The notes below the pieces were generated by a model. It did no database searches and was not told where the DNA came from. It saw only the letters and a program-made list of their open reading frames with translations. A stretch of 64,000 nucleotides of DNA, taken from assembly GCA_965204745.1 (NCBI GenBank), contig OZ242010.1, positions 480,001 to 544,000 on the forward strand, in the 5' to 3' direction. How positions within the stretch are numbered: the first letter of the stretch is position 1; every line of letters starts with the position of its first letter. Below, one piece after another: positions 1-64,000 of the stretch. The position numbers and the translations under genes are program-made. Origin of the DNA: Candidatus Latescibacterota bacterium (GTDB lineage Bacteria > Latescibacterota > UBA2968).

Positions 1-625
1 GGCTTTCAAGCGGTATTTGAGCACGTCTAAAGGGGTTATCCTGACGGATGTGATGACGGACATTCCGCCTTTGTCTGCCCGATCCAAAGAGAAGACAGGT
101 TATCCCACGCAGAAGCCGTTGGCGTTGTTAGAGCGTATCATCAAGGCGTCAAGTAATGAGGGAGATGTTGTGCTTGACCCCTTCTGCGGTTGTGCGACAA
201 CTTGTGAGGCGGCTGAGCGTTTGGGTCGCCAGTGGGTTGGAATAGATTTGTCTCGGAAGGCTTATGATTTGATTCGTATGCGTTTGGAGCGTGCTGTTGA
301 TAAGGGTGCGTTGTTTAAGGGGCGTCTTCCTAAATTGCATCACTTTGAAAATACTACGCCGTCCCAGACTGATCACAGTGGGAAGATGTCTCGGAAGGAT
401 GCGAAGCCGATACTCTTTGGCCGGGAAAAGGGGAAATGCAAAAAGTGTCAGTATGATTATCCGTATCAAATGTTTGATGTCGATCATGTTATTCCCAAGG
501 CGCATGGTGGGCAGGATGTTTTGGAAAACTATCAACTGCTTTGCGTCGGTTGCCACCGGTACAAGGGTACTTTGTCTGATGAAGAACACACTGCTAAGCT
601 AAAAAAGATGAAAATAATAAAATGA
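1..625 (+). CDS. DNA methyltransferase (N4C/N6A, C-terminal part) fused to C-terminal HNH nuclease; 5' end probably outside the window
   Basis: GYPTQKPLALLERII...VLDPFCGCATT (motif I) followed by CxxC...DVDHVIPKAHGG..N.QLLCVGCH HNH signature. Confidence 0.85.
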   Translation, partial: AFKRYLSTSKGVILTDVMTDIPPLSARSKEKTGYPTQKPLALLERIIKASSNEGDVVLDPFCGCATTCEAAERLGRQWVGIDLSRKAYDLIRMRLERAVDKGALFKGRLPKLHHFENTTPSQTDHSGKMSRKDAKPILFGREKGKCKKCQYDYPYQMFDVDHVIPKAHGGQDVLENYQLLCVGCHRYKGTLSDEEHTAKLKKMKIIK

Positions 626-712
626 AATTGGTGGCGGTAGATTGGAGTGCATATAAGGGTTATGGGGCGTGCCTATCTAAAACGCCCTAACCTTTATTGG
701 AGGGTTGTAAAA

Positions 713-1647
713 TGAGTCGGAAGATTGTTAATTTGAGGATTCCTTGTTTGGCGATTATTTGTTTAGTGTGTGTAGGTGGTGGTATCTATTTTTTGTTTGC
801 AGGTTTTGCGGAGTGGTCTATTGCAGAGAGGTCTCTTGTTGTTCAGTGTGGGGCAGTTGTTGTTGCTATGATTGCGGTGTTTGTGGCGGGTATTCAGAAT
901 TATAGAGGGTCTAGGGATCGGGAATTTGAGAGAAAGTTGCGGGGATTGAAAATTTCAGTTGATAGACTTAGACTCCGTTTGGATGGGAATAAGGTGTATT
1001 CAAGGTCATTGCGGTATGATTTCAAACTTTATGATATTGATGTTCCTAGACATGAGGAGGGAGCTTATCGAGGATTAGGTGGTCGGAGTACGATTTATAG
1101 TGAAAAAGAAGATGTGTTGTATTTTGATGGGTTGGATGTAGTCAGTTTTTGGCTTGATCGAATTTTGGATATTATGGGTATCGTTAGGGGTGATATGAGT
1201 ATGTTTGAGCCACAAAAAGAAAGTTTATTGGATAATGTGAAAGATAGGTTTGGGAAAGATGGTGATAAGGTGTTCAGTGATTTTGGACATTGTTTTTTAG
1301 GGTTTAGGAGTTTGATGGAGTGGGTGAATGATAGAAAGTTTATGAAGACAAGGTATAGATATGCCCAGAAAGTTATTGAGTCTTTGAGTCGTGAGGAGAT
1401 GAGTTTGATTTTACTTTATGGTGTTATTGGATACCCTAACGGGTGCATAGCAAAAAAGTTTAAGGGGTATCTTGAGAAGTACGGGATGTTATTTATTTTG
1501 CGTGATGAGATTTATCCCTTTTCAGAAGAGTATCCGCCGGAACTTAATGCAACTTTGGGTTACTATGACGAATGGGCTTTTGTTGACGGTGGATGGGATA
1601 GGGATAAAGTAAGGCGGAAGAGTGTATTGATTCGTTGGTTGTATTGA
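713..1647 (+). CDS. Membrane-anchored protein resembling the putative phage abortive infection protein family (AbiC-like)
   Basis: Two N-terminal hydrophobic segments; C-terminal RYAQKVIESLSREEMSLILLYG...KFKGYLEKYGML resembles the family motif as recalled; AT-rich. Confidence 0.55.
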
Positions 1648-1881
1648 GTTGGGTAATGGTGCATGGTTGAGTGGATAGTCGAGAAGAGGTACTGAGTGGA
1701 CTATATTTTGCGGGTGTGTCTCATGTTCATCCTCCATTTTCCAGGGCTGTTGTTATTTCACCATGAGAACTTGTGCGTGTTGCGTAGGATGAACAGCCGG
1801 AGCGTGTATTTCAAAGGGGTATAGCGCGGATATTAAATGCACCCGGCCACTTTGTATATAATTCCCAAAGGATAGATAGCC

Positions 1882-2142
1882 ATGTTCACGACGATTGAAG
1901 GCATGTATCGCGATGGCAAAATTGAACTCTCAGAAATGCCTTGCGATATGTGCGAAGGCACTCCCGTCCTCGTAACGTTTCTTCCATCTGGTTCTGCCGA
2001 CTTACAAACGCACGGCATTGACCGAGCACAGGTAGCGGATTTGCGCCAACGCCTAGCGACCTTTGCCGAAGACTGGGAAAGCCCCGAAATGTGTATTTAT
2101 GACAACTATGACGCAACCCAAGTCAATCTACAAACGCGGTGA
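1882..2142 (+). CDS. Small antitoxin-like hypothetical protein
   Basis: MFTTIEGMYRDGKIEL start is typical of small TA antitoxins; overlaps a downstream toxin fragment. Confidence 0.6.
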   Translation: MFTTIEGMYRDGKIELSEMPCDMCEGTPVLVTFLPSGSADLQTHGIDRAQVADLRQRLATFAEDWESPEMCIYDNYDATQVNLQTR

Positions 2143-2188
2143 TGTCGTCTTGGCTACCGCTTGCTCCTTACTCGCTTTTCACTCTTAA
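2108..2188 (+). pseudogene. Truncated PemK/MazF toxin N-terminus
   Basis: Manual translation MTQPKSIYKRGDVVLATACSLLAFHS*; YKRGDVVL is a PemK-type start. Confidence 0.55.
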
Positions 2189-2213
2189 TTTGCTTGACTA
2201 ACCACTGACCACC

Positions 2214-2960
2214 ATGAACCGACTCATCGACAAAACGGCCCTCGTAACCGGCGGGTCTCGCGGCATTGGCGAGGCCATTGCTTTGCGCCTTGCACGCGAA
2301 GGGGCTAATGTCGCCTTGTGCGCCAGCCAGAGCGCGGAAGCCGCCGAGGCCGTGGCCCAAAAAATTCGCGCACAGGGCCGCGAGGCCATCGCGCGACAAA
2401 CCGACGTGTCCAATGCCGAATCGGTGGATGCACTGGTCAAAACCGTGCTCGACGCGTGGGGCAAAATCGACATCCTCGTCAACAATGCGGGCGTCACGCG
2501 GGACAACTTGTTGATGCGGATGAAAGAAGACGAGTGGGATGCCGTGCTCGACATCAACCTCAAAGGCGCGTACCACTGCATCAAAGCCGTCACCCGGCCG
2601 ATGATGAAAGCGCGCACGGGTCGCATCATCAACGTCTCGTCAGTCGTGGGCCTGACGGGCAATGCCGGGCAGGTCAATTACGCCGCATCCAAATCCGGAC
2701 TCATCGGCCTGACCAAATCGGTTGCCCGCGAATTATCCAGCCGCAATATTACGGCCAACGCGGTCGCGCCCGGGTTCATCCCCACGGACATGACCGACAA
2801 AATCGACGCAAAAATGCGCGAACAACTGCTCGCGCAAATTCCACTGGGCAAGTTCGGCAGTCCCGAAGATATCGCGGCTGCCGCGGCCTTTCTCGCCTCT
2901 GACGACGCGGCCTACATCACAGGGCAGGTCCTCGTCGTGGACGGCGGCATGGCAATGTGA
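2214..2960 (+). CDS. fabG: 3-oxoacyl-ACP reductase
   Basis: TGGSRGIG, NNAG, YAASK motifs; fab operon context. Confidence 0.97.
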   Translation: MNRLIDKTALVTGGSRGIGEAIALRLAREGANVALCASQSAEAAEAVAQKIRAQGREAIARQTDVSNAESVDALVKTVLDAWGKIDILVNNAGVTRDNLLMRMKEDEWDAVLDINLKGAYHCIKAVTRPMMKARTGRIINVSSVVGLTGNAGQVNYAASKSGLIGLTKSVARELSSRNITANAVAPGFIPTDMTDKIDAKMREQLLAQIPLGKFGSPEDIAAAAAFLASDDAAYITGQVLVVDGGMAM

Positions 2961-3503
2961 TATACCCCGCGCTGAAGCGACGGGGCTTCTGGCCTCGTCA
3001 TTTCAGCGTAGGTTGTGCGATCAACAGAGAACGCAGGCTGTGCAAGCCCTGTCTGACACCTCCTCCCACAAAGGTTGATATCCCAACCTTACGCAAGATT
3101 GCGTCTTACGCGCCTGACTGTACTTCCGTCCGGGTTGTTAGGTGCCTCGTGACGGTCAAACAAATGGCGCGGGTTGTCCTTAACCGAGCACGTTTGTGCT
3201 TTTACACCCTCACGTAGAAAAGGACGAGGTTTGAGGGAAACCGCATAGCACCTACTCTTGTCAAAGAACAGACAGCACAAAAAAACCACCTGCGGTTGTT
3301 GTAACCAAAGCCAAAGCCTTGCCGCAGGCGGTGTCAAAGCAGAAGTTATAAAAAAGCTCTGGCTGTTGGTTACACACCTTAGACGCACGCAAAGGCGAAA
3401 AGGTTTGAAAAAACTTTGCCCAGCGCAAAAAAGTTCGTAGGGCTAAAGCCCACGCCCTTATATCCCCGCGCCCTGAAGGGCAGGGGCTTTACGGGCTGTT
3501 CAG
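2957..3503 (-). mobile_element. Non-autonomous IS200/IS605-family element without transposase ORF
   Basis: On the minus strand: TTAC target immediately 5' of the left end, subterminal hairpins with TTCA loops at both ends, right end finishing in TCAC, no target duplication. Confidence 0.8.
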
Positions 3504-3529
3504 GTAACCCTTTTTAAGGAGGATCGACA

Positions 3530-3769
3530 ATGACCGATGACATTCAACAAAAAGTCACGGATCTGATCGTGGACCAACTCGGCGTGGATGCTGACAGCGT
3601 CCATCCAGACGCCCATTTCATCGACGATTTGGGCGCGGACTCGCTCGACACGGTCGAACTGGTCATGGCGTTTGAAGAAGAATTTGACATGGAAATCCCA
3701 GATGAAGCCGCCGAAAAGCTCGAAACCGTCGGCGATGCCATGAAGTATTTGGACGACCATCTGGCTTAA
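3530..3769 (+). CDS. acpP: Acyl carrier protein
   Basis: [14 protein letters not shown] phosphopantetheine motif; AAGGAGG RBS. Confidence 0.98.
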
Positions 3770-3818
3770 TTGGAACTGGAGGCCAGGAGATCGGCTCTCG
3801 GCCTCCAGGAGGTCATTC

Positions 3819-5069
3819 GTGAACAGACAACGCAGAGTGGTCATCACCGGACTGGGCACGCTCGCGCCTAATGGCAACACCACAAAGTGCTATTGGGACG
3901 CCTTGTGCAACGGGCAAACCGGCGTTGGCCCCATCACAAAATTTGATGCCTCTGATTTTCGCGTGCGCTTTGCCGCCGAAGTCAAAGCCTTCGACCCCTC
4001 GCGCTACGGCATGGACCGCCGAAGTGCGCGGCGCATGGATCTCTTCACGCAATACGCCATTGCCGCGTCCGTGCAAGCCGTTGAAAACGCCGGCCTCGAC
4101 CTGGACGCGGAACAGGCCGAGCGCGTCGGCGTCGTTTTTGGCTCCGGCATTGGGGGCATCCGAACCTTTGAAGACCAGCACGACGCGTATCGCAACGGGG
4201 GCCCGCGCCGCATCAGCCCGCTTTTTGTGCCGATGATGATCCCGGACATGTCCGCGGGTCAGGTGTCCATTCACTTGGGGGCCAAAGGGCCCAACTACAC
4301 CATGGTCACCGCTTGTGCGTCCGCGGCCCATGCCATTGGCAATGCGGCCCGAGAAATTTGGGACGACGAGGCCGACGTGATGATCACCGGCGGCGCCGAA
4401 GCCGCGATTACCCCGATGGCCGTGGGCGGGTTTGCCTCGGCTCGAACGCTCTCCACGCGCAACGACGCGCCAGAACGCGCGAGCAGGCCCTTCGATGCGG
4501 ACCGCGATGGGTTTGTCATTGGCGAGGGCGCGGGCGGTTTGGTCTTGGAAGAACTCGGCCGCGCCAAACAGCGCAGGGCCGCGATCTACGCCGAAGTGGT
4601 GGGCGCGGGTTATACCGGCGACGCGCATCACATCACGGATATGGCGCCCGGCGGCGAGGGGGGCGCGCGTGCCATCAGACGCGCCTTGCGCCAAGCGCGG
4701 GTCGATCCAGAGGAGGTGTCTTATATCAACGCGCACGGCACTTCCACGCCCGTGGGCGACCCGGGGGAAACCGCGGCCATCAAAGCCGTTTTTGGCGACC
4801 ATGCCAAAAAGCTCGCCGTCAGTTCCACCAAATCCATGACCGGGCACTTATTGGGCGCGTCCGGCGCGATTGAAACGATAGCGGCCACCATGGCGATTTA
4901 CCACGGGGTCGTGCCGCCCACCATCAATTACGAAACGCCCGATCCGGAATGCGACCTCGATTACGTGCCCAATGAAGCGCGGGAAATGCCCGTCACCATC
5001 GCCATCAACAACTCCTTTGGCTTTGGCGGTCACAACGCGGTCATCGTCCTGCGCGCCTTCGACAACTGA
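3819..5069 (+). CDS. fabF: 3-oxoacyl-ACP synthase II
   Basis: TACAS, NAHGTST, KSMTGH, NSFGFGG motifs. Confidence 0.97.
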   Translation: MNRQRRVVITGLGTLAPNGNTTKCYWDALCNGQTGVGPITKFDASDFRVRFAAEVKAFDPSRYGMDRRSARRMDLFTQYAIAASVQAVENAGLDLDAEQAERVGVVFGSGIGGIRTFEDQHDAYRNGGPRRISPLFVPMMIPDMSAGQVSIHLGAKGPNYTMVTACASAAHAIGNAAREIWDDEADVMITGGAEAAITPMAVGGFASARTLSTRNDAPERASRPFDADRDGFVIGEGAGGLVLEELGRAKQRRAAIYAEVVGAGYTGDAHHITDMAPGGEGGARAIRRALRQARVDPEEVSYINAHGTSTPVGDPGETAAIKAVFGDHAKKLAVSSTKSMTGHLLGASGAIETIAATMAIYHGVVPPTINYETPDPECDLDYVPNEAREMPVTIAINNSFGFGGHNAVIVLRAFDN

Positions 5070-5079
5070 CGAGGCCCTT

Positions 5080-5856
5080 ATGTTCCGCGCCCTGAGAGGG
5101 GGAAGTGTCATTCGACTTGGAAGCGTCTTGCAAACGATCAAACGCTGGTCCATCGGCGACAAAGCGCGTTCTCAAGAAGAACTGCAAGGCAAACTCGGCT
5201 ATGCCTTTTCCAATACCGAGTTGCTCGAACAAGCCCTCAAACACCGGTCTTATGTCTATGCGAATCGGGAAGGCAGCATCGCCTCCAATGAACGCTTGGA
5301 GTTTTTGGGCGACGCCGTGCTCGACCTCGTCGTGACGGAACACCTCTTCAACCGGTTCGAGAACAAGCGCGAGGGCGAACTCACGCAAATCAAATCCCTG
5401 CTCGTCAGCAAAGTGATTCTGGCTGAAAAAGGGCGCGGCATGCGCCTCGGCGAATATCTCTTTTTGAGCAAAGAAGAAATCGCCTCGGGCGGGCGGTTGC
5501 GCGCGTCGATCATCGGCGATGCGTTTGAAGCCCTCTTGGGCGCGATTTACCTCGACGGCGGGTTGGAGGTTGCCCGCGCATTTGTCGAGCGCGTGATCCT
5601 GACCGACTTGGAGAAAATTTTAGCCGATGGCAATTATCTCAATTTCAAAAGCCTGCTTCTCGAACACGCGCAGAGCACCGGGCAGGGGCATCCGCGCTAC
5701 TCGCCCATTTCCGAAGATGGGCCAGATCACCAAAAAATATTTTCTATCGAAGTCACCATTCAGGGCGACCGAATGGGCGAAGGACAAGGGCGCAGCAAAA
5801 AAGAGGCCCAACAGATGGCCGCAAAAGACGCGCTCAAACACTTGGGCTTACAATAA
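5080..5856 (+). CDS. rnc: Ribonuclease III (start uncertain)
   Basis: NERLEFLGDAVL signature, DAFEALLGAIYLDGG, C-terminal dsRBD. Confidence 0.95.
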   Translation: MFRALRGGSVIRLGSVLQTIKRWSIGDKARSQEELQGKLGYAFSNTELLEQALKHRSYVYANREGSIASNERLEFLGDAVLDLVVTEHLFNRFENKREGELTQIKSLLVSKVILAEKGRGMRLGEYLFLSKEEIASGGRLRASIIGDAFEALLGAIYLDGGLEVARAFVERVILTDLEKILADGNYLNFKSLLLEHAQSTGQGHPRYSPISEDGPDHQKIFSIEVTIQGDRMGEGQGRSKKEAQQMAAKDALKHLGLQ

Positions 5857-5857
5857 C

Positions 5858-6697
5858 GTGACACATTGCAACCCCCGGACATGGCGTTTCCTCGATACCG
5901 CGTATGGAAACGCCTTTTTTAATATGGCCGCAGACGAGGCCCTCGTGCGCGCAGTTGCCACGGGCGCGCGGCCCGCGGTTCGCGTTTACGGGTGGCAGCC
6001 GCCCGCGGTGTCCTTTGGGTACGCCCAGCGCGTCAAGCGCGAGATCGATGTCCGAAAAGTTCGCGCCCGTGGCATGGATATCGTCCGTCGCCCAACCGGT
6101 GGGCGCGCGGTTTTGCACTGGCATGAACTGACGTATAGCGTGGTCTGCGCGGCTGACGATCCGGCGATGGGGGGCAACATCGGCGAAGCCTATCGCAAAA
6201 TCAGCGCGGGCCTGCTCGCGGGCATTCGCCTGCTCGGGGTGGATGCGACCTTTGAATCCCGCCGACACACACAGCCCTCGCCGCGCGGCAAAATTCTCAC
6301 CGCGCCTTGTTTTACCAGCACCGCGCAATACGAAGTCGCGTTCCAGGGCCGCAAACTCATCGGCAGCGCGCAACAACGCATCGGCAACACGCTCTTGCAA
6401 CACGGCTCGCTCTTGCTCGGCGCAGAACACAAGCGCATCGCGGACCTCTTGCCCGACGACAAGCCCGGCCTGCAAAAACGCTTCCGGCGCGAACTCGACC
6501 GCCACACGATTTCGCTTTCAGAAGCCCTGTCGCACAGCGTCGATTTTCACACCGCGGCCACCGCCATCCAACAGGGCATCCAAGACACCTTTGACATCCA
6601 CCTCGTCGAATCGGCACTCAGCCAACCCGAACGCGCCGAAACCCACCGCCTCATCGCCGAGAAATACGCGACCGAGGAATGGAATTACAAATATTAG
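5858..6697 (+). CDS. Lipoate-protein ligase A / LipM-type octanoyltransferase
   Basis: NMAADEAL, RRPTGGRAVLH, GRKLIGSAQ, LQHGSL. Confidence 0.9.
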   Translation: MTHCNPRTWRFLDTAYGNAFFNMAADEALVRAVATGARPAVRVYGWQPPAVSFGYAQRVKREIDVRKVRARGMDIVRRPTGGRAVLHWHELTYSVVCAADDPAMGGNIGEAYRKISAGLLAGIRLLGVDATFESRRHTQPSPRGKILTAPCFTSTAQYEVAFQGRKLIGSAQQRIGNTLLQHGSLLLGAEHKRIADLLPDDKPGLQKRFRRELDRHTISLSEALSHSVDFHTAATAIQQGIQDTFDIHLVESALSQPERAETHRLIAEKYATEEWNYKY

Positions 6698-6721
6698 ACC
6701 GCACTCAAGAAGGGCATCGCA

Positions 6722-7915
6722 ATGGCGGGTTTTACGGAAAAAGAACTGTTGCAACTCATTGCGGCCGGCGAATCTGATCGCGTGGAATTCAAAGAAGCCC
6801 TAGCCGGCGACGCCCCCACGCGCATCAGAGAAGCCATCTGCGCCTTTGCCAATGATTTGCCCGACCACAAAGTGCCCGGCCTGGTTTTTGTGGGCGTGAA
6901 GGACGACGGAACTATCGGCAATTTGGCGGTCACAGATCGGTTGCTCCAGCAGTTGGCCGACATGAAAACCGATGGCAATATCTTGCCGCCGCCATCGCTG
7001 AGCGTGGAAAAGCAGGTACTACGAGGTCAAGATGTTGCGGTCATTTCCGTGCAACCCTCCGACTCGCCGCCGGTTCGCTTCAAAGGTGCGATCCACGTTC
7101 GCACAGGCCCGCGCCGCGGCCTTGCCACGGCGCAAGATGAGCGCATTCTCAATAAAAAACGGCGATATGGAGATCGTCCCTTCGACATCCAGCCGATTCC
7201 CAGTGCTAGGTTGTCGGATCTCAATTTGACCCAGTTTGCAAACGAGTACTTGGCCCAGGCTTTTTCCGCCGAGATCTTGGTCGCCAATGACCGTAGCCTG
7301 AATGAGCAACTCGCCGCGACAAAAATGATCGTCGCCCTTGACCAACCCACCGCGACCGTGCTCGGCCTCCTCACCATTGGCAAGAATCCACAGGATTTTC
7401 TGCCCGGTGCGTATGTGCAATTTCTCAGAATTGATGGCCGCGAACTCTCGGATGATATTATCGACAGCGAGGACATGCGCGGTGCGATTCCCGACCTGCT
7501 CCGTCGGATAAACGACAAGTTGATATCTCATAATCGCATCGCGGTTGCTATCGCCACTGGCGCGGTTGAACAACGGGCCGCGCTTTATCCCATTGAGGCA
7601 TTGCAACAGATTATCTGGAATGCCGTCATGCACAGGACTTACGAGGGCACGCATACGCCGGTCCGCATAACGTGGTTCAATGACCGCATTGAAATCATGA
7701 GCCCCGGCGGCGCGTTTGGGACGGTCGATGCCGAGAATTTCGGCCAGCCCGGATTTACCGATTACCGCAATCCCAATTTGGCAGACGCGATGAAAACCCT
7801 CGGCTATGTTCAGCGGTTTGGCATAGCTATCGCCAAACGGCAGTTGGCAGACGCGGGGCATCCGGAACCCGAGTTTGAGGTTTCCGATAATTTTGTGTGC
7901 GTGACGATCAAATAA
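6722..7915 (+). CDS. AlbA_2 (Schlafen-like) domain + HATPase_c_4 protein
   Basis: GESDRVEFKE..ICAFAND..G.VFVGVKDDG; NAVMHRTY, SPGG, RNPNLA. Confidence 0.85.
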   Translation: MAGFTEKELLQLIAAGESDRVEFKEALAGDAPTRIREAICAFANDLPDHKVPGLVFVGVKDDGTIGNLAVTDRLLQQLADMKTDGNILPPPSLSVEKQVLRGQDVAVISVQPSDSPPVRFKGAIHVRTGPRRGLATAQDERILNKKRRYGDRPFDIQPIPSARLSDLNLTQFANEYLAQAFSAEILVANDRSLNEQLAATKMIVALDQPTATVLGLLTIGKNPQDFLPGAYVQFLRIDGRELSDDIIDSEDMRGAIPDLLRRINDKLISHNRIAVAIATGAVEQRAALYPIEALQQIIWNAVMHRTYEGTHTPVRITWFNDRIEIMSPGGAFGTVDAENFGQPGFTDYRNPNLADAMKTLGYVQRFGIAIAKRQLADAGHPEPEFEVSDNFVCVTIK

Positions 7916-7932
7916 TACCGGGAGAATGCAAA

Positions 7933-8943
7933 ATGACCGTTCCCGTTTTGACTTTCTTCAACAACAAGAGCGGCGTTGGCAAAACTTCGCTGGTCTATCA
8001 TCTGGCTTGGATGCTGTCCGACATGGGGTATCGGGTGCTCGCCTGCGACTTGGATCCGCAGGCGAATCTCACCGCTGCATTTTTAGATGAAGATCGGCGG
8101 GAACAGCTTTGGGATGAGGGCGCGACTACAACGAGAAAAACCATCGTGCAATGCGTTCAACCCCTGATGAAAGTCGGCGACATCAAATCCCCAACGCTTG
8201 CGAAAATCACGCCTACCCTGCGCTTGCTCCCCGGAGATTTGGCCCTGGCCGGATTTGAAGATATCCTATCGACGGAATGGCCCAACGCATTGGGTTCTCG
8301 CGATCTGTACCGGCCATTCCGCATCTTAACCGCGTTTTCAACCGCCATGCAGGATGGCGCGAAACAGATGAAAGCTTCGATTATTCTGGCCGATGTGGGC
8401 CCCAATCTCGGCGCCATCAACCGCTCGGCATTGATAGCGACCGATTACATCATCGTTCCGTTGGGCGCAGACCTGTTTTCCCTTCAGGGCCTGCGGAACC
8501 TCGGCCCAACCCTGAATCGGTGGCGACGGGATTGGAAGCAGCGAAAGGACAACTGGACACAACCGGAATTTTCCCTGCCAAATGGAGAGATGAAACCCAT
8601 CGGCTATGTGGTGCAACAGCACGGCGTGCGCTTGAACCGGCCGGTTAAGGCGTATGACAAATGGGTGAATCGGATGCCGGAAGAATACGCCCGGAACCTG
8701 CTCGGGGACGACGAAGGCCCTTATCCGCCAACGCCGGCTCAAGATGCAGAACACGCCTTTGCCACTGTCAAGCACTATCGCAGCCTAGTGCCCATGGCGC
8801 AAGAATCGCGCAAGCCCATCTTTCACCTCACCACAGCCGACGGCGCGATTGGCAGTCACGCCGCCGCCGCCATTGATGCGCGTGCGGATTTCAAGGATTT
8901 GGCAACCAAGATCGTCGGCAAGATGGATAAGTTGGCGGGATGA
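7933..8943 (+). CDS. ParA/Soj-family ATPase
   Basis: [12 protein letters not shown] deviant Walker [17 protein letters not shown]. Confidence 0.9.
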
Positions 8944-8983
8944 AAGCGTGACGTGTAGGGACAGCCTCAAGTCGAGATCCACG

Positions 8984-9262
8984 ATGATTCAATCCTTTGC
9001 AAATCGAGATACAGAGGAACTGTTCTACACCGAAGAGAGCCGCTGTTTTGCCGCCATATCGCGCGTCGCTTTGCGAAAGTTGATCCAGATGAATCAGGCG
9101 CGCATGCTCGGCGATCTCGCCATCCCGCCGGGCAACCGCTTAGAAGCTCTCAAGGGCAACCTCTCGGGATTTCATTCCATTCGGATCAACGACCAATGGC
9201 GTATCGTCTTCCGGTGGACGGATTCCGGACCCGCGCAAGTCGCTATTGTTGACTATCATTGA
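8984..9262 (+). CDS. higB: HigB (RelE/ParE-family) toxin
   Basis: MIQSF...[11 protein letters not shown]...[13 protein letters not shown]...IVDYH. Confidence 0.92.
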
Positions 9263-9281
9263 CCGCTTCACAGGTGCAATC

Positions 9282-9599
9282 ATGAATACGCCCATCACAC
9301 CCGGCGAGATTCTCGTGGAGGAGTACCTCGAGCCAATGGGGATTTCGCAAACCGATATGGCAGGTGCTATCGGTGTCTCGCCGCGGGTCATCGATGAAAT
9401 CGTCCACGCCCGGCGCGCGATCACGCCCGCTATGTCGATCCGCTTTGGGGCCTTCTTCGGGCAGTCCGACGCGTTTTGGCACGGGCTTCAGGTCGAGTGC
9501 GATTTTCGCAAATTGGCCGGCGAAAAACACCGACTGACCGCAGACATCCGCCCAGCGTCAACCCTAAGCCGCGCATCTCGATTGCAGGTGGCGAGATGA
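9282..9599 (+). CDS. higA: HigA antitoxin (HTH)
   Basis: [20 protein letters not shown]...[22 protein letters not shown]. Confidence 0.92.
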
Positions 9600-10015
9600 A
9601 TGAGGGGTTGCAATCCATGACTTGGGTTTCGCATCCCTTGCGCGACGAGCCGGTGGTGAAATCGGCTGCGCTCGTGGTCATTATTTTAGGCGTCTCGCTG
9701 ATCGTGGGGGTGAGTTTTCAAAGTGGTGCGTTCGCGTTTGTCGCGCTCGCGTTGCTCGTGGTTGCGATGGCCCGGTATTTTTTTTCAACCCGCTATGTTC
9801 TCGACGAGACGGGCGTCGTTATTTCGCACTTGGGCGTGAGTCGTCATTATGCGTGGACGAATTTTCACCGCGTTGCACGCCATCCCAACGGCGTCTTCTT
9901 GAGCGCGTTTGCCAAGCCGCATCGCCTCGACACCTTTCGCGGGCAATTCCTGCGCGCAAAAAATCCCAGTGAGATTTACCATGTGGCCCAACGATACATC
10001 ACTCGCCCGGCTTAA
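9596..10015 (+). CDS. Hypothetical membrane protein (2 TM + PH-like C-terminus)
   Basis: ORF with two hydrophobic helices, operonic spacing. Confidence 0.7.
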
Positions 10016-10331
10016 AAAGTACTGCGCGCATGCCTTTGCGGTCTCCCCGCCCGAAAGTGCCATCGGCGAAGACGACGAGGCCCTCGCGGAAAAAGTCGCG
10101 GCCTTTATCGTGGGGCGCAAACTCACGGCACCGGCCATTATGGCGCTTGAAACCGGGCGGCCCTTGAACTACATTGGCAGTCAGCTCTTGACTTTTTTGT
10201 CGCCCTTTGTCTCTATCATCTTTTCCACAACAGCGGAATTTGACCGCTTCACGCGCTTTCTCGAAAAGCGGGAAAGCATCCCCTGTCTCATTCGCCACAT
10301 CGAAATTTTGGAAAACAAACGCCATGGATAA
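9981..10331 (+). CDS. Hypothetical protein
   Basis: ORF overlapping both neighbours in operon fashion; APAIMALETGRPLNYIGSQ. Confidence 0.7.
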   Translation: MWPNDTSLARLKKYCAHAFAVSPPESAIGEDDEALAEKVAAFIVGRKLTAPAIMALETGRPLNYIGSQLLTFLSPFVSIIFSTTAEFDRFTRFLEKRESIPCLIRHIEILENKRHG

Positions 10332-12105
10332 ACTCGACATCGTCATCGCCACGGATTGCGGCAGCACCACGACCAAAGCCATTTTGATCGAAAAGAAAGA
10401 CGGGGTTTATCGCCAGACCTATCGCGGCGAAGCCCCCACGACGGTTGAAGCGCCTTACGAAGACGTCACGCGCGGGGTGCTCAACGCGATCCAAGAAGTG
10501 GAAGAACTCTCGGGCAGGCAGATTCTCGACGGCGAAACCATCATCGCCCCGGCGCATGGAAATCGCGGCGTGGATAGCTACATTTCCACGAGCAGCGCGG
10601 GGGGCGGCTTGCAGATGATGGTCGCAGGCGTCATTCAGGCCATGACCGGCGAAAGCGCGCAGCGGTGCGCGCTCGGTGCAGGCGCGATAGTGATGGACGT
10701 GCTCGCGTCGAATGACGGGCGGCAACCCCACGAAAAAATCGAGCGCATTCGCCAGTTGCGCCCAGACATGGTGCTCTTGTCCGGCGGCACGGACGGGGGC
10801 ACGATCTCGCACGTTGTGGAACTCGCCGAATTTATCGCCGCCGCGGATCCCAAACCCCGGTTTGGATCCGGGTACCAACTGCCCGTCATTTACGCGGGCA
10901 ATCGGGATGCGGCCTCTGAAATCGAACGCACTTTGGGCCAAAAAACCGCGCTGACTATCGCGGAAAACATCCGCCCCACCCTCGAAGCGGAGAACCTAGG
11001 GCCCGCGCGCCATGTGATCCACGATCTCTTTCTCGAACACGTCATGGCACAAGCGCCGGGGTATCGCAAGCTCATCGCCATGACAGACGCGCCCATCATG
11101 CCCACGCCCGGCGCGGTTGGCCTGATGATGCAAACCGCGTCCAAACGGCAGAATATCGATGTTGTGGGCGTGGATATCGGCGGCGCGACCACCGACGTGT
11201 TCAGCGTTTTTGACGGGATTTTCAACCGCACGGTCTCGGCTAATTTGGGCATGTCGTACAGCGTGTCCAACGTGCTCGCCGAAGCCGGCCTCGATGCTGT
11301 GATGCGCTGGTTGCCCTTTTCGTTGGACGAGGCCGATTTGCGCGACCGCATCAAAAACAAAATGATCCGCCCGACCACGATTCCGCACCTGCTCGAGGAA
11401 CTGCAAGTCGAACAGGCCATTGCCCGCGAGGCCCTGCGCTTGGCCTTTGTCCAGCACCGCGCACTGGCCGTGGGCCTCAAAGGCGTGCAAGCCGAGCGCA
11501 CCCTGTCCGACGTATTCGACCAATCGGCAGGCGGGGAAAGCCTCATCAAAATGCGCGACCTCGATCTCCTCATCGGCAGCGGCGGGGTCTTGTCGCACGC
11601 GCCGCGCCGCGTGCAAACCGCCGCCATGCTCATCGACGCGTTTCAGCCCGAGGGCATCACGCGCCTGGCCGTCGACAGCATTTTCATGATGCCGCACTTG
11701 GGCGTGCTCTCATCCGTGGATGAACGCGCTGCCACGCAGGTTTTTGAACGCGATTGCCTCATTTACCTCGGCACCTGCATCGCGCCTATCGGGCAGGGCA
11801 AACTCGGCGCGGCCTGTGCCCAATACGAAATCGACTTGCCCAGCGGCGCGCAATCCGGCGCGCTCACCACGGGCGACCTGCTGCACCTCCCACTCGAAGC
11901 GGACGAGGAAGCGCGCCTCACCCTGCGGCCCGAACGCCACATAGATGCAGGCGCAGGGCAGGGCAGAGAACTGACCGCCACGGTCAAAGGCGGCGCGGCC
12001 GGGCTGATATTAGACGGCCGCGGACGCCCCCTGGTCTTTGCCGAAGACCGCACCCAACGCACGGCCCAACTCCGCCGATGGAGCGAGGGTCTCGACCTTT
12101 ATTAA
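10324..12105 (+). CDS. Glutamate mutase L (GlmL)-family ASKHA ATPase
   Basis: TDCGSTTTKA, SSAGGGL, GGTDGG, MPTPGAV, VDIGGATTDVFS. Confidence 0.85.
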   Translation: MDKLDIVIATDCGSTTTKAILIEKKDGVYRQTYRGEAPTTVEAPYEDVTRGVLNAIQEVEELSGRQILDGETIIAPAHGNRGVDSYISTSSAGGGLQMMVAGVIQAMTGESAQRCALGAGAIVMDVLASNDGRQPHEKIERIRQLRPDMVLLSGGTDGGTISHVVELAEFIAAADPKPRFGSGYQLPVIYAGNRDAASEIERTLGQKTALTIAENIRPTLEAENLGPARHVIHDLFLEHVMAQAPGYRKLIAMTDAPIMPTPGAVGLMMQTASKRQNIDVVGVDIGGATTDVFSVFDGIFNRTVSANLGMSYSVSNVLAEAGLDAVMRWLPFSLDEADLRDRIKNKMIRPTTIPHLLEELQVEQAIAREALRLAFVQHRALAVGLKGVQAERTLSDVFDQSAGGESLIKMRDLDLLIGSGGVLSHAPRRVQTAAMLIDAFQPEGITRLAVDSIFMMPHLGVLSSVDERAATQVFERDCLIYLGTCIAPIGQGKLGAACAQYEIDLPSGAQSGALTTGDLLHLPLEADEEARLTLRPERHIDAGAGQGRELTATVKGGAAGLILDGRGRPLVFAEDRTQRTAQLRRWSEGLDLY

Positions 12106-12241
12106 GAGGCGAGAGGTGAGAGGCGAGAGGTGAGAGGCGAGAGGTGAGAGGCGAGAGGTGAGAGGCGAGAGGTGAGAGGCGAGACCGCCCCGCCACCGGC
12201 CAAGCGGTCAGTAGTCAGTAGTCAGTCCCCACCCATCGCCG
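12106..12241. repeat. Left arm of a long inverted repeat: heptamer arrays (GAGAGGT/GAGAGGC)n, spacer, (AGTCAGT)n
   Basis: Direct inspection; its reverse complement matches 13364-13476. Confidence 0.9.
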
Positions 12242-12341
12242 CTCAAAGGCGGGTCGCAGATCATGCAGAGGGCGCAGATGTAGTGCTCGTCCAAAGATAC
12301 AAGATGCCATTGAACACTTGGCGCACATCAACAGAGGGGTA

Positions 12342-12434
12342 TCAGTTTCGCCATTTGCGTTTCGGCAACAAAGGGACGAGCAATTGCCATTGCGCTTGTG
12401 GGAGATCCGTCGGATATTGCTTGGGCGTAGGCAT
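12342..12434 (-). pseudogene. IS5-family transposase N-terminal remnant
   Basis: Manual translation MPTPKQYPTDLPQAQWQLLVPLLPKRKWRN*, matching the YPSDLTDAQW..L.PLLP start of IS5-type transposases. Confidence 0.7.
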
Positions 12435-12526
12435 CGTTGTTCTTTCGTTTATCGGATCGCCCCTTAGAACTTGGCTTAAAACAAACGATGGATGCCCCCT
12501 CTCCCGTCTCCCCTCTTGCCTTTTTA

Positions 12527-12622
12527 GGCGAGCACCAGGGCATCGCCCCTACACACTGATCGCCTTTGAACGGGCTATCGCCAGTTGTACCCCGCTCGTT
12601 GCTAAAATCCCATCTCACCTCT
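12527..12622. repeat. Modular intergenic repeat (GTAG-type REP hairpin + beta + delta modules)
   Basis: ggcgagcaccagggcatcgcccctacacactg...cctttgaacgggctatcgccagttgtaccccgctcgt..gctaaaatcccatctc. Confidence 0.9.
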
Positions 12623-12635
12623 GAAAGGCGTATCC

Positions 12636-13256
12636 TTGGAATACCTCACCGAACTCTGGAACGCTTTTTTGGCCTATTTGAATGATCAACCGCCCGGGTG
12701 GATCTATTTTTTTTTGTTTTTAGGTGCGTTTTTGGAGAACATCGTGCCCCCTATTCCGGGCGATACCCTCATTGTGTTTGGCGCGTATTTGGCCGGGATT
12801 GGCGTGATTGCGGTTTGGCCTGCTTATTTTGCTATGTGGATCGGCAGCGCGGTGGGTTGCTTGCTCGTGTACAGCGTGGCTCTTGTAAAGGGGCGGGCGT
12901 TCTTTTTCAAGTTAAACTTCGTGAATGAAAAGACCCTGCACCGCGCCGAAACGTGGTTCAATCGCTATGGCGACAAAATCGTCATTTTCAACCGGTTCTT
13001 GCCCGCCGTGCGGATATTCGTCGGCATTGTGGCGGGCATCACCCGCATGCACCCCCTCCGCATGACGCTCTACGTATTGTTAGGCACATTGCTGTGGAAC
13101 AGCCTGCTCGTTTACTTCGGCCTGATGGTGGGGGAAAACTGGCAACTCGTAGTCGCCGTGCTCAAAACGTACAACCGCATACTGGCAGTTGTCATGGTCG
13201 TCGCCCTGCTCGGCTTCTGGTGGTGGCGCAGGAAGAATCGGCGAATAGACGAATAG
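12636..13256 (+). CDS. DedA-family membrane protein
   Basis: ENIVPPIPGDT, RFLPAVR, GTLLWN. Confidence 0.9.
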   Translation: MEYLTELWNAFLAYLNDQPPGWIYFFLFLGAFLENIVPPIPGDTLIVFGAYLAGIGVIAVWPAYFAMWIGSAVGCLLVYSVALVKGRAFFFKLNFVNEKTLHRAETWFNRYGDKIVIFNRFLPAVRIFVGIVAGITRMHPLRMTLYVLLGTLLWNSLLVYFGLMVGENWQLVVAVLKTYNRILAVVMVVALLGFWWWRRKNRRIDE

Positions 13257-13363
13257 CCCCGCGTCCAAAAAAGTCACTGGATTACTCGTTGCGCTTGCGC
13301 GTGCGTCAAAATGACGAGACTAATCGCTTGGGGCATGGAGACTGGTAGCATACACACGACAGC

Positions 13364-13476
13364 GCGGTTGGGTGGGGACTGACTACTGACTACTGACTAC
13401 TTGGGCGGCGGCGGGGCGGTCTCACCTCTCCCGTCTCCCGTCTCCCGTCTCACCTCTCCCGTCTCACCTCTCACCG
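13364..13476. repeat. Right arm of the long inverted repeat: (ACTGACT)n, spacer, (CCGTCTC/ACCTCTC)n
   Basis: Reverse complement of 12106-12241. Confidence 0.9.
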
Positions 13477-13494
13477 AAGGGGGTTGGGCGGGGT

Positions 13495-13524
13495 GGGCAT
13501 CGCCCCTACACACTGCTCACCTCT
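13495..13524. repeat. Partial GTAG-type REP module
   Basis: gggcatcgcccctacacactgctc. Confidence 0.75.
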
Positions 13525-13603
13525 GACTTTCCCCTTCCTTTATTTGATATTTGGACTTATTATTTTTGTCACGGCATTTTGAACGCTTATCCGGTGCGAG
13601 AAA

Positions 13604-14689
13604 ATGAAAAAAAAGATCCGCGTGGGGGTGTTGTTCGGCGGGAAGTCCGCAGAGCACGAAGTGTCCTTGCAGTCTGCGCGCAATATCATAGACGCCATCG
13701 ACAAGACCAAGTACGAGGTGGTGCCGATTGGGATCGACAAATTGGGGCGGTGGTTTTTGAACGACGCCGAACACCTCTTGCCCGAATCCACGACCGAGGG
13801 CCTGTCCGATGCCGATCAAAACGCGCTGGTCACGTTGATGCCCGAAGGCCGCGGCGAACTGGTGGGGCATTCCGCGTCCGCTGCGGTGGATGTGGTGTTT
13901 CCCGTGTTGCACGGGCCACTGGGCGAGGATGGGACAGTGCAGGGATTTTTGCGGTTGGCCGATGTGCCCTATGTGGGCCCCAATGTGCTCGGCTCGGCTG
14001 TGGGGATGGACAAAGACGTGATGAAACGCCTGTTGCACGACGCTGGCATTCCCACGGCAGCATGGCGCACCGTGCATCGGTTTGAGTTGGACGCCCTGAA
14101 TTTGGACGACGTCATTTCAGAGTTGGGACTGCCCCTGTTCGTCAAGCCCGCGAATATGGGGTCTTCGGTCGGGGTGAGCAAAGCGCGCGACAAAGCAGCC
14201 TTGCGCCCGGCATTGAAGGACGCATTTCGCTACGACAACAAGGTGCTGATCGAGGCTTTTGTGCAAGGCCGGGAAATCGAGTGCTCGGTGTTGGGCAATG
14301 AAACGCCCATCGTCTCTGTGCCCGGCGAGGTGTTGCCGCAACACGAGTTTTATTCTTACGAGGCGAAATATTTGGATGAAAAAGGCGCGGTATTGCACAT
14401 TCCCGCAGAGTTGTCCGCAGAGGCTGTGGCGCGGGTGCAAGCCCTCGCCATTCGCACCTTTCAAGTGCTGTGCTGCGAGGGGATGGCGCGCGTGGATTTC
14501 TTCTTTCAACCGGACGGCGCGTTTATGGTGAATGAGATCAACACCATTCCCGGTTTTACGCGGATCAGCATGTATCCCAAGTTGTGGGAGGCCAGCGGGA
14601 TTTCCTACGCCGAACTGATTGATCGCCTCATTCAACTGGGCATTGAACGCCATGACCGCGACCGCGCACTCAAGACGTCGTTTTTTTAA
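13604..14689 (+). CDS. ddl: D-alanine--D-alanine ligase
   Basis: FGGKSAEHEVS, LHGPLGEDG, GSSVG, FYSYEAKY, NEINTIPGFT. Confidence 0.97.
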   Translation: MKKKIRVGVLFGGKSAEHEVSLQSARNIIDAIDKTKYEVVPIGIDKLGRWFLNDAEHLLPESTTEGLSDADQNALVTLMPEGRGELVGHSASAAVDVVFPVLHGPLGEDGTVQGFLRLADVPYVGPNVLGSAVGMDKDVMKRLLHDAGIPTAAWRTVHRFELDALNLDDVISELGLPLFVKPANMGSSVGVSKARDKAALRPALKDAFRYDNKVLIEAFVQGREIECSVLGNETPIVSVPGEVLPQHEFYSYEAKYLDEKGAVLHIPAELSAEAVARVQALAIRTFQVLCCEGMARVDFFFQPDGAFMVNEINTIPGFTRISMYPKLWEASGISYAELIDRLIQLGIERHDRDRALKTSFF

Positions 14690-14702
14690 TCGCGCTTTGA
14701 GG

Positions 14703-14731
14703 TTGCCAAAACCCCTCCGTTTTTATATCTT
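14703..14731 (+). promoter_or_regulatory. Putative sigma70 promoter of tRNA-Thr
   Basis: TTGCCA-N17-TATCTT ending 10 nt before the tRNA. Confidence 0.55.
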
Positions 14732-14741
14732 CCCACCACGC

Positions 14742-14817
14742 GCCGCCCTAGCTCAGTTGGGAGAGCACCTGATTTGTAATCAGGCGGTCAGCGGTTCGAG
14801 TCCGCTGGGCGGCTCCA
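14742..14817 (+). tRNA. tRNA-Thr (TGT)
   Basis: Cloverleaf: GCCGCCC/GGGCGGC acceptor stem, CCTGA-TT-TGT-AA-TCAGG anticodon arm, GGTTCGAGTCC, encoded CCA. Confidence 0.97.
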
Positions 14818-14842
14818 ATCTCGCGCTGACACGGGTCAGCAA

Positions 14843-14883
14843 AAACAACGGGCTACGACAATCAGTCGTAGCCCGCTTTGTTT
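14843..14883. terminator. Hairpin terminator between tRNA and convergent wecB
   Basis: cgggctacgac-aatca-gtcgtagcccg flanked by A-rich and T-rich runs. Confidence 0.75.
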
Positions 14884-14964
14884 GAATCACACCGAACGAT
14901 CTTGGACAAAAATGCCACAGGCGATATAGTATGCACGGCCTGGTATGGGAGTTTGGCGTGCGGT

Positions 14965-16089
14965 TCAAGGCGAAGGGGAATCGGCACAATCTGTCGATGC
15001 ACGCAACAATGCGACGATGCGCTCTGCGGCTTTCCCGTCCCACAAGTCGGGTAAGCGACCGGATTTGTAATGGCCGTTCAAGATGGATTCGGCCTCTGCA
15101 ACAATGCGTTCGGGGCGAACACCCACCAATGTGTTCGTCCCGATTTTTATGGTCTCGGGGCGTTCTGTATTTTCTCTGAGGGTCATGCACGGTACGCCCA
15201 AAGCCGTCGTTTCCTCTTGCACACCCCCGGAATCGGTCATCACGAATTTCGCGTTTTTCTGGAGTTTTAGGGAATCGAGATAGCCCACGGGATCGATGAG
15301 TTTGAGGTTGGCCTCATGCTCGACAGATGGCAAAAAGCCAAATTGGGAGAGGCGGTTGCGCGTTCTCGGATGCAAGGGCCAAGCGATGGCGTACTTGTTC
15401 TGGATGGTTTGCAACGCGGATAAAATGCCCCACAGCGTGTCTCGGCAATCCACATTGGACGGCCGATGGAGCGTGAGAAAAACGTATTCCCCAACCGATA
15501 AATCGTGCGCGTCCAAGATGCGCGATTCATCGGCTTTGCCCGCCAACGAGAACAGGGTGTCGATCATCACATTGCCCACAAAATGGATGCGGCTGTCGTC
15601 GATGTTCTCGCGCCTCAAATTGTCACACGCCTGCGTTGAGGGCGCGAACAACAGGTCGGATATGGCATCGACCATCAACCGATTGATCTCCTCGGGCATT
15701 GACCTGTCCCCACTTCGCAACCCCGCCTCGATGTGCGCGACCGGGATTTGCAATTTCGCGGCGTCTATCGCGCAGGCGAGGGTGGAATTGACATCGCCGA
15801 CCACGACCACCCAATCCGGCCTTTCCGCCGACAAAACCTCCTCAAATTCCATCATGATTTGCGCGGTCTGATGCGCGTGACCACCCGATCCCGCCTGCAA
15901 GTGATAATGCGGTTCGGGAAGTTGTAAGTCCGCAAAGAAAATTTCCGACATCCGATCGTCGTAATGCTGCCCGGTATGCACCAAAATCGGCTCGAACACA
16001 TCGGGCTGTTTCACCATCTGACGCCATACCGGAGCGACTTTCATAAAATTCGGCCGCGCCCCCGCAACCAAAATCATTTTCATCGACAT
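14965..16089 (-). CDS. wecB: UDP-N-acetylglucosamine 2-epimerase (non-hydrolysing)
   Basis: GARPNFMK, HTGQHY, HIEAGLRS, MPEEINR, TDSGGVQEE. Confidence 0.95.
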   Translation of the reverse strand: MSMKMILVAGARPNFMKVAPVWRQMVKQPDVFEPILVHTGQHYDDRMSEIFFADLQLPEPHYHLQAGSGGHAHQTAQIMMEFEEVLSAERPDWVVVVGDVNSTLACAIDAAKLQIPVAHIEAGLRSGDRSMPEEINRLMVDAISDLLFAPSTQACDNLRRENIDDSRIHFVGNVMIDTLFSLAGKADESRILDAHDLSVGEYVFLTLHRPSNVDCRDTLWGILSALQTIQNKYAIAWPLHPRTRNRLSQFGFLPSVEHEANLKLIDPVGYLDSLKLQKNAKFVMTDSGGVQEETTALGVPCMTLRENTERPETIKIGTNTLVGVRPERIVAEAESILNGHYKSGRLPDLWDGKAAERIVALLRASTDCADSPSP

Positions 16090-16184
16090 GCTCCTTTACA
16101 CAGATCCAAAAGAATCAAAATCATGTATTGCCTATACGGAGAACAGGAAGCATATTGATTAATCGCGCCTCAGAGGAGATTGGA

Positions 16185-17225
16185 ATGGCAAGACGCAAGC
16201 CCTATACAAGAGTCGCTAAAACAAATCAAATTCGGGCAGATCATGTCCGGAAGATGGGCGACATCGTTTTCAAAGGCTTCCAATGTTTGAATAGTGCATG
16301 CAGGGAATTTATCTTTATCCGCCAAGATGAGATTGGCGAGGATTTCGAACTGGTCTGTCCGAGTTGTGAGACTGTTATGCGATCAGGTGACGAAACCCAA
16401 TTTTATGAGTACAAATTGATAGACCAGAGATACAATTCCATTACTGAAGAAGGCAGATTTACCATTCTGCACGATGACTATATCGAGGAGGCGCAAGAGT
16501 ACAAGTATTGTATCATTTGCAATACGATTAAACCGCTTCATCTATTTGATCGACACCGCTCTCGAAGATCGGGCCGCCAAGGCGAGTGCAGACTGTGCAA
16601 AGCGGGTTACAACGCGATTAAGAATAAGACTCGGTTGACAGACCAACATCGAGAAGCAGCACAGAAGCGACGAATGTATTTAGACCTGGCTGCAAGTTCA
16701 AGAATCAACAGCGAAGAAGTCTATAAACGCTTTGGCTATCGTTGTTTTAAGTGCAAGAGAGACCTACGGAAAGTGGAGGCCAAAGAACGACCACTCGATC
16801 ATACGCTTCCCGCTGTCTTTTTGTGGCCCCTGACAACTGAAAATGCGACGTTGCTCTGTCGAGAACACAATGGAGAAAAATCGGGCAGATGGCCCTCAGC
16901 ATATTACTCGGGTGAGGAGTTAAGCGAGCTCGCTGTCCTGACAGGTGTTCGGTACGAGACGCTCATTGGACCGGTTCATTACAATCCCGAAGCGATTGAA
17001 CGCCTTAAAAATCCTGAACACGTCGATCGCCTTTTAGCAAAATACGCGGCCTATATGCCGGAAATTATCAAGTTACGCAATCGGATTTTAGAGCATGAAA
17101 ATTTTGACTTTTTCGAGTATTCAACAACCATTTCGCCTGCTTGGATTCGCCAAGCCGATGAGTATCAGCGAGTACTCAATCACAAGGCGATCTCTAATAC
17201 AAAACCAAATACTGATGGGACGTAA
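16185..17225 (+). CDS. Zn-finger HNH restriction endonuclease, SapI/BspQI-like type IIS
   Basis: Multiple CxxC; RCFKCKRDL..LDHTLPAVFLWPL..NATLLCREHNGEK resembles the SapI catalytic region as recalled; convergent with an MTase. Confidence 0.75.
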   Translation: MARRKPYTRVAKTNQIRADHVRKMGDIVFKGFQCLNSACREFIFIRQDEIGEDFELVCPSCETVMRSGDETQFYEYKLIDQRYNSITEEGRFTILHDDYIEEAQEYKYCIICNTIKPLHLFDRHRSRRSGRQGECRLCKAGYNAIKNKTRLTDQHREAAQKRRMYLDLAASSRINSEEVYKRFGYRCFKCKRDLRKVEAKERPLDHTLPAVFLWPLTTENATLLCREHNGEKSGRWPSAYYSGEELSELAVLTGVRYETLIGPVHYNPEAIERLKNPEHVDRLLAKYAAYMPEIIKLRNRILEHENFDFFEYSTTISPAWIRQADEYQRVLNHKAISNTKPNTDGT

Positions 17226-19587
17226 CCGTTCCCTTGTCGCGGATACCATGAGATTCACAATGGGCGACGCTTTCATCGAAGAGATCGGCAGAGCGAAACC
17301 ATCTTTTGCCCAGTTTCTGCAAGTGGGCGGCCATATCGCATTTCACACTTTTGCCCAAATGCAAAACAACGACGCCATCAGATTTGAGCCGCTCCCTTGC
17401 TTGGCGTAAAATCGGAATATACACATCAAAACTTTTCATCTGTTGTTCATCGACAAAAACAGATGGGCGGGTGTCAAAATCGCGTGCAGACCAACCCGCA
17501 AACCACAAGCGCAACCAGTTTGCGAGGTAAAATCGGGTACTCTTAAAAAAGGGAGGAGACGTAATAACGGCATCGAGTTGATCGATCTCTTGAGGCCACC
17601 AACCCGTTGCATCTTGAAAAAATATCTTGCCGAGCCGAAAATCAGCCGGCAAATTTTCGCCCAAACTCCGTTGAACCTTTGCGCGTAGCCGATCAATTAA
17701 CGGGCGATATTCAAAAGGCCCTGTTGGCTTGTAGGGCGTAAGCGGATGCGAGCGGCGACTGAGGGCATAGGGCCGATTGCCATGCAAAATATGCAGCAGT
17801 GAGGCAAAAACGAATTGCTCTTCGGGTGTCTGTGGCGGGTGGGTTTGAAAGTAGCGGCGGGATAAGATGATTTCGCTCAGGGTTCGGGGTTCGTAGTATT
17901 CGGCGATTTTACCATTGAAACCCAAGCGATGAACTTCATCGATCTCCTGATCGGTAGCCGAGTTATATTCAATAAAATTTTTCACTGTTCCAATAACCGC
18001 CGCACAACCCCGATTCGCGGGACGCTGAAGCTTCGCACTGGCAATCGCAAAAGCCGCAGGGCTGATCTCAAAACCGTAGGCGAGTTTGTCGGATAATGCC
18101 GCTTCAAATGGAATTGTGCCAACACCGGCAAAAGGATCTAAAACACGTCCGCCCTGCGGAACAAAGGTCTGCACCAAGTGATGTGCGATAGCGGGCTTCA
18201 GTTTTCCCGGATATGAACATAGAGAGTGCCAAGCATGTCCCCAGTTGCGATTTGTAAAGGGTGCTTTCTGGTGAGGCAGGCTTTTTTTGCAACTATCCCA
18301 TGCGGACCGCCAGTGCGGCGTCCGTTTTTTTTTCGCGTATTTTCCCTTTTTGGATTTGAAAACGATCAGCGATTGTTTGAGCGACATTCCGCTTCTGGAT
18401 TTGCGTTGTCGCAACATCACATCGCCTTCTTGAACAAAACCCAAGTCTTGCAAACACGTCGCTAACAATTGATCAACCGGAACGCGAATCCCCGCGTAAC
18501 AAGAATCGCCAATATCAATCGCGACTGTTGCATCGGGCGTTAAGTGACCGAGAATTGCTCGAAATATGTCTGTTATCTCGAAAAAATAACTATCAATCAT
18601 GCGGGGAATGCGCGTGTCATAAGCTTCCCGTCTAAGAATCGAAACGATTTTTTGAACATCTGGATGGGACGAAACAGGTGCTTTTGCGACGGTGACATCA
18701 TTGATACCAGCCGTTAAAGATGCCGCACGAAATTTTGTCAAATCCCGATTTTCCTTCAAGCAGTGCAAGAACCACAACTCTATCTTTGTGTTGCGAAAAT
18801 AATTTGTTCCGTTCACATAAGGCGGGCTGGTTATCACGGCGTCAATGCCGAGGGGGGGTATGTCGTCTAATGAGCGTGCATTTTCGCAGATGAGCAATGG
18901 CTCTGTTTTTAGACGATTCACATCGTCTCGGATATCATGGGCGATCTGATCGATATTTTGGCAGATGCCGTCAACGAGTGGAACTGTCTGCCGCTCGAGT
19001 TCCTTGGGCGTTTTGTATCTCAAATCACCTGCCCGCTTCATTCGAGATGCAGGAACGAGTGCCGATAAAATTGCAACCGCAATTAAGTCCGCTAACATGG
19101 CATTTTCAAGAGCGATTTCGTCGAGCCAGGATCTCGTTCGCAAAACGCGATCATAAACCTGTTCATCAAAAAACAGACTGTCGCCAAAAGTTTGCGTATA
19201 TGCGCGGTGCAATACGTCATTTCGCCGGAATTTTTTTAGGTTTTTTAGGGTGTCTTTTGCCTGAACGAGCTCTTGAGCCAATACAAAACGTTGAGACGAA
19301 TTTAATCGCCGGACTCGTATTTTTGTCGCGCTGATAAATTGTAAGACGGGGTTTATTTCACAAAAATAAGCTGTTTTGTCGAGTTGCGATGCGGTAAAGG
19401 CTGTGGTTCCCGTTCCAGCAAAGGGATCGAGAATCACCTGGGCATTCGGGGCGTACCTCTTCAAGATGGATTCCACAAATTGAGTCGAATAGCCCTCTAA
19501 ATACGGATACCATCGCGCAAAGGGTTCTTTCCTGCCCCCCTTGAAAGTCACAGTCACCGGATCAAATAATTTCATTTTCACATCCAT
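17194..19587 (-). CDS. Fused tandem N4-cytosine DNA methyltransferase (two catalytic domains)
   Basis: Two DPFAGxGT motifs and two TSPP(Y/F) motifs. Confidence 0.9.
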   Translation of the reverse strand: MDVKMKLFDPVTVTFKGGRKEPFARWYPYLEGYSTQFVESILKRYAPNAQVILDPFAGTGTTAFTASQLDKTAYFCEINPVLQFISATKIRVRRLNSSQRFVLAQELVQAKDTLKNLKKFRRNDVLHRAYTQTFGDSLFFDEQVYDRVLRTRSWLDEIALENAMLADLIAVAILSALVPASRMKRAGDLRYKTPKELERQTVPLVDGICQNIDQIAHDIRDDVNRLKTEPLLICENARSLDDIPPLGIDAVITSPPYVNGTNYFRNTKIELWFLHCLKENRDLTKFRAASLTAGINDVTVAKAPVSSHPDVQKIVSILRREAYDTRIPRMIDSYFFEITDIFRAILGHLTPDATVAIDIGDSCYAGIRVPVDQLLATCLQDLGFVQEGDVMLRQRKSRSGMSLKQSLIVFKSKKGKYAKKKRTPHWRSAWDSCKKSLPHQKAPFTNRNWGHAWHSLCSYPGKLKPAIAHHLVQTFVPQGGRVLDPFAGVGTIPFEAALSDKLAYGFEISPAAFAIASAKLQRPANRGCAAVIGTVKNFIEYNSATDQEIDEVHRLGFNGKIAEYYEPRTLSEIILSRRYFQTHPPQTPEEQFVFASLLHILHGNRPYALSRRSHPLTPYKPTGPFEYRPLIDRLRAKVQRSLGENLPADFRLGKIFFQDATGWWPQEIDQLDAVITSPPFFKSTRFYLANWLRLWFAGWSARDFDTRPSVFVDEQQMKSFDVYIPILRQARERLKSDGVVVLHLGKSVKCDMAAHLQKLGKRWFRSADLFDESVAHCESHGIRDKGTVTSHQYLVLY

Positions 19588-19825
19588 GCTCGGTAGCACA
19601 ACCTGAGTCTCGCGTCCCCGAATGAGATTTAGCGATTGCTTTAATTGGCGAAGACAATAGGTATTGAACGGTAAGTCACTTGCCTCGGCATTGGTGCTCG
19701 ATAATTGTTTCCCTGCAACTGACGCAGTTCAGCATGTTCAACCTATCATATTACAGGAGCACTGTCAAAGGGTTCGCGATGGTCATTTCCAAAAGCGCGG
19801 GGCAATGCTTTTGTCGTGGCGCACG

Positions 19826-20635
19826 TCAAGGTCGATTTCGCGCTTCCCACATGGGATAGTGGATGTCTGCCCGTTGCAGTTCGCGCTGAAGCCACTGGTT
19901 GAACAGGCGTTTGCGGATCTCTTTTTTGACGCGCTCGTCAAGTGTTGCCGGATAGATTTGTTGCAACAAGTACAGCGCGAACCCGCCCGAGACCTTTTCC
20001 GGGCCGAAGAGGTCGCCTGGGGACGCGGCGAAAACGCGGGCGGCAATGCCCTTTGGCAACTGCGTGCGGCGCACGCGGCCCAAAAACCCACTGCCCGGGC
20101 GCGTGGTTGCATCTTGGGAAAACCGCCGCGCCATGGCGTAAAAGTCCGCGCCATCCTCCCGAATCTGCACGTCGATCTCGTCGATTATCCCCCGATCCGC
20201 GTGAAAGATCCAACAGATTTCCGCCTCGTCAAATTCCAGCGCGTGTTGTGCAAAATAGGGATCGATCTGCCCGTCCGCGATTTTTTCCGACAGCAGGTAT
20301 TCCAGGCGGCTCACCTCGGCGTCTTCTGCCACGTCTCGCAGGGTAATGCCGCGCTGGGCGAGCCAGGCCTCGGTGTCTTCCACGCGCTCGAGGCGGTGTC
20401 GATACCGCCAGTCGTTGACTTTGCGCTGAATGTCTTCGCGCGCTGTGCCAATGCCTTCGCGCTGCGCGAGTTGGCGGATCAATTCCCCGCGTGCAAACCG
20501 ATCAAAAAAGCGCAGGTCGTCCGCAACGCCCAACTGCCGCACGATTTGGCACACGCTCAAAGAGACGCCATTGACCTCGATCAGCGTGGCATCCTCAATT
20601 TCCGATTCGACGCGTTGCATCGCCGCTCTCCTCAT
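19826..20635 (-). CDS. PpiC/parvulin-type peptidyl-prolyl isomerase (secretion/peptide-maturation foldase)
   Basis: DFYAMARRFSQD...GFLG..RR..LP..IAARVFAASPGD..GP; directly downstream of hlyD. Confidence 0.85.
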   Translation of the reverse strand: MRRAAMQRVESEIEDATLIEVNGVSLSVCQIVRQLGVADDLRFFDRFARGELIRQLAQREGIGTAREDIQRKVNDWRYRHRLERVEDTEAWLAQRGITLRDVAEDAEVSRLEYLLSEKIADGQIDPYFAQHALEFDEAEICWIFHADRGIIDEIDVQIREDGADFYAMARRFSQDATTRPGSGFLGRVRRTQLPKGIAARVFAASPGDLFGPEKVSGGFALYLLQQIYPATLDERVKKEIRKRLFNQWLQRELQRADIHYPMWEARNRP

Positions 20636-22046
20636 GGGTCGTCGCGTCGTACTTTGCGGATTCGTAAAGCTGCCGCAAGGGGCTGAGCAACATCAGCAAA
20701 ACCGATTGGCGGTCCGTCATAATCTCTGCCGTGCCCTTCATGCCAAACATCAGGGGTTTTTCGTCGCCTTTGACGCGGATGGTGTGTTCTTCCAATGCCA
20801 CGATGGCTTTGAAGATAGGCCCGACCGTTTCATCGAGAATCGCATCCGGCGCAATGTGTTTGAGCCACCCGCGCTTGATGCCGAAATCCTGAAACGCGTA
20901 CGCGTCGTATTTCAACTTGACCACCTGCCCGGGTTTGAGCAAGCCCACGTCTTTGTTCAAAACCATCAATTCCGCGACGATCGGCGCAGACGCGGGCACC
21001 AGCATCCCCAAGGGCTGTCCCTTGTTGATCACCTGCCCGACCGCGTTCACCATCACCTGCGTGACAATGCCCGATTCTTGCGCCAAAATCAGGTCCGATT
21101 CGGCATCTAACACGCGATCGACGCGCTTGCGCGCCTGCTCCAATCGCAGTTGGGCGGTCTCATAAGCGTGTTGGATCTGCGCTGTCTCGCGCTCGTGGGC
21201 GAGGCGCGCTTCCGTAATTTGACGCTTGAGGTCTTGAACCGCCATTTCGTTTTTGTAAATCTCGGACATGCGGTTCGGCAGTGCGGCCAGCGCGCTGAGG
21301 TATTGCACGCGCGCGCGATCCATGTCTGAACGGCTGATCAAGTTGCGTTCAAACAGGGTCTTTTGTTGCAAAAACGCCTGTTTGAGATGGTCGATTTCCG
21401 CTTGGCGAAAGCCGATCTGCGCTTGCAACCCGGCGTCCGGCGCGCTGTTTTGAGACGCATCGCCCACGTCGTTGCGATAATCTTTTAGGGCGTTTTGGTG
21501 CGCGGCCATAAACCGCTGCAAAACGGACAGGCGTCGTTCGAGCGCGGCGATGGTTTCCCGGTTCAATTTGGCCTTTTGCGGCAGCGCGTTTTTGAGATCG
21601 TACTCGGCTTGCTCAAACGCGATCTCGGCTTGTTCCCGCTCCCGCAATTCGCCCCAGGTCTCCCATGATTTCAGCTTGAACAACACCTGACCCGCTGCGA
21701 TGTGATCGCCTTCGGCAATGCCGATCCATTCGATTTCCCCGCCGCGCTTGGCCTGCACGGTTTTCACCTGCCCCAGCGGCACCAGCCGAAACGGCGCGGA
21801 CGCCACCACATCCACCTCGCCCAACGATGCCCACGCGAGGGCAATGCCGATAAACAGCAGGACGATGTAGAGCAATGCCCGCCCCCAAAAGGGCCGCAAC
21901 GACCCCATAAACGCACGCGCCTCTTCGGACGCGTCGTCGCGCTCAACGCGCAAAGTTCTGGCCTCGGCCTCTACCAGTGGTTCTGCCATCGCGTGCCTTT
22001 TGTGCCTTTTGTGGCTAAATTCGGCCTCTACCAGTGGTTCTGCCAT
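20595..22046 (-). CDS. HlyD-family membrane fusion protein
   Basis: Single TM, long coiled coil, NKDVGL.KPGQ.VKLKYDAY.FQDFG, GMKGTAEI. Confidence 0.93.
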   Translation of the reverse strand: MAEPLVEAEFSHKRHKRHAMAEPLVEAEARTLRVERDDASEEARAFMGSLRPFWGRALLYIVLLFIGIALAWASLGEVDVVASAPFRLVPLGQVKTVQAKRGGEIEWIGIAEGDHIAAGQVLFKLKSWETWGELREREQAEIAFEQAEYDLKNALPQKAKLNRETIAALERRLSVLQRFMAAHQNALKDYRNDVGDASQNSAPDAGLQAQIGFRQAEIDHLKQAFLQQKTLFERNLISRSDMDRARVQYLSALAALPNRMSEIYKNEMAVQDLKRQITEARLAHERETAQIQHAYETAQLRLEQARKRVDRVLDAESDLILAQESGIVTQVMVNAVGQVINKGQPLGMLVPASAPIVAELMVLNKDVGLLKPGQVVKLKYDAYAFQDFGIKRGWLKHIAPDAILDETVGPIFKAIVALEEHTIRVKGDEKPLMFGMKGTAEIMTDRQSVLLMLLSPLRQLYESAKYDATTHEESGDATRRIGN

Positions 22047-22048
22047 CG
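21964..22048. repeat. 28-bp direct repeat flanking a 29-bp (CCTTTTGTG)n module inside the hlyD 5' end
   Basis: tcggcctctaccagtggttctgccatcg at 21964-21991 and 22021-22048; 57-bp period, in frame. Confidence 0.95.
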
Positions 22049-22074
22049 TGCGTCCCCCTTCAAAGCGTTGCCCG

Positions 22075-25000
22075 TCAAACCCCTTGCAACTGTTGCCCGC
22101 ACATGTGCGCGTACAACCCCTGTTGCACCATCAACTCGCCGTGCGTGCCCATCTCCACGAGATGGCCCTTGTCCAGCACCACAATGGCATCGGCGTCTCG
22201 CACGGTGCTCAAGCGGTGGGCGATGATCAAGGCGGTGCGGTCTTCCAAGAGCAGATCCAAATTCGCCCGAATCGCCTGTTCCGAATCCGTGTCCAGCGCG
22301 TTGGTGGCTTCGTCAAAAATCAAAATTTTCGGATCGCGGTACAATGCCCGCGCTATCGCGATCCGCTGCCGTTGCCCGCCGGACAACCCGACGCCCTGTT
22401 CGCCCACTTTTGTCTCGTAGCCCAAGGGCATATCGGTCACAAAGTCTTGCACGCAGGCCAGTTTTGCAACTTCCAGGATGCGTTCCATGTCCGCGTCTTC
22501 CCGCCCAACGGCGATGTTTTCCGCGATGCTGCCGCTGAACAAAAACGGCTCTTGCATGACCATGCCCACCTGTTGCCGCAACCAATGGGGGTCGAAGTCT
22601 CGCGCGTCCATCCCGTCGAGCAACACGCGCCCGTCTGAGGGATCGAACAGGCGCGGCACGAGTTTGACCAACGTGGTTTTGCCCGCGCCGCTACGTCCCA
22701 CGATAGCGACTTTTTGCCCCGGTTCGACCGCGAGGTCGATGTTGTTCAACACGTAGGGTTCGTCAGACCCGACGCCGTACCGAAAAAATACCGAGTCGAA
22801 AACCAAGCGGCCTCGCACCTGCTTCAAGCGCAAGCCGTGCCCTTGTTGCCGCGCGTCTTCCATCTGCGTGTCGTACACGTCATTGAGCCTGTCCAAGGCG
22901 ACGCGCGCTTCTTGCACTTGCGGCCAGATGCTGATCAACCCCATGATGGGGCCCATCACATTGCCGATGAGGGCATTAAACGCCATCAACTGCCCCACGG
23001 ACAAATTGCCCTCGATGACCAATGACGCGCCATACCACAAAATCACCGTGTTGCTCAACAAGTTGATCAGGCCCCCGCCCGCGCCGAACAGCATCTGCAT
23101 TTTTAGGCGTTGAAATCCGATCTGAATTTCCCGCGTGAACTTGCCCTCCCAATGCCACCGGGTCGCGCGCTCGACCGCCTCGGCTTTGACCACGTCGATG
23201 CCGCGCAGGGAATCGATCAAGACCGAGGATTGTTCGGCGCGCGCCAAAAATGCGCGTTGGCTAAAGGATTTCAAAATGGGCGTGTAGATCAGGGTGAGGC
23301 CCACGGACAGGGGCACAAAAATCAGCATGACGAGCGTCAACTCGGCGTTGTAGTAAAACATCAATCCGAGATAGACGAATAACATCACAAAGTCCAAAAC
23401 CGCGGAAACGGTCGTGCCGGTCAACAGGCGTTGGATCGTGGCGTTTTCCTTGAATCGCGTGGTCAAATCGCCGGTGCGCCGAAGGGCGAAAAACCGCATG
23501 GACAGGGCCAATAAATGGCGGTAAAAACGCGACAACATCGACAGGCTCAAGCGCGCACTCACATAGCCGATCAAGTACGTCCGCAGGGTTGTCGTGCCCA
23601 TTTGAAACAGCGCGACGACGACCATGCCCACCAACATCAAGTTCAACAAGTCCTCGTCGTGATGGACCAACACTTGATCCACAATGGTCTGCATAAAAAT
23701 AGGCGACGCCAGCCCAAACAAACTGAGCACCAGCGACGCCAACAAGACTTCGATTAAAATGCCGGTATGGGGTTTGACCAATGGGAAGAACCGCTTGAAG
23801 GACGAGCGGGACGGCTCGTTTTGTGCCACGCGATCCGTGTATTCCAACAACAGCGCGGCGTTTGTCCAGCCCTTTTCAAATTCCGCACGCGACAATTTGC
23901 GAATGCCCACGCCCGGGTCCGCGATTTTCACCTCGTTTTTCCCGATCTGATACAAGACCACAAAGTGATTGCCTTCCCAGTGGAGGATGGCCGGGAGGTC
24001 TGTTTGCATGAGGGCTTCGTACCCGGTGCGAACCCCGTGCGTGACAAAGCCCAGGGTTTCAGCGGCCTCGGCCAACGCGGCCATGGACGTGCCATACCGC
24101 GAGACATTGGACATGTCGCGCAATCGGTTCAAGCCGATGGGCATTTTGTAGTACTTGCAGATCATGCCCAAACACGCGGCCCCGCAATCGGATTGATCGT
24201 GTTGCTTCAAAAATGGAAAGCGAAGCGCGGTGGGCGCGGTGGGTTGGCGTTCCTCTGTTCTGATGGCGACCACATTGGCGCGCGCGTCTCGTTTGTCAAC
24301 GCTTGGCTCGGCTCGCGCGCTCGGCCCATCGCCGAACGTCGCGCTTTGGGTTTGTCGCGGCAGAGGCGATGCCCCTGTCTCGCGTTCCGAGCTCGCTAGC
24401 CGCCCCATCTGCAAGGCCGCGCCGAGTGCGGGCATCCCGTCGTTGAGTTTGTCTAAATCGCTTTTATCGATAGAAAAGAGCACGCAATCGCTTTGGCAAC
24501 GGATCGCGGGTGGTCGCTCGCTCGGCAAATTCTCATCGCCAAAAAAATCCCCGGCGCGCAATATCGCGGTGGCGCCCTTTGCCGATGCGATCTCGACCTG
24601 ACCGCGGGCGATCAAGTAAAATCGCTCGTTTGGCTCCGCGACCAATTCGCCCTTTGCCACCTCTTCGCGCTTTAAGCGGGCGAACAGCTCCCGCAATACC
24701 TCAGCCGAGACATTCCCTTTCAAAAATCGCGTGAAATTCCGATACGCGATCTGCGCGACCTGATCCTCGAGGTACGCTTTTAATCCCGCTTCTTTTTTGA
24801 GCACCTTGAAGAACCGATCCTTTGGCACGCGCAAGAGGTCCGAGTCCTCAACCGCCCGCACGGTCGCCCGATGCCCCTGCCCGGTCAATAACGCGCCTTC
24901 GCCAAAGTGGTCGCCCGCGTATAAATAGCCCACGGTTGCAGAACCGCCCTCCGCGTCTCGCTTGATGACCCGCAACCGCCCAGCTTGCACCACGTAAAAG

Positions 25001-25125
25001 GCGTCCCCGGCTTGCCCCTGCTCAAAGATGACACTGCCAAATGGCGCGGGCCGAACCGCGTTTTCCGCAAAGAAGCGCGATAGGTTTCTAAATGCGACCT
25101 CGGGTGCTGTTTGTGTGGTGTTCAT
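22075..25125 (-). CDS. Peptidase-containing ABC transporter (cNMP-binding domains + C39 peptidase + TMD + NBD)
   Basis: GDHFGEGALL cNMP motif; QSDCGAACL/HFVV/IADP C39 triad; [25 protein letters not shown]. Confidence 0.95.
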   Translation of the reverse strand: MNTTQTAPEVAFRNLSRFFAENAVRPAPFGSVIFEQGQAGDAFYVVQAGRLRVIKRDAEGGSATVGYLYAGDHFGEGALLTGQGHRATVRAVEDSDLLRVPKDRFFKVLKKEAGLKAYLEDQVAQIAYRNFTRFLKGNVSAEVLRELFARLKREEVAKGELVAEPNERFYLIARGQVEIASAKGATAILRAGDFFGDENLPSERPPAIRCQSDCVLFSIDKSDLDKLNDGMPALGAALQMGRLASSERETGASPLPRQTQSATFGDGPSARAEPSVDKRDARANVVAIRTEERQPTAPTALRFPFLKQHDQSDCGAACLGMICKYYKMPIGLNRLRDMSNVSRYGTSMAALAEAAETLGFVTHGVRTGYEALMQTDLPAILHWEGNHFVVLYQIGKNEVKIADPGVGIRKLSRAEFEKGWTNAALLLEYTDRVAQNEPSRSSFKRFFPLVKPHTGILIEVLLASLVLSLFGLASPIFMQTIVDQVLVHHDEDLLNLMLVGMVVVALFQMGTTTLRTYLIGYVSARLSLSMLSRFYRHLLALSMRFFALRRTGDLTTRFKENATIQRLLTGTTVSAVLDFVMLFVYLGLMFYYNAELTLVMLIFVPLSVGLTLIYTPILKSFSQRAFLARAEQSSVLIDSLRGIDVVKAEAVERATRWHWEGKFTREIQIGFQRLKMQMLFGAGGGLINLLSNTVILWYGASLVIEGNLSVGQLMAFNALIGNVMGPIMGLISIWPQVQEARVALDRLNDVYDTQMEDARQQGHGLRLKQVRGRLVFDSVFFRYGVGSDEPYVLNNIDLAVEPGQKVAIVGRSGAGKTTLVKLVPRLFDPSDGRVLLDGMDARDFDPHWLRQQVGMVMQEPFLFSGSIAENIAVGREDADMERILEVAKLACVQDFVTDMPLGYETKVGEQGVGLSGGQRQRIAIARALYRDPKILIFDEATNALDTDSEQAIRANLDLLLEDRTALIIAHRLSTVRDADAIVVLDKGHLVEMGTHGELMVQQGLYAHMCGQQLQGV

Positions 25126-25146
25126 TTCCGTCTCCTCAAATTGGTA

Positions 25147-26223
25147 TTACATCCCTTCTAAAACCGCAATGCCCCTTTCGAGCACCGGATCGCCCATAGC
25201 GGAGGAATCGGAAAAGCTGACGGCGATATCGGGGGGAACACCGATGCCTTCGTAGCTTATCCTATCCGCGGAAACGAATTTTGACACCGTGAGTTGATAC
25301 ACCCACCCATTGGGCAGCTGACCTTGCTTGATACTTCCAAGGGCACCGGCAGTGGAACTGCCGATGACCGTGACATGGGGGAATTGTCGCAGAGCCAAAA
25401 CAAAATGTTCCGCCGCACTCGCGGTATTTTTTCCGACGAGCAAGACGAGGGGGTTGGTGTATTGCCGCGCTCCTGACGGCCCGATTTGCAGTTCAAAAAG
25501 GGGCGCAGAGTCGGATCGATTGACGCGATATTGGTATTGTGCATAGCCATAGACGTGTGTTTTATCGACAAAACGCGCCATGACAGATCGCGCGTTTCCC
25601 GTCACACCACCCGAGTTCTGTCTCAGATCGATGATGATGCCATCAGTATGGCTCAACTGCGCTAAGACAGCGTCGATATCCCCTCCCCAGTCTTTATCTT
25701 TCACCGATCCGGTTGAAAATCCAGGGATAGAGATATACCCAATGCGATCTCGCATCGCGCCGTACTGAAGCCCTCCCTGCGTGTGTATATCGTCGATATA
25801 ATTTCTGACGCGGTCAAAATCGAACGACTCATCCTCCCGATTGCCAAACTCAATTGTGAACGTCGTATCTCTTTCAAACCCGCTCGGATCAAAAGTTAAA
25901 GGCTCATCCCGACGCCCCGATACAAAACGACCAAATGGCGTGACGAGACCGACATGCCGGTCGTTGAGGTATTCTAACATCAGGGCACAGATTGCAAAAA
26001 GTTCCAGTTGGGTGGTTTGCGCCGTGACGAAAGGACGCTGAACCCTGTAAAGCGCGTTCCAATCGACATTCTTGACCTCAAACAATGCGTAAAAGTCATT
26101 AAATTCTCGCCAGAAAACTTCGAAGTTGTGTTCGGGTGACGAGTCGAGATCACCACCTACAATTGACTTTCCGCAGGAAAAATGAAAACCACAGACGACG
26201 ACGATAAATAGCAGACGTAACAT
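25147..26223 (-). CDS. S41-family peptidase, probable lipoprotein
   Basis: Signal ending HFSC; IIDLRQNSGG, TASAAEHF, EGIGVPPD. Confidence 0.9.
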   Translation of the reverse strand: MLRLLFIVVVCGFHFSCGKSIVGGDLDSSPEHNFEVFWREFNDFYALFEVKNVDWNALYRVQRPFVTAQTTQLELFAICALMLEYLNDRHVGLVTPFGRFVSGRRDEPLTFDPSGFERDTTFTIEFGNREDESFDFDRVRNYIDDIHTQGGLQYGAMRDRIGYISIPGFSTGSVKDKDWGGDIDAVLAQLSHTDGIIIDLRQNSGGVTGNARSVMARFVDKTHVYGYAQYQYRVNRSDSAPLFELQIGPSGARQYTNPLVLLVGKNTASAAEHFVLALRQFPHVTVIGSSTAGALGSIKQGQLPNGWVYQLTVSKFVSADRISYEGIGVPPDIAVSFSDSSAMGDPVLERGIAVLEGM

Positions 26224-26224
26224 G

Positions 26225-27013
26225 TTATTTTACCTTGAGAGCGAAGCCCATCAGCAGATTATGCGTGAACATTGCGGCCGTGCGTTCATATCTTCTCGCA
26301 CGCTGGAAATCCATGCGATAGACCGCGTAAAACGCGATAGATGAGGACAGCCGACTGGCGTAGTGAACGCCGATATTGAAATGCAGAAAGCGGTTCCAGA
26401 AGGCCAGATCACCAGCCAGTAAATTCGCAAAACCTTCCCGGCCGGATACAATACCAGATGCGTGTGGCAGATAATACGATACGAGGGTACTGCCCAGGTA
26501 TGCTCTGAGATGGTGTCGCATGTTAAAATGATAGTCACCCAAAATTGCAAGGCGCAGGCTGAAATCCATATCCCCAATGAGCTGGGCATGTACTGGCGGA
26601 TGGATGTATTCTTTAACGTAAAGTCCCACTCCCATGCCCCCCATAATGCCCAACCTCATTTTGTCGTAGGCCGCCAAATAGCGCCCGTATAATTCTTCAA
26701 CCTGAAAATACACGATCTTGACACTTGTCTCGGAAGCAGAGAGGTTGCCACGCCCAAATGCGATAAACTCGGAGCGGTAGCTTTTATTGCCTTGTTTTAG
26801 AGAGAGCCAAGCAACGGATGGCGTCTGGCCTTCGTACCGCAGGTAGGATCCCAATTCATCTTTTAAGTAAAATTGCGACAGCCCCGCCATGATCCCATAC
26901 CATTGCTCGCTCGCTTTCTCCTTTTTGGTGGCCTCATTCTCTTTGGGCATTTCTTCACCCAAGGCATCCATTCCCCCGAGCACCAAACACAAAACGACCA
27001 GTATTTTCATCAT
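26225..27013 (-). CDS. Exported hypothetical protein, possible outer-membrane beta-barrel
   Basis: Signal peptide and alternating aromatic/hydrophobic strands; abuts the S41 gene. Confidence 0.6.
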   Translation of the reverse strand: MMKILVVLCLVLGGMDALGEEMPKENEATKKEKASEQWYGIMAGLSQFYLKDELGSYLRYEGQTPSVAWLSLKQGNKSYRSEFIAFGRGNLSASETSVKIVYFQVEELYGRYLAAYDKMRLGIMGGMGVGLYVKEYIHPPVHAQLIGDMDFSLRLAILGDYHFNMRHHLRAYLGSTLVSYYLPHASGIVSGREGFANLLAGDLAFWNRFLHFNIGVHYASRLSSSIAFYAVYRMDFQRARRYERTAAMFTHNLLMGFALKVK

Positions 27014-27051
27014 TTTTCACCTGTCAGATATCTTGGTTCATGTATGACGCC

Positions 27052-27927
27052 TCATTTCGCGGTGCTGAACGCCGGAAGCAAAAATACCTGTTGCTCTCGT
27101 CGCTGTGGTATCCACGCCCGCCATTCTCGGTCTAATGCCTCGAGATCCTGTGGAATCGCGCGTTTGATGATTTCTAAGTTGTTGTTGTGAAGCAACTTAA
27201 ACCTGATCATATTCCATATACTCGGCGTAGCGCCAGCGGCTCGATTCATCTCCCAGATTATATTCTTGAGTATGCCTTGTCCCTTTTCTGAGGACATGAG
27301 AAAATAGACGAATAACCATCCGAAGGTCCGCATTTTAGCTTCTTGTTTTTTGTACTGGGATTTGGACAGTGAAAAGAAATCAGCCAATGACATCAGTTGC
27401 CCTTCTTTCAGCCACTCTTGGCATGCGCGGTTGCGATCAGGGGCAAAGCCGATCACCGCTTTATCATCATAGACCTCCATCCTTTCGAAATACTCTGCAA
27501 TGCCTTCTTGCAACCATTTGGGGTGCCACAAATGCTCATGCAAAATCGCGTGACTCGCTTCGTGATACACCCTCCTGATGAAATACACCCTCCCGACGGA
27601 ACAACACTCACAATGATTCAAGATCGCGACCTCTTTTTTTTTTACGGAATAATACGCCGGAGCAGAAGTCGAACCACCTCGATATTCGGTATAATCGCTA
27701 TGGCTACCAAATATCTGAAACTTGATCTGAAAACTTTTAGATACCTCGAGATCAAAGACCTTTTTATAGATCCCGATCATCATTTTAATCCCGCGTTCTA
27801 TGGCTTCCCTGTCCGTATCGTCAACTTCGCAGTTGTGCAGATTCAACTGGCAGATATCCTGCGCTGTATCCTGCGCCATCGCCAACTGCGCGCTCAATAG
27901 GATGAGAGACAGAAGTGCAAATTTCAT
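27052..27927 (-). CDS. Secreted gluzincin-like metallopeptidase (DUF1570/peptidase MA-like)
   Basis: Signal peptide; YHEASHAIL...PKWLQEGIAEYFE. Confidence 0.8.
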   Translation of the reverse strand: MKFALLSLILLSAQLAMAQDTAQDICQLNLHNCEVDDTDREAIERGIKMMIGIYKKVFDLEVSKSFQIKFQIFGSHSDYTEYRGGSTSAPAYYSVKKKEVAILNHCECCSVGRVYFIRRVYHEASHAILHEHLWHPKWLQEGIAEYFERMEVYDDKAVIGFAPDRNRACQEWLKEGQLMSLADFFSLSKSQYKKQEAKMRTFGWLFVYFLMSSEKGQGILKNIIWEMNRAAGATPSIWNMIRFKLLHNNNLEIIKRAIPQDLEALDREWRAWIPQRREQQVFLLPAFSTAK

Positions 27928-28218
27928 CGCGATCTCCTACGTTAAAATAAAAAAAACGTCAGTGATTTAACAAAGGTCAATGCCATCGCTGTTGCGAAAG
28001 GCAGGATGACCGCACGACCCAAGGCGTTATCGTCGAGAACCTCCGTTTTTGCCCTTATTAATATTTTATGGGATAGGCGCCGATGCCATCAAACGCTCCT
28101 ACCCCATAATCAAAAATGACCTTCGAATCGACTTACTGTTTGGCAACAAGTTACGATACCTGACTTGCGCTCTGTAAACTCACCGCAGTAGCGGTTGCTT
28201 ACTTACCTCGGTTTTGAA

Positions 28219-28382
28219 CTACATTGACCAAGGGTGAACATCTACAACTACATCTGGCAGTGGTGGCAAGTCGATACCAAATTCCTCACTGATTAGATCA
28301 GCGAGTATATCATAGATATCATGCCAGACAACGCATCCACTGGGGCCGATTGCCCAGGGGTTGATACGATTCGCTTCGTCAT
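28219..28382 (-). pseudogene. Frameshifted copy of precursor peptide C (precursor B) with an internal leader deletion
   Basis: Starts MTKRIVSTPGQSAPV after a GGAGGTG RBS; a shifted frame reads GCVVWHDIYDILADLISEEFGIDLPPLPDVVVDVHPWSM*. Confidence 0.85.
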
Positions 28383-28448
28383 TCTCTCACCTCCTTTCTC
28401 ACTTTCACTGAGAACTCACAGCAACAGCGGCTTCTGGCAGACCTTACA

Positions 28449-28694
28449 CTACATTGGCCAAGGCCACGGGTTAAAGGGCCAAGGCCACGGGTTAAAGACG
28501 TCCTCCCAATCTTCCAAAATATCTTCCAGTGGCGAGTCAAATTCCTCGCTGGTATCATCATCTGGAAACGGGTAACATCCACCCGCCCCAGCGACCTGAG
28601 CGATTTGGTGCTCGGTCAGATCAGTCGTTTCAATCGGCAGATTGACCGTAGCTGTGACCGAGTGCTCAGGGTCCGATACGATTCGCCTTGTCAT
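28449..28694 (-). CDS. Double-glycine-type precursor peptide A (81 aa)
   Basis: AAGGAGGTG RBS; 37-aa leader ending TTDLTEHQIAQVAGA aligns with precursor C; core GGCYPFPDDD...FNPWPWPFNPWPWPM. Confidence 0.85.
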   Translation of the reverse strand: MTRRIVSDPEHSVTATVNLPIETTDLTEHQIAQVAGAGGCYPFPDDDTSEEFDSPLEDILEDWEDVFNPWPWPFNPWPWPM

Positions 28695-28803
28695 TTCTCT
28701 CACCTCCTTTCTTTAGGTTAAAAATGGTTTGAACTGATGGCGGTAGGCAATCTATCCTTTTACAGAACCCCTTGGAGTTGACCGCCCCTTCTACTCTTGT
28801 TTA

Positions 28804-29328
28804 TCACCTCTGCTGAATCAAAACGCCATTTTCCGACAGCAGGGACAAAACCTTTTCTGGATTTCTCGACGCGAGGACCACCTGTTTCACTTTCTTTTTT
28901 TGCTTGAGCTTGTAGCGGGTCAGGTAGTCTTCGTTCAATCGCAACCTGATCAACATTGCCCCTGGAAGCCAGCGGCCTTCTCCCAACACAGGCGGCCCTG
29001 CGGCATTGAGGGCTAAACGCATCGCAGGACTTTTGCGATCAACTATGAACTTCTCCGCATACGCGATTGTGCTCAATAAAATCTGTTCCTTGCCGGTAAA
29101 GTGATAGCCAAACGCGATTGTCGTATCGTCTATCTGAATTGTGAAACGCCAATACATCGAGAACACCACGCAAATCAGCACAAGCGCAGTAACCATAACC
29201 AAATGGGTGACAAATTGCATGCCAATCAAATAAACAAAGGCCGTTGCCATCGCTATCATCGCTACTGCGAAAGACAGGATGACCGCCCAGGGCGTTATCG
29301 TTTCGTAATAGACAATATTTCGGTTCAT
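28804..29328 (-). CDS. Hypothetical membrane protein (2 TM + soluble domain), possible immunity factor
   Basis: Two hydrophobic helices; overlaps the stop of the CAAX protease gene. Confidence 0.7.
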   Translation of the reverse strand: MNRNIVYYETITPWAVILSFAVAMIAMATAFVYLIGMQFVTHLVMVTALVLICVVFSMYWRFTIQIDDTTIAFGYHFTGKEQILLSTIAYAEKFIVDRKSPAMRLALNAAGPPVLGEGRWLPGAMLIRLRLNEDYLTRYKLKQKKKVKQVVLASRNPEKVLSLLSENGVLIQQR

Positions 29329-30136
29329 TTGGGATGTCCAATGAAGTCATGAACTGTATCCTTACGCGCTTCTACTTCTTTCTGCTTCGCCACCCGGTAA
29401 AACCACCACAGCCCAAGCGTAGCCAATATTACGCCACATAGATTGAGGACTACAACATTTTCCCAAAAATTTGGTACTTCAAAAAATAAAAATGTTACTT
29501 CCAAAAAATTGTTCAGCATGTGCCCCAAAATTGCAGGCCACAAAGATCCCGTTTGGATGACCCACCAGGCAAAGACAATTCCAAATATAAAGGCGACTGG
29601 AAATTGCCATGGATTCAGATGCATTAGACCAAACAGAATGGCCGACCAAACAATCGCCCGATTTTGTGTGTAGTGTGCCGATAGACCTCTCAAGATAATG
29701 CCTCTACAAAGTACCTCTTCAACAAAAGGTCCTATCAGGACGAAAAAAAAAATAAGGATAACAGATCAGATATCTTATTGGAGTCAACTAAGGCATCATA
29801 GGCACGCTGAAATTTTTCAGGTAATGGAATCACATGTTCCACCATTGCGGCTATTTGAAAATTAATGAGCCATAGCCCAAAGATAGATAAACCAACGGAA
29901 AACCATATACGCCAATCCTGGTCTATGTTTAGCAATATATCTTTCCAAGTTCGATTCGTCCGATGCGAAACATAGCACAAAATCAAAATGAGCCCTGTCA
30001 ACATCAAAAGGCCCCTCAGGTAATTATTCTTCATTAACGACTTGTCAATATTACTCGTCAGTATCCCCAAACCTATTGTAATAAGAAGCCATAATATCAG
30101 CAACCAAATTGACTGCTTCAAGTTTGGATACGTCAT
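29325..30136 (-). pseudogene. CPBP/Abi (CAAX protease) intramembrane metalloprotease, frameshifted at a T10 run
   Basis: 5' ORF 29735-30136; the shifted frame carries PFVEEVLCRG, FGLMH and GHMLNN; A10 at 29743-29752 on the plus strand. Confidence 0.85.
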
Positions 30137-30185
30137 TTTAATCTCCCTAACATTTACTGTGATGCGTTTTTTGTTTTATTTTGCT

Positions 30186-30230
30186 TTTTTGGGATAGGAG
30201 CGAACATTCTAAAATGCCCCTATCCCAAAA
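30186..30230 (-). terminator. Hairpin after precursor D; a similar copy lies at ~28066-28110
   Basis: ttttgggataggagc...gcccctatcccaaaa. Confidence 0.55.
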
Positions 30231-30258
30231 TCAAAAGGTAGCTTATTACTGCTTACTC

Positions 30259-30513
30259 CTAATCGTCGCAGCAACAGCAACAGCAACAACTCGGTTCTTC
30301 TTCTTCTTCTAGGACCTCTGAAACAAATTCATAAACCTCGTACGCGATCCACAAGAGAAGTCCGATCCTCCCTTTTGGCTTCGGCTTCTTCCCACCATAC
30401 GTTTCTGCCATGTGGCGACTTTCGAGCATTTCCTCTTGCGGTTGCAACGGATTGCAGGCGACAAACACTTGATCTGTATCTGTCGTCATTCGGTTTGCCA
30501 ATGTTTGAGTCAT
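30259..30513 (-). CDS. Double-glycine-type precursor peptide D with a hepta-cysteine tail (84 aa)
   Basis: GGAGG RBS; leader ends EMLESRHMAETYGG; core KKPKPKGRIGLLLWIAYEVYEFVSEVLEEEEEPSCCCCCCCDD. Confidence 0.8.
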   Translation of the reverse strand: MTQTLANRMTTDTDQVFVACNPLQPQEEMLESRHMAETYGGKKPKPKGRIGLLLWIAYEVYEFVSEVLEEEEEPSCCCCCCCDD

Positions 30514-30729
30514 GGTATCCTCCAAAAAAGTAAATGAATGGAAACTTACAGCAAGAAAATTGTTTGCCCCTGAATACCCTCTTCGTGAGGGCCTTATTCA
30601 GGGATGAGTTGTGAAATGTCAGGTATGGCCCCAACATCTAAGAAATGTGAGAATTGTGCAGAATAGCCAACACGTCTTCCCACCGCGAACTCACCGCAGT
30701 AGCGGTTTCTGATTGACCTCGGTTTTGAA

Positions 30730-30954
30730 CTACATTGACCAAGGGTGAACATCTACAACTACATCTGGCAGTGGTGGCAAGTCGATACCAAATTCCTCAC
30801 TGATTAGATCAGCGAGTCTATCATAGAGATAAGGCCAGACACATCCCCCAGAGACCAGAGCGGTTTGATGCGCGTTCAGGTCAGTCGTTTTCATCGGCAG
30901 GTTGATCGCAACTGGGGCCGATTGCCCAGGGGTTGATACGATTCGTCTCGTCAT
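30730..30954 (-). CDS. Double-glycine-type precursor peptide C (74 aa)
   Basis: AAGGAGGTG RBS; leader ends TTDLNAHQTALVSGG; core CVWPYLYDRLADLISEEFGIDLPPLPDVVVDVHPWSM. Confidence 0.85.
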   Translation of the reverse strand: MTRRIVSTPGQSAPVAINLPMKTTDLNAHQTALVSGGCVWPYLYDRLADLISEEFGIDLPPLPDVVVDVHPWSM

Positions 30955-31010
30955 ATTTATCACCTCCTTTCTTTTGCAACTCAGCGCGGGTAGCGTCCCT
31001 TGTGCGTTGA

Positions 31011-32414
31011 TCAGGGGGCCATGAGCATCTCGCTGAGGTGGCGGATTTTGCGAAGCGTTTTGTGGGCTGTGGCTTTCGTATCGCACAGGCCCATCATGAT
31101 GGCTTCGACTTCGTTTGGATGCAGGTATTGCAACAAGTGGAGGCCCAAGCCTTCGAGCAGGGCCATGTCTTGTCCCAAAAATGGGATGCGCGGCAATGGG
31201 CCTTGCTTGCTGCCCAGATGGTTAAAGCCCTTGGCCACGCTTTTCAGCTTGCTGGCCGAGTCGCAGCTTTGGGCAAAGCTGACGGTAATTGGAATGGGGC
31301 ATGCGGGGGCGTCTCGTTTGACCCGCAGATTTTCAAACAGGGCGATGAGTTGCTTTGCCGTGCGATCCCATGAAAACGCGGTTGCGCGTTGACGCGCCTT
31401 CTCGCCTAGTGCCACGCGCTCGGTCTTGATCTTCAACAGATCGCGCACCGCATCCGAAATCGCTTCGGGGGCGATGTACCCCGTCATATTCAGGGGCTCG
31501 TCTTCAAATCGCTCGATCTCGATCAACCGCCCGCAATCCCCGAGCAACTCGGGCGCGCCCGCAAAATTGGTCGCCACGACCGGCAACCCACACGCCATGC
31601 CCTCCAGCACGGTTGAGGGACACGATTCATAGGAATACACGGACAGGGCGCACAGCACATCGAGCATGTTGTAATACAGCGGCATCTGCGGATAGGGTTG
31701 CGCGCCGAGGAAGACCACATTGGGGGGATGTGTCACAGACGCGAACTGCTTGCCGATTACCGCGAACAACACATTGGGATTCAGATCTGCCATCCGCAAA
31801 AACGGATACGCGCCCTTGCCCGGTTCAAACCGCCCGCAAAAGCCCACCACGGGCATTTCCAAAAAGCGTTGATCGCCCGTCTTATCCGCGATCTCTTTTC
31901 GCGCTTGCAACTTGTCTGTCGGCGCGAACACCTCGGCATCGATCCCATTGGTTATGGGGTGCAAATACGACGGGTCATACACCAATTCGCCCAGTTCTTC
32001 GGCGACATAAGCCGACTTGGGAGACAGCGCGTCCCAAGGCCGCAACAGGGAATAACAATTTAGAACTTTGTCCACGAAATCGCGGTTGCGTCCAAACGAA
32101 CACGACAGCCGAATCACGATGGGCGCGGGACACACATGCCGGAAAAACGCGAGATCATCTGCTTTGGGTTCAAACATCGCGACACCGTCAAAATTCTGCC
32201 GCGCAAACCATTGCCGAGCCGACTCAATCGTCTCGAATGCCTGGCGGATCCCATGCAAATTCGGGCCGTAATCCATGGCCTCAGACGCTGGCACATACAC
32301 CTCGCAACAGCGCGACAACGCCTCGATGTGGTTGTATCCCGAAAGGGACGCGCCACTGTTTGATTGCACGACTTTCTCTGGGTCGTGATACGGATGGGGG
32401 ACGTAGATCTTCAT
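31011..32414 (-). CDS. GT4-family glycosyltransferase with a C-terminal extension
   Basis: GFCGRFEPGKG, ESCPSTVLEGMACGLPVVAT (EX7E), FSWDRTA. Confidence 0.9.
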   Translation of the reverse strand: MKIYVPHPYHDPEKVVQSNSGASLSGYNHIEALSRCCEVYVPASEAMDYGPNLHGIRQAFETIESARQWFARQNFDGVAMFEPKADDLAFFRHVCPAPIVIRLSCSFGRNRDFVDKVLNCYSLLRPWDALSPKSAYVAEELGELVYDPSYLHPITNGIDAEVFAPTDKLQARKEIADKTGDQRFLEMPVVGFCGRFEPGKGAYPFLRMADLNPNVLFAVIGKQFASVTHPPNVVFLGAQPYPQMPLYYNMLDVLCALSVYSYESCPSTVLEGMACGLPVVATNFAGAPELLGDCGRLIEIERFEDEPLNMTGYIAPEAISDAVRDLLKIKTERVALGEKARQRATAFSWDRTAKQLIALFENLRVKRDAPACPIPITVSFAQSCDSASKLKSVAKGFNHLGSKQGPLPRIPFLGQDMALLEGLGLHLLQYLHPNEVEAIMMGLCDTKATAHKTLRKIRHLSEMLMAP

Positions 32415-32449
32415 TGTGAACCTCAGGGGAGTAATGGGGGATCAAAGTG

Positions 32450-34960
32450 TCAGTTGCGGATCGCCGATTCCATAAATATTCGCGTTTGCGCCGCGCCATC
32501 GAGGGCGAGCGGGTGGTTGGGCACCGTGCGGTTGAGCGCGTCTCGAATGGCGGTTGCCATCCCGGTTGCAGACAGGTGATCTGGGTGGATCACCTGCGCG
32601 AGGCCCAAATCCATCAACCGCCGGGCGCGAAATTCCTGATCGTCCATCGCAATGCTCGGCACGAAAATGGCCGGGGGTTGCGTCTCGAGCACGTTCATAC
32701 ACGTATTGTAGCCCGCGCGGCTGATCGACAAATCCGCATGGTTCATCCAAGGCAAAAAGTGGGACGTGAAGCGTTCCAAGCGAAACGGCCCGTCCGCGCA
32801 CGAGTCGCGCAGGGCGTCAAAATGCGCGTCTTCGATAAACGCGCCAGCAAAAATCACCATCTCGCGGCCGTCGAGCGCGCCTTCTTTGTCCAACCGTTTC
32901 CACGCTTCAATGCACGGCGCCGCGAGCGCAATGCCCTCGGCTCCGCCGCCCGCGCTGACCAAAACGTACCGGTCAGGGGCGCGCTCGGGCCGCGAATCGC
33001 CTTCTAGCTTTTCGGAAACGAATCCCGTATAGACCACGGGAATGCCGATGTCCTCTACCCATGGAAAGTGATCTTCCAAGCGCGACAACTGCGGGTCGCC
33101 GTGGACCAACACCGCGTCAAAATACAGATTCAAGATCGGCACGACCTCTTCGTAATAACGCCGATTAAAAGACAGGTGCTCGTGATGGATTCCGCCAAAG
33201 GGCACGGAGTAAAACCGCACGGCATCGCCATCGCGGCGCGGCGCAAACTCGGTGGCCGGCTGCAACCCATCGCCCTTTGCCCGCGTGGGAATATCGCGCA
33301 GGGAACACACCACTTGCGCGCTCGGATCGAGCTGGTTGCACTTGGCGATGGTATTGAGAATTTCGCTTTTGAGGGACCAGCGGCTAAAGGGGAAGAACTC
33401 GACGCACAACACGTCTGGGCGAATGCGTTCCATCGCCTCAAAAAGCCCGATCTGCCGCTCGTACATCGCGGCCTGCAAATCCCCTCGGCCATCCGCCGGC
33501 TCGAGGCCGTGCGCGCCTGCACGGAGCGCGCGCAAGGGAATGCGCGCAATGCGTTCATCGAGGTCCACACCAGGAACCGGGCGCCCGCCGTCGATGAAAT
33601 ACACATCGCAGGTTTTGACCAGTTCATCGACGATTTGCCGGTTGCGGAAGTGATGCCCCACGCCGATGAGGTGTTGGCTGTAAAACGCGATGCGTTTGCG
33701 CGGCGGTTCGACAGGCGCGGTGGATTTTTGCGGCGGCCGCGCCGAAAGCGCGGTTTCGTAGATCCCGCGGTAGCGCGCCACGACGCGCGTCCAGGCGCGC
33801 TCTGCGTGAACCCATTGGCGCGCCTGTTGCCCCAGGCGCGCTCGCAGTGCGGGTTGTGCGATGAGTTCCGCGCAGGTCCGCGTGAGACTTTTGACATCGT
33901 CGGCCACAAAAACGCGCCCGGTTTCGCCATCTGCCACGCCTTCTTTGAGTGCGCCCACGTCGCTGACAATAACGGCTTTTTGCATCGCCATGGCTTCGTA
34001 GGGCTTCATCGGCGCGACCAGTTCGGTCACGCGACTGCGCGTGCGCGGAATGACAAACACATCGATCAATGTGTAATACGCCGCGACTTCGGCGTGGGGG
34101 ATTTGTCCGGTAAAGATCGCGGCGTCTTGGAGGCCGCACGCCTGGGCTTCGCGCTGCAAGTTCGGCAAGTCCCTGCCGCCGCCCACGATCAGCACTTTGA
34201 GGTTGGGGTGTCGCCCCTTGAGTCGTTCGCATGAGCGCAACAGGAGATGCAAGCCTTCGAGGGAGCGCACGAGGCCCACATAGCCGAGGACGACATCGGT
34301 CGGTTCGATGCCCAAGCGCGCGCCGAGGTCATGCGCGCGGGGTTGCGGCGCGGCGAACTCGGCGACGCCGTTGGGCACCACGCCGATTTTGTGTTCGTCA
34401 ATGCCCTCGCGGACACATTCGGCTTTGAGGACTTCGGACAATGTCACCACCGCGTCGGCGCGTTGCATGGCTTGGACGTGCTGCGCGTGTTGCGCCTGAT
34501 ACGCTTCTGAATCGGGCGACAGCATGCCTTGCGCGACGCCGCTGTCGTGCCACAAGCCCCGCACTTCGTACACGACGGGCAGGCCGTAGTGATGGCCCAT
34601 GTCGATGGCGATTTGCGCGTTTCGGCCCGGCGACGCCGCGTGCAACAGGTCGGGTTTTTCCGTTTCGATGGCCCGCGCAACGCGCTTGCAAAATTGACGC
34701 GCCTGCCCCTCACCATAGATTTGGGGAATCGCGGGTTCGCCCAGTCGCTGTGCCATCCGCGCCATGTGTTCTTCGGTGGTATTTCGCAAGTAGGGCACGC
34801 CGTCGATATAGTCATGCCCAGCTGCGGGCGCGCCCCATCGGGTGAGCACGACCGGGTCAAAGCCAAGTGCTTTTTGCGCGTTGACGATGTACTGACTCCG
34901 CAGACTGTAGCCGCTTTGGCGGTGTGGCAACGAAATATCCAAGATGTGTAGTATTTTCAT
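32450..34960 (-). CDS. Two-domain glycosyltransferase fusion (GT4 + GT1/GT28-like)
   Basis: N-terminal KILHILDISLP..SGY, YEVRGLW, PMKPYEAMAM; C-terminal YSQHLIGVGH, VSAGGG, SRAGYNT, DQEFRA. Confidence 0.9.
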   Translation of the reverse strand: MKILHILDISLPHRQSGYSLRSQYIVNAQKALGFDPVVLTRWGAPAAGHDYIDGVPYLRNTTEEHMARMAQRLGEPAIPQIYGEGQARQFCKRVARAIETEKPDLLHAASPGRNAQIAIDMGHHYGLPVVYEVRGLWHDSGVAQGMLSPDSEAYQAQHAQHVQAMQRADAVVTLSEVLKAECVREGIDEHKIGVVPNGVAEFAAPQPRAHDLGARLGIEPTDVVLGYVGLVRSLEGLHLLLRSCERLKGRHPNLKVLIVGGGRDLPNLQREAQACGLQDAAIFTGQIPHAEVAAYYTLIDVFVIPRTRSRVTELVAPMKPYEAMAMQKAVIVSDVGALKEGVADGETGRVFVADDVKSLTRTCAELIAQPALRARLGQQARQWVHAERAWTRVVARYRGIYETALSARPPQKSTAPVEPPRKRIAFYSQHLIGVGHHFRNRQIVDELVKTCDVYFIDGGRPVPGVDLDERIARIPLRALRAGAHGLEPADGRGDLQAAMYERQIGLFEAMERIRPDVLCVEFFPFSRWSLKSEILNTIAKCNQLDPSAQVVCSLRDIPTRAKGDGLQPATEFAPRRDGDAVRFYSVPFGGIHHEHLSFNRRYYEEVVPILNLYFDAVLVHGDPQLSRLEDHFPWVEDIGIPVVYTGFVSEKLEGDSRPERAPDRYVLVSAGGGAEGIALAAPCIEAWKRLDKEGALDGREMVIFAGAFIEDAHFDALRDSCADGPFRLERFTSHFLPWMNHADLSISRAGYNTCMNVLETQPPAIFVPSIAMDDQEFRARRLMDLGLAQVIHPDHLSATGMATAIRDALNRTVPNHPLALDGAAQTRIFMESAIRN

Positions 34961-35038
34961 CGCGCTATCTCTGCGTTGACCTGCGTTATCGCTGCGTTCA
35001 CTGCGTCGGGAAGTTTCTGTGCTTGCGCGCAATAGACT

Positions 35039-35054
35039 TGCAATTGCCATGCCA
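35039..35054 (-). promoter_or_regulatory. Sigma54 (-24/-12) promoter
   Basis: Minus strand TGGCATG-GCAA-TTGCA versus consensus TGGCACG-N4-TTGC, ~80 nt upstream of the GT fusion ATG. Confidence 0.8.
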
Positions 35055-35290
35055 CTTTTGCACAACCGCAAAAAAAAACGCCTCAGAATGTTCTAAGGCG
35101 CGAGAAAACAAGGAGATAGGTGCGATACCCGCAACCACACGCTCGGCGCGTTGCACAACCGTACCGATCACTTTTTTCACCCCCGGCTATGGTGCTAACT
35201 CGTGAACGCGCTGTATCCGTCCGTAACACCGTGTAAAATCAATGGGTTGCGCGTGTGTGCAATTCGTTCTATCGCAATGCCCAAAAATGA

Positions 35291-35318
35291 AAACGCCGAC
35301 TGACAACCGTCGGCGTTT
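35291..35318 (-). terminator. Rho-independent terminator of the ABC operon
   Basis: aaacgccgac-tgacaacc-gtcggcgttt. Confidence 0.75.
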
Positions 35319-35335
35319 GCGAGTTGGCTTAATTT

Positions 35336-36022
35336 TTACGGTGGCGCGTCTCGTTCGATGCGGCCGTCTCGGAGGCGCACGACGCGCAGGGTGCGGCGGG
35401 CCACGTCTTCCTCGTGCGTGACGACCAAAACCGTTTGCCCCTGCTGGTGGAGGTGGTCAAAAATGGTCAAAATTTCGTCGCCTGTTCGCGTATCCAAATT
35501 GCCGGTGGGTTCATCGGCTAGCAGAATGGCCGGCGCGTTCACCAATGCGCGGGCGATGGCGACGCGCTGGCGTTGACCGCCGGACAACTCGTTTGGTCGA
35601 TGGGTCATGCGGTCGGCTAGGCCCACGCGATCTAGCGTGGCTTTGGCCCGTTCCCTGCGCTGGCGTCTGGACATGCCCGTGTAAATCAGCGGCAGTTCCA
35701 CGTTTTGCAAGGCGGTTGCGCGGCTGAGCAAGTTGAAGGTCTGAAACACAAATCCGATTTTGCGGTTTCGCACCTCCGCGAGGGCATCCCCTTTCATCGC
35801 GCTGACCGCTTCCCCGTCCAAAACGTATTGCCCGGCCGAGGGCGTGTCCAAACAGCCGAGGATATTGAGCAAGGTCGATTTGCCGGATCCAGAGGGACCC
35901 ATAATCGCTAGGTACTCGTTTTGAACGACCCGAAAGGAAATATCCCGCAGCGCGTAAACGGTTTCCGCGCCCATCTGATAGGTTTTTCGCACCGCATCAA
36001 TTTGGATCTGCGCCTTATTCAT
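35336..36022 (-). CDS. ABC transporter ATP-binding protein (MacB/LolD type)
   Basis: [27 protein letters not shown]. Confidence 0.95.
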
Positions 36023-37241
36023 AGCGCAATGCCTCGACCGGATCCAATGCCGATGCGCGGGCCGCGGGATAAACCCCGAAAAACACGCCGATGCCGCCCG
36101 ATATCGCGACTGCCAACAGCACCGCGCTTCCGGAAACCACGCTGGGAAACTCGGCTTCGGAATAGTATTCAATCAAAGAGGAAATGCCAACCCCGAACCC
36201 GATCCCACACAAAATCCCGATCAAGCCGCCGAACAGGCTCAGCACGGCCGATTCGATGATAAACTGAACGAGGATATGCACGCGCTTGGCCCCTACGGCC
36301 TTGCGAATGCCGATTTCGCGCGTGCGTTCCGTCACCGACACGAGCATGATATTCATAATGCCGATGCCCCCCACCATCAGGGAAATGCCCGCGATGCCCC
36401 CGCCCACGAGTTTCATGACCAGCGTGACGTTGTCCACATCCTCCAAAACGCGCTCTCCGGTGTCCACGCGAAAGGCATCCCCGCGTTTGTGCAATCGCTT
36501 CAGCACTTTTCTGATGTCCCGCGTGACGGATTTGACGTGGGCGGTATTTTCCACATAGAGAAAAATGACACTGTAATAATCGTTGCCCACCACGCGCTTT
36601 TGCAAGGTGGTCACGGGCACGACGATCTGGTTGCCCCAATCGCGGCCAAAAAATGACCGGGGTTTCATCACCCCGATGACCGTATAGCGTTCGCCATTGA
36701 GTTTCACTTCTCGGCCGACTGGATCGAGGGCGCCAAAAAGGTCTTCGGCGATTTTGTCGCCAACCACGCACACGCGCCGCCAGGTTTTCACGTCCCAATT
36801 CGACAAAAACCGCCCGCGCGCCAGTTCCCAATCCATCGCTTGGTGATAGCCCGGCAAGGTGCCTTGCACTTCGCCGGTTGCAGAGGCTTTTTGATAGCGC
36901 GCCTGCGCGTTCCATCCCACTAGGGGAAGGGCCGCGCGGAGGTGAGCCACTTCCGCCTCTATGGCCCTCAAATCCCGCGATGTCAGATATTCCCGCCACG
37001 AGCGCGGCACTCGCCGTCCGTTTTTGATCTGGTAGGTGCGCGGCGGCAACACGACCACCAAATTGGCGCCGCCTACTTGTGAAAACTGCGACACGAGGGA
37101 GTGCCGAAGGCCCTCGCCGATAGATACGACCCCGATCACAGAGCCGACCCCTATCGTAATCCCCAAGATGGTCAACAGGGATCGCAGGGCGTTTGCCCGC
37201 AACTGGGACAAGCCGATCAAAAACAGATCGAGCGCGTTCAT
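36015..37241 (-). CDS. ABC transporter permease (MacB/FtsX type)
   Basis: [48 protein letters not shown]. Confidence 0.95.
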
Positions 37242-38440
37242 TCGTCGCGTTCCTCTTCGCGCTTTTTGAACAGTTTTTCAGCATCGGCGGCAACCGAATC
37301 TTCCGTTGTCAGGCCGGCCAGGACTTCCACGCGGATATCCGATTTCAACCCCACCCGGATCTCGCGTTCGGCAAAGGTATCTCGTCGTGCAAAAACCACA
37401 AATCGCCCGCGCGTGCCCTTTTTGTCGCCTTCTCGCGCATCGGCTTCAAATTGTTCATACACGGCCTCGAGTGGCAAATAGAGCGCGGAATCGCGCCGGG
37501 CAAACACGATATCGACATCGCACGACATCCCCTGACGCAACCGCGGTTCCCGATCCAAAATTCGGATTTCGGTTTCAAACGCGACGATGTTACTCCCCTG
37601 CCGAATTTGCCCCACGGGTGCGATGCGATACACCTCGCCGCGATACGTCGTATCTGGATACGCATCTACGATAATGCGAACGGCTTGCCCCGGCGAGAGC
37701 CTCCCCACATCGACTTCGCTGATGTGGGATTTGACCATCATCAGACTCGGGTCCCCAATCTCAAACAATTTGGTGCCCGTCACGGTGGAAAGAATGCCCG
37801 AAACCACCACCTCGCCGATTTCCACGGGGCGCGCAATGACGATGCCAGACGCGGGCGCCAACACGCGCACATTGTCCAATTGCGCCTTGGACGAGTGCCC
37901 TTTTGATTGCTGAATATTCGACCGCGTCTCCAGCGTCTCCAGTTCGAGGCGCGCCAGTTGGTACGCGTTTTGTGTCTTTTCGAGTTGATCGCGGATGCGC
38001 TCGATTTCCTCTTCGGCGATCAAGTTCTGCTTTTTCAGGGCTTCTTTGCGCGCCAAGTCCTTGCGGACCTGCTCGAGGTCGATCCGCACCCGCTCGACCG
38101 CTGCGCGTTTGTTGTAGAGTTGCAAGGTCTGATTGGGATCCGGGCGAATGATCGCCAGCATGTCGCCTGCGGCCACGGCCTGGCCCGGTTCGGCAAACAA
38201 ATGCACTATTTCGCCCGATACCGTGGATTTGACCTCGACGGTACGCACAAATTCGATGCGCCCGGTCTCCTTGAGTTGTTCCACAACAGCCCCGCGACGC
38301 ACGGGCACGGTCTCGATGTCTCGCGTTGGGCTTTTCGTTTTGTTTTGCTTTTGCAAATTGAACGCGATCATGCCAGCCACCGCGGCCAGCCCGATTGCGC
38401 CGATGATCAATTTGCGCGTTTTAGACCAAGACGCCGCCAC
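37238..38440 (-). CDS. MacA-like periplasmic adaptor
   Basis: N-terminal anchor, lipoyl/hairpin architecture, ISEVDV, GMSCDV. Confidence 0.9.
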   Translation of the reverse strand: MAASWSKTRKLIIGAIGLAAVAGMIAFNLQKQNKTKSPTRDIETVPVRRGAVVEQLKETGRIEFVRTVEVKSTVSGEIVHLFAEPGQAVAAGDMLAIIRPDPNQTLQLYNKRAAVERVRIDLEQVRKDLARKEALKKQNLIAEEEIERIRDQLEKTQNAYQLARLELETLETRSNIQQSKGHSSKAQLDNVRVLAPASGIVIARPVEIGEVVVSGILSTVTGTKLFEIGDPSLMMVKSHISEVDVGRLSPGQAVRIIVDAYPDTTYRGEVYRIAPVGQIRQGSNIVAFETEIRILDREPRLRQGMSCDVDIVFARRDSALYLPLEAVYEQFEADAREGDKKGTRGRFVVFARRDTFAEREIRVGLKSDIRVEVLAGLTTEDSVAADAEKLFKKREEERDE

Positions 38441-39133
38441 TTATCCTCCAAGCCCTTTCGACCACCCTTGCAATGCAGCCGCACCCAGCGCGTACAGGAC
38501 GAACAAGACAAAGACGCCGATAGCCGCCTTTTTGGTGGAAATGCCCGAGACAATCCCCAGTCCAATGGCAGTCAAAGCACATTGCCAGACAGAAAAAACG
38601 CTCAGCGTATTCAAAAAGGATGCGAGAAAACTCTCGGCCATCGAATCGGGCAACAACAACCCCAATCCGACTTGCACCTCCATGGATTCTTTTGCAATCA
38701 TCAAAGGAATTGTCACAATCGCGCTCGGAATGTTCACCAGCAAACCATAACTGCTCACTGCCAGCACATGTCTGTACGTCGTTTCGCCGCCCAGCACGAG
38801 CCGCGCAAGCCCCAGCAATATCGCAGCGAGCACAAACAGCATAATAGCAACGCCAAACGTCGCGCCGATCACCGTCGACACCCTGCCAATGGCCTGTGCG
38901 TGCTCGCCAGCATCTTTGAGTGCCGCATTCATCTCCTCATCCATGAGCGGCGTGAGCATATACATGCCCACGCCGCTCACAATCATCACCAAAATGAGGG
39001 GCACCAACCAATCTGCGACACTGACGCGCGCCCGCACGGCCTCAAATGTCGCGCCCGGGGAAACGAACACGCCCACCATGCGTTTGACGAGCCCCATATC
39101 TTCTCCCTGCACAACTTCTGGCGAATCTGCCAT
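38441..39133 (-). CDS. Yip1-family membrane protein
   Basis: GVFVSPGATF start, several TMs, upstream of macAB-like genes. Confidence 0.8.
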   Translation of the reverse strand: MADSPEVVQGEDMGLVKRMVGVFVSPGATFEAVRARVSVADWLVPLILVMIVSGVGMYMLTPLMDEEMNAALKDAGEHAQAIGRVSTVIGATFGVAIMLFVLAAILLGLARLVLGGETTYRHVLAVSSYGLLVNIPSAIVTIPLMIAKESMEVQVGLGLLLPDSMAESFLASFLNTLSVFSVWQCALTAIGLGIVSGISTKKAAIGVFVLFVLYALGAAALQGWSKGLGG

Positions 39134-39453
39134 AACACCCTCCTCTGTGAAAAACGTGTGAAAAAACGAACGCGGAAGATAACCCCATCCCGCGCAAAGT
39201 CAACGGCGCTGTATGAACGACATGTCTCTCGCAAATGTCGTGCCGAAAACAAAAAATACCTCGGAATATTCCAAGACGCGAAAAAACAAGGCACGATGCA
39301 AAATACCCACAACCACACACTGAGCGCATTGTGGGTCATTTTTTTCAATCGGGATTGGCGAAGGTGAACATTTTGTTCCAGACCCCAAGCGGTCAACAAA
39401 GTTTTTCGTCATTCCTGCGAGTGAGTGACTTTTGTCTTTCCCGTGCCCACCTA

Positions 39454-40938
39454 TCAGATTGCCTTCCGCATACGCGCAGAGCCGATGTTGAGTTGATCGC
39501 GGTACTTGGCGACTGTGCGCCGGGCGAGTTTGATGCCTTCTCGTTTCAACATATCCGAGATGCGTTGATCGCTCAATGGGTGCTTTGGGTCTTCGTCTCG
39601 GATGAGGGTTGCGATTTTTTCCTTCATGCTCTGGGCCGAGATATCCTCGCCGTCGTATCGGCTGATGCCGCTGTCAAAAAAATATTTCAATTCGCAAACG
39701 CCGTGGGGGGTTTGTACGTATTTGCCATTGCTCACCCGGCTGATGGTCGAAATGTGCATCTGCACGCGGTCCGCCACTTCTTGCAACACCATGGGCTTGA
39801 GAAACCCGGGGCCTCGGTCGAAAAATTCGAGTTGATTTTCCACGATACACCGCATGACTTTGAGCATGGTTGCGCGGCGTTGGTGGATCGCGTTGATAAA
39901 CCAGCGCGCGGAATTGAGTTTGTCAACGACGAATTTTTTGGTCTCCCGAAATTTTTGGGCATCGCGCACGGCGTTGTCCGATTGGCTGAGCAGGGTGCGG
40001 TAGATGGGGCTGACGCGCAACTCGGGCAAGGTGCGGTCCGTCAGGGAAACGACGTATTCGTCTCCCACCTTTTGCACTTCGAGATCCGGGATGACGTGGT
40101 TGAGATTGACCGCGGGCTCGGGTTCGATATTGGGTTTGGGGTTGAGCGCGGAGAGGACTTCTTCAACCTCGCGCATCTCCTCCACACTCGCGTTGAGCGC
40201 GAGGGCGATTTGCCCAAACCGCCGGTTGAGCCAGTCGTCTAAATGCTCGCGCACGACCTTTGTCACCAGGCCATTTGTGATGTTTTTCGCTTTGAGTTGG
40301 ATCTGCAAACACTCTCGCAAATTGCGCGCGCCCACGCCCGTTGGATCGAATGTTTGGATGACGTCCAAAACGCGTTCCACCTCGTCGCGCGCCACGCCCA
40401 AAACCTCTGCGGCCTCTCCGAGCGCGCCTTCGAGAAACCCGTGTTCGTCGAGGTTGCCGATGAGATATTCGGCGATTCTGCGGTCACTCGGAGACAGGTC
40501 CGTCAGCGCCAGTTGATCCAAGAGGGAATCCCTGAGCGTTTTTTCACTCGCACTGTCATTGCGCCAGTCTTCGGCATTGGGATCGAATTCTTCGCGTGGG
40601 CTGGCGTATCCGGAGTCGTTCAAGTAGAGTTCCCAGTCTTGCTCGTCAAACAAATCCTTGTCGAGCGTGTCCAAATCCGATTCGTCAAATTCCAATTCTT
40701 CGAGGGGTTCTTCTTCCCGGTCGTCGTCCGCTGGTTCGGCTTCGGGTTCTTCTCGTGCCAAGTCCAAGTCCAAGTCCACATCTTCGTCGATTTCCAAGAG
40801 CGGGTTGATTTCCAGCTCTCGTTGAATCAACTGCCCCAAGTCCGCGGTCGACAGTTGCAATATCCGCAAAGACTGGATGAGTTGCGGCGCCAGCTTTTGC
40901 TGTACGCCCTGAAATTGTTTGTTGCCGATCTGTATCAT
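39454..40938 (-). CDS. rpoN: RNA polymerase sigma-54 factor
   Basis: DPTGVGARNLRECL, HISTISRV, RpoN box ARRTVAKYR. Confidence 0.98.
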   Translation of the reverse strand: MIQIGNKQFQGVQQKLAPQLIQSLRILQLSTADLGQLIQRELEINPLLEIDEDVDLDLDLAREEPEAEPADDDREEEPLEELEFDESDLDTLDKDLFDEQDWELYLNDSGYASPREEFDPNAEDWRNDSASEKTLRDSLLDQLALTDLSPSDRRIAEYLIGNLDEHGFLEGALGEAAEVLGVARDEVERVLDVIQTFDPTGVGARNLRECLQIQLKAKNITNGLVTKVVREHLDDWLNRRFGQIALALNASVEEMREVEEVLSALNPKPNIEPEPAVNLNHVIPDLEVQKVGDEYVVSLTDRTLPELRVSPIYRTLLSQSDNAVRDAQKFRETKKFVVDKLNSARWFINAIHQRRATMLKVMRCIVENQLEFFDRGPGFLKPMVLQEVADRVQMHISTISRVSNGKYVQTPHGVCELKYFFDSGISRYDGEDISAQSMKEKIATLIRDEDPKHPLSDQRISDMLKREGIKLARRTVAKYRDQLNIGSARMRKAI

Positions 40939-40952
40939 GGCTTAAACCGCGT

Positions 40953-41501
40953 TCAAATTTTGTTCACGACATCGCCCACCCGTATCGCGCCCGGGCAGAT
41001 GACCTTGGCATTGATCCCGCGCAACTGGAGCTGTTTGCCCACCGGGGAATTGACGAATTGCAGCGCGTCCAGTCCAAAACGGGCCGCGAATTTTTTACAT
41101 CCGGTATGGGGCTGGTCCGTGACTTCGATCACGGCCTCGCCCAAGCGCAACCGGGTGCCCGGCGGCACATTCTCCGCGCTCAAATCGAGGTCGATGTACA
41201 ACTGATCTCCGGCCAGTGCCCAGCGGTCCTTCTGTTGCGCCAATAGGGCGATCACGCGGCTGTTCATGACATTGAGTTGCATGTCCGGATGAGCCGACCC
41301 ATCTGCGGTTCGAGAACTGCCGCGGGCCTTATAGTTGTCGCCCACGAGTCCTTCGTCCAAGTCGAGCATCCCAACGTCCAAAACCTCCCGCGCCTCGACC
41401 TGCGGCCGGCGCACGATCAACGCCAACACCCCTGCCTCCGCGGGCGATTGCCGAATCGCGTCCAACCCCGCCTCCAACTGTTCCATCGTCAAATGCGCCA
41501 T
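40953..41501 (-). CDS. MOSC domain protein
   Basis: AGDQLYIDLDLS, PHTGCKKF, RGINAKV..PG.IRVGD. Confidence 0.85.
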   Translation of the reverse strand: MAHLTMEQLEAGLDAIRQSPAEAGVLALIVRRPQVEAREVLDVGMLDLDEGLVGDNYKARGSSRTADGSAHPDMQLNVMNSRVIALLAQQKDRWALAGDQLYIDLDLSAENVPPGTRLRLGEAVIEVTDQPHTGCKKFAARFGLDALQFVNSPVGKQLQLRGINAKVICPGAIRVGDVVNKI

Positions 41502-41510
41502 TTTTTTCCC

Positions 41511-41993
41511 TCATCGGTGATCGATAATGGGAAAGTACTCTTCCCAGTTATCTCTGTATTGCGACAAGTCACGACCACTACAGGTGATGCTCGCTCCTGC
41601 GAAACGCAATCGCAAAGTCAGCCTGTCCTTGTATTCGCTCCCAATTCTATACTGGCTGTGTTCCTCATTTAGGGTTTTCCTGTTAATCACGACAAAAGCA
41701 TCCCAACGGTCGTAAACCCGGATGGCAAACACGTAAATTAAGTCTGGTATTATCCTCGTTCTAAGTTGCGGGAATGAAATATTGAATTGCACGCTATACC
41801 CAGACTTCAACGGCTTCGCCAAAGCCGTTTTTACTTGAACGCGATGCATATCCCCGGCCCTATCGTGTACGACGAAAATATCGTCGCCCACATCTACTTC
41901 GGGAATGGCTGTATTCCATCCTCTGAGCAATAGTTCCGCCATAACCGCGAGGTGGCCTGCCCTACCAGTATATTGAGTGCCCTTTTTAGACAT
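41511..41993 (-). CDS. PD-(D/E)XK nuclease-like protein
   Basis: G.AG...VMAELLLRGW...PEVDVGDDI...RVQVKT. Confidence 0.65.
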   Translation of the reverse strand: MSKKGTQYTGRAGHLAVMAELLLRGWNTAIPEVDVGDDIFVVHDRAGDMHRVQVKTALAKPLKSGYSVQFNISFPQLRTRIIPDLIYVFAIRVYDRWDAFVVINRKTLNEEHSQYRIGSEYKDRLTLRLRFAGASITCSGRDLSQYRDNWEEYFPIIDHR

Positions 41994-42297
41994 GTTGTAC
42001 CGAAGGCTCAAAGAGTGTTTGTAGCGTCCTGGGATCTACAAATACGACCTTGCCGAGTTCCTGCAATTTTTCTGCCGGAAGGCCCGTTAAAATTTCTGCA
42101 ATATGTTTCCAAATTGGACCATGCAGAAACTCAAAATCTGTTTTGATCGCGTATATATCGTCATAAGAGATAAACACGCAGGAAGCTGGAACCGGCTCTT
42201 TGGGCAGTTGATCCTTTATCGCTGCTTTGCTTCTCGGTTCGAGCGTGCAGGTATAGCCATCGAGTTGCTTAGCGGCGTAAATCGTGATTTCAGACAT
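41986..42297 (-). CDS. Hypothetical protein
   Basis: GGAGG RBS; overlaps the start of the nuclease-like gene. Confidence 0.65.
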   Translation of the reverse strand: MSEITIYAAKQLDGYTCTLEPRSKAAIKDQLPKEPVPASCVFISYDDIYAIKTDFEFLHGPIWKHIAEILTGLPAEKLQELGKVVFVDPRTLQTLFEPSVQHV

Positions 42298-42464
42298 CGT
42301 GCGTTCCTCCAACGAGTTTATGCGTCACGCCTCGATCTCTTGGGGCTGACGCTTGACGACAGATACTTCAATTCTCAGCGCACCTACTGCCGAGTTGTAA
42401 CGGGCATTTGCTACAAATAATAACAAATAACAGAGGGCGTTGTAAACCCCTTTCTTGCATCTTA

Positions 42465-42625
42465 GGGCGAGCACGGGGGCATCGCCCCTACACACTGCTC
42501 GCCTTTGAACGGGCTGTCGCCAGTTGTACCCTGCTCGTGCCTTTGAACGGGCTATCGCCAGTTGTACCCCTTTTGTGCCTTTTGTGCCTTTTGTGGCTAA
42601 AATCCCATCTCCCATCTCCCATCTC
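42465..42625. repeat. Modular intergenic repeat (REP + 2x beta + gamma + delta)
   Basis: Direct similarity to 12527-12622, plus (ccttttgtg)3. Confidence 0.9.
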
Positions 42626-42644
42626 GCGTCGGCGCGTTTTTGGT

Positions 42645-43367
42645 TCAATCGAGGCGGAATCGGTCACCCAGATAAATGCGCCGGGCTTCCGCGCTTGCGG
42701 CCAGTGCCCGAGGCGTTCCGGACAAGAGAATTTTGCCTTCGGAAAGCAAATAAGAACGATCCGTAATCGCCAGGGTCTCGCGCACATTGTGATCGGTGAT
42801 CAACACCCCGATGTTTCGGCGTTGCAACTCGGCGATGATGTGTTGAATGTCCTCGACCGCACGCGGATCCACGCCGGCAAAGGGTTCGTCCAGCAACATA
42901 AAGAGCGGGTCTCGCGCCAGTGCCCGCGCAATTTCCAATCGGCGCGTCTCGCCGCCTGACAAACTGTCGGCGCGCTGATGCGACAAGTGCCCCACGCCCA
43001 AGTCTTCTAGCGCGTTGCGGCCGCGATCCAACCGCTGTGCCTTGGTCAGGTCGCCGTATTCGAGCACGGACAGGACATTGTCCAACACGGTCATTTTTCT
43101 AAACACCGTGGTTTCCTGGGCCAAATACCCGATGCCCAAGCGCGCACGGCGGTACATGGGCAGCGCGGTAATGTCCCGATCTCCCAAGAAAATGTGCCCG
43201 GCATGGGCGGCAATCGCGCCGACAATGAGGTAAAAACAAGTGGTCTTTCCCGCGCCATTGGGCCCCAAAAGCCCGACGATTTCCCCGGGATTGACGACCA
43301 AATTGACCTGATCCACTACGACGCGACGCGCGTACTTTTTGACCAGTCCCTCAGCTCTCAAATTCAC
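42645..43367 (-). CDS. lptB: LPS export ABC transporter ATP-binding protein
   Basis: GPNGAGKTT, RARLGIGYLAQE, DEPFAGVDP, ITDHNVRETL. Confidence 0.95.
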   Translation of the reverse strand: MNLRAEGLVKKYARRVVVDQVNLVVNPGEIVGLLGPNGAGKTTCFYLIVGAIAAHAGHIFLGDRDITALPMYRRARLGIGYLAQETTVFRKMTVLDNVLSVLEYGDLTKAQRLDRGRNALEDLGVGHLSHQRADSLSGGETRRLEIARALARDPLFMLLDEPFAGVDPRAVEDIQHIIAELQRRNIGVLITDHNVRETLAITDRSYLLSEGKILLSGTPRALAASAEARRIYLGDRFRLD

Positions 43368-44725
43368 GGCGCGACCTCCGGTTTCGATTCTTCGGGCATG
43401 CGAATATAGTGCCCGCGCACGGCCCCATCAGCGCGAACAGAGGACAGGCGACCACTCTCAAAGCGCAAGAGAAGTTCATCGCCGGAGACCGTCACATTAT
43501 CGCTGTCCTGCGCGATGCGCGTGCAATGGGCTTCGTCAAAAAGGGCCATCTGCGACAACGCGCCCTCAAAAAACCACAGCACACATCGCTTGCCCCCCAA
43601 GCGGCTTTTGGACGAGTTGTCTCGGGCAACATAAGAACCGGTACACCCCCCGGACAAAATCAGACTGTCCGCTTTCCCGTCCCGATAGGCCAGCCTGAGA
43701 TCGCTGCCAGCCAGCGCGGCCCGCTCTCGATCCCGAAGATCGAGTTGCACCTTGCCCCAGGCGTGAACGCGCTGCGGCGCATCGTCCCGAAAGACGATCC
43801 GAGCAGAATCCGCCTGGATGGTTTGCGACCGCGACGCGCTATCGGCAAACGCATAGATGCGCGTGCTATCGAACAAAGCCAACGCGCCGATAGTTTGATC
43901 GGCCAGCTCCAGCCGCATCTCTGTCCCCCGTGCAAAAATGGAATCGCGTTGCTCGGCATCCGTCCAACGCATCGCGGGATTGCCATAGAGAACGATGGCG
44001 GAATCCGCGTACGCGCCGGCCATGGCCTCTCCCCGCATATCGCCCTGCTGCAAGATGAGGTTGCCGTGAAAAACGAGTTCGGCGCCGCGCTCGGCAAAGG
44101 CGATAGAATCCGCCCGCGCTTCGAGGGTATCGCCACCGATCACCCGCGCTCGTGTATGGCCCTGCAACTGGCCCTGCTCTCGCCTCAACTCGTAGCGCAA
44201 GGTGGATGCGGTCAACCGCCGATCTTCGGGCAAGTGGAGCGCGACTTTGCCCTCGGCAATGAGGATTTCCTCCTCGCGCAAAAACCGCACCATGCGCGCG
44301 CCGAGTTCGCGCTGGCCATCCCGAAAAAAGACGCGCCCGAGAAACGTGGCCCGTCCCTTGCGATCTTCGTACACGAGCGTATCGGCGCGGATCTCGCGCG
44401 CCGTGTCTTTGTAACTCACGTTAAAAACAAAATGATAAATGGCGTCTTCCACGCGCACATGCGCGGAATCGGCTTTGACGCTCACGTTTTGCAAACTGTC
44501 TGTGTACGCGACCCGCCCGCGGTAATTGCGCTGGGTTTGGTCGTCTGTGAGCAGGGTTTCCACCCAATCTGCGCTGAGCGTCTGATCGGCATGCGCGGTT
44601 GTGCAGGTCAATACAAACAGAACTCCGAGAAAGCCCCGGAGTTCTGGTCGCGCAACGAGATGGTGTCCGATAATTTTCACGGGTTTTTTCGCCTGATCTG
44701 CGTCTGCACGAAGTTGAGGGTCCAC
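43364..44725 (-). CDS. LptA/OstA-like beta-jellyroll protein (start uncertain)
   Basis: Repeated ADS/ADT beta-strand motifs; located between lptC and lptB. Confidence 0.75.
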   Translation of the reverse strand: MDPQLRADADQAKKPVKIIGHHLVARPELRGFLGVLFVLTCTTAHADQTLSADWVETLLTDDQTQRNYRGRVAYTDSLQNVSVKADSAHVRVEDAIYHFVFNVSYKDTAREIRADTLVYEDRKGRATFLGRVFFRDGQRELGARMVRFLREEEILIAEGKVALHLPEDRRLTASTLRYELRREQGQLQGHTRARVIGGDTLEARADSIAFAERGAELVFHGNLILQQGDMRGEAMAGAYADSAIVLYGNPAMRWTDAEQRDSIFARGTEMRLELADQTIGALALFDSTRIYAFADSASRSQTIQADSARIVFRDDAPQRVHAWGKVQLDLRDRERAALAGSDLRLAYRDGKADSLILSGGCTGSYVARDNSSKSRLGGKRCVLWFFEGALSQMALFDEAHCTRIAQDSDNVTVSGDELLLRFESGRLSSVRADGAVRGHYIRMPEESKPEVAP

Positions 44726-45189
44726 TGCTTCAAATCGGATGCGGCATTAAAACCGACCCCGGTCTCTACGCCATCGGGCCGGAAAATGGTCACATGCCCG
44801 TCGCCGGTAATGCGGTCTTCCTCCCGCTGCCAGCGCAGGGAATCGGTTTGCAACGAGGTGCTGTCTCGCGCCATGACGAGGACGGACCCAAAGACCTTCA
44901 TATCGTCGCCCGCCGCGTTGATTTCGCCCCGCTCCGCGTGCAGGATGGAAACCGTATCGCCATCGGAATCGAAAAACGCGACCCGCACCCCTTTGGAAAA
45001 TTGCGCGGGCTCATCCTCTGTCGCCTGCTGAAAATGACCCGCCTGAACCCGGGCGCGTGCTCTGCCCCGATCCGTCACCTGCGTGCTCCAGCCCCACATT
45101 TCCCGCTTGGCCGGCGCCTCAGCTGCGGCGCGTTGCGCGCGATCCGCAGGGGCGCAAGCGCACAGGGCACACAGCAGCACCTCAAGCAT
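44677..45189 (-). CDS. lptC: LPS export periplasmic protein LptC
   Basis: GVRVAFFD...LQTDSLRW...RITGDGHVTI...GVGF; operon context. Confidence 0.85.
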   Translation of the reverse strand: MLEVLLCALCACAPADRAQRAAAEAPAKREMWGWSTQVTDRGRARARVQAGHFQQATEDEPAQFSKGVRVAFFDSDGDTVSILHAERGEINAAGDDMKVFGSVLVMARDSTSLQTDSLRWQREEDRITGDGHVTIFRPDGVETGVGFNAASDLKQWTLNFVQTQIRRKNP

Positions 45190-45190
45190 T

Positions 45191-47090
<1,900 letters not shown>

Positions 47091-47295
47091 GGGAAGAAGG
47101 AAGATGCAAGAGGGGAGAGGGGTGGCCTTCTCACGTCTTGCCTCTGCCTTCTCACTTTTTTGAGGTCTTTGGGCGATTGGTTGAGGTTGCCTCCTACTCG
47201 CTTTTTACTCTCAATTCGCATTTTCAGCCGCTTGACCGAGGTCATTGGTCAACGGATGCAAGCCGTTTTTTGATTTCCCGCCGTTGTCCCGATGT

Positions 47296-47832
47296 TTACG
47301 GTTTGCCGATGTTGAAGCCGATTCCCACGGCGGTGCGTAGGGCACTGGCGTCTTCTTCTTCCCCAATGACCCAGCGGATCTCGAACAGAATTTCCAGTTT
47401 GTGGCGGAACAAGTGTTTTTCCATGCCGATGAGAATAAAGTGGAGCGAGGTTTGATATTCGCTTTGAAATTTGTCGAGGGCCAACTGCTCGCGGCGCACG
47501 CGGTTCACGCCCAGTCCGCCGCCCATATACGCAAACGCGGTGCCGGACTTGTGCGGCCACAAGTACTTGAGAAAGGCCCCGCCGCCTCGCGCCTGAATCT
47601 CCGTGCCGTCGAGGTCGGAGCCGCTGCCCGTTTCCGCGCCGATTTCGAGCCGCAGATTGGGCGAGAACACGGTGGCGATATCGGCTTGAAGCACAAAAAA
47701 ATGCCGCGTATCATTTGCCTGCACGACGTCCAAACCCACCTTGGTCGCCAGATTGTAAAGCCCAAAACCCGCTTGGGCACCCGATGCAAAAACCATCAGG
47801 ACGAAAAATCCGACACCCGCAAAAACCCTCAT
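47296..47832 (-). CDS. Small outer-membrane beta-barrel-like protein
   Basis: Signal peptide (AQA), AYMGGGLG, amphipathic strands. Confidence 0.65.
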   Translation of the reverse strand: MRVFAGVGFFVLMVFASGAQAGFGLYNLATKVGLDVVQANDTRHFFVLQADIATVFSPNLRLEIGAETGSGSDLDGTEIQARGGGAFLKYLWPHKSGTAFAYMGGGLGVNRVRREQLALDKFQSEYQTSLHFILIGMEKHLFRHKLEILFEIRWVIGEEEDASALRTAVGIGFNIGKP

Positions 47833-47879
47833 AATACACTCCTCGCAACACTGTTAGGCGGTGCCGGATGGAACCCCTG

Positions 47880-48203
47880 TCACCCACGCGACGACGCGGT
47901 CAGTGCCAACTGTTTGAGATGAGAATAAGTATAAAGCCCCGTATCGTGTCCATCTGCCCACCGGAATTGAAGCGCGTAATGCCCCACGGGGACGATATCC
48001 GTCAGTTCTATTGATGGCGTTTGAGCCGGCGTGATCATCTGCAACTGCGCGTCTTGCGCGGCCCGCAACCCTTCGCACAAAGCACAGGGGCAGGCTTTTC
48101 GCACCTCGTGCAAGCTCACGCGCAAAACTCCTTGGTCCGCCCATTCCATTTCGAGCCATCCCCCTGCGCGGTCAACGCGAATCCGGTTGGGTTTTTCCGC
48201 CAT
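47880..48203 (-). CDS. DUF971 / GBBH-N-like domain protein
   Basis: RKACPCALC, VGHYALQFRWADGHDTGLYTY. Confidence 0.9.
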   Translation of the reverse strand: MAEKPNRIRVDRAGGWLEMEWADQGVLRVSLHEVRKACPCALCEGLRAAQDAQLQMITPAQTPSIELTDIVPVGHYALQFRWADGHDTGLYTYSHLKQLALTASSRG

Positions 48204-48211
48204 AGCCCGTC

Positions 48212-48937
48212 CTATTGCCTCAAGGGATGTCGCAATCCCAATTCCTGAAGCAAGATGCCGTAGTGCTCGCGCAGTCCGCTTTGCAGTGCGAACGCGCGGT
48301 TGTACGCAATGGCGGCATCTTCAAAAAGGCCCTGAACCGAGAGTGCGCGGCCCAACAGAATATAATTGGGCGCGTAATCAGGCGCGCGGTCTGTGGTTTC
48401 GTCAACCATGTCCAAGGTCTGTTCCGCGCGTTCGGTTTTCAAGTAAAGCCAGCCCAAGTTCTGGTAGGCCGTGATGATCGTGGGGTCTAGCCCAAGCCCC
48501 TGGTGATAAAATTGCTCTGCCAAAGCCGCGGCGCCCAAGCGTTGATGCAAGTACCCGAGCGCGATCAAAACGCCTGCGTCTGTGGAGTCGAGAACGGCCA
48601 ACTGTTGGCATGCCGCAATCGCTTGGTCAAAATTTTCCGCCCGCAAATGCGCGGAGATGAGCAAGCGCAACGCCTGTGTGTGCGTGGGATTTTGCAACAG
48701 AATATCGCGCAATTCAGCCGCCGCTGCCATCGGGTACCCCGCCGATAGCGAAGCCGCGGCGGCTTTCAATCCGGGATCGAGAATTGCGGCAACGGAATCG
48801 GGCAACACCGCGGGTGTGGGGTCAGATGGCGTCATTGCTGTCGAGTCCATGGTGCCATCGCGGCCGAGCACGTCTTGTGCCTGGGCAACCGTGACAGAAA
48901 AAAATAAGACGAGGGCCACAATCCAGCGCAACATCAT
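48212..48937 (-). CDS. Exported tetratricopeptide repeat protein
   Basis: Signal peptide; repeated LG..Y...G...A helical pattern. Confidence 0.8.
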   Translation of the reverse strand: MMLRWIVALVLFFSVTVAQAQDVLGRDGTMDSTAMTPSDPTPAVLPDSVAAILDPGLKAAAASLSAGYPMAAAAELRDILLQNPTHTQALRLLISAHLRAENFDQAIAACQQLAVLDSTDAGVLIALGYLHQRLGAAALAEQFYHQGLGLDPTIITAYQNLGWLYLKTERAEQTLDMVDETTDRAPDYAPNYILLGRALSVQGLFEDAAIAYNRAFALQSGLREHYGILLQELGLRHPLRQ

Positions 48938-49333
48938 AACGCGATTCCAAAAATGACCCCTTCCTCGCGGGGCGGGATCCAGTGACTTTTGTCTTTTTTT
49001 GTCCGCCAAAAGATACGAGAAGGGGGTAGGGGGTAGGTAAAACAGCCTCTTAGAGATGCGAGGGGCGTTCGGTATAAGTCCATCTGAACGGGGCATCCGA
49101 ATGGGCGTAAGAGAAAAATTTGATTCGTTGGCGTGGGCGCGCGGAAAGCCCCGGCTCGTAGATTTCAATGGCCGGGCGATTGCGCCACATCACGAGCACG
49201 AGTTCGGGATCGAGGTCTATCCGCTGCGAGATCAACTTGAACATCAAATAGGCACTTGCCATAAATTTGGTCATCGCGCTCTCGTAAGAATGGATTGGGC
49301 TATCGCCACAGTTTCAGCACTTTGCGATTGGGG

Positions 49334-49750
49334 TTACAGCCACTTCAAAATAGCCAAGGCCAACCCCAAAATAGTGAGCGTTATTCTGAAACGCCACTTG
49401 GCGTCGGCGTCGATTTTATCAAATCGTGCATTCATTTCTGCTCTGAGGTCTGCAAACTGCTTGTCAACTTTGTCAAACTTTGCATTCGTATCCGCCTTCA
49501 TGTCCGCAAACTACTTGTCAATTTTGTCAAATTGCTTGTCAACTTTGTCAAACCGCACGTTCACTTCTGCTTTGAAGTCCACAAACCGTGCGTTCACTTC
49601 TGTTTTGAAATCAGAAAATCGCGTGTTCATTTCTGATCTGAAGTCAGAAAACCGCTTGTCGATTTGATCGAGAATACCCGCGAAATAGCTTTGCGATCTC
49701 TCGTTTTCGCCCTGATTCCCTTTCGCATTGTGTTTGTCTAAAGTTTGCAT
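49334..49750 (-). pseudogene. Coiled-coil repeat protein with a C-terminal TM (DUF1640/Bdr-like) and an internal amber stop
   Basis: 11-aa repeats RFSDFRSEMNT/RFSDFKTEVNA/RFVDFKAEVNV; TAG at 49511-49513; the frame continues to ...ILGLALAILKWL*. Confidence 0.7.
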
Positions 49751-49782
49751 TTTTTTTCTGTTCTGACAGCGAGAAACGCTGT

Positions 49783-51531
49783 CTAACGTCCGATACCGTA
49801 ACGATAGTCGAATACACACGATGAGCCGACCATCTCGCGAAACCACAATGTGGCACTGGTGCCCATCGAATCGGTTAGCTGAATGGGTTCGTTCAGGTTG
49901 AAGTGTACCGGTTGCTGGAGGCCATCGTTGATCGCCACATTGTCGGCGTAGAGGTAGGTTCGATCTAGGGTATCGAGTATTGGATTCAATCGCCCCTGAA
50001 TGCCCGGCAAATGTCCCGTGCGATTGGCGATAATCAGCGAGCCTCCGCCCGATACCGGTTGCATGCAAAGGTCGAGGGGTTGGTCGGACACATAATCGCT
50101 TGTCACGCTTGCCATGAACCCCTTCGCGGCGCACAGCACGGTCATCGGCAACTTCGCATAGAGGACAAAATCAGCGTGTCCAAATGCGTTCGTTCGCGCC
50201 GCTCGATACGTTTTGTTGGGGTAAATCATCAGCACATAGACACCTTGCAAGGGCGTATTCGTTTTGCCATGGCGAACCGTGATACGCACTGCGATGCCGC
50301 CGGGCAGGGGTGGGCATGCCGCCGGCAAAACGAGTTTCAATTCCCGTTCGCCGATCAACTCAAAGACGGGTTTTTCACCAGAGAGTGAAAAAGTCTCGTC
50401 CTCAATGATGGCAATGCCTTCGCCGCGCCGTTCGATGAAGTATTGTCGCCCCCCAGCACCGGGGACATCGCCGACCGGGCATTGACCCAACCGCGAAGCC
50501 AGAATTTCGTTGCGCGTGAACTGACTGGTGCGTAGATCGTCAGTCGTCATAGAATTGCACAAGCCTCCTGGAGAATAGAGCTCCAAGCGGTCGTCGAACA
50601 TGAACAGACGTATCCGCGATCCAGAGACCCCATAATCCCGGTGAACCACTGCGTTCACGACGGCCTCAAACACCGCACGTTCGCTGAATTGAGGCACATC
50701 GCTACGGGCAGGGTCTTTGCGGGCAGAGACGCGGCGGTTGCGAACGACGAACCGCGTGGCATCCCGTATTTGCTGGTCAATCGGGCCGACGATGTCTTGG
50801 GCATCGAGTTGCCGGTTGCCATCCATCCGGTTGCCTTTGTAGCAGACAGCTTGGATATAGGCGTTGGGCAACCACACCCGAGGCATCTCGGAACCCAGTA
50901 ACACGCCGCTGACCGTGGCGTGGCGTGTACCCTGCCGATCTGCTTTCAAAAACTTCAGCTTTGACAGGATGACTTCGGCGGATTCTTTGGCTCGAGAACT
51001 CGCGTACTGCCGCCACAAGTTTGGACGCAAAGTGTTGATGCCTGTACCGCGCACGATCTGTGTATCGGTGGTCGCGGCACCGGATTGCCCCCTCAACTGC
51101 AACAATCGGCGGATTTCGTCGGGCGACATTTGACGCTTGGTATCACCTTGACGCCGGTAGTACCCGCCCGGTGAACGGTGAACGACCTCACTCGCTGGTA
51201 TCTCGATGAGCAAGACACCGCCTTCGCGGCATGGCACGCGGTAAGCATCGTAATCCAGTGCTGGCTTGATGCTGTCCGCACAGACCGCGCTTGCCACGTC
51301 CATCAACATGTCGAGTTGTTCAGGCGTGAGCACTTGGGGCGTCCGATCATCGGCCACACCGAGGACGAGACTGCCGCCGCGGGCGTTGGCAAATGCCGCA
51401 AACTCGTCGGCGAGATCGCGGGGATGGGGAGCAGAAATTCGGCGGCCTTGAAATTGAACTTCCTCGAGTTCGAGATCGGTATCTTCACCCAAGCGGATCT
51501 GTTTCCATAGATGGGACGTATCAACTGGCAT
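49783..51531 (-). CDS. AlbA_2 + HATPase_c_4 protein with a C-terminal beta-rich extension
   Basis: GEDTDLELEE, AAFANARGG.LVLGVADD, EAVVNAVVHRDY, SPGGL, RNEILA. Confidence 0.85.
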   Translation of the reverse strand: MPVDTSHLWKQIRLGEDTDLELEEVQFQGRRISAPHPRDLADEFAAFANARGGSLVLGVADDRTPQVLTPEQLDMLMDVASAVCADSIKPALDYDAYRVPCREGGVLLIEIPASEVVHRSPGGYYRRQGDTKRQMSPDEIRRLLQLRGQSGAATTDTQIVRGTGINTLRPNLWRQYASSRAKESAEVILSKLKFLKADRQGTRHATVSGVLLGSEMPRVWLPNAYIQAVCYKGNRMDGNRQLDAQDIVGPIDQQIRDATRFVVRNRRVSARKDPARSDVPQFSERAVFEAVVNAVVHRDYGVSGSRIRLFMFDDRLELYSPGGLCNSMTTDDLRTSQFTRNEILASRLGQCPVGDVPGAGGRQYFIERRGEGIAIIEDETFSLSGEKPVFELIGERELKLVLPAACPPLPGGIAVRITVRHGKTNTPLQGVYVLMIYPNKTYRAARTNAFGHADFVLYAKLPMTVLCAAKGFMASVTSDYVSDQPLDLCMQPVSGGGSLIIANRTGHLPGIQGRLNPILDTLDRTYLYADNVAINDGLQQPVHFNLNEPIQLTDSMGTSATLWFREMVGSSCVFDYRYGIGR

Positions 51532-51550
51532 CGCATCTACCTATCACCGG

Positions 51551-52360
51551 TCATCCGCCGCTGCCAAACGCACGGACAAAGGCGAGAAAGTCATTAAAAT
51601 CAATGCGTCCGCCGCTCGAATTGAGATCCATGCGGGCATCGTAACCTTCGTCCCCCGGTGCTTTGCCAAACGCACCGGCAAAGGCGAGAAAGTCCGTAAA
51701 ATCGACTTTTCCATCCCCATTAAAATCAGCAGCCAATGTTCCCCCGCCCGACATTCCCGAACCGGTCGTTTTCGCAAAACTAATCACGATTTTAATTGGA
51801 TCATCTTCGGAAACGTGCTGTTCAAGTGCGCCCCTTGCCAATGCCCTCACGGTCGCGTTTAATGACGATAAGAGCTCATCCAAAAGAAGGGGGCGCATAA
51901 TAAACAAGGAATCCGCTGTCGCCGTGTACGTATAGCGGAGTGTATCTGCATTTTCGCGTGTGATAACGAGTTGGTGGGTATCGGACATGACTGCATAATT
52001 TCCCGTGTATTGGCTCGTATCGGGAACCGAGACCTCAATGGGGAGAAGTAATACTGCACTGATAACAGAGCGTGTGGTATAATCGGCTTGAACTGTGCCA
52101 TCAGAACCAAAAGTTATTGTGCCATGGGTCTCGCCTTCAAATGTGAGCGGGGCGACAGCAGTCACGAGCGCGGCGGGAACATAAGCTCTAAGCGAGGTCA
52201 TCTCCGCTGTCCAAGAACCCGTGAGATCGCCGCCCTGAGGCGGTGGACTCACTGGGAGCACTTCCGCGTCTGCCCGCCCAAACGCGATGCCGAAAATCAG
52301 CGCGAGCGCGAGCAACGCGGTAACGCGCATCTTCGCAATGCCAAAAACTGAACCGTACAT
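51551..52360 (-). CDS. Secreted protein with a C-terminal dockerin/EF-hand-like domain
   Basis: Signal peptide; ADFNGDGKVDFTDFLAFAGAFG...DLNSSGGRIDFNDFLAFVRAFG. Confidence 0.8.
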   Translation of the reverse strand: MYGSVFGIAKMRVTALLALALIFGIAFGRADAEVLPVSPPPQGGDLTGSWTAEMTSLRAYVPAALVTAVAPLTFEGETHGTITFGSDGTVQADYTTRSVISAVLLLPIEVSVPDTSQYTGNYAVMSDTHQLVITRENADTLRYTYTATADSLFIMRPLLLDELLSSLNATVRALARGALEQHVSEDDPIKIVISFAKTTGSGMSGGGTLAADFNGDGKVDFTDFLAFAGAFGKAPGDEGYDARMDLNSSGGRIDFNDFLAFVRAFGSGG

Positions 52361-52569
52361 ACCATTTCCTCCTGTGTTGGGTGTGTCTCCGCTTTCCCGT
52401 TCCGCTTTCCCGTCCGGCTGTCAATTTACGCAATTCGCGCACCCTCTGCAATAGTTTTAAGCGCGGTGGCGACAAAAGGAGCGGATGATCGCTAACTTGT
52501 CATGTTTTGCGTTGCGTGCTATTTTGATACGTAGCTTGCAGAGCAAAGACGCAGGAGAAAGGAGCACGC

Positions 52570-53538
52570 ATGTCGTATTCGGTTCTCGTGGATGTGGATC
52601 TGCCAGATGAAATTTTGGACATGACGCACAATCGCTGTGACCTCCGCATCTTGGCGCAAGAAAACCTCCGCATCTTGGCGCACGGGCATGTTTTGGACGA
52701 TCAATTCGCGCGGGCACAGGGGTTGCTCACGTATGGGCATCCGATCATCGATGGCGCGTTTATGGATCGCATGCCCAATTTGAAAGTCATCAGCAATTTT
52801 GGCGTTGGCGTGGATCACATCGACCTGTCCGCCGCCAAACAGCGCGGCATTCCCGTGGGCAACACGCCGAATATGCTCGATGGCGCGACCGCAGACATGA
52901 CCTTTGCCATGCTCATGGCCGCCGCGCGCAACATCGTCATTGGCGACCGCTTTGCCCGCAGCGCGGCTTTTACCCACTACGACCCGCGCATTTTGATCGG
53001 CTACGAAGTTCACGGCACGACATTGGGGATTATCGGCATGGGCAATATCGGGCGGCAGGTCGCGCGCCGGGCATCGGGATTTGACATGCACATCCTCTAC
53101 CACAACCGCAAGCCCGATCCCAAAGCCGAGGCCGAATTGGGCGCGACTTACGCTTCGCTCGATGACCTGCTCGCGCAATCGGACTTTGTGACCCTGAACG
53201 TGCCCTTGACGGATGAAACGCGCAATATGATCGGCAGGGATCAACTCCAGCGCATGAAGAAAACCGCCATCTTGGTCAATCTGGCGCGCGGTGGCATTGT
53301 CGATCACGGCGCACTCGCCGAAGCCCTCGAGAACAACTGGATCGCGGCAGCCGCGCTCGACGTGACCGAACCGGAACCGCTCCCGCGCGACCATCCCCTC
53401 TTGGCGAGAGACAATGTGATCATCGCGCCCCATCTAGGCAGTGCCACGCGCCAAACCCGCCTCGCCATGGCCCAACGCACCGTGGATAACCTCCTCGCAG
53501 GACTCTCGGGAAAGCCGTTGATCACTGCGGTGGTGTAA
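52570..53538 (+). CDS. D-2-hydroxyacid dehydrogenase (glyoxylate reductase / D-glycerate dehydrogenase)
   Basis: GVGVDHID, GIIGMGNIG, VNLARG, LDVTEPEP, PHLGSAT. Confidence 0.93.
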   Translation: MSYSVLVDVDLPDEILDMTHNRCDLRILAQENLRILAHGHVLDDQFARAQGLLTYGHPIIDGAFMDRMPNLKVISNFGVGVDHIDLSAAKQRGIPVGNTPNMLDGATADMTFAMLMAAARNIVIGDRFARSAAFTHYDPRILIGYEVHGTTLGIIGMGNIGRQVARRASGFDMHILYHNRKPDPKAEAELGATYASLDDLLAQSDFVTLNVPLTDETRNMIGRDQLQRMKKTAILVNLARGGIVDHGALAEALENNWIAAAALDVTEPEPLPRDHPLLARDNVIIAPHLGSATRQTRLAMAQRTVDNLLAGLSGKPLITAVV

Positions 53539-53767
53539 AAAGCAACTACGGGGATGAACACGGATAAACGCAGATGAAAAACCACCTGCCATCATTCCGG
53601 CGCATGCAAGCACGGGCGTAGCTACAATAAAAAAAAATAATCATGCACGGTATTTGAAACGAAACAGGAAAAGACGTGTATATTAGGACAAAGACATGCT
53701 ATATTATACCAAATTGAATTGCTGTTGTCCTGATGAGAGATGTTGTTAGCAAGAGGTTCGGTTCCTT

Positions 53768-54072
53768 TGACGTTATACATTCAGAGAAGCCCTTGCAACA
53801 ATGCCCTCGCAAAACACCCTCCGATCAAGCCATCACGCACAGCGCGCAAGGCCGTCTCGCAACCAATGTCCATTATGCAACCTACTTTGCAGGCTGACGC
53901 ATATCGTTCTGTTACAAAAGCGATTTGCGCTGTGCAAGCCTCTCGGCGTTTGAGAGCGGCATTTTTGAACTGCTGGGGCAGTTGTACCCCGCTCGCTTAC
54001 TTTTTTTGCTGTTGAAAAAAAGTAAGTCGCCGAAGGCATCGAAGGCAACAACCGAGGATGCAGAACCAAACG
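53768..54072. repeat. ~280-300-bp dispersed non-coding repeat, copy 1
   Basis: Highly similar to 61993-62272. Confidence 0.9.
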
Positions 54073-54221
54073 TTTTAGACAAGCAATGTCTGTTCCTCAT
54101 TCATCCCTGATGGGAAGCGGGATACGGACAACCTAAGATCAAATTGGTATTACACGCAGAAAGAACGACCCAACTGCAAATCCCCAAATCCCGAAAATCC
54201 TCAACCCGAAAATCCCGATCT

Positions 54222-54593
54222 GTGACCAATATACTATTCATTGCCAGCGGCGGTGCGCTGGGGGCTGTTTTGCGCTACGGGATGTCCATGGGCATCCACA
54301 GCTTATTTGGACGCGGGTTTCCTTATGGCACGCTTGGGGTGAATATCATCGGATCGATTCTTATGGGATTGCTTTATATTGTGCTGTCCGAACACATGAA
54401 TGGGGAAGCGTGGCGCGCTGGCGCGATGATCGGCTTGCTCGGCGCGTTCACGACTTTTTCCACCTTTTCCCTTGAAACCCTGAACTTGCTGGAATCGGGC
54501 GACCATGTTCTGGCCGCTGTGAATGTCATTTTGAGCGTCACCCTCTGCATCGCAGGATGCTGGATAGGCATTGTGCTCGGCAGAATGATATAG
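54222..54593 (+). CDS. crcB: Fluoride efflux channel FluC
   Basis: GGALGAVLRY, FPYGTLGVN, GAFTTFSTFS. Confidence 0.95.
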   Translation: MTNILFIASGGALGAVLRYGMSMGIHSLFGRGFPYGTLGVNIIGSILMGLLYIVLSEHMNGEAWRAGAMIGLLGAFTTFSTFSLETLNLLESGDHVLAAVNVILSVTLCIAGCWIGIVLGRMI

Positions 54594-54621
54594 TATCTCT
54601 GCGTGCAACAAATCGCAAAGT

Positions 54622-54773
54622 ATTCGCGGCATGCGGATTACCGTCGATGTGCTCGACCATCTCGCTTCGGGTATGTCTAAAAAGAAATCTTGAACGACTT
54701 CCCCGATCTCACGCGAGAGGATATTCGCGCTTGTTTGGCTTATGTTGCGGATAGAGAACGCCGCAAAGTTTAA
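54622..54773 (+). pseudogene. DUF433 antitoxin-like remnant (5'-truncated, frameshifted)
   Basis: IRGMRITVDVLDHLASGMS / KEILNDFPDLTREDIRACLAYVADRE. Confidence 0.8.
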
Positions 54774-54788
54774 GAGGAGGAAAATCAC

Positions 54789-56042
54789 ATGGTGCAGCGC
54801 ATTATTGCTATTGGCTTGATTTTTATTGGCGTCACGGTCGCATGGATGATTTTGGGGGCGGCTGTGCAATTTCGCACGGAGACGCAGGATGACAAGCTCA
54901 AAAGTGAAGTGAGTTCGCTTTGGGGCATGCCGCAGACGCAACAGGCGCCGCGAATCTATTGGTTGGAGCGCGTGGACCATACCGAGGCCAGTGCCACGAG
55001 TGCAGAGGTCAGCACCAAGGCCGAACTCGCCGCGCGCATGGTAGAGGAAAGACGCTACCTGAACCTGAAAGCCAGCCGCATCGAAGTCGATTTGTCGATG
55101 GAGCATCGGCGCAAGGGCTTGCTGTGGTACGCGGTCTATCAAGTCCAATTCGATGCCGCGTACACCGTCGCCAACACCACGGACCAAAGCCGGACCGTGT
55201 ACTTCGATTTGGAACTGCCCACGCCACGCGCTGTGTACGACGCGTTCACCTTGCGCGTAGGGGAGCAGGCTGTCGCCGATTTGCCCATCCGCGATGGTCG
55301 CCTCGTCCAATCCATCCAGTTGGCGCCAGGGGAAGAACGCCCGGTGGCCGTGTCCTATCGCTCGCAGGGCATGGATCAATGGCGGTACGGATTTGGTCAC
55401 CACGTCAACCAAGTGTCAAATTTCGAGTTGGTGATGCACACGGGCTTTGCGGACATCGACTTTCCGCAAGAGAGCATGTCCCCCACGACCAAGACGCAAA
55501 ATGGGGATGCGTGGACCCTGACGTGGCGGTACGACCACCTCCTCACCGGCGTGGATTTGGGGATGATCTTGCCCGCGCGCCTCAACCCCGGCCCGTGGGT
55601 CAGCCAAGTCGTCTTTGCCGCGCCCATCTCCCTGTTCCTGTTCTTCTTTTTGCTCTTTGTCTTTAGCACGGTGCGCGCCCTCAATCTGCACCCGATGCAC
55701 TACTTCTTCTTGGCCGCCGCGTTTTTCAGTTTTCACCTGTTGCTGGCCTATTTGGTGGATCATCTGCTCATCCACTACGCTTTTATTTTTGGATCGGCAG
55801 TCTCGATTTTCCTCGTCATCTCGTACATGCGGATCATTTTGGGCGCGCGCTTGGCCTTTGTCGAAATTGGCCTGGGGCAGTTCATCTACCTCGTGCTGTT
55901 CTCCTACACCTTTTTCTTTCAAGGCTACACCGGCCTGACCATCACCCTGCTAGGCATCGCCACCCTGTTCGCCGCCATGCAATTCACGGCCCGCGTGGAC
56001 TGGGCTACGGTGTTCCAGAAAAAAGTGGTCGATAGTCAATAG
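54789..56042 (+). CDS. CreD-like inner membrane protein
   Basis: N-terminal TM, periplasmic domain, LHPMHY, six C-terminal TMs. Confidence 0.7.
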   Translation: MVQRIIAIGLIFIGVTVAWMILGAAVQFRTETQDDKLKSEVSSLWGMPQTQQAPRIYWLERVDHTEASATSAEVSTKAELAARMVEERRYLNLKASRIEVDLSMEHRRKGLLWYAVYQVQFDAAYTVANTTDQSRTVYFDLELPTPRAVYDAFTLRVGEQAVADLPIRDGRLVQSIQLAPGEERPVAVSYRSQGMDQWRYGFGHHVNQVSNFELVMHTGFADIDFPQESMSPTTKTQNGDAWTLTWRYDHLLTGVDLGMILPARLNPGPWVSQVVFAAPISLFLFFFLLFVFSTVRALNLHPMHYFFLAAAFFSFHLLLAYLVDHLLIHYAFIFGSAVSIFLVISYMRIILGARLAFVEIGLGQFIYLVLFSYTFFFQGYTGLTITLLGIATLFAAMQFTARVDWATVFQKKVVDSQ

Positions 56043-56074
56043 CCGTTCTTTCGCTTGTGAGAACATTTGCCCTC

Positions 56075-56267
56075 TTGTATCTTTGGGCGAGCACGGGGGC
56101 ATCGCCTAAAAAGGTGAGAAGTGAGAGGCAAGACGGGAGAAGACCTACACTCACTGCTCGCCTTTTGTGCCTTTTGTGCCTTTTGTGGCTATCGCCTTTT
56201 GTGCCTTTGAACTGGCTATCGCCAGTTGTACCCCGCTCGTGGCTATAAACTCCCATCTCCCATCTCA
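56075..56267. repeat. Modular intergenic repeat (REP interrupted by heptamers + gamma + beta + delta)
   Basis: gggcgagcacgggggcatcgcc...(ccttttgtg)n...ggctatcgccagttgtaccccgctcgt. Confidence 0.9.
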
Positions 56268-56300
56268 CGTCTGTCACCATTCATCTTTGGACGCATCTCA

Positions 56301-56615
56301 ATGACCCAGTATCTCTTTAACTCTTTTGGCCTGTGGATCGCCTTTAAGCGCGATGAGTACGTGTTTGATGCCGGAGGCAACTGGATCGGTTGGACGCCCT
56401 GGAATGACGGGGAGGTCGTCAGCCCGAATGGCGAGTACCTCGGCACCATAACGCAACACAACCGCCTGTATCGGTTCAGCAACCGGGTCAACAGAGGGTA
56501 TCCGGGCTATCCGGGCTATCCGGGCTATCCGGATTATCCGGGTTATCCGGGTTATCCAGGCGATTCTCCATTGCCGACATTTGCCGAAGATATCGAAGAA
56601 CTGGAAACGGTTTGA
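56301..56615 (+). CDS. Beta-flower-like small protein with a (GYP)n tail
   Basis: YLFNSFG.WIAF...VFDAGGNWIGW...GEYLG beta-hairpin repeats; seven G/D-Y-P units at 56496-56558. Confidence 0.7.
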   Translation: MTQYLFNSFGLWIAFKRDEYVFDAGGNWIGWTPWNDGEVVSPNGEYLGTITQHNRLYRFSNRVNRGYPGYPGYPGYPDYPGYPGYPGDSPLPTFAEDIEELETV

Positions 56616-57304
56616 TGCCATCGCGCTTTCATCACTATCCCGCTGAGCCAAATTGTCATCAGTGTGGGAATGCCTATACCCTCCTTTGCAATACGCACGA
56701 TACGTCGAGTTCCTTCCTCGAAATTTTCGACACAAAGGCGCGCAGGGTTAGCGAGGTGCCCACGGATGAAGATCAAGACCTTCTCCGAGCAATGCTCACC
56801 TTCGCTTGCGCGGGTCTCGATTCTCTGGTCAAGCAACTGATCAAGGATGCCTTGCCCGATGTGATCAACTGCAATGAAGGTGCAGAGCGAATGTTCCGCA
56901 CGGATATTGAGCGGAGAATCCGCAGCGGAGAAGATATTGACGCCAAGTTTCTCGCGGATGTTCTCACTCAGACGAGCCCACGGGAGAGACTGATTGAGAT
57001 TCTAATTGCCGATCTCACCACGCAGAGCTTGCAGTCGAAAAATCAACTGCTGAGGGCAGGTGCATTTTTCGATATCCAGTCCCGTTCGATCACGAGCAAC
57101 CCAGACCGCTTAGATCGAATATTCACGGCACGCAACCAGATTGTCCACGAAATGGATATCGATTTCTCACCGAGCAACAGAAATAGGCGTGCGCGAACCA
57201 AAGCGGCAATGGTCGCTGACGCGAATGAGATCTTCAGGGTATCAAAAATTTTTTTGGAAGAGGTAGATCGCCAACTTTGGCGTCTCCCCGATAATCCCTC
57301 GTAG
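56612..57304 (+). CDS. HEPN domain protein (putative RNase)
   Basis: RNQIVH R-X4-H motif; DLLRAML.FACAGLD helix. Confidence 0.75.
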   Translation: MMPSRFHHYPAEPNCHQCGNAYTLLCNTHDTSSSFLEIFDTKARRVSEVPTDEDQDLLRAMLTFACAGLDSLVKQLIKDALPDVINCNEGAERMFRTDIERRIRSGEDIDAKFLADVLTQTSPRERLIEILIADLTTQSLQSKNQLLRAGAFFDIQSRSITSNPDRLDRIFTARNQIVHEMDIDFSPSNRNRRARTKAAMVADANEIFRVSKIFLEEVDRQLWRLPDNPS

Positions 57305-57368
57305 ATAAGTTCTGCGAGGGCGCATTTTATTTTCGCTGTCTTTTGCGATAAAATAAGGAATCACTACC

Positions 57369-58799
57369 ATGGGTATTTCAGTCGAAAAAATTGACCTCAA
57401 TATTTTGAACATGCACACGCGCTTTCCGTTTAAGTACGGGATCGCATCGCTGGTGGCATTGCCCCATTTGTTTGTGCGGGCGCGGGTCAATGTCGATGGC
57501 GCGAGGGAAATTGGCTTGGCCGCGGATGGCTTGCCGCCCAAGTGGTTCACGAAAAATCCCGACGCGCCATTTGAGGACGATCTCGATGAAATGCTGACCG
57601 CGATCCAACGGGCGTGCGATTTCGCGTTGCAAACCGACGCCGGGGATTCTGCGTTTGATTTTTGGCAACAGGTCTATGCCGCGCAACGTACATGGGCGCG
57701 GGGAACGGCCTATCCCCCGCTGTTGTGGGCGTTTGGGGTCAGCATGGTCGAGCGTGCCGTAATCGATGCGTTTTGTCGGGCCAAAGGGATGACATTTGTG
57801 CGGGCTGTGCGAGAAAACGCGCTAGGCATTCGCTTGGGCGATATTCACGCCGAGTTGGCGGGGTGCGCGCCCGGGGATTTGCTGATGCCATCGGCGCGGC
57901 AGTCGATCACCGTGCGACACACCGTAGGGCTGGCCGATCCGCTAACCGATGCCGACATCGCAACCGGGGATCGCGTGGATGATGGCTTGCCCCAATCGCT
58001 GGCCGCGAATATCGAGACCTATCAGTTGACGCATTTGAAAATCAAGTTGTGCGGGGATGCGGGGCGGGATTTGGATCGGCTTCGGCAAATCGCGGGCTTG
58101 ATGGGCAATCGATGCGCGTTCACGCTCGATGGCAACGAGCAGTACACCGAGGTCGAACCGTTCAGAAAATTGTGGGAGACCCTCCAAGGCGACGCGGAGT
58201 TGTCGCGCTTTCTCAACGGACTGCTCTTTGTGGAGCAACCGCTGCACCGCGACAGCGCGTTGGGTTCAGAGGTCAAATTGATGGATTGGACGGATCGCCC
58301 GCCGATGATCATCGACGAGTCGGATGGCGCGCTCGACAGCGCGGTTCGGGCATTGGAATGCGGGTACGTGGGCACGAGCCACAAAAATTGCAAGGGCGTT
58401 TTTAAGGGCGTTGCCAATGCGTGCTTGATGGCGCACCGGCGAAGGCGCGATCCTTCGGGAACGTATATTTTGAGCAGCGAGGACCTCGCCAATGTGGGCC
58501 CGGTCGCGCTGTTGCAAGACCTCGCCGCGCTGGCCGTTCTGGGCGTGGATCACGCCGAGCGCAATGGGCATCACTATTTCGCGGGCTTGGGGATGTATCC
58601 TGAAGCGGTTCAAAGCCAAGTGCTGGCGCGCCACGCCTCGTTGTACCGCCAACACGCGCAGGGGTTTCCCGTGTTGGACGTCCGCAATGGCGCGCTGAAT
58701 TTAGAGAGCGTGATCGACGCGCCGTTTGGGTACGGCTTTGATCTGGATACGCTTCAATTTACCCCCCTCGCGGATTGGACAGCGGCTTCACTGGGGTAG
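57369..58799 (+). CDS. Enolase-superfamily-like protein of unknown substrate
   Basis: HLKIKL (KxK), TLDGNEQY, FVEQP, IIDESD. Confidence 0.75.
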   Translation: MGISVEKIDLNILNMHTRFPFKYGIASLVALPHLFVRARVNVDGAREIGLAADGLPPKWFTKNPDAPFEDDLDEMLTAIQRACDFALQTDAGDSAFDFWQQVYAAQRTWARGTAYPPLLWAFGVSMVERAVIDAFCRAKGMTFVRAVRENALGIRLGDIHAELAGCAPGDLLMPSARQSITVRHTVGLADPLTDADIATGDRVDDGLPQSLAANIETYQLTHLKIKLCGDAGRDLDRLRQIAGLMGNRCAFTLDGNEQYTEVEPFRKLWETLQGDAELSRFLNGLLFVEQPLHRDSALGSEVKLMDWTDRPPMIIDESDGALDSAVRALECGYVGTSHKNCKGVFKGVANACLMAHRRRRDPSGTYILSSEDLANVGPVALLQDLAALAVLGVDHAERNGHHYFAGLGMYPEAVQSQVLARHASLYRQHAQGFPVLDVRNGALNLESVIDAPFGYGFDLDTLQFTPLADWTAASLG

Positions 58800-58978
58800 A
58801 GTCGGACAGCGCAACAAAACATGTGGTCGGGCCATCCATCGCTTTGGGCGGCAGGGTGGAGGCTGAACGCCGATGGTTTCTTTTCCGCATTTTTCATTGA
58901 CAATCCCCATGGTTTATCTTAGGTTTAGGTCAACTTCAAAACGCATTTCCTCGCACGACTGCTCCGCATCCTACCTCC

Positions 58979-59070
58979 TTGTATCTTTGGGTGAGCACGG
59001 GGGCATCGCCCCTACACATATCGCTCACCTTTTGTGCCTTTTGTGCCTTTTGTGGCTAAAATCCCATCTC
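58979..59070. repeat. Modular intergenic repeat (REP + gamma + delta) in the rho leader
   Basis: gagcacgggggcatcgcccctacac...(ccttttgtg)3gctaaaatcccatctc. Confidence 0.9.
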
Positions 59071-59190
59071 GCGTCTTCGCAGCATCTCCACAATCCATTG
59101 CACGATGATCCGCCTCCACGCCCCATCCCGCAGGGTGCTTTTTCGCATGCCGCGCTTCCCCTCTCTTGTCCATTCCATTAGGAATTTCCC

Positions 59191-60468
59191 ATGGCAGTGA
59201 CCGAAGAAAAACTCAACATGTTCGAGTTGCAGGCCCTCAGCATTCCCGAACTCGACAAACACGCGCAAACCCTCCGCATTCCCGGGTCGAGCAACCTGCG
59301 GAAACAGGAACTCATCTTCTCCATTCTCCAGAGCCAAACCGCAAGAAGTGGGCGCATCTTTGCACAAGGCGTGATCGAAGTTCTCGAAGATGGATTTGGG
59401 TTTCTCAGATCGCCGAAGTACAATTATTTGCCCGGCTCGGACGACATCTATGTGGGGCATTCGCAGATCAAACGCTTCAACCTGCGAACCGGGGACACCA
59501 TCTCTGGGCATATTCGCCCGCCGCGAGGAGATGAAAAATACTTCGCGCTCATTCGCGTTGAGGCCATCAATTTTGAAGACCCAGAGATCGCAAAACAAAA
59601 AATTCTGTTCGACAATCTCACGCCGCTCCATCCTCAAGAACGCATCGATCTCGAGTACGACCCGCAAGACCTTTCCACGCGGATCATGAACCTCCTCACG
59701 CCCGTTGGCAAGGGGCAGCGCGGCCTGATCGTCGCGCCTCCGTTCACGGGCAAGACCATGCTCTTGCAAAAAATTGCCAATGCCATTACGACGAATCATC
59801 CGGAGATCACGCTCATCGTGCTCCTGATTGACGAGCGTCCAGAAGAGGTCACAGACATGACCCGGTCAGTCGAGGGCGAGGTCGTGAGTTCCACGTTTGA
59901 CGAACCCCCTTTCCGGCATGTGCAAGTTGCCGATATAGTGATCGACAAAGCCAAGCGGTTGGTCGAGCATCAGCAGGATGTGGTCATTTTGCTCGACAGC
60001 ATCACCCGGTTGGCGCGGGCGTATAACACGGTTGCCCCGCACAGCGGGCGCATTCTCTCCGGCGGCTTGGATTCGACAGCGATGCAGTGGCCGAAGCAAT
60101 TTTTCGGCGCGGCGCGCAATATCGAGGATGGGGGCAGCCTGACCATTTTGGCAACGGCCCTCGTGGAGACCGGAAGCCGCATGGACGAGGTGATTTTCGA
60201 AGAGTTTAAGGGCACGGGCAACATGGAACTCAAGCTGGACCGCAGGCTCTCCAACCGCCGCATTTTTCCAGCCATTGACGTGTCCATGTCCAGCACGCGC
60301 AAAGAAGAACTCTTGTTGAGCAACAAGGAACTCAACCGGGTTTGGATCTTGCGGAAGTTGCTCAACCAGATGCAACCCTTGGAAGCGATGGAATTTTTCA
60401 CGGAACGCGCCAAGGAAAACCAGACCAATGAAGACTTCCTCAACGCGATGAGCGAACCGGTGCTTTGA
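59191..60468 (+). CDS. rho: Transcription termination factor Rho
   Basis: [42 protein letters not shown]. Confidence 0.98.
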
Positions 60469-60521
60469 GGTCGGGGAAGTTGTACAACGCGATCCATTTC
60501 ACCTTTAAGGAGGACGACGCA

Positions 60522-60788
60522 ATGAAAGCAGAACTCCATCCGGAATACCGAGACGTGATTTTTGAAGACGCCAGCGCGAATCCCCCATTTCGGGTCAAAA
60601 CGCGCTCCACGCGCACGTCTGAAGAAACCATCCAATGGGAGGATGGCAACACCTATCCGCTGATCAAAGTCGAAATCAGTTCGGCCACGCATCCGTTTTT
60701 CACGGGCAAGATGATGCTGGTCGATACCGCGGGTATGGTCGAGCGTTATCGCCGCCGGTATGGGATGACGGACCCCAAAAATGAGTAA
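60522..60788 (+). CDS. rpmE2: 50S ribosomal protein L31 type B
   Basis: [15 protein letters not shown]...[19 protein letters not shown]; no Cys. Confidence 0.93.
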
Positions 60789-61878
60789 CCCCCTGTTTGC
60801 ACAGCTCGAAAGCGTCGAGGCGCGGTATCGCGACCTCGGCGAGGAAATGGCGCGGCCCGAAGTCGCCACGGACCCGAGCCGGGTGCGCGAACTCGGCAAG
60901 GAATACCGCGATCTCGAAGAAATCGTGGCGACCTATCGCGCCTATGCCCAAGTGCGCGAAGACTTGGCCGATGCCCATGACATCATCAGCACCTCGGCCG
61001 ATGCCGAGCTCATCGACATGGCGCAACTGGAAAAAGAGGACCTCGCGCAACGAGAAGCCGAGCTGGCTGCAAAGCTCAAACTGCTCTTGATTCCCAAAGA
61101 CCCCAACGACAGCAAAGACACCATCGTGGAAATACGCGCGGGCGCGGGCGGGGATGAGGCCGCGCTTTTTGCGGCGGACCTCCACCGCATGTATTCGCGC
61201 TATGCGGAAAACACCGGGGGGCGTTGCGAGGTCCTCAGTTCAAATCCCACGGGCATCGGCGGGTTCAAAGAAATCATCTTTTTGGTTGTCGGCAATGACA
61301 TCTACGGCAGGCTGAAGTACGAAAGCGGCGTCCACCGCGTGCAGCGCGTCCCGGAAACCGAATCGAGTGGGCGCATTCACACGTCGACCGCGACGGTTGC
61401 GGTTTTGCCCGAAGCCGAAGAGGTCGATATAGCCCTCGATCCCAGCGATCTCAAAATCGACGTGTTCCGCTCGTCAGGCCCTGGCGGGCAAAGCGTCAAC
61501 ACCACGGATTCCGCCGTGCGGATCACCCACATGCCATCGGGCCTTGTCGTGACGTGTCAGGACGAGAAATCGCAGCACAAAAACAGGGCGCGAGCACTCA
61601 AGGTCTTGCGCTCGCGCCTGCTCGATCAGGCCATTTGCGAACAACGCGCCAAAACCGCGGCGGACCGCCGCTCGCAGATCGGCAGCGGCGACCGTAGCGC
61701 GAAAATTCGCACGTACAATTTCCCCCAAGGGCGCGTGACCGACCACCGCATCAAACTCACCCTGCACAGGCTCGAAGATATTCTCGACGGGAATATCGCA
61801 GAACTCATCGACGCCCTCCGCCTGTCCGACCAAACAGAAAGGCTTCAGGGCACCACGGGCATGTCCCGGCGGGTATAA
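60781..61878 (+). CDS. prfA: Peptide chain release factor 1
   Basis: PET motif (RVPETES), [19 protein letters not shown]. Confidence 0.97.
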
Positions 61879-61992
61879 GCCGAGATGAACGCGGATGCGT
61901 TTTGAACTCGTCCTGCCCTAAATTTCATTAGGTTCTGTTGACATTTACGAGCCATGCACCGGCTTGAGCGGTTTATCGAGAAAATCAAGCCC

Positions 61993-62272
61993 TGACGTTC
62001 CGCAGTTCAAAGAAGGCATCAAACAAGTGCCATCGCAAAACACCCTCCGATCAAGCCATCACGCACAGCGCGCAAGGCCGTCTCGCAACCAATGTCCATT
62101 TTGCAACCCACTTTGCAGGCTGGCGCATGTCGTGCGATTACAAAAGCGTTTTGCGCTGTGCAAGCCCCTCGGCGTTTGAGAGCGGCATTTTTTGCTTACT
62201 TTTTTTTGCTGTTGAAAAAAAGTAAGTCGCCGAAGGCATCGGAGGCAACCAACGAGGCTGTAGGACCAAACG
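61993..62272. repeat. ~280-bp dispersed non-coding repeat, copy 2
   Basis: Highly similar to 53768-54072. Confidence 0.9.
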
Positions 62273-62392
62273 CCTTAAATCAGCAAGCAACACCTTTTAA
62301 TTTGCGCGTAACGTCAAAAAAAATAAAATGTCAACACGACCTATGCCCTTTCCCCTAATTCCCTGTTACGCGCTACGCCTGTCCTTTTGGGA

Positions 62393-62494
62393 AGATGGGA
62401 TTTTAGCCACAAGCGGGGTACAACTGGCGACAGCCAGTTCAAAGGCGAGCAGTGTGTAGGGGCGGCGATGCCCCCGTGCTCGCCCGAAGATACA
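62393..62494. repeat. Modular intergenic repeat (reverse orientation)
   Basis: gatgggattttagccacaagcggggtacaactggcgacagccagttcaaaggcgagcagtgtgtagggg..cgatgcccccgtgctcgccc. Confidence 0.9.
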
Positions 62495-62532
62495 ATGGGA
62501 ATCACGTCTCCCCTCCTCGGGGTGTCCCTCGC

Positions 62533-63408
62533 ATGTCCTCCTCGACCTCTATTCGCCATGTTCTGACATGGGCTAGCGATGTCCTCGGCCAAGCGGGTGT
62601 TTCCAGCCCGCGGGTGGATGCCGAATGGGTGCTCGCCCATGTGCTCCAATGCCCGCGTTCGGAATTGCATGTGCGGGCGCGCCAACCGCTTGTTGCGGCA
62701 CAGGGTGCGACCTTTCGCAACTTGATTTTCCGCCGCGCGAATCGCGTTCCCCTACAACACCTCTTGGGCAGCACGGAATTTTACGGCCTTCCCTTTTACG
62801 CGTCGCCCGCTGGGCTCATTCCCCGTCCGGAAACCGAGACCCTGGTCCAAGTCGCCATCGACCACTTGAAAGACTGCCCGAATCCGCTCATCCTCGACCT
62901 GGGCACGGGATCGGGGATCATCGCCATTGCACTGGCAAAAGAACTGCCTGCGTCTCGGCTGATCGGCGCGGATCTATCGCACAGCGCGCTTTGCCTCGCC
63001 CGTCGAAACGCCCGCCTCAATGCGGTGTCCAACCGCGTTGCTTTTGTACGAGCCGATCTCCTCGCGCCCTTTGTGGCGTCAGCGCATTTTCACGCCATCC
63101 TCTCCAATCCGCCCTATATTCGCAGCGCCGAGATCGACGCGCTCCAACCCGAGGTGCGCGCTTTTGATCCGCGCATCGCCTTGGACGGAGGCCGCGATGG
63201 CCTGCGGTTTTACCGCGAGATCATTCCCCGCAGTATTCCGTTGCTCGCGCCGGGCGGGCTGTTGGGTTTGGAAATCGGCCATGGCCAAGGCCGCGCTGTC
63301 ACGCGCTTGATCGCGCAAGCCGCGGGCCTAACCCATGTCGGTACTTATGCGGACCTGTGCGATGACCCCCGTGCCGTCCTCGCCCGCAAACAAATCCGAT
63401 TGTATTGA
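62533..63408 (+). CDS. prmC: Release factor glutamine methyltransferase
   Basis: LIPRPETE, LDLGTGSG, SNPPY, ALDGGRDGL. Confidence 0.95.
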   Translation: MSSSTSIRHVLTWASDVLGQAGVSSPRVDAEWVLAHVLQCPRSELHVRARQPLVAAQGATFRNLIFRRANRVPLQHLLGSTEFYGLPFYASPAGLIPRPETETLVQVAIDHLKDCPNPLILDLGTGSGIIAIALAKELPASRLIGADLSHSALCLARRNARLNAVSNRVAFVRADLLAPFVASAHFHAILSNPPYIRSAEIDALQPEVRAFDPRIALDGGRDGLRFYREIIPRSIPLLAPGGLLGLEIGHGQGRAVTRLIAQAAGLTHVGTYADLCDDPRAVLARKQIRLY

Positions 63409-63433
63409 CTTTTCCGACCTTTTTTATTACTTT
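63405..63433 (+). promoter_or_regulatory. Putative sigma70 promoter
   Basis: TTGACT-N17-TACTTT upstream of the prenyl synthase gene. Confidence 0.5.
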
Positions 63434-63498
63434 CTCACGCCTTAAAAACGGTTTGAATCGGAAGATCGTCCCGTCAATCTCTCATCCCATTATCCGCT

Positions 63499-64000
63499 AT
63501 GTTAGACCAAATTTTCGCGCCCATCCAATACCAGATCGCGCGGTTTGAAGCGCGTCTCGAAGAAGTGATGATGGCCTCCGATGTCTATGGCATTCAAAAA
63601 ATGGCCTATCACGTCGTCAAAAATCGGGGCAGGCGTTTTCGCCCCGCGCTCGCATTGTTGACCGCGCAAGCCGTGGGCGAGTGTTCAGACGCGGTGATCG
63701 ACGCGGCTGTGGGCGTCGAGATTATCCAAACCGCATCGCTGGTTCACGACGATGTGATCGACAATGCGGAAACGCGCAGGGGTTGCAATGGCCTGCATCT
63801 GCAATGGGGCAATCGCACGGCCATTTTGATGGGCGATTTTCTTTTTGCCAAATCCATGCAAGTGCTCGTCGGGCTCGATTCCCTGCCGGTGATGAACGCC
63901 ACGACCCACGCGATTCAGCGCATTGTGGAGGGGGAAATTCTCGAGGGCGAAGCCTCTGCCTCGGGCGAAGCGTCCCTCTATTTTCGCATGATCGACAAAA
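63499..64000 (+). CDS. Polyprenyl diphosphate synthase (runs off the window end)
   Basis: Manual translation: GRRFRP, ASLVHDDVIDNAETRRG, AILMGDFL. Confidence 0.93.
   Translation, partial: MLDQIFAPIQYQIARFEARLEEVMMASDVYGIQKMAYHVVKNRGRRFRPALALLTAQAVGECSDAVIDAAVGVEIIQTASLVHDDVIDNAETRRGCNGLHLQWGNRTAILMGDFLFAKSMQVLVGLDSLPVMNATTHAIQRIVEGEILEGEASASGEASLYFRMIDK

Follow-up and report, generated by a model that had tools for sequence, protein, structure and literature searches.

With moderate confidence, we regard the window, a 64,000-nucleotide stretch of DNA from an uncultured, sponge-associated Candidatus Latescibacterota MAG, as carrying one copy of a conserved, mobile and multi-copy cassette for the production of GT-B-glycosylated, C39-exported peptides. 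Two glycosyltransferases (GTs) of an uncommon type, small secreted peptides and a cleaving exporter are paired in this conserved cassette; therefore, sugar-decorated peptides of an undescribed kind are, as read from the sequence, probably its product. Literature searches found no description of such a GT/precursor/exporter cassette.

The conserved core comprises a sigma54-type -24/-12 site, a GT1/28-like GT-B glycosyltransferase which is fused to a GT4 domain in some cassettes only, the GT4 enzyme GT467, precursors with double-glycine leaders belonging to two related leader families, a peptidase-containing ABC exporter, HlyD and a PpiC-like protein. A co-directional run of genes on the minus strand had been described in the original prediction, and each gene named there was recovered (Table 1). 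Its observation that LanM/LanBC, YcaO, radical SAM and P450 enzymes are absent was confirmed by family scans, in which none of the ORFs scanned matched any of these families. Rfam and tRNA scans gave no match inside the cluster; the single tRNA-Thr at 14742-14817 lies outside.

Table 1. Features of the cassette in the window.
Feature	Position	Strand	Remarks
PpiC-type rotamase-like protein	19826..20635	-	Rotamase 2.5e-11
HlyD-type periplasmic adaptor	20595..22046	-	TIGR01843, HlyD_3
Peptidase-containing ABC exporter, 1016 aa	22075..25125	-	two N-terminal cNMP-binding domains
S41 C-terminal processing peptidase, local backbone gene	25147..26223	-	Peptidase_S41 1.5e-30
262-aa protein, local backbone gene	26225..27013	-	signal-peptide-like start; no family match
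Secreted HExxH protein, accessory	27052..27927	-	weak matches: Peptidase_M9 E 0.007, DUF1570 E 0.03
Pseudo-precursor B	28220..28382 (about)	-	internal-deletion copy of precursor C
Precursor A, leader family 1	28449..28694	-	acidic core, Pro/Trp-rich end
Membrane protein, 174 aa	28804..29328	-	no confident family match
CPBP/CAAX intramembrane protease gene, frameshifted, immunity-like	29325..30136	-	Rce1-like 9e-15 on 3' ORF
Precursor D, leader family 2	30259..30513	-	core end of seven Cys, then Asp-Asp
Precursor C, leader family 1	30730..30954	-	own RBS, 56 nt after GT467
GT467, distinctive GT4 glycosyltransferase, 467 aa	31011..32414	-	Pfam Glycos_transf_1
Fusion glycosyltransferase	32450..34960	-	Pfam and NCBIfam matches
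GT1/28-like GT-B domain of fusion	about 32462-33700	-	family matches
GT4 domain of fusion	about 33737-34957	-	family matches
Sigma54-type -24/-12 element	35039..35054	-	TGGCAT-N5-TTGCA, about 80 bp upstream of likely GT start

The glycosyltransferases

The ORF of the fusion protein (GT873) comprises 873 aa and extends over 32450-35071 on the minus strand; the ATG at 34960 is the likely true start, because homologues align from about residue 33-38. The N-terminal GT4 domain matched Glycos_transf_1 (4e-32) and Glyco_transf_4 (4e-16), and the C-terminal domain matched Glyco_tran_28_C above cut-off (7e-10; 40.6 bits as compared to a cut-off of 22). The conserved part of the fusion is this C-terminal GT1/28-like domain, which is encoded by a stand-alone gene in nine related loci. 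Its profile matches YjiC, MurG and OleD in the PDB, and the family alignment contains an invariant G16-V-G-H-H-F-R-N motif; the Glyco_tran_28_C match together with the N-terminal Gly-rich/His motif places the domain, at sequence level, among GT1/GT28-like enzymes.

GT467 was identified by its match to Glycos_transf_1 (7.6e-19; 68 bits as compared to a cut-off of 26.4). An AF2 model built on a 56-row alignment (pLDDT 93.6) has a GT-B fold with Z values of up to 33.6 in a fold search that spanned residues 1-369, and the best matches were retaining GT4 enzymes (33.6 to 6kih, 30.8 to BshA). Residues K200, E263 and E271 are conserved in the family alignment. GT467 combines the GT-B fold and the Glycos_transf_1 match with a conserved Lys and E-x7-E, which we take to be the GT4 signature, and thus has the features of a CAZy-type retaining GT4 enzyme. 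Judged by their motifs (G-x-G-H-H in the GT1-like domain; K200 and E263-x7-E271 in GT467), the catalytic machinery of both GTs appears intact. In sequence and in fold, GT467 was matched best by small-molecule GT4s, namely MshA, BshA and sucrose-phosphate synthase (Z about 28-34), and the protein O-glycosyltransferases SdgB, GtfA and Gtf3 ranked lower (Z about 21-23; 22.8, 22.6 and 21.3, respectively). Close relatives of GT467 form a compact family of 45 clusters at 47-100% identity, followed by generic GT4 proteins at about 25-34%.

GT467 has a C-terminal extension of about 100 aa that is specific to its family; it is common only to these close relatives and to the GT4 proteins with a CteB-type N-terminal domain described below. 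In the model, residues 377-465 form three strands followed by three helices. A family scan of residues 359-467 revealed no match to a PqqD or RRE family, and a look-up of residues 368-467 in the ESM Atlas returned no usable match.

The claim of three GT-B-type domains was correct: they are of the GT4, GT4 and GT1/28-like types, and none is of the GT2 type of glycocins. Furthermore, no cluster ORF matched the GT2 family in Pfam or NCBIfam.

Promoter and boundary of the cluster

The sigma54-type site has its 5' end at 35054 and shows one mismatch to TGGCAC-N5-TTGCW. It is the best single site in the cluster; on both strands of the 64 kb, only two sites with at most one mismatch occur. A script located like sites (at most one mismatch) upstream of the leading GT gene in 15 of the 31 related loci, and a 16th was found by eye in L031 at position 7350; they are consistent with the predicted sigma54 control of the cassette. 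The gene rpoN lies inside the window (39454-40938); an activator gene was not identified. A search of sequencing runs found no RNA run among the holders listed. Two terminator-like hairpins (35318-35291 and 35101-35078) are located just upstream of the sigma54-type site; hairpins and site lie between the upstream ABC genes and the GT genes, and not between the GT genes and the precursors.

Distribution and synteny of the cassette

About 30 cassettes were found, belonging to three of the 49 genera sampled. The GT467-type cassette occupies 36 places in 24 of 168 genomes of the phylum, with up to four copies per genome. The cassette travels as one block: its flanking genes vary from locus to locus, and several copies occur in one genome. 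Among 27 GT467 loci in GTDB species genomes, 25 have the exporter downstream and the GT1/28-like gene directly upstream of GT467. Where the GT873 orthologue has 52% identity or more, the exporter has been kept in 13 of 14 loci, and the 14th meets a contig end. A divergent subfamily (identities of 51-54% for the GT1-like enzyme, 51-68% for GT467 and 64-65% for the exporter) shows the same gene order in all five loci, with a family-2-type precursor right after GT467. An exception is genome G009, in which about 35 kb lie between GT467 and the other cassette genes (L023, L036). Most loci come from one genus, therefore the counts are not independent, and synteny within one genus is, taken alone, weak evidence for coupling.

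The GT genes might be mere neighbours that form the end of an adjacent polysaccharide locus and are functionally unconnected to the peptides and the exporter. Three observations point in this direction: the N-terminal GT4 domain of the fusion is closest to the PEP-CTERM/XrtA exopolysaccharide GT family TIGR04063 (337 bits, under the cut-off of 442), paralogous fusions of 45-46% identity occur in loci without exporter (L028, L029), and gene order is conserved in general within the genus. However, GT1/28-like enzyme, GT467 and exporter remain together across varied flanks and in multiple copies, and the same association is seen in a second taxonomic family and in the divergent subfamily. A check whether GT homologues sit in polysaccharide loci gave a negative answer; they are found with peptides and exporter in the said 25 of 27 GT467 loci and five of five divergent loci. 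Additionally, the hairpins and the sigma54-type site are on the side of the upstream ABC genes, and Pfam and NCBIfam scans matched no flippase, polymerase, priming transferase or sugar-nucleotide gene, nor any other polysaccharide gene, among the cluster ORFs. Based on this synteny, this boundary and the lack of polysaccharide genes, we rejected an adjacent polysaccharide locus and consider the neighbour explanation highly improbable.

Precursors and the variable middle region

Precursors and leaders gave no match to any known Pfam or NCBIfam family. The family-1 leader contains eight invariant columns in the family alignment, including M1, R4, P9, L19, P20, L26 and G36-G37; the core which follows G36-G37 is acidic and highly variable among 19 peptides. 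Of these 19 peptides, 16 have Cys, two have Tyr and one has Ser as the first core residue, and each of the three residues is a possible glycosyl acceptor. Family-1 cores contain one Cys or none. Family-2 leaders are present in most related cassettes, including those of another taxonomic family and of the divergent subfamily, the cores of which are rich in Ser, Thr and Gly; family-2 cores share no conserved acceptor position. Pseudo-precursor B, which still matched the leader HMM (E 1.6e-4), matches precursor C in the first 15 codons, and its 3' part corresponds to the core of C in another frame.

CPBP/Abi genes act in immunity. In the window, a frameshift at a run of ten T (29743-29752) breaks the CPBP gene into two ORFs, 29735-30136 and 29325-29693; relatives have intact proteins of 285-307 aa. 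A homopolymer sequencing error was considered and rejected: contigs of runs X1 and X4, which belong to two studies and of which X1 may be the window's own sample, span the position unchanged and without gaps. The CPBP gene of this strain is a true pseudogene, and the rest of the cassette is intact. A CPBP gene is present in 12 of 27 related loci, and homologues of the 174-aa membrane protein in six of 27.

The HExxH, 262-aa and S41 proteins had been counted as parts of the system; they are local additions outside the core. The S41 and 262-aa genes are found in the window and in one of 27 related loci, and in relative G002 (L063) they come after neighbouring MacAB-like genes instead. The HExxH gene is present in the window and in two of 27 loci, and it is deleted in one contig from a sponge metagenome (joint 27028 to 27860).

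Contigs from sponge metagenomes revealed strain-level replacement of the precursor/immunity segment, and the precursor segment is hypervariable. Such replacement is as expected for an antagonism locus. The acidic peptides, modified or not, might serve signalling or interaction with the sponge host instead of antagonism, with cyclic-nucleotide-gated export. This would fit the strongly acidic cores, the two cNMP-binding domains of the exporter, the putative sigma54-type control, the presence of the lineage in sponge metagenome runs and the pseudogenization of CPBP in an otherwise intact cassette. Yet CPBP and precursor pairs recur together in relatives and the precursor segment is hypervariable between strains, both of which are typical of toxin-immunity turnover; we therefore regard signalling as rather improbable. 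Being a proposal about what the product does, it does not conflict with glycosylation.

The export module

Pfam domains of the exporter are cNMP_binding (twice), Peptidase_C39 (3e-39), ABC_membrane and ABC_tran, and TIGR01193 matched above cut-off with 527 bits. The Cys/His/Asp triad claimed for the C39 domain appears to be present, since motifs which we take to be those of Cys, His and Asp are visible in the translation; together with the conserved Gly-Gly at the leader end, they suggest the glycocin-like combination of a leader-bearing precursor and a C39 exporter. The HlyD protein reached 204.4 bits with TIGR01843 (3e-60), just under the cut-off of 208.65.

The prolyl isomerase had been proposed as a tailoring enzyme. 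Long C39 ABC transporters, HlyD and a rotamase ('SurA') export double-glycine peptides in cyanobacterial bacteriocin clusters of groups I, II and VI, as described in the main text of PMC3140520 (Wang, Fewer and Sivonen 2011), and the cluster in the window has all three components. The PpiC-like protein is part of this known trio, which is evidence against a novel tailoring role. It is also below the cut-off of 180 for TIGR04500, a putative peptide maturation system protein (model positions 86-336 matched with 96.2 bits; 93.7 bits when the genome was searched), and no signal peptide is evident in its translation. The same genome contains a paralogous exporter-HlyD-PpiC trio without any GT. The trio itself is already known; what appears novel is how tightly two GT-B enzymes are coupled to the precursors.

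GT4 relatives with a CteB-type N-terminal domain

The nearest outside relatives of GT467 are proteins of about 540-580 aa which share its GT4 core and C-terminal extension and have an additional N-terminal domain of about 100 aa that is absent from GT467 itself. This domain has a homologue in the leader-binding N-terminal domain of CteB, a sactipeptide maturase; the profile of the relatives' domain matched PDB 5WGG residues 6-91 with E 1.7e-14. P0046 (fused relatives) matched NF040492 at 6e-10 and TIGR03974 at 1.5e-6. The fused form accounts for about 34 of the best 83 proteins in a profile search with the GT467 family; the profile was meant for the C-terminal extension and became effectively a full-length one, because full-length rows carried most weight. 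A metagenome scan with an 8-row alignment yielded four long loci, and in all four the fused GTs adjoin precursor-like ORFs of ~90 aa whose N-terminus is conserved and whose variable ends are rich in Cys. These loci have A24-type peptidase and beta-propeller genes instead of a peptidase-exporter, therefore they support peptide-directed activity by analogy only. RRE-glycosyltransferase fusions have been flagged by RRE-Finder (PMC7470986, PMC12710340), those named in PMC12710340 being fusions to PF00535 (GT2).

These relatives bear on the possibility of export without modification, in which the peptides would form a class-II-like two-peptide bacteriocin or a signal with CPBP immunity and the GTs, though functionally part of the cassette, would serve another acceptor, for example a lipid or glycan in the producer's own envelope, for self-protection. 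A recognizable leader-binding domain is absent from both cassette GTs, GT467 is best matched by small-molecule or lipid GT4s and the GT1/28-like domain by MurG and UGT-type enzymes, the paralogous trio of the same genome operates GT-free, and the main text of PMC3140520 describes the cyanobacterial trio clusters without GTs; the word 'glycosyltransferase' does not occur there. Furthermore, pairs of family-1 and family-2 peptides with CPBP resemble two-peptide bacteriocin operons. Against this stand the CteB-type domain and precursor-like neighbours of the nearest GT467 relatives, the position of the GT genes at the operon head with a precursor within 56 nt, the restriction of the first core position to Cys, Tyr or Ser, and the Ser/Thr/Gly-rich cores of the divergent subfamily. 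Both GTs are also free of predicted membrane segments, and the family matches include no lipid-carrier partner gene. A complex prediction of GT1-like domain, GT467 and precursor C was neutral on binding (scores of 0.02 and 0.00, mark 0.32). Export of unmodified peptides is, in our assessment, unlikely, at about one chance in four.

Comparison with known systems

Glycocins of the sublancin, glycocin F and pallidocin type likewise start from ribosomally made precursors that bear double-glycine-type leaders, and they leave the cell through an ABC exporter with a C39 peptidase; glycosylation, S-linked to Cys or O-linked, is their main modification, as it may be here. To our knowledge, all characterized glycocin glycosyltransferases are GT2 enzymes. 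Whereas glycocins use a SunS-type GT2 of GT-A fold, a family matched by none of the cluster ORFs, the GT domains of the cassette are all GT-B (GT4, GT1/28-like). Family-1 cores have at most one Cys, thus the paired-Cys helix-hairpin pattern with two nested disulfides is lacking. The cassette also differs by the absence of a thiol-disulfide oxidoreductase gene, by a Gram-negative-type host with HlyD, and by leaders which match no known leader family. The cyanobacterial bacteriocin clusters share the export trio but belong to a different phylum and have different precursors (PMC3140520).

Class IIb two-peptide operons also combine two co-transcribed double-glycine peptides, a CAAX/CPBP gene and a peptidase exporter. 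Their peptides are cationic; those of the cassette are strongly acidic, unlike most bacteriocins, its GT genes are at the operon head, and its CPBP gene is optional and broken in the window. TIGR04157 (glyco_rSAM_CFB) is another GT4-type GT-B family, tied by its model name to a radical-SAM peptide system which uses Gly-Gly-leader peptides in Bacteroidales. GT467 and the fusion reached 21.8 and 48.3 bits as compared to a cut-off of 400, and the cassette has no radical SAM enzyme. GtfA, SdgB and Gtf3 share the GT-B/GT4 fold and act on Ser/Thr-rich polypeptides; their relation to GT467 is one of fold only, not of sequence, and they modify large adhesins rather than leader peptides.

Taken as a whole, the original prediction stood as to the coupling of GTs, peptides and exporter, the sigma54-type site and the GT-B assignment, and was not borne out as to the accessory genes and tailoring by PpiC. 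Its term 'new RiPP class' outruns the evidence; a new form of glycosylated double-glycine peptide system is the better description.

Proposed pathway and significance

We propose that a sigma54-dependent promoter drives two cytoplasmic GT-B enzymes, the GT1/28-like enzyme, with an additional GT4 domain fused to it in the window copy, and GT467. The genes following those of the GTs would provide double-glycine-leader precursors of two related leader families, and the GTs would put sugars on the cores before leader removal, targeting the first core residue of family 1 (Cys, Tyr or Ser) and the Ser/Thr/Gly-rich cores of the divergent subfamily. The presumably cNMP-gated C39 ABC exporter would cleave behind Gly-Gly, and the product would leave with HlyD. 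The PpiC-like protein may act as an accessory protein or chaperone, and CPBP proteases and small membrane proteins of the variable middle region may be immunity-like factors.

A broader reading can be offered tentatively, at somewhat less than an even chance: a new glycosylated ribosomal peptide would arise from the GT-B pair, in that GT1/28-like enzyme and GT4 decorate the first core residue (Cys/Tyr/Ser) or Ser/Thr-rich cores before cleavage and cNMP-gated export; and, just as tentatively, GT467 and its CteB-N-fused relatives would form a large unexplored superfamily of leader-guided peptide GT4s in uncultured phyla.

If true, the enzymology of peptide glycosylation would be extended by a GT-B pair that depends on a leader and modifies double-glycine peptides, and peptide glyco-engineering would gain new tools. 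The link to GT4s fused to a CteB-type N-domain suggests a much larger family, seemingly unnamed in current genome-mining rules. In Latescibacterota, a candidate phylum from which no member has been cultured, this would be the first natural-product-like pathway; up to four cassette copies per genome and the strain turnover suggest that the cassette is ecologically important in sponges.

Gene content and putative promoter

A co-directional run of minus-strand genes extends from 35054 to 19826, and its gene content and order match the original prediction. For the fusion glycosyltransferase, the likely start codon is the ATG at 34960, as alignments with homologues begin at about residue 33-38. Domain scans gave weak family matches for the HExxH protein and none for the 262-aa protein. 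The exporter's C39 domain, for which an intact catalytic triad had been claimed, appears from its translation to carry the Cys, His and Asp motifs. Furthermore, none of the cluster ORFs scanned matched lanthipeptide, YcaO, radical SAM or P450 families, as had been stated. The run is followed directly downstream of the PpiC-like gene by a DNA methyltransferase gene in a low-G+C stretch; a gene 84% identical to it occupies the same position in the cassette of locus L044.

Features of the gene run and of related loci. Positions refer to the window or to the locus (L) or genome named; G000 is the genome of the window and G002 a relative.
Feature	Position	Strand	Description
Fusion glycosyltransferase ORF (GT873)	32450-35071	minus	GT4 domain and C-terminal Glyco_tran_28_C-type domain
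GT467	31011-32414	minus	second GT4 gene, 467 aa
Precursor C	30730-30954	minus	
Precursor D	30259-30513	minus	
C-terminus of precursor D	30259-30300		seven consecutive Cys, then Asp-Asp
Precursor A	28449-28694	minus	
Pseudo-precursor B	~28220-28382	minus	copy of C shortened by internal deletion
CPBP/CAAX protease gene	10-T run at 29743-29752	minus	split by frameshift at the 10-T run
Next in run			174-aa membrane protein, HExxH protein, 262-aa protein, S41 peptidase
Exporter			1016 aa; two cNMP-binding domains, C39 domain (residues ~300-430), ABC domains
HlyD, then PpiC-type rotamase			end of run
N6_N4_Mtase DNA methyltransferase	17194-19599		801 aa
MacAB-like genes	35336-39133		Yip1-domain, MFP, permease, ABC; upstream of cassette
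MacAB-like, 262-aa and S41 genes, G002	L063:12231-17973		262-aa and S41 genes directly after the MacAB-like genes
Second exporter-HlyD-PpiC-like trio	L116:3385-11167 (G000:C1:4810385-4818167)		outside the window
Orphan family-2-type precursor	G000:C1:994429-994791	minus	outside the window; leader ends Gly-Gly, core ~80 aa
Tandem CteB-N-domain-fused GT4 genes	L067:10001-13733, L072:9959-16231, L079:9836-21240, L084:9989-14032		proteins of ~540-630 aa
H-E-x-x-H membrane proteins	L015:~10100-10550 and 13000-13600, L027:~11800-12330		150-200 aa, motif in hydrophobic context, beside CPBP genes

The cluster had been proposed to be sigma54-driven. By sequence scan, its upper coordinate is a putative promoter, which departs from the sigma54-type -24/-12 consensus at one position and is located directly downstream of two terminator-like hairpins which close the upstream ABC genes; rpoN lies within the window 4.4 kb farther upstream. 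Sites were searched by script with at most one mismatch to TGGCAY-N5-TTGCW within at most 500 bp upstream of the first glycosyltransferase gene. They were found at 15 of 31 loci, including those of the other taxonomic family; because the loci carrying them are related, this count is not a statistical test. An additional site at position 7350 of locus L031 was overlooked by the script since the glycosyltransferase gene is frameshifted there. No activator gene for the element was identified.

Precursor peptides

The cassette precursors carry leaders of two families, neither of which matched known leader models in Pfam/NCBIfam. Family 1 leaders (precursors A and C) start with M-T-R-R-I-V-S, contain an L-P-I motif and end with S-G-G; eight leader columns were invariant among 19 aligned peptides. 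Their cores are acidic and highly variable with a Trp-rich end, the first core residue being Cys in 16, Tyr in two and Ser in one of these peptides. Family 2 leaders (precursor D) contain an N-R-V-T-T motif and a conserved F-x-S-C-T-x-L-P, and end with Gly-Gly or Asp-Gly; their cores are Gly/Ala-rich, acidic, Cys-tailed or, in a divergent subfamily, Ser/Thr/Gly-rich. The motif spacing points to a relationship between the two leader families.

In minimal cassettes, each family is represented by one peptide. A family-1 leader HMM matched only C, A and pseudo-precursor B in the genome of the window. An orphan family-2-type precursor is encoded elsewhere in this genome, with no cassette genes evident within about 6 kb. 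The seven-Cys tail of precursor D, or a near-copy, also occurs in its homologues in the related genome G018. There, a block comprising precursors C and D and a CPBP gene is repeated, resembling two-peptide bacteriocin plus immunity units. Several cassettes also encode short membrane proteins (about 90-105 aa) adjoining CPBP genes; these, together with the membrane proteins carrying H-E-x-x-H, are candidates for extra immunity or processing factors.

Distribution and conservation of the cassette

Near-identical DNA was found in sequencing runs labelled sponge metagenome. At a threshold of E ≤ 1e-60, GT467 orthologues were detected in 24 of the 168 Latescibacterota species genomes, at 36 places and with up to four per genome. 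They were present in every one of the other 20 genomes assigned to the window's genus, in the single genome of a second genus and in both genomes of a third genus belonging to another family; none was found in the remaining 46 genera among these species genomes.

The original prediction had joined the glycosyltransferases to peptides and a peptidase-exporter, and their homologues elsewhere indeed keep this company. The exporter lies downstream at 25 of 27 GT467 loci of the species-genome collection, the exceptions being a solitary GT467 (L036) and a contig end (L053). Directly upstream of GT467, a GT1/28-like gene was likewise found at 25 of the 27 loci, as the full fusion (14), an independent gene encoding about 415-440 aa (nine), a remnant (one) or a gene cut by the contig start (one). 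The GT1/28-like part is thus often a separate gene, which makes the fused GT4 half accessory. A divergent subfamily showed the same gene order at 5/5 loci (identities of 51-54% for the GT1-like protein, 51-68% for GT467 and 64-65% for the exporter), each with exporter and with a family-2-type precursor after GT467. Relatives of GT873 were compared at 16 loci, 14 of which carry an orthologue (identity of 52% or more); 13 of these 14 keep the exporter, the remaining one being a 5.6-kb contig. The other two carry paralogues (45-46% identity), without GT467 and without exporter. A neighbourhood of the glycosyltransferase genes by chance only is highly improbable.

The only separated pair was seen in the related genome G009, where a cassette without GT467 (L023) and the lone GT467 are about 35 kb apart.

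The cassette moves as one block, as its flanking genes vary among loci. The HExxH, 262-aa and S41 genes are present in the run as predicted, but comparison of the 27 GT467 loci showed that they are not a conserved part of the cassette: the HExxH gene occurs at two loci, and the S41 and 262-aa genes are confined to the window and its closest relative. CPBP genes occur at 12 loci. The arrangement seen in G002 marks the S41 and 262-aa genes as local backbone genes interrupted by the cassette in the window. This gene order suggests that the cassette was inserted into, or split around, a MacAB-like/262-aa/S41 backbone.

Contigs from four sequencing runs were aligned to the cluster. The precursor/immunity segment turns over among strains while the glycosyltransferase and export genes stay. 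In run X6, the HExxH gene is deleted (joint 27028 to 27860) and the precursor A/CPBP/precursor D segment, 28171-30419, is swapped for 284 other letters; joints 30696 to 30844 change the 3' portion of precursor C in each of the four runs. The segment is low in G+C (0.46-0.51 vs 0.56-0.60). A homopolymer sequencing error as the origin of the CPBP frameshift was rejected, because contigs of runs X1 and X4, from two studies, span it unchanged (X1 possibly being the sample of origin).

Glycosyltransferases

Close relatives of GT467 form 45 protein clusters (47-100% identity), beyond which similarity falls to generic GT4. In the structure model (pLDDT 93.6, 56-row alignment), residues 1-369 are predicted to adopt a GT-B fold, with retaining GT4 enzymes as top matches (MshA, E 7e-21, Foldseek; 6kih, Z 33.6, and BshA, Z 30.8, VIA); the protein O-glycosyltransferases SdgB, GtfA and Gtf3 gave Z 21-23. 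K200, E263 and E271 are conserved. Residues 377-465, modelled as three strands followed by three helices, form an extension missing from generic GT4. The GT1/28-like domain is one of a large family (2377 matches at E ≤ 1e-5 of 8000 candidates scored) with an invariant G-V-G-H-H-F-R-N motif and PDB profile matches to YjiC, MurG and OleD.

Among 1.84 billion representatives, 83 proteins matched the GT467-type profile at E ≤ 1e-30. About 34 of them (539-580 aa) match over the full profile, extension included, and are longer by some 100 residues at the N-terminus. The N-terminal region of CteB is a leader-binding domain. The extra domain matches CteB (PDB 5WGG) residues 6-91 with E 1.7e-14, and also the initial 70-90 positions of maturase models (ScfB-related, SCIFF and QhpD). 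The fold comparison speaks for, and this domain against, the main rival to glycosylation of the peptides, namely that the glycosyltransferases belong to the system and act on another acceptor; we regard this rival as unlikely.

The fused GT4 genes form tandem pairs in 4/4 long metagenomic loci, in which no peptidase-exporter was found. ORFs of about 90 aa adjoin them, in which a conserved N-terminus and a hydrophobic stretch are combined with variable, Cys-rich ends; the surroundings also include genes for A24-type peptidases, Kelch/PD40/BNR beta-propeller proteins and methyltransferases. Possibly, these loci represent a separate, undescribed peptide-modification system.

Relation to known systems

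Cyanobacterial bacteriocin groups I, II and VI have, as their defining genes, those for HlyD, a rotamase ('SurA') and a long C39 ABC transporter (PMC3140520); glycosyltransferases are not mentioned in that paper's main text. The 'group II' layout is resembled by a second trio in the window's genome (48%, 50% and 40% identity to exporter, HlyD and PpiC-like protein), whose exporter is interrupted (678 aa + 160 aa). Two M16-type peptidase genes and a gene for a 200-aa Cys-rich membrane protein lie upstream of this trio, which has no glycosyltransferase gene. The window's PpiC-like protein resembles TIGR04500, scoring below its cut-off; PMC8939145 places this model among genes associated with graspetide loci. 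RRE-glycosyltransferase fusions were flagged through genome mining (PMC7470986), and the fusion in PMC12710340 is to PF00535, a GT2 family. For sponge Latescibacterota, the sections available of a genome-resolved study report only generic RiPP-like and RRE clusters (PMC12993501). We found no description of the present cassette in open-access papers and preprints.

The proposal of a glycosylated peptide cluster is partly supported. The association of glycosyltransferases, peptides and exporter was confirmed. In contrast to glycocins, which combine a GT2 enzyme with a paired-Cys core, the cassette has neither and so falls outside this class. Peptide glycosylation itself we judge slightly favoured: the two GT-B enzymes would add sugars to the precursors with the leader attached, and the exporter would then cleave and secrete the glycosylated peptides. 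The role of the product, antagonism or signalling, is largely separate from the glycosylation question. By analogy, this cassette of an uncultured phylum, though outside the glycocin class, may work like a glycocin system.

What the first reader, a model, noticed from the sequence alone, without database searches (positions are those of the whole stretch)
30259..30513. Precursor D: basic-hydrophobic-acidic core ending in seven consecutive cysteines
Seen: after YGG the core reads KKPKPKGR / IGLLLWIAYEVYEFVSEVL / EEEEEPS / CCCCCCC / DD, with the Cys run built from mixed TGT/TGC codons. Established: poly-Cys runs occur in streptolysin-S-type precursors that need YcaO cyclodehydratases, and none is encoded here. 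Inference: the tail could be an S-glycosylation array, a metal-binding tag or a cross-linking handle on a membrane-associating helix.
Basis: partly seen in the sequence, partly recalled or inferred. Interest (0 to 1): 0.75.

Follow-up and report, generated by a model that had tools for sequence, protein, structure and literature searches.

The report
Cysteine-tailed secreted peptide, bacteriocin-like cassette
This is a real small gene for an exported peptide that ends in seven cysteines, one of a rare family in sponge-associated Latescibacterota that looks like a two-peptide bacterial toxin with its own protection gene rather than a chemically modified natural product.

Summary
Window 30259..30513 (-) encodes an 84-aa peptide: a 41-aa leader ending in GG, then KKPKPKGR, a predicted helix, EEEEEPS, CCCCCCC and DD.

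The 7-Cys run is the longest in any frame of the 5.48-Mb genome. It is unchanged in contigs of three sequencing runs from three studies.

The peptide belongs to a rare, unnamed leader family. The family has 36 clusters among 1.84 billion proteins and occurs in 31 of 168 Latescibacterota genomes, all in two families of one order.

Cys-rich C-terminal tails recur in this family: 17 of 24 homologues have them, and their Cys lie only in the last 16 residues. The uninterrupted run of seven is the extreme case.

All 9 Cys-tail genes examined sit in the same cassette. A second GG-leader peptide lies upstream, a CPBP (Rce1-like) or DUF3267 membrane-protease gene lies next downstream, and a cNMP-C39-ABC exporter, HlyD and a PPIase lie in the locus.

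No enzyme known to modify Cys tracks the tail:
- The weak YcaO gene is genus-wide and 257 kb away, and no YcaO was found in the other family's Cys-tail genomes.
- The neighbouring glycosyltransferase GT1 flanks loci whatever the cargo and was not found in 5 of 5 Cys-tail genomes of that family.
- No MNIO gene was found.

Best reading: an unmodified, class-IIb-like two-peptide bacteriocin cassette. The function of the tail (disulfide or metal cluster) is inferred, not shown.

The parts
30259..30513 (-). Precursor D gene, 84 aa plus stop. Leader residues 1-41 are at 30391-30513 and core residues 42-84 at 30262-30390.
   Evidence: homologues
30268..30288 (-). Seven Cys codons, TGT TGC TGT TGC TGT TGC TGC, followed by GAC GAT TAG.
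   Evidence: unchanged in contigs of X1, X2 and X4
30519..30523 (-). GGAGG ribosome-binding site, 5 nt upstream of the ATG.
   Evidence: read from the sequence
30730..30954 (-). Partner ('type-1') GG-leader peptide, 74 aa: MTRRIVS...VSGG | CVWPYLYDRLADLISEEFGIDLPPLPDVVVDVHPWSM (net charge -6).
   Evidence: An equivalent partner lies upstream of all 9 Cys-tail peptides examined.
30187..30230 (-). Stable RNA hairpin between precursor D and the CPBP gene (15-bp stem). No U-tract follows it on this strand.
   Evidence: -30.6 kcal/mol, z -3.0; the sequence is conserved in L004
29325..30136 (-). CPBP / Rce1-like intramembrane protease gene (bacteriocin 'Abi' immunity type). It is split into 133-aa and 122-aa ORFs by a 1-nt deletion at 29741/29742, next to a T10 run (29743-29752).
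   Evidence: The X4 contig covering 29257-29809 shows no gap against the window.
28804..29328 (-). 174-aa membrane protein with no family match. Homologues lie in two related loci (L046, L056).
28449..28694 (-). Second type-1 GG-leader peptide, with a very acidic, Trp/Pro-rich core (net charge -12).
28293..28382 (-). Truncated remnant of a third type-1 peptide gene (MTKRIVSTPGQSAPV...).
22075..25125 (-). Exporter (PCAT): cNMP-binding domains, C39 peptidase, ABC membrane and ATPase domains, 1016 aa.
20595..22046 (-). HlyD-family periplasmic adaptor.
19826..20635 (-). PPIC-type peptidyl-prolyl isomerase, 69% identical to the gene that follows HlyD in the f2 loci.
25147..27927 (-). S41 peptidase (25147-26223), unknown 262-aa protein (26225-27013) and HExxH 291-aa secreted protein (27052-27927). 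They lie between the exporter and the peptides. S41 and the 262-aa protein were found only here and in L004.
31011..35071 (-). GT1 (31011-32414) and the GT4/GT28 fusion (32450-35071). They are syntenic flank genes and are not specific to Cys-tail cargo.

Best explanation
Precursor D is a genuine substrate of the neighbouring peptidase-containing ABC exporter (PCAT). The 41-residue leader would be cut after Gly40-Gly41 by the C39 domain during export through the cNMP-C39-ABC / HlyD system. That releases a 43-residue anionic peptide (net charge -5): a basic N-terminus, one helix that is hydrophobic at the front with an acidic face further on, a poly-Glu linker and a flexible Cys7-Asp-Asp tail.

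It is the second component of a two-peptide, ribosomally made and probably enzymatically unmodified cassette of the bacteriocin kind (class IIb-like). The first component is the acidic amphipathic peptide encoded 217 bp upstream. The CPBP/Abi-type membrane protease encoded 122 bp downstream is the cognate self-protection (or processing) protein.

The Cys-rich tail is a heritable feature of one cargo class of this leader family. After export into an oxidising, metal-containing medium it most likely acts as a thiol cluster. It would form disulfides or metal-thiolate bridges that tie helices to each other, to the partner peptide (whose mature N-terminus here is Cys) or to a surface.

Shown: the gene, the family, the cassette architecture, and the lack of linkage to YcaO, to the neighbouring GT1 and to MNIO enzymes. 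Inferred: cleavage, export, toxicity and immunity, and the chemistry of the tail.

My sub-confidences: real coding gene 0.95; GG-leader PCAT cargo 0.85; two-peptide toxin/immunity cassette 0.55; tail acting as a disulfide/metal cluster 0.35.
For: Gene and family:
- The ORF has a GGAGG site 5 nt upstream.
- 24 database homologues share a near-invariant leader. M1, T2, Q3, A6, R8, T10, F17, C20, L23, E27, L30, G40 and G41 are invariant in 25 of 25 sequences.
- No Pfam or NCBIfam model matches the peptide.
- Only 36 clusters at E<=1e-3 were found among 1.84 billion representatives.
- 31 of 168 genomes of the phylum have a match, all in families f1 (17/30) and f2 (13/22).

Selection pattern:
- Between the window and L004 the leader is nearly identical, even at synonymous sites (pS 0.08).
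- The last 27 codons of the core have pS 0.53-0.59 and pN 0.25-0.30. A conserved leader with a diverging cargo is the pattern of a leader/cargo cassette.

Tail as a family trait:
- 17 of 24 homologues have 2 or more Cys in the last 16 residues and none elsewhere in the core.
- Variants are CCCCCCCDD, RCRCCCCDD, SCCCKK, CCSCCCCKR, CCRCSCKR, CCSCSCKK, NCNCDSDCCN and CDCNVNITVNVNCG.

Cassette:
- All 9 Cys-tail genes (window, L004 x2, L038-L043) have a second GG-leader peptide gene upstream and a CPBP or DUF3267 gene as the next gene downstream.
- The partner cores share an acidic amphipathic motif across both bacterial families.
- A PCAT is present in 25 of 28 loci. PCAT-HlyD-PPIase is conserved between f1 and f2.

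Literature:
- CAAX/Abi proteases are reported as bacteriocin immunity proteins (PMC9298176, abstract).
- A Gram-negative two-protein bacteriocin exported by a type I system is known in Caulobacter (Cdz; PMC5380434, abstract and passages).

Structure: AF2 predicts one helix at residues 49-71 with the leader and tail unstructured, at low confidence (mean pLDDT 56).

Against enzymatic modification: under the rival explanations.
Against: - No activity, cleavage or expression data exist. No run on record as RNA was listed.
- Both peptides are strongly anionic (-5 and -6), whereas classical class II bacteriocins are cationic (recalled). D lacks a GxxxG motif.
- The CPBP gene in this window is frameshifted, and an independent assembly shows the same. 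If it is the only immunity gene, an active toxin would be a problem for the cell, so the cassette here may be decaying or the CPBP may not be the immunity factor. A type-1 gene remnant also points to decay.
- The 41-aa leader is conserved far beyond what I recall a C39 domain needing. That could mean a further leader-binding enzyme.
- CPBP/DUF3267 genes are missing from 7 of 28 loci.
- GT1 keeps its place beside the peptides across two families (64% identity in L049 and L063), so a functional link of the GTs to the locus as a whole is not excluded.
Confidence: 0.55

Rival explanations
1. The peptide is a RiPP precursor whose Cys tail is enzymatically modified. Candidates are azoles made by the distant YcaO-like enzyme, S-glycosylation by the adjacent glycosyltransferases, or another enzyme acting in trans.
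For: - Poly-Cys cores are known from streptolysin-S-type precursors (recalled).
- A YcaO-like ORF exists at C1:766874-767389 (37 bits).
- Two GT genes lie directly upstream on the same strand, and the synteny GT4/28 - GT1 - peptides - exporter holds in 13 of 27 loci, including f2 genera.
- The leader is long and its N-terminal half is highly conserved, as in leaders that are read by modifying enzymes.
- Two SPASM radical-SAM genes exist elsewhere in the genome.
Against: - The YcaO-like gene is 257 kb away, next to a TPR protein and a formylglycine-enzyme-like gene, with no dehydrogenase seen nearby.
- It occurs in 20 of 20 genomes of the genus, including 4 with no match to the peptide family. 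It was not found in the 6 g10 genomes with Cys-tail peptides: G047, G050, G054 and G056 are listed as no match, and G058 and G059 are not among the matches.
- GT1 flanks loci whose peptides have no Cys tail, for example L044, L045, L053 and L056-58. It was not found in 5 of 5 g10 genomes, which are 95-100% complete.
- The GTs are GT4/GT1-type, not the GT2 type of known S-glycosyltransferases (for the type; the GT2 statement is recalled).
- No MNIO gene (PF05114) was found in the genome.
- No YcaO, radical-SAM or lanthipeptide enzyme appeared among the 64 neighbouring proteins scanned.
Confidence: 0.12
2. The peptides are signals or regulators, not toxins. Export would be gated by the cNMP-binding domain of the PCAT, as in HetC, and the CPBP would be a maturation protease, as proposed for SilX, rather than an immunity protein.
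For: - The exporter has the same domain order as HetC (cNMP, C39, ABC). HetC's cNMP domain binds ppGpp in vitro, and HetC is proposed to export a signalling peptide (PMC10986499, abstract and passages).
- The CAAX protease SilX is needed for bacteriocin production and not for immunity in S. anginosus (PMC9298176, abstract).
- The anionic charge of the cores is unusual for membrane-damaging bacteriocins.
- A frameshifted CPBP is tolerated here.
Against: - Cargo is hypervariable behind a constant leader.
- Several different peptides sit in one locus, each followed by its own CPBP/DUF3267 gene: three modules in L004 and up to four such genes in f2 loci. That is the pattern of toxin/immunity diversification, not of a signal with one receptor.
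- No sensor kinase or receptor gene was seen in the 20 window proteins scanned.
Confidence: 0.15
3. In this particular genome the cassette is a decaying remnant. The peptide gene is intact by chance or recent history, and the module no longer works.
For: - The CPBP gene is frameshifted, and this is confirmed in the independent X4 contig.
- A truncated type-1 gene lies at 28293-28382.
- The region is AT-rich (GC 0.43-0.50) against flanks of 0.57-0.62, as in a variable islet.
Against: - Precursor D, its RBS, its partner and the exporter, HlyD and PPIase genes are all intact.
- The only population variant seen in D is one conservative-looking substitution, E69A.
- The frameshift lies beside a T10 run, where I recall that transcriptional slippage can restore the frame in part of the transcripts. 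This was not tested.
Confidence: 0.12

Closest known systems
Class IIb two-peptide bacteriocins with Abi/CPBP immunity genes (plantaricin EF/JK and blp-type loci of Firmicutes)
   Same: - Double-glycine leader.
- Dedicated C39-ABC exporter.
- Two small peptide genes side by side, with a CPBP ('CAAX protease/Abi') gene next to them.
- Several diversified cassettes in one locus.
- No modification enzymes.
   Different: - The host is a diderm candidate phylum.
- The exporter carries cNMP-binding domains and works with HlyD and a PPIase.
- The leader is 41 aa long and matches no Pfam or NCBIfam model.
- Both cores are anionic.
- The core ends in a Cys-rich tail.
- Activity is untested.
CdzC/CdzD contact-dependent two-protein bacteriocin of Caulobacter (PMC5380434)
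   Same: - A Gram-negative host.
- Export by a type I system.
- Two hydrophobic proteins that are both needed.
- Probably unmodified.
- An inner-membrane immunity protein.
   Different: - Cdz proteins are glycine-zipper proteins that form SDS-resistant aggregates.
- Their immunity protein, CdzI, is a small transmembrane protein, not a CPBP.
- They have no Cys tail.
- D itself has no glycine zipper. Some relatives do have GxxxG-like stretches (read).
Streptolysin S / TOMM precursors (SagA)
   Same: A leader followed by a run of consecutive Cys.
   Different: - The defining YcaO cyclodehydratase and dehydrogenase are absent from the cluster and are not linked to the family.
- Here the Cys run is at the extreme C-terminus, after a helix and an acidic linker.
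Class IIb (siderophore-) microcins such as MccE492 (recalled; review PMC10233263 seen only in a search listing)
   Same: - A GG leader, with PCAT plus HlyD-type export in a diderm host.
- An anionic, hydrophobic peptide.
- A low-complexity C-terminal tail that serves as a handle.
- A glycosyltransferase in the neighbourhood.
   Different: - The microcin tail is Ser-rich and carries a glycosylated catecholate made by dedicated genes.
- No such genes are present here.
- The tail here is Cys-rich.
HetC of Nostoc (PMC10986499)
   Same: An exporter with the domain order cNMP-binding, C39, ABC.
   Different: - HetC has no known substrate gene nearby and acts in cell differentiation.
- Here GG-leader peptide genes lie in the same locus as the exporter in 25 of 28 loci.
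Eukaryotic CaaX / Rab CC-CXC tails processed by Rce1, and metallothionein-type Cys clusters (recalled)
   Same: - C-terminal CC, CXC and CCXX patterns.
- The next gene encodes an Rce1-family protease.
   Different: - No prenyltransferase is present in the locus.
- CPBP genes also follow cargo without Cys.
- Metal binding is untested.

Membership tests
Double-glycine-leader cargo of a peptidase-containing ABC transporter (PCAT) | A Gly-Gly cleavage motif at the end of a conserved N-terminal leader. | tested here: met
   G40 and G41 are invariant in 25 of 25 aligned sequences, and the leader is conserved.
Double-glycine-leader cargo of a peptidase-containing ABC transporter (PCAT) | A C39-peptidase ABC transporter and an adaptor encoded in the same locus. 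| tested here: met
   Peptidase_C39 (E 3e-39, profile positions 2-130 of 133) plus ABC_membrane and ABC_tran domains, and HlyD, lie at 20595-25125. A PCAT is present in 25 of 28 related loci.
Double-glycine-leader cargo of a peptidase-containing ABC transporter (PCAT) | The leader is removed during export. | not testable with these tools
   This needs expression and mass spectrometry.
Class IIb two-peptide bacteriocin | Two adjacent small GG-leader peptide genes. | tested here: met
   9 of 9 Cys-tail genes have a second GG-leader peptide gene upstream, and the partner cores share a motif.
Class IIb two-peptide bacteriocin | An adjacent immunity gene, often Abi/CPBP. | tested here: inconclusive
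   A CPBP or DUF3267 gene is the next gene downstream in 9 of 9 cases, but the window's copy is frameshifted. Immunity itself is untested.
Class IIb two-peptide bacteriocin | Cationic peptides with GxxxG helix-helix motifs (feature recalled). | tested here: not met
   D has net charge -5 and no GxxxG motif. The partner has net charge -6.
Class IIb two-peptide bacteriocin | Killing activity that needs both peptides. | not testable with these tools
   This needs a bioassay.
TOMM / streptolysin-S-type azole peptide | A YcaO cyclodehydratase (with a dehydrogenase) in the cluster or co-occurring with the precursor. | tested here: not met
   There is none in the window. The only YcaO-like gene is 257 kb away. 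It is present in 20 of 20 genomes of the genus whether or not they have the peptide family, and none was found in the 6 g10 genomes with Cys tails.
Glycocin (S-glycosylated bacteriocin) | A dedicated SunS-type (GT2) S-glycosyltransferase with the precursor (feature recalled). | tested here: not met
   The neighbouring GTs match PF00534, PF13439 and PF04101, and the nearest solved relatives are MshA/BshA-type. GT1 flanks non-Cys cargo and was not found in 5 of 5 g10 genomes.
MNIO-modified Cys peptides (methanobactin/bufferin type) | An MbnB/DUF692 (PF05114) enzyme. | tested here: not met
   There is no match in the own genome, which is 97.65% complete. The control genome (Caulobacter) matched.
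Cdz-type contact-dependent bacteriocin | Extended glycine-zipper repeats in both proteins. | tested here: not met
   None is present in D or its partner (read).
Metal-thiolate (metallothionein-like) peptide | CC / CxC clusters that bind Zn, Cu or Cd. | not testable with these tools
   The sequence pattern is present. Binding needs metal titration.

The most novel reading that the evidence does not exclude
The tails end in CCxx, CxCxx or CCx (CCCCCCCDD, SCCCKK, CCSCSCKK, DSDCCN). This is the pattern of eukaryotic Rab/CaaX tails, and the next gene encodes an Rce1-family (CPBP) protease.

The boldest reading not excluded is a bacterial pathway of the same logic. The exported helix would be S-lipidated or metal-loaded on its Cys cluster, trimmed by the CPBP, and so fixed to a membrane or cell surface as a contact weapon.

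A softer version is that the poly-Glu/poly-Cys tail is a built-in metal chelator. It would let an anionic peptide assemble into a pore only with Zn or Cu, as in dermcidin, or be taken up as a false metallophore, as in siderophore-microcins.
Probability: 0.05. Interest if true: 0.85.

Novelty: new variant of a known kind. Interest (0 to 1): 0.5.

Why it matters
If the reading is right, an uncultured, sponge-associated candidate phylum runs a diversifying two-peptide toxin/immunity system. The system is built on a leader family that no database model covers. About a third of its cargo clusters carry a Cys-cluster tail, a feature I have not found described for unmodified bacteriocins.

The tail offers a simple, testable question: what does a string of free thiols do on a secreted membrane peptide? 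The options are cross-linking, metal dependence or surface retention.

The work also gives a clean negative. A poly-Cys precursor need not signal a streptolysin-type azole pathway or S-glycosylation.

Tried and rejected
- **Oligomer prediction:** Complex prediction with four copies of the core (residues 42-84, 4-row alignment) plus two Zn scored 0.01 and 0.00. There was no verdict, so this is evidence neither way.
- **RNA runs:** no holder on record as RNA was listed, so expression could not be examined.
- **Metagenome scan:** a scan of JGI metagenome contigs with the family alignment found no relative among 45 pattern matches.
- **Genome-contig scan:** it gave one locus, L004.
- **The search of earlier findings:** searches by place, by sequence and by words returned nothing.
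- **ESM Atlas:** the best score was 0.80, below the level at which a hit means anything. The neighbours included ComC/Bacteriocin_IIc-type and mersacidin-type clusters, which is a lead only.
- **AF2 model:** confidence was low (mean pLDDT 56), so I ran no fold search.
- **Promoter/terminator scan:** 8 promoter-like sites against 4.6 expected, and 4 terminator-like sites against 3.5 expected. Nothing usable.
- **Literature searches:**
  - 'double-glycine / cysteine-rich / CPBP'.
  - 'Latescibacter / bacteriocin'.
  - 'consecutive cysteines / precursor peptide / leader'.
  - 'polycysteine / poly-cysteine / bacteriocin / RiPP'.
  - None listed a paper describing such a peptide. In some searches none of the listed papers held the Cys terms at all, so these are weak searches for absence.
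  - The cyanobacterial bacteriocin mining paper (PMC3140520) does not contain 'cysteine', 'cyclic nucleotide', 'CAAX' or 'unmodified' in its main text.
- **Rejected: the Cys run as a sequencing or repeat artefact.** It has the same length in three runs, and relatives use non-repetitive codons.
- **Rejected: the CPBP frameshift as a long-read error.** The site differs from L004 by a substitution plus a deletion, and the X4 contig agrees with the window.
Full report
**1. The observation**

Window 30259..30513 (minus strand) is an 84-codon ORF with ATG at 30513 and a GGAGG site 5 nt upstream.

The seven Cys codons are TGT TGC TGT TGC TGT TGC TGC. That is a (TGTTGC)x3 repeat plus TGC.

A run of seven Cys occurs nowhere else in any of the six frames of the 5.48-Mb genome. 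The next longest is five, in what looks like a non-coding frame, and Cys makes up 1.4% of long open frames.

Contigs of three runs from three studies carry the run unchanged. X1 and X2 show no difference over 28796/28807-30448. X4 shows one difference, 30308 T>G, which is E69A. The same variant is database protein P0001. One of the best holders may be the sample the window came from, so independence rests mainly on X4.

**2. What it belongs to**

A word-indexed search found 24 homologues. They share an almost invariant 41-residue leader, MTQTLANRMTT..DQVFVACNPLQPQEEML....MAE.hGG. Thirteen positions are invariant in 25 of 25 aligned sequences, including C20 and G40-G41.

Neither Pfam nor NCBIfam has a model that matches the peptide. 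A full HMMER search of 1.84 billion cluster representatives found only 36 at E<=1e-3.

The nearest named genome is a 'Candidatus Latescibacterota' MAG (L004). Within the phylum, 31 of 168 genomes have a match, and all are in two families of one order (f1 17/30, f2 13/22). Runs that hold the stretch are labelled sponge metagenomes.

**3. The tail is a family trait**

In 17 of the 24 homologues the last 16 residues hold two or more Cys, and their cores have no Cys anywhere else. Of the 7 others, six cores have no Cys at all.

The tails differ between the two families:
- f1: CCCCCCCDD, RCRCCCCDD, NSCCSCCNSGCCDCGN, CSCDCDCCN, NCNCDSDCCN and CDCNVNITVNVNCG.
- f2: SCCCKK, CCRCSCKR, CCSCCCCKR, CCSCSCKK, GCCSCSCKP and GCNSCTCNTRPPGRR.

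The common architecture is leader-GG, a hydrophobic helix, E-(L/V/W/F)-(T/V)-S-(E/N/D), an acidic or polar spacer, a Cys cluster and one to three charged or small residues. By my reading of the listed sequences, about 10 of the 31 small representatives have such a tail.

An uninterrupted run of seven is seen only in D, in P0001 and in one peptide of L004. The second L004 copy has RCRCCCC, produced by two TGT>CGT changes at the same length. So homologues do not 'lack the Cys run'; they vary it.

All but one of these cores are anionic, with net charge -2 to -8. AF2 predicts one helix at residues 49-71, with the leader and tail unstructured, at low confidence.

**4. The cassette**

On the minus strand the window reads as follows:
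- GT4/GT28 fusion, then GT1.
- A 'type-1' GG peptide (30730-30954).
- Precursor D.
- A hairpin.
- A CPBP/Rce1-like gene (29325-30136).
- A 174-aa membrane protein.
- A second type-1 peptide (28449-28694) and a type-1 remnant.
- An HExxH protein, an unknown 262-aa protein and an S41 peptidase.
- The cNMP-C39-ABC exporter, HlyD and a PPIC-type PPIase.

The Latescibacterota relative L004 has the same order, with three repeats of [type-1 peptide][MTQTLANR-leader peptide][intact CPBP of 269-301 aa]. Two of the three have Cys tails and one does not.

In six genomes of f2 the Cys-tail gene lies between a type-1-like peptide gene and DUF3267 ('putative zincin') and/or CPBP genes. The same exporter, HlyD and PPIase follow. 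The window's PPIase is 69% identical to the f2 one.

Counting the window, L004 and L038-L043, all 9 Cys-tail genes have a second GG peptide upstream and a CPBP or DUF3267 gene as the next gene downstream. The partner cores share an acidic amphipathic motif, (L/I)(I/A)(A/D)E.I..(Y/E)F, across both families.

Across all 28 loci examined, 25 hold the exporter and 21 hold CPBP and/or DUF3267 genes. These membrane proteins follow cargo with and without Cys.

The leader DNA is nearly identical between the window and L004 (pS 0.08). The C-terminal 27 codons have pS 0.53-0.59 and pN 0.25-0.30, and between the two L004 copies pN is about equal to pS. A constant leader with a diverging cargo fits a cassette system.

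**5. Is the tail enzymatically modified?**

*YcaO.* The window has none. The genome has one weak YcaO-like ORF (37 bits) 257 kb away, beside a TPR gene and a formylglycine-enzyme-like gene. That gene is present in 20 of 20 genomes of the genus, including four without the peptide family (G076, G079, G082, G083). No YcaO was found in the six g10 genomes that carry Cys-tail peptides.

*Glycosyltransferases.* GT1 and the GT4/28 fusion are GT4/GT1-type enzymes (PF00534, PF13439, PF04101). The fusion's best NCBIfam match is a PEP-CTERM-system glycosyltransferase at 1e-100, and GT1's nearest solved relatives are MshA/BshA-like. GT1 flanks the peptide locus in 13 of 27 loci, and the fusion in most of the same ones, whatever the cargo. 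GT1 was not found at E<=1e-10 in 5 of 5 g10 genomes, which are 95-100% complete. The same query did reach f2 loci L049 and L063 at 64% identity.

*Other enzymes.* No MNIO gene was found in the genome. Two SPASM radical-SAM genes lie megabases away.

No enzyme known to modify Cys therefore tracks the tail. What remains open is whether the conserved GT-peptide synteny means anything for the locus as a whole.

**6. Mechanism proposed**

*Shown:* the gene, the leader family, the paired-peptide plus membrane-protease plus PCAT/HlyD/PPIase architecture, and the lack of linkage to the enzyme families tested (YcaO, the neighbouring GT1, MNIO).

*From established knowledge:* C39-ABC transporters cut GG leaders during export (PMC6959990 and PMC7018657, seen in a listing only). 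CAAX/Abi proteases can give bacteriocin immunity or process peptides (PMC9298176, abstract). A two-protein bacteriocin exported by a type I system exists in a Gram-negative bacterium (PMC5380434, abstract and passages). A cNMP-C39-ABC exporter, HetC, binds ppGpp in vitro (PMC10986499, abstract and passages).

*Inferred:* D is cut after G41 and exported. It acts together with the upstream acidic peptide on membranes of competitors, and the CPBP protects the producer. The exported Cys cluster forms disulfides or metal-thiolate bridges that tie helices together. It may also tie D to the partner, whose mature N-terminus in this window is Cys, although the L004 partner has no Cys.

**7. Points against**

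- Both peptides are anionic, and D has no GxxxG motif.
- The window's CPBP is split by a 1-nt deletion at 29741/29742, beside a T10 run. The X4 contig agrees with the window.
- A type-1 remnant shows local decay.
- The long conserved leader hints at another reader protein.
- There are no expression data.

**8. Novelty**

The kind is known: GG-leader peptides with a PCAT and CPBP-type immunity genes. Three things appear new:
- the leader family;
- its restriction to one order of a candidate phylum;
- the Cys-cluster tail as a recurrent cargo feature, with the 7-Cys run as its extreme.

My literature searches listed no description of it. They were keyword searches of an open-access library and cannot prove absence.

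Noticed in passing
window 29741-29752 (-): The CPBP gene is broken by a 1-nt deletion next to a T10 run. The site differs from the relative L004 by a G>T change plus a lost G, and an independent sponge-metagenome contig (X4) agrees with the window. A homopolymer of this length could allow transcriptional slippage to restore the frame (recalled, untested).
   Followed up: partly
window 30187-30230 (-): A stable 15-bp hairpin lies between precursor D and the CPBP gene (-30.6 kcal/mol, z -3.0). Its stem is formed by a U-run and an A-run, and the sequence is conserved in L004. It may set the peptide-to-immunity transcript ratio.
   Followed up: partly
window 31011-35071 (-), and loci L044-L047, L049, L050, L052, L053, L056-L058, L063: GT4/GT28 fusion, then GT1, then GG-leader peptides, then the exporter is a conserved gene order across two bacterial families (GT1 64-92% identical), although the peptides between them are hypervariable. 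GT1 has a C-terminal extension of about 100 aa (residues about 363-467) with no match to a solved structure.
   Followed up: partly
window 19826-20635 (-): A PPIC-type peptidyl-prolyl isomerase directly follows HlyD and is 69% identical to the gene in the same position in f2 loci. PCAT-HlyD-PPIase therefore seems to be one unit. I know of no described role for a PPIase in PCAT export.
   Followed up: partly
window 28449-28694 (-): The second type-1 peptide has an extreme core: net charge -12, ending in NPWPWPFNPWPWPM.
   Followed up: no
window 28293-28382 (-): A truncated third copy of a type-1 peptide gene (MTKRIVSTPGQSAPV...). Contig joints in X1 and X2 (30954 back to 28400) show that the repeated leaders confuse assemblies.
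   Followed up: no
G000:C1:994471-994788 (L002/L006/L061), and the orthologue in L062: An orphan second member of the leader family (120 aa, no Cys tail, core ending GKGYGG). No exporter, CPBP or DUF3267 gene lies within 7 kb.
   Followed up: partly
L038-L043 (f2 loci): DUF3267 'putative zincin' membrane proteins take the place next to the Cys-tail peptide that the CPBP holds in f1. A TMEM260-like GT-C gene lies 2-4 kb upstream on the other strand in 4 of the 4 loci scanned for it, all from one genus.
   Followed up: no
L063 (G060:C76) 6934-7398: A family member whose core starts with (GGK)n and (TGK/TGT)n low-complexity repeats (KGGKGGKGGKGGTTGKTGKTGTTG...), another odd cargo on the same leader.
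   Followed up: no
window 17194-19599 (-): An 801-aa DNA methyltransferase (N6_N4_Mtase) lies in a low-GC stretch (0.47-0.48) just beyond the PPIase.
   Followed up: no
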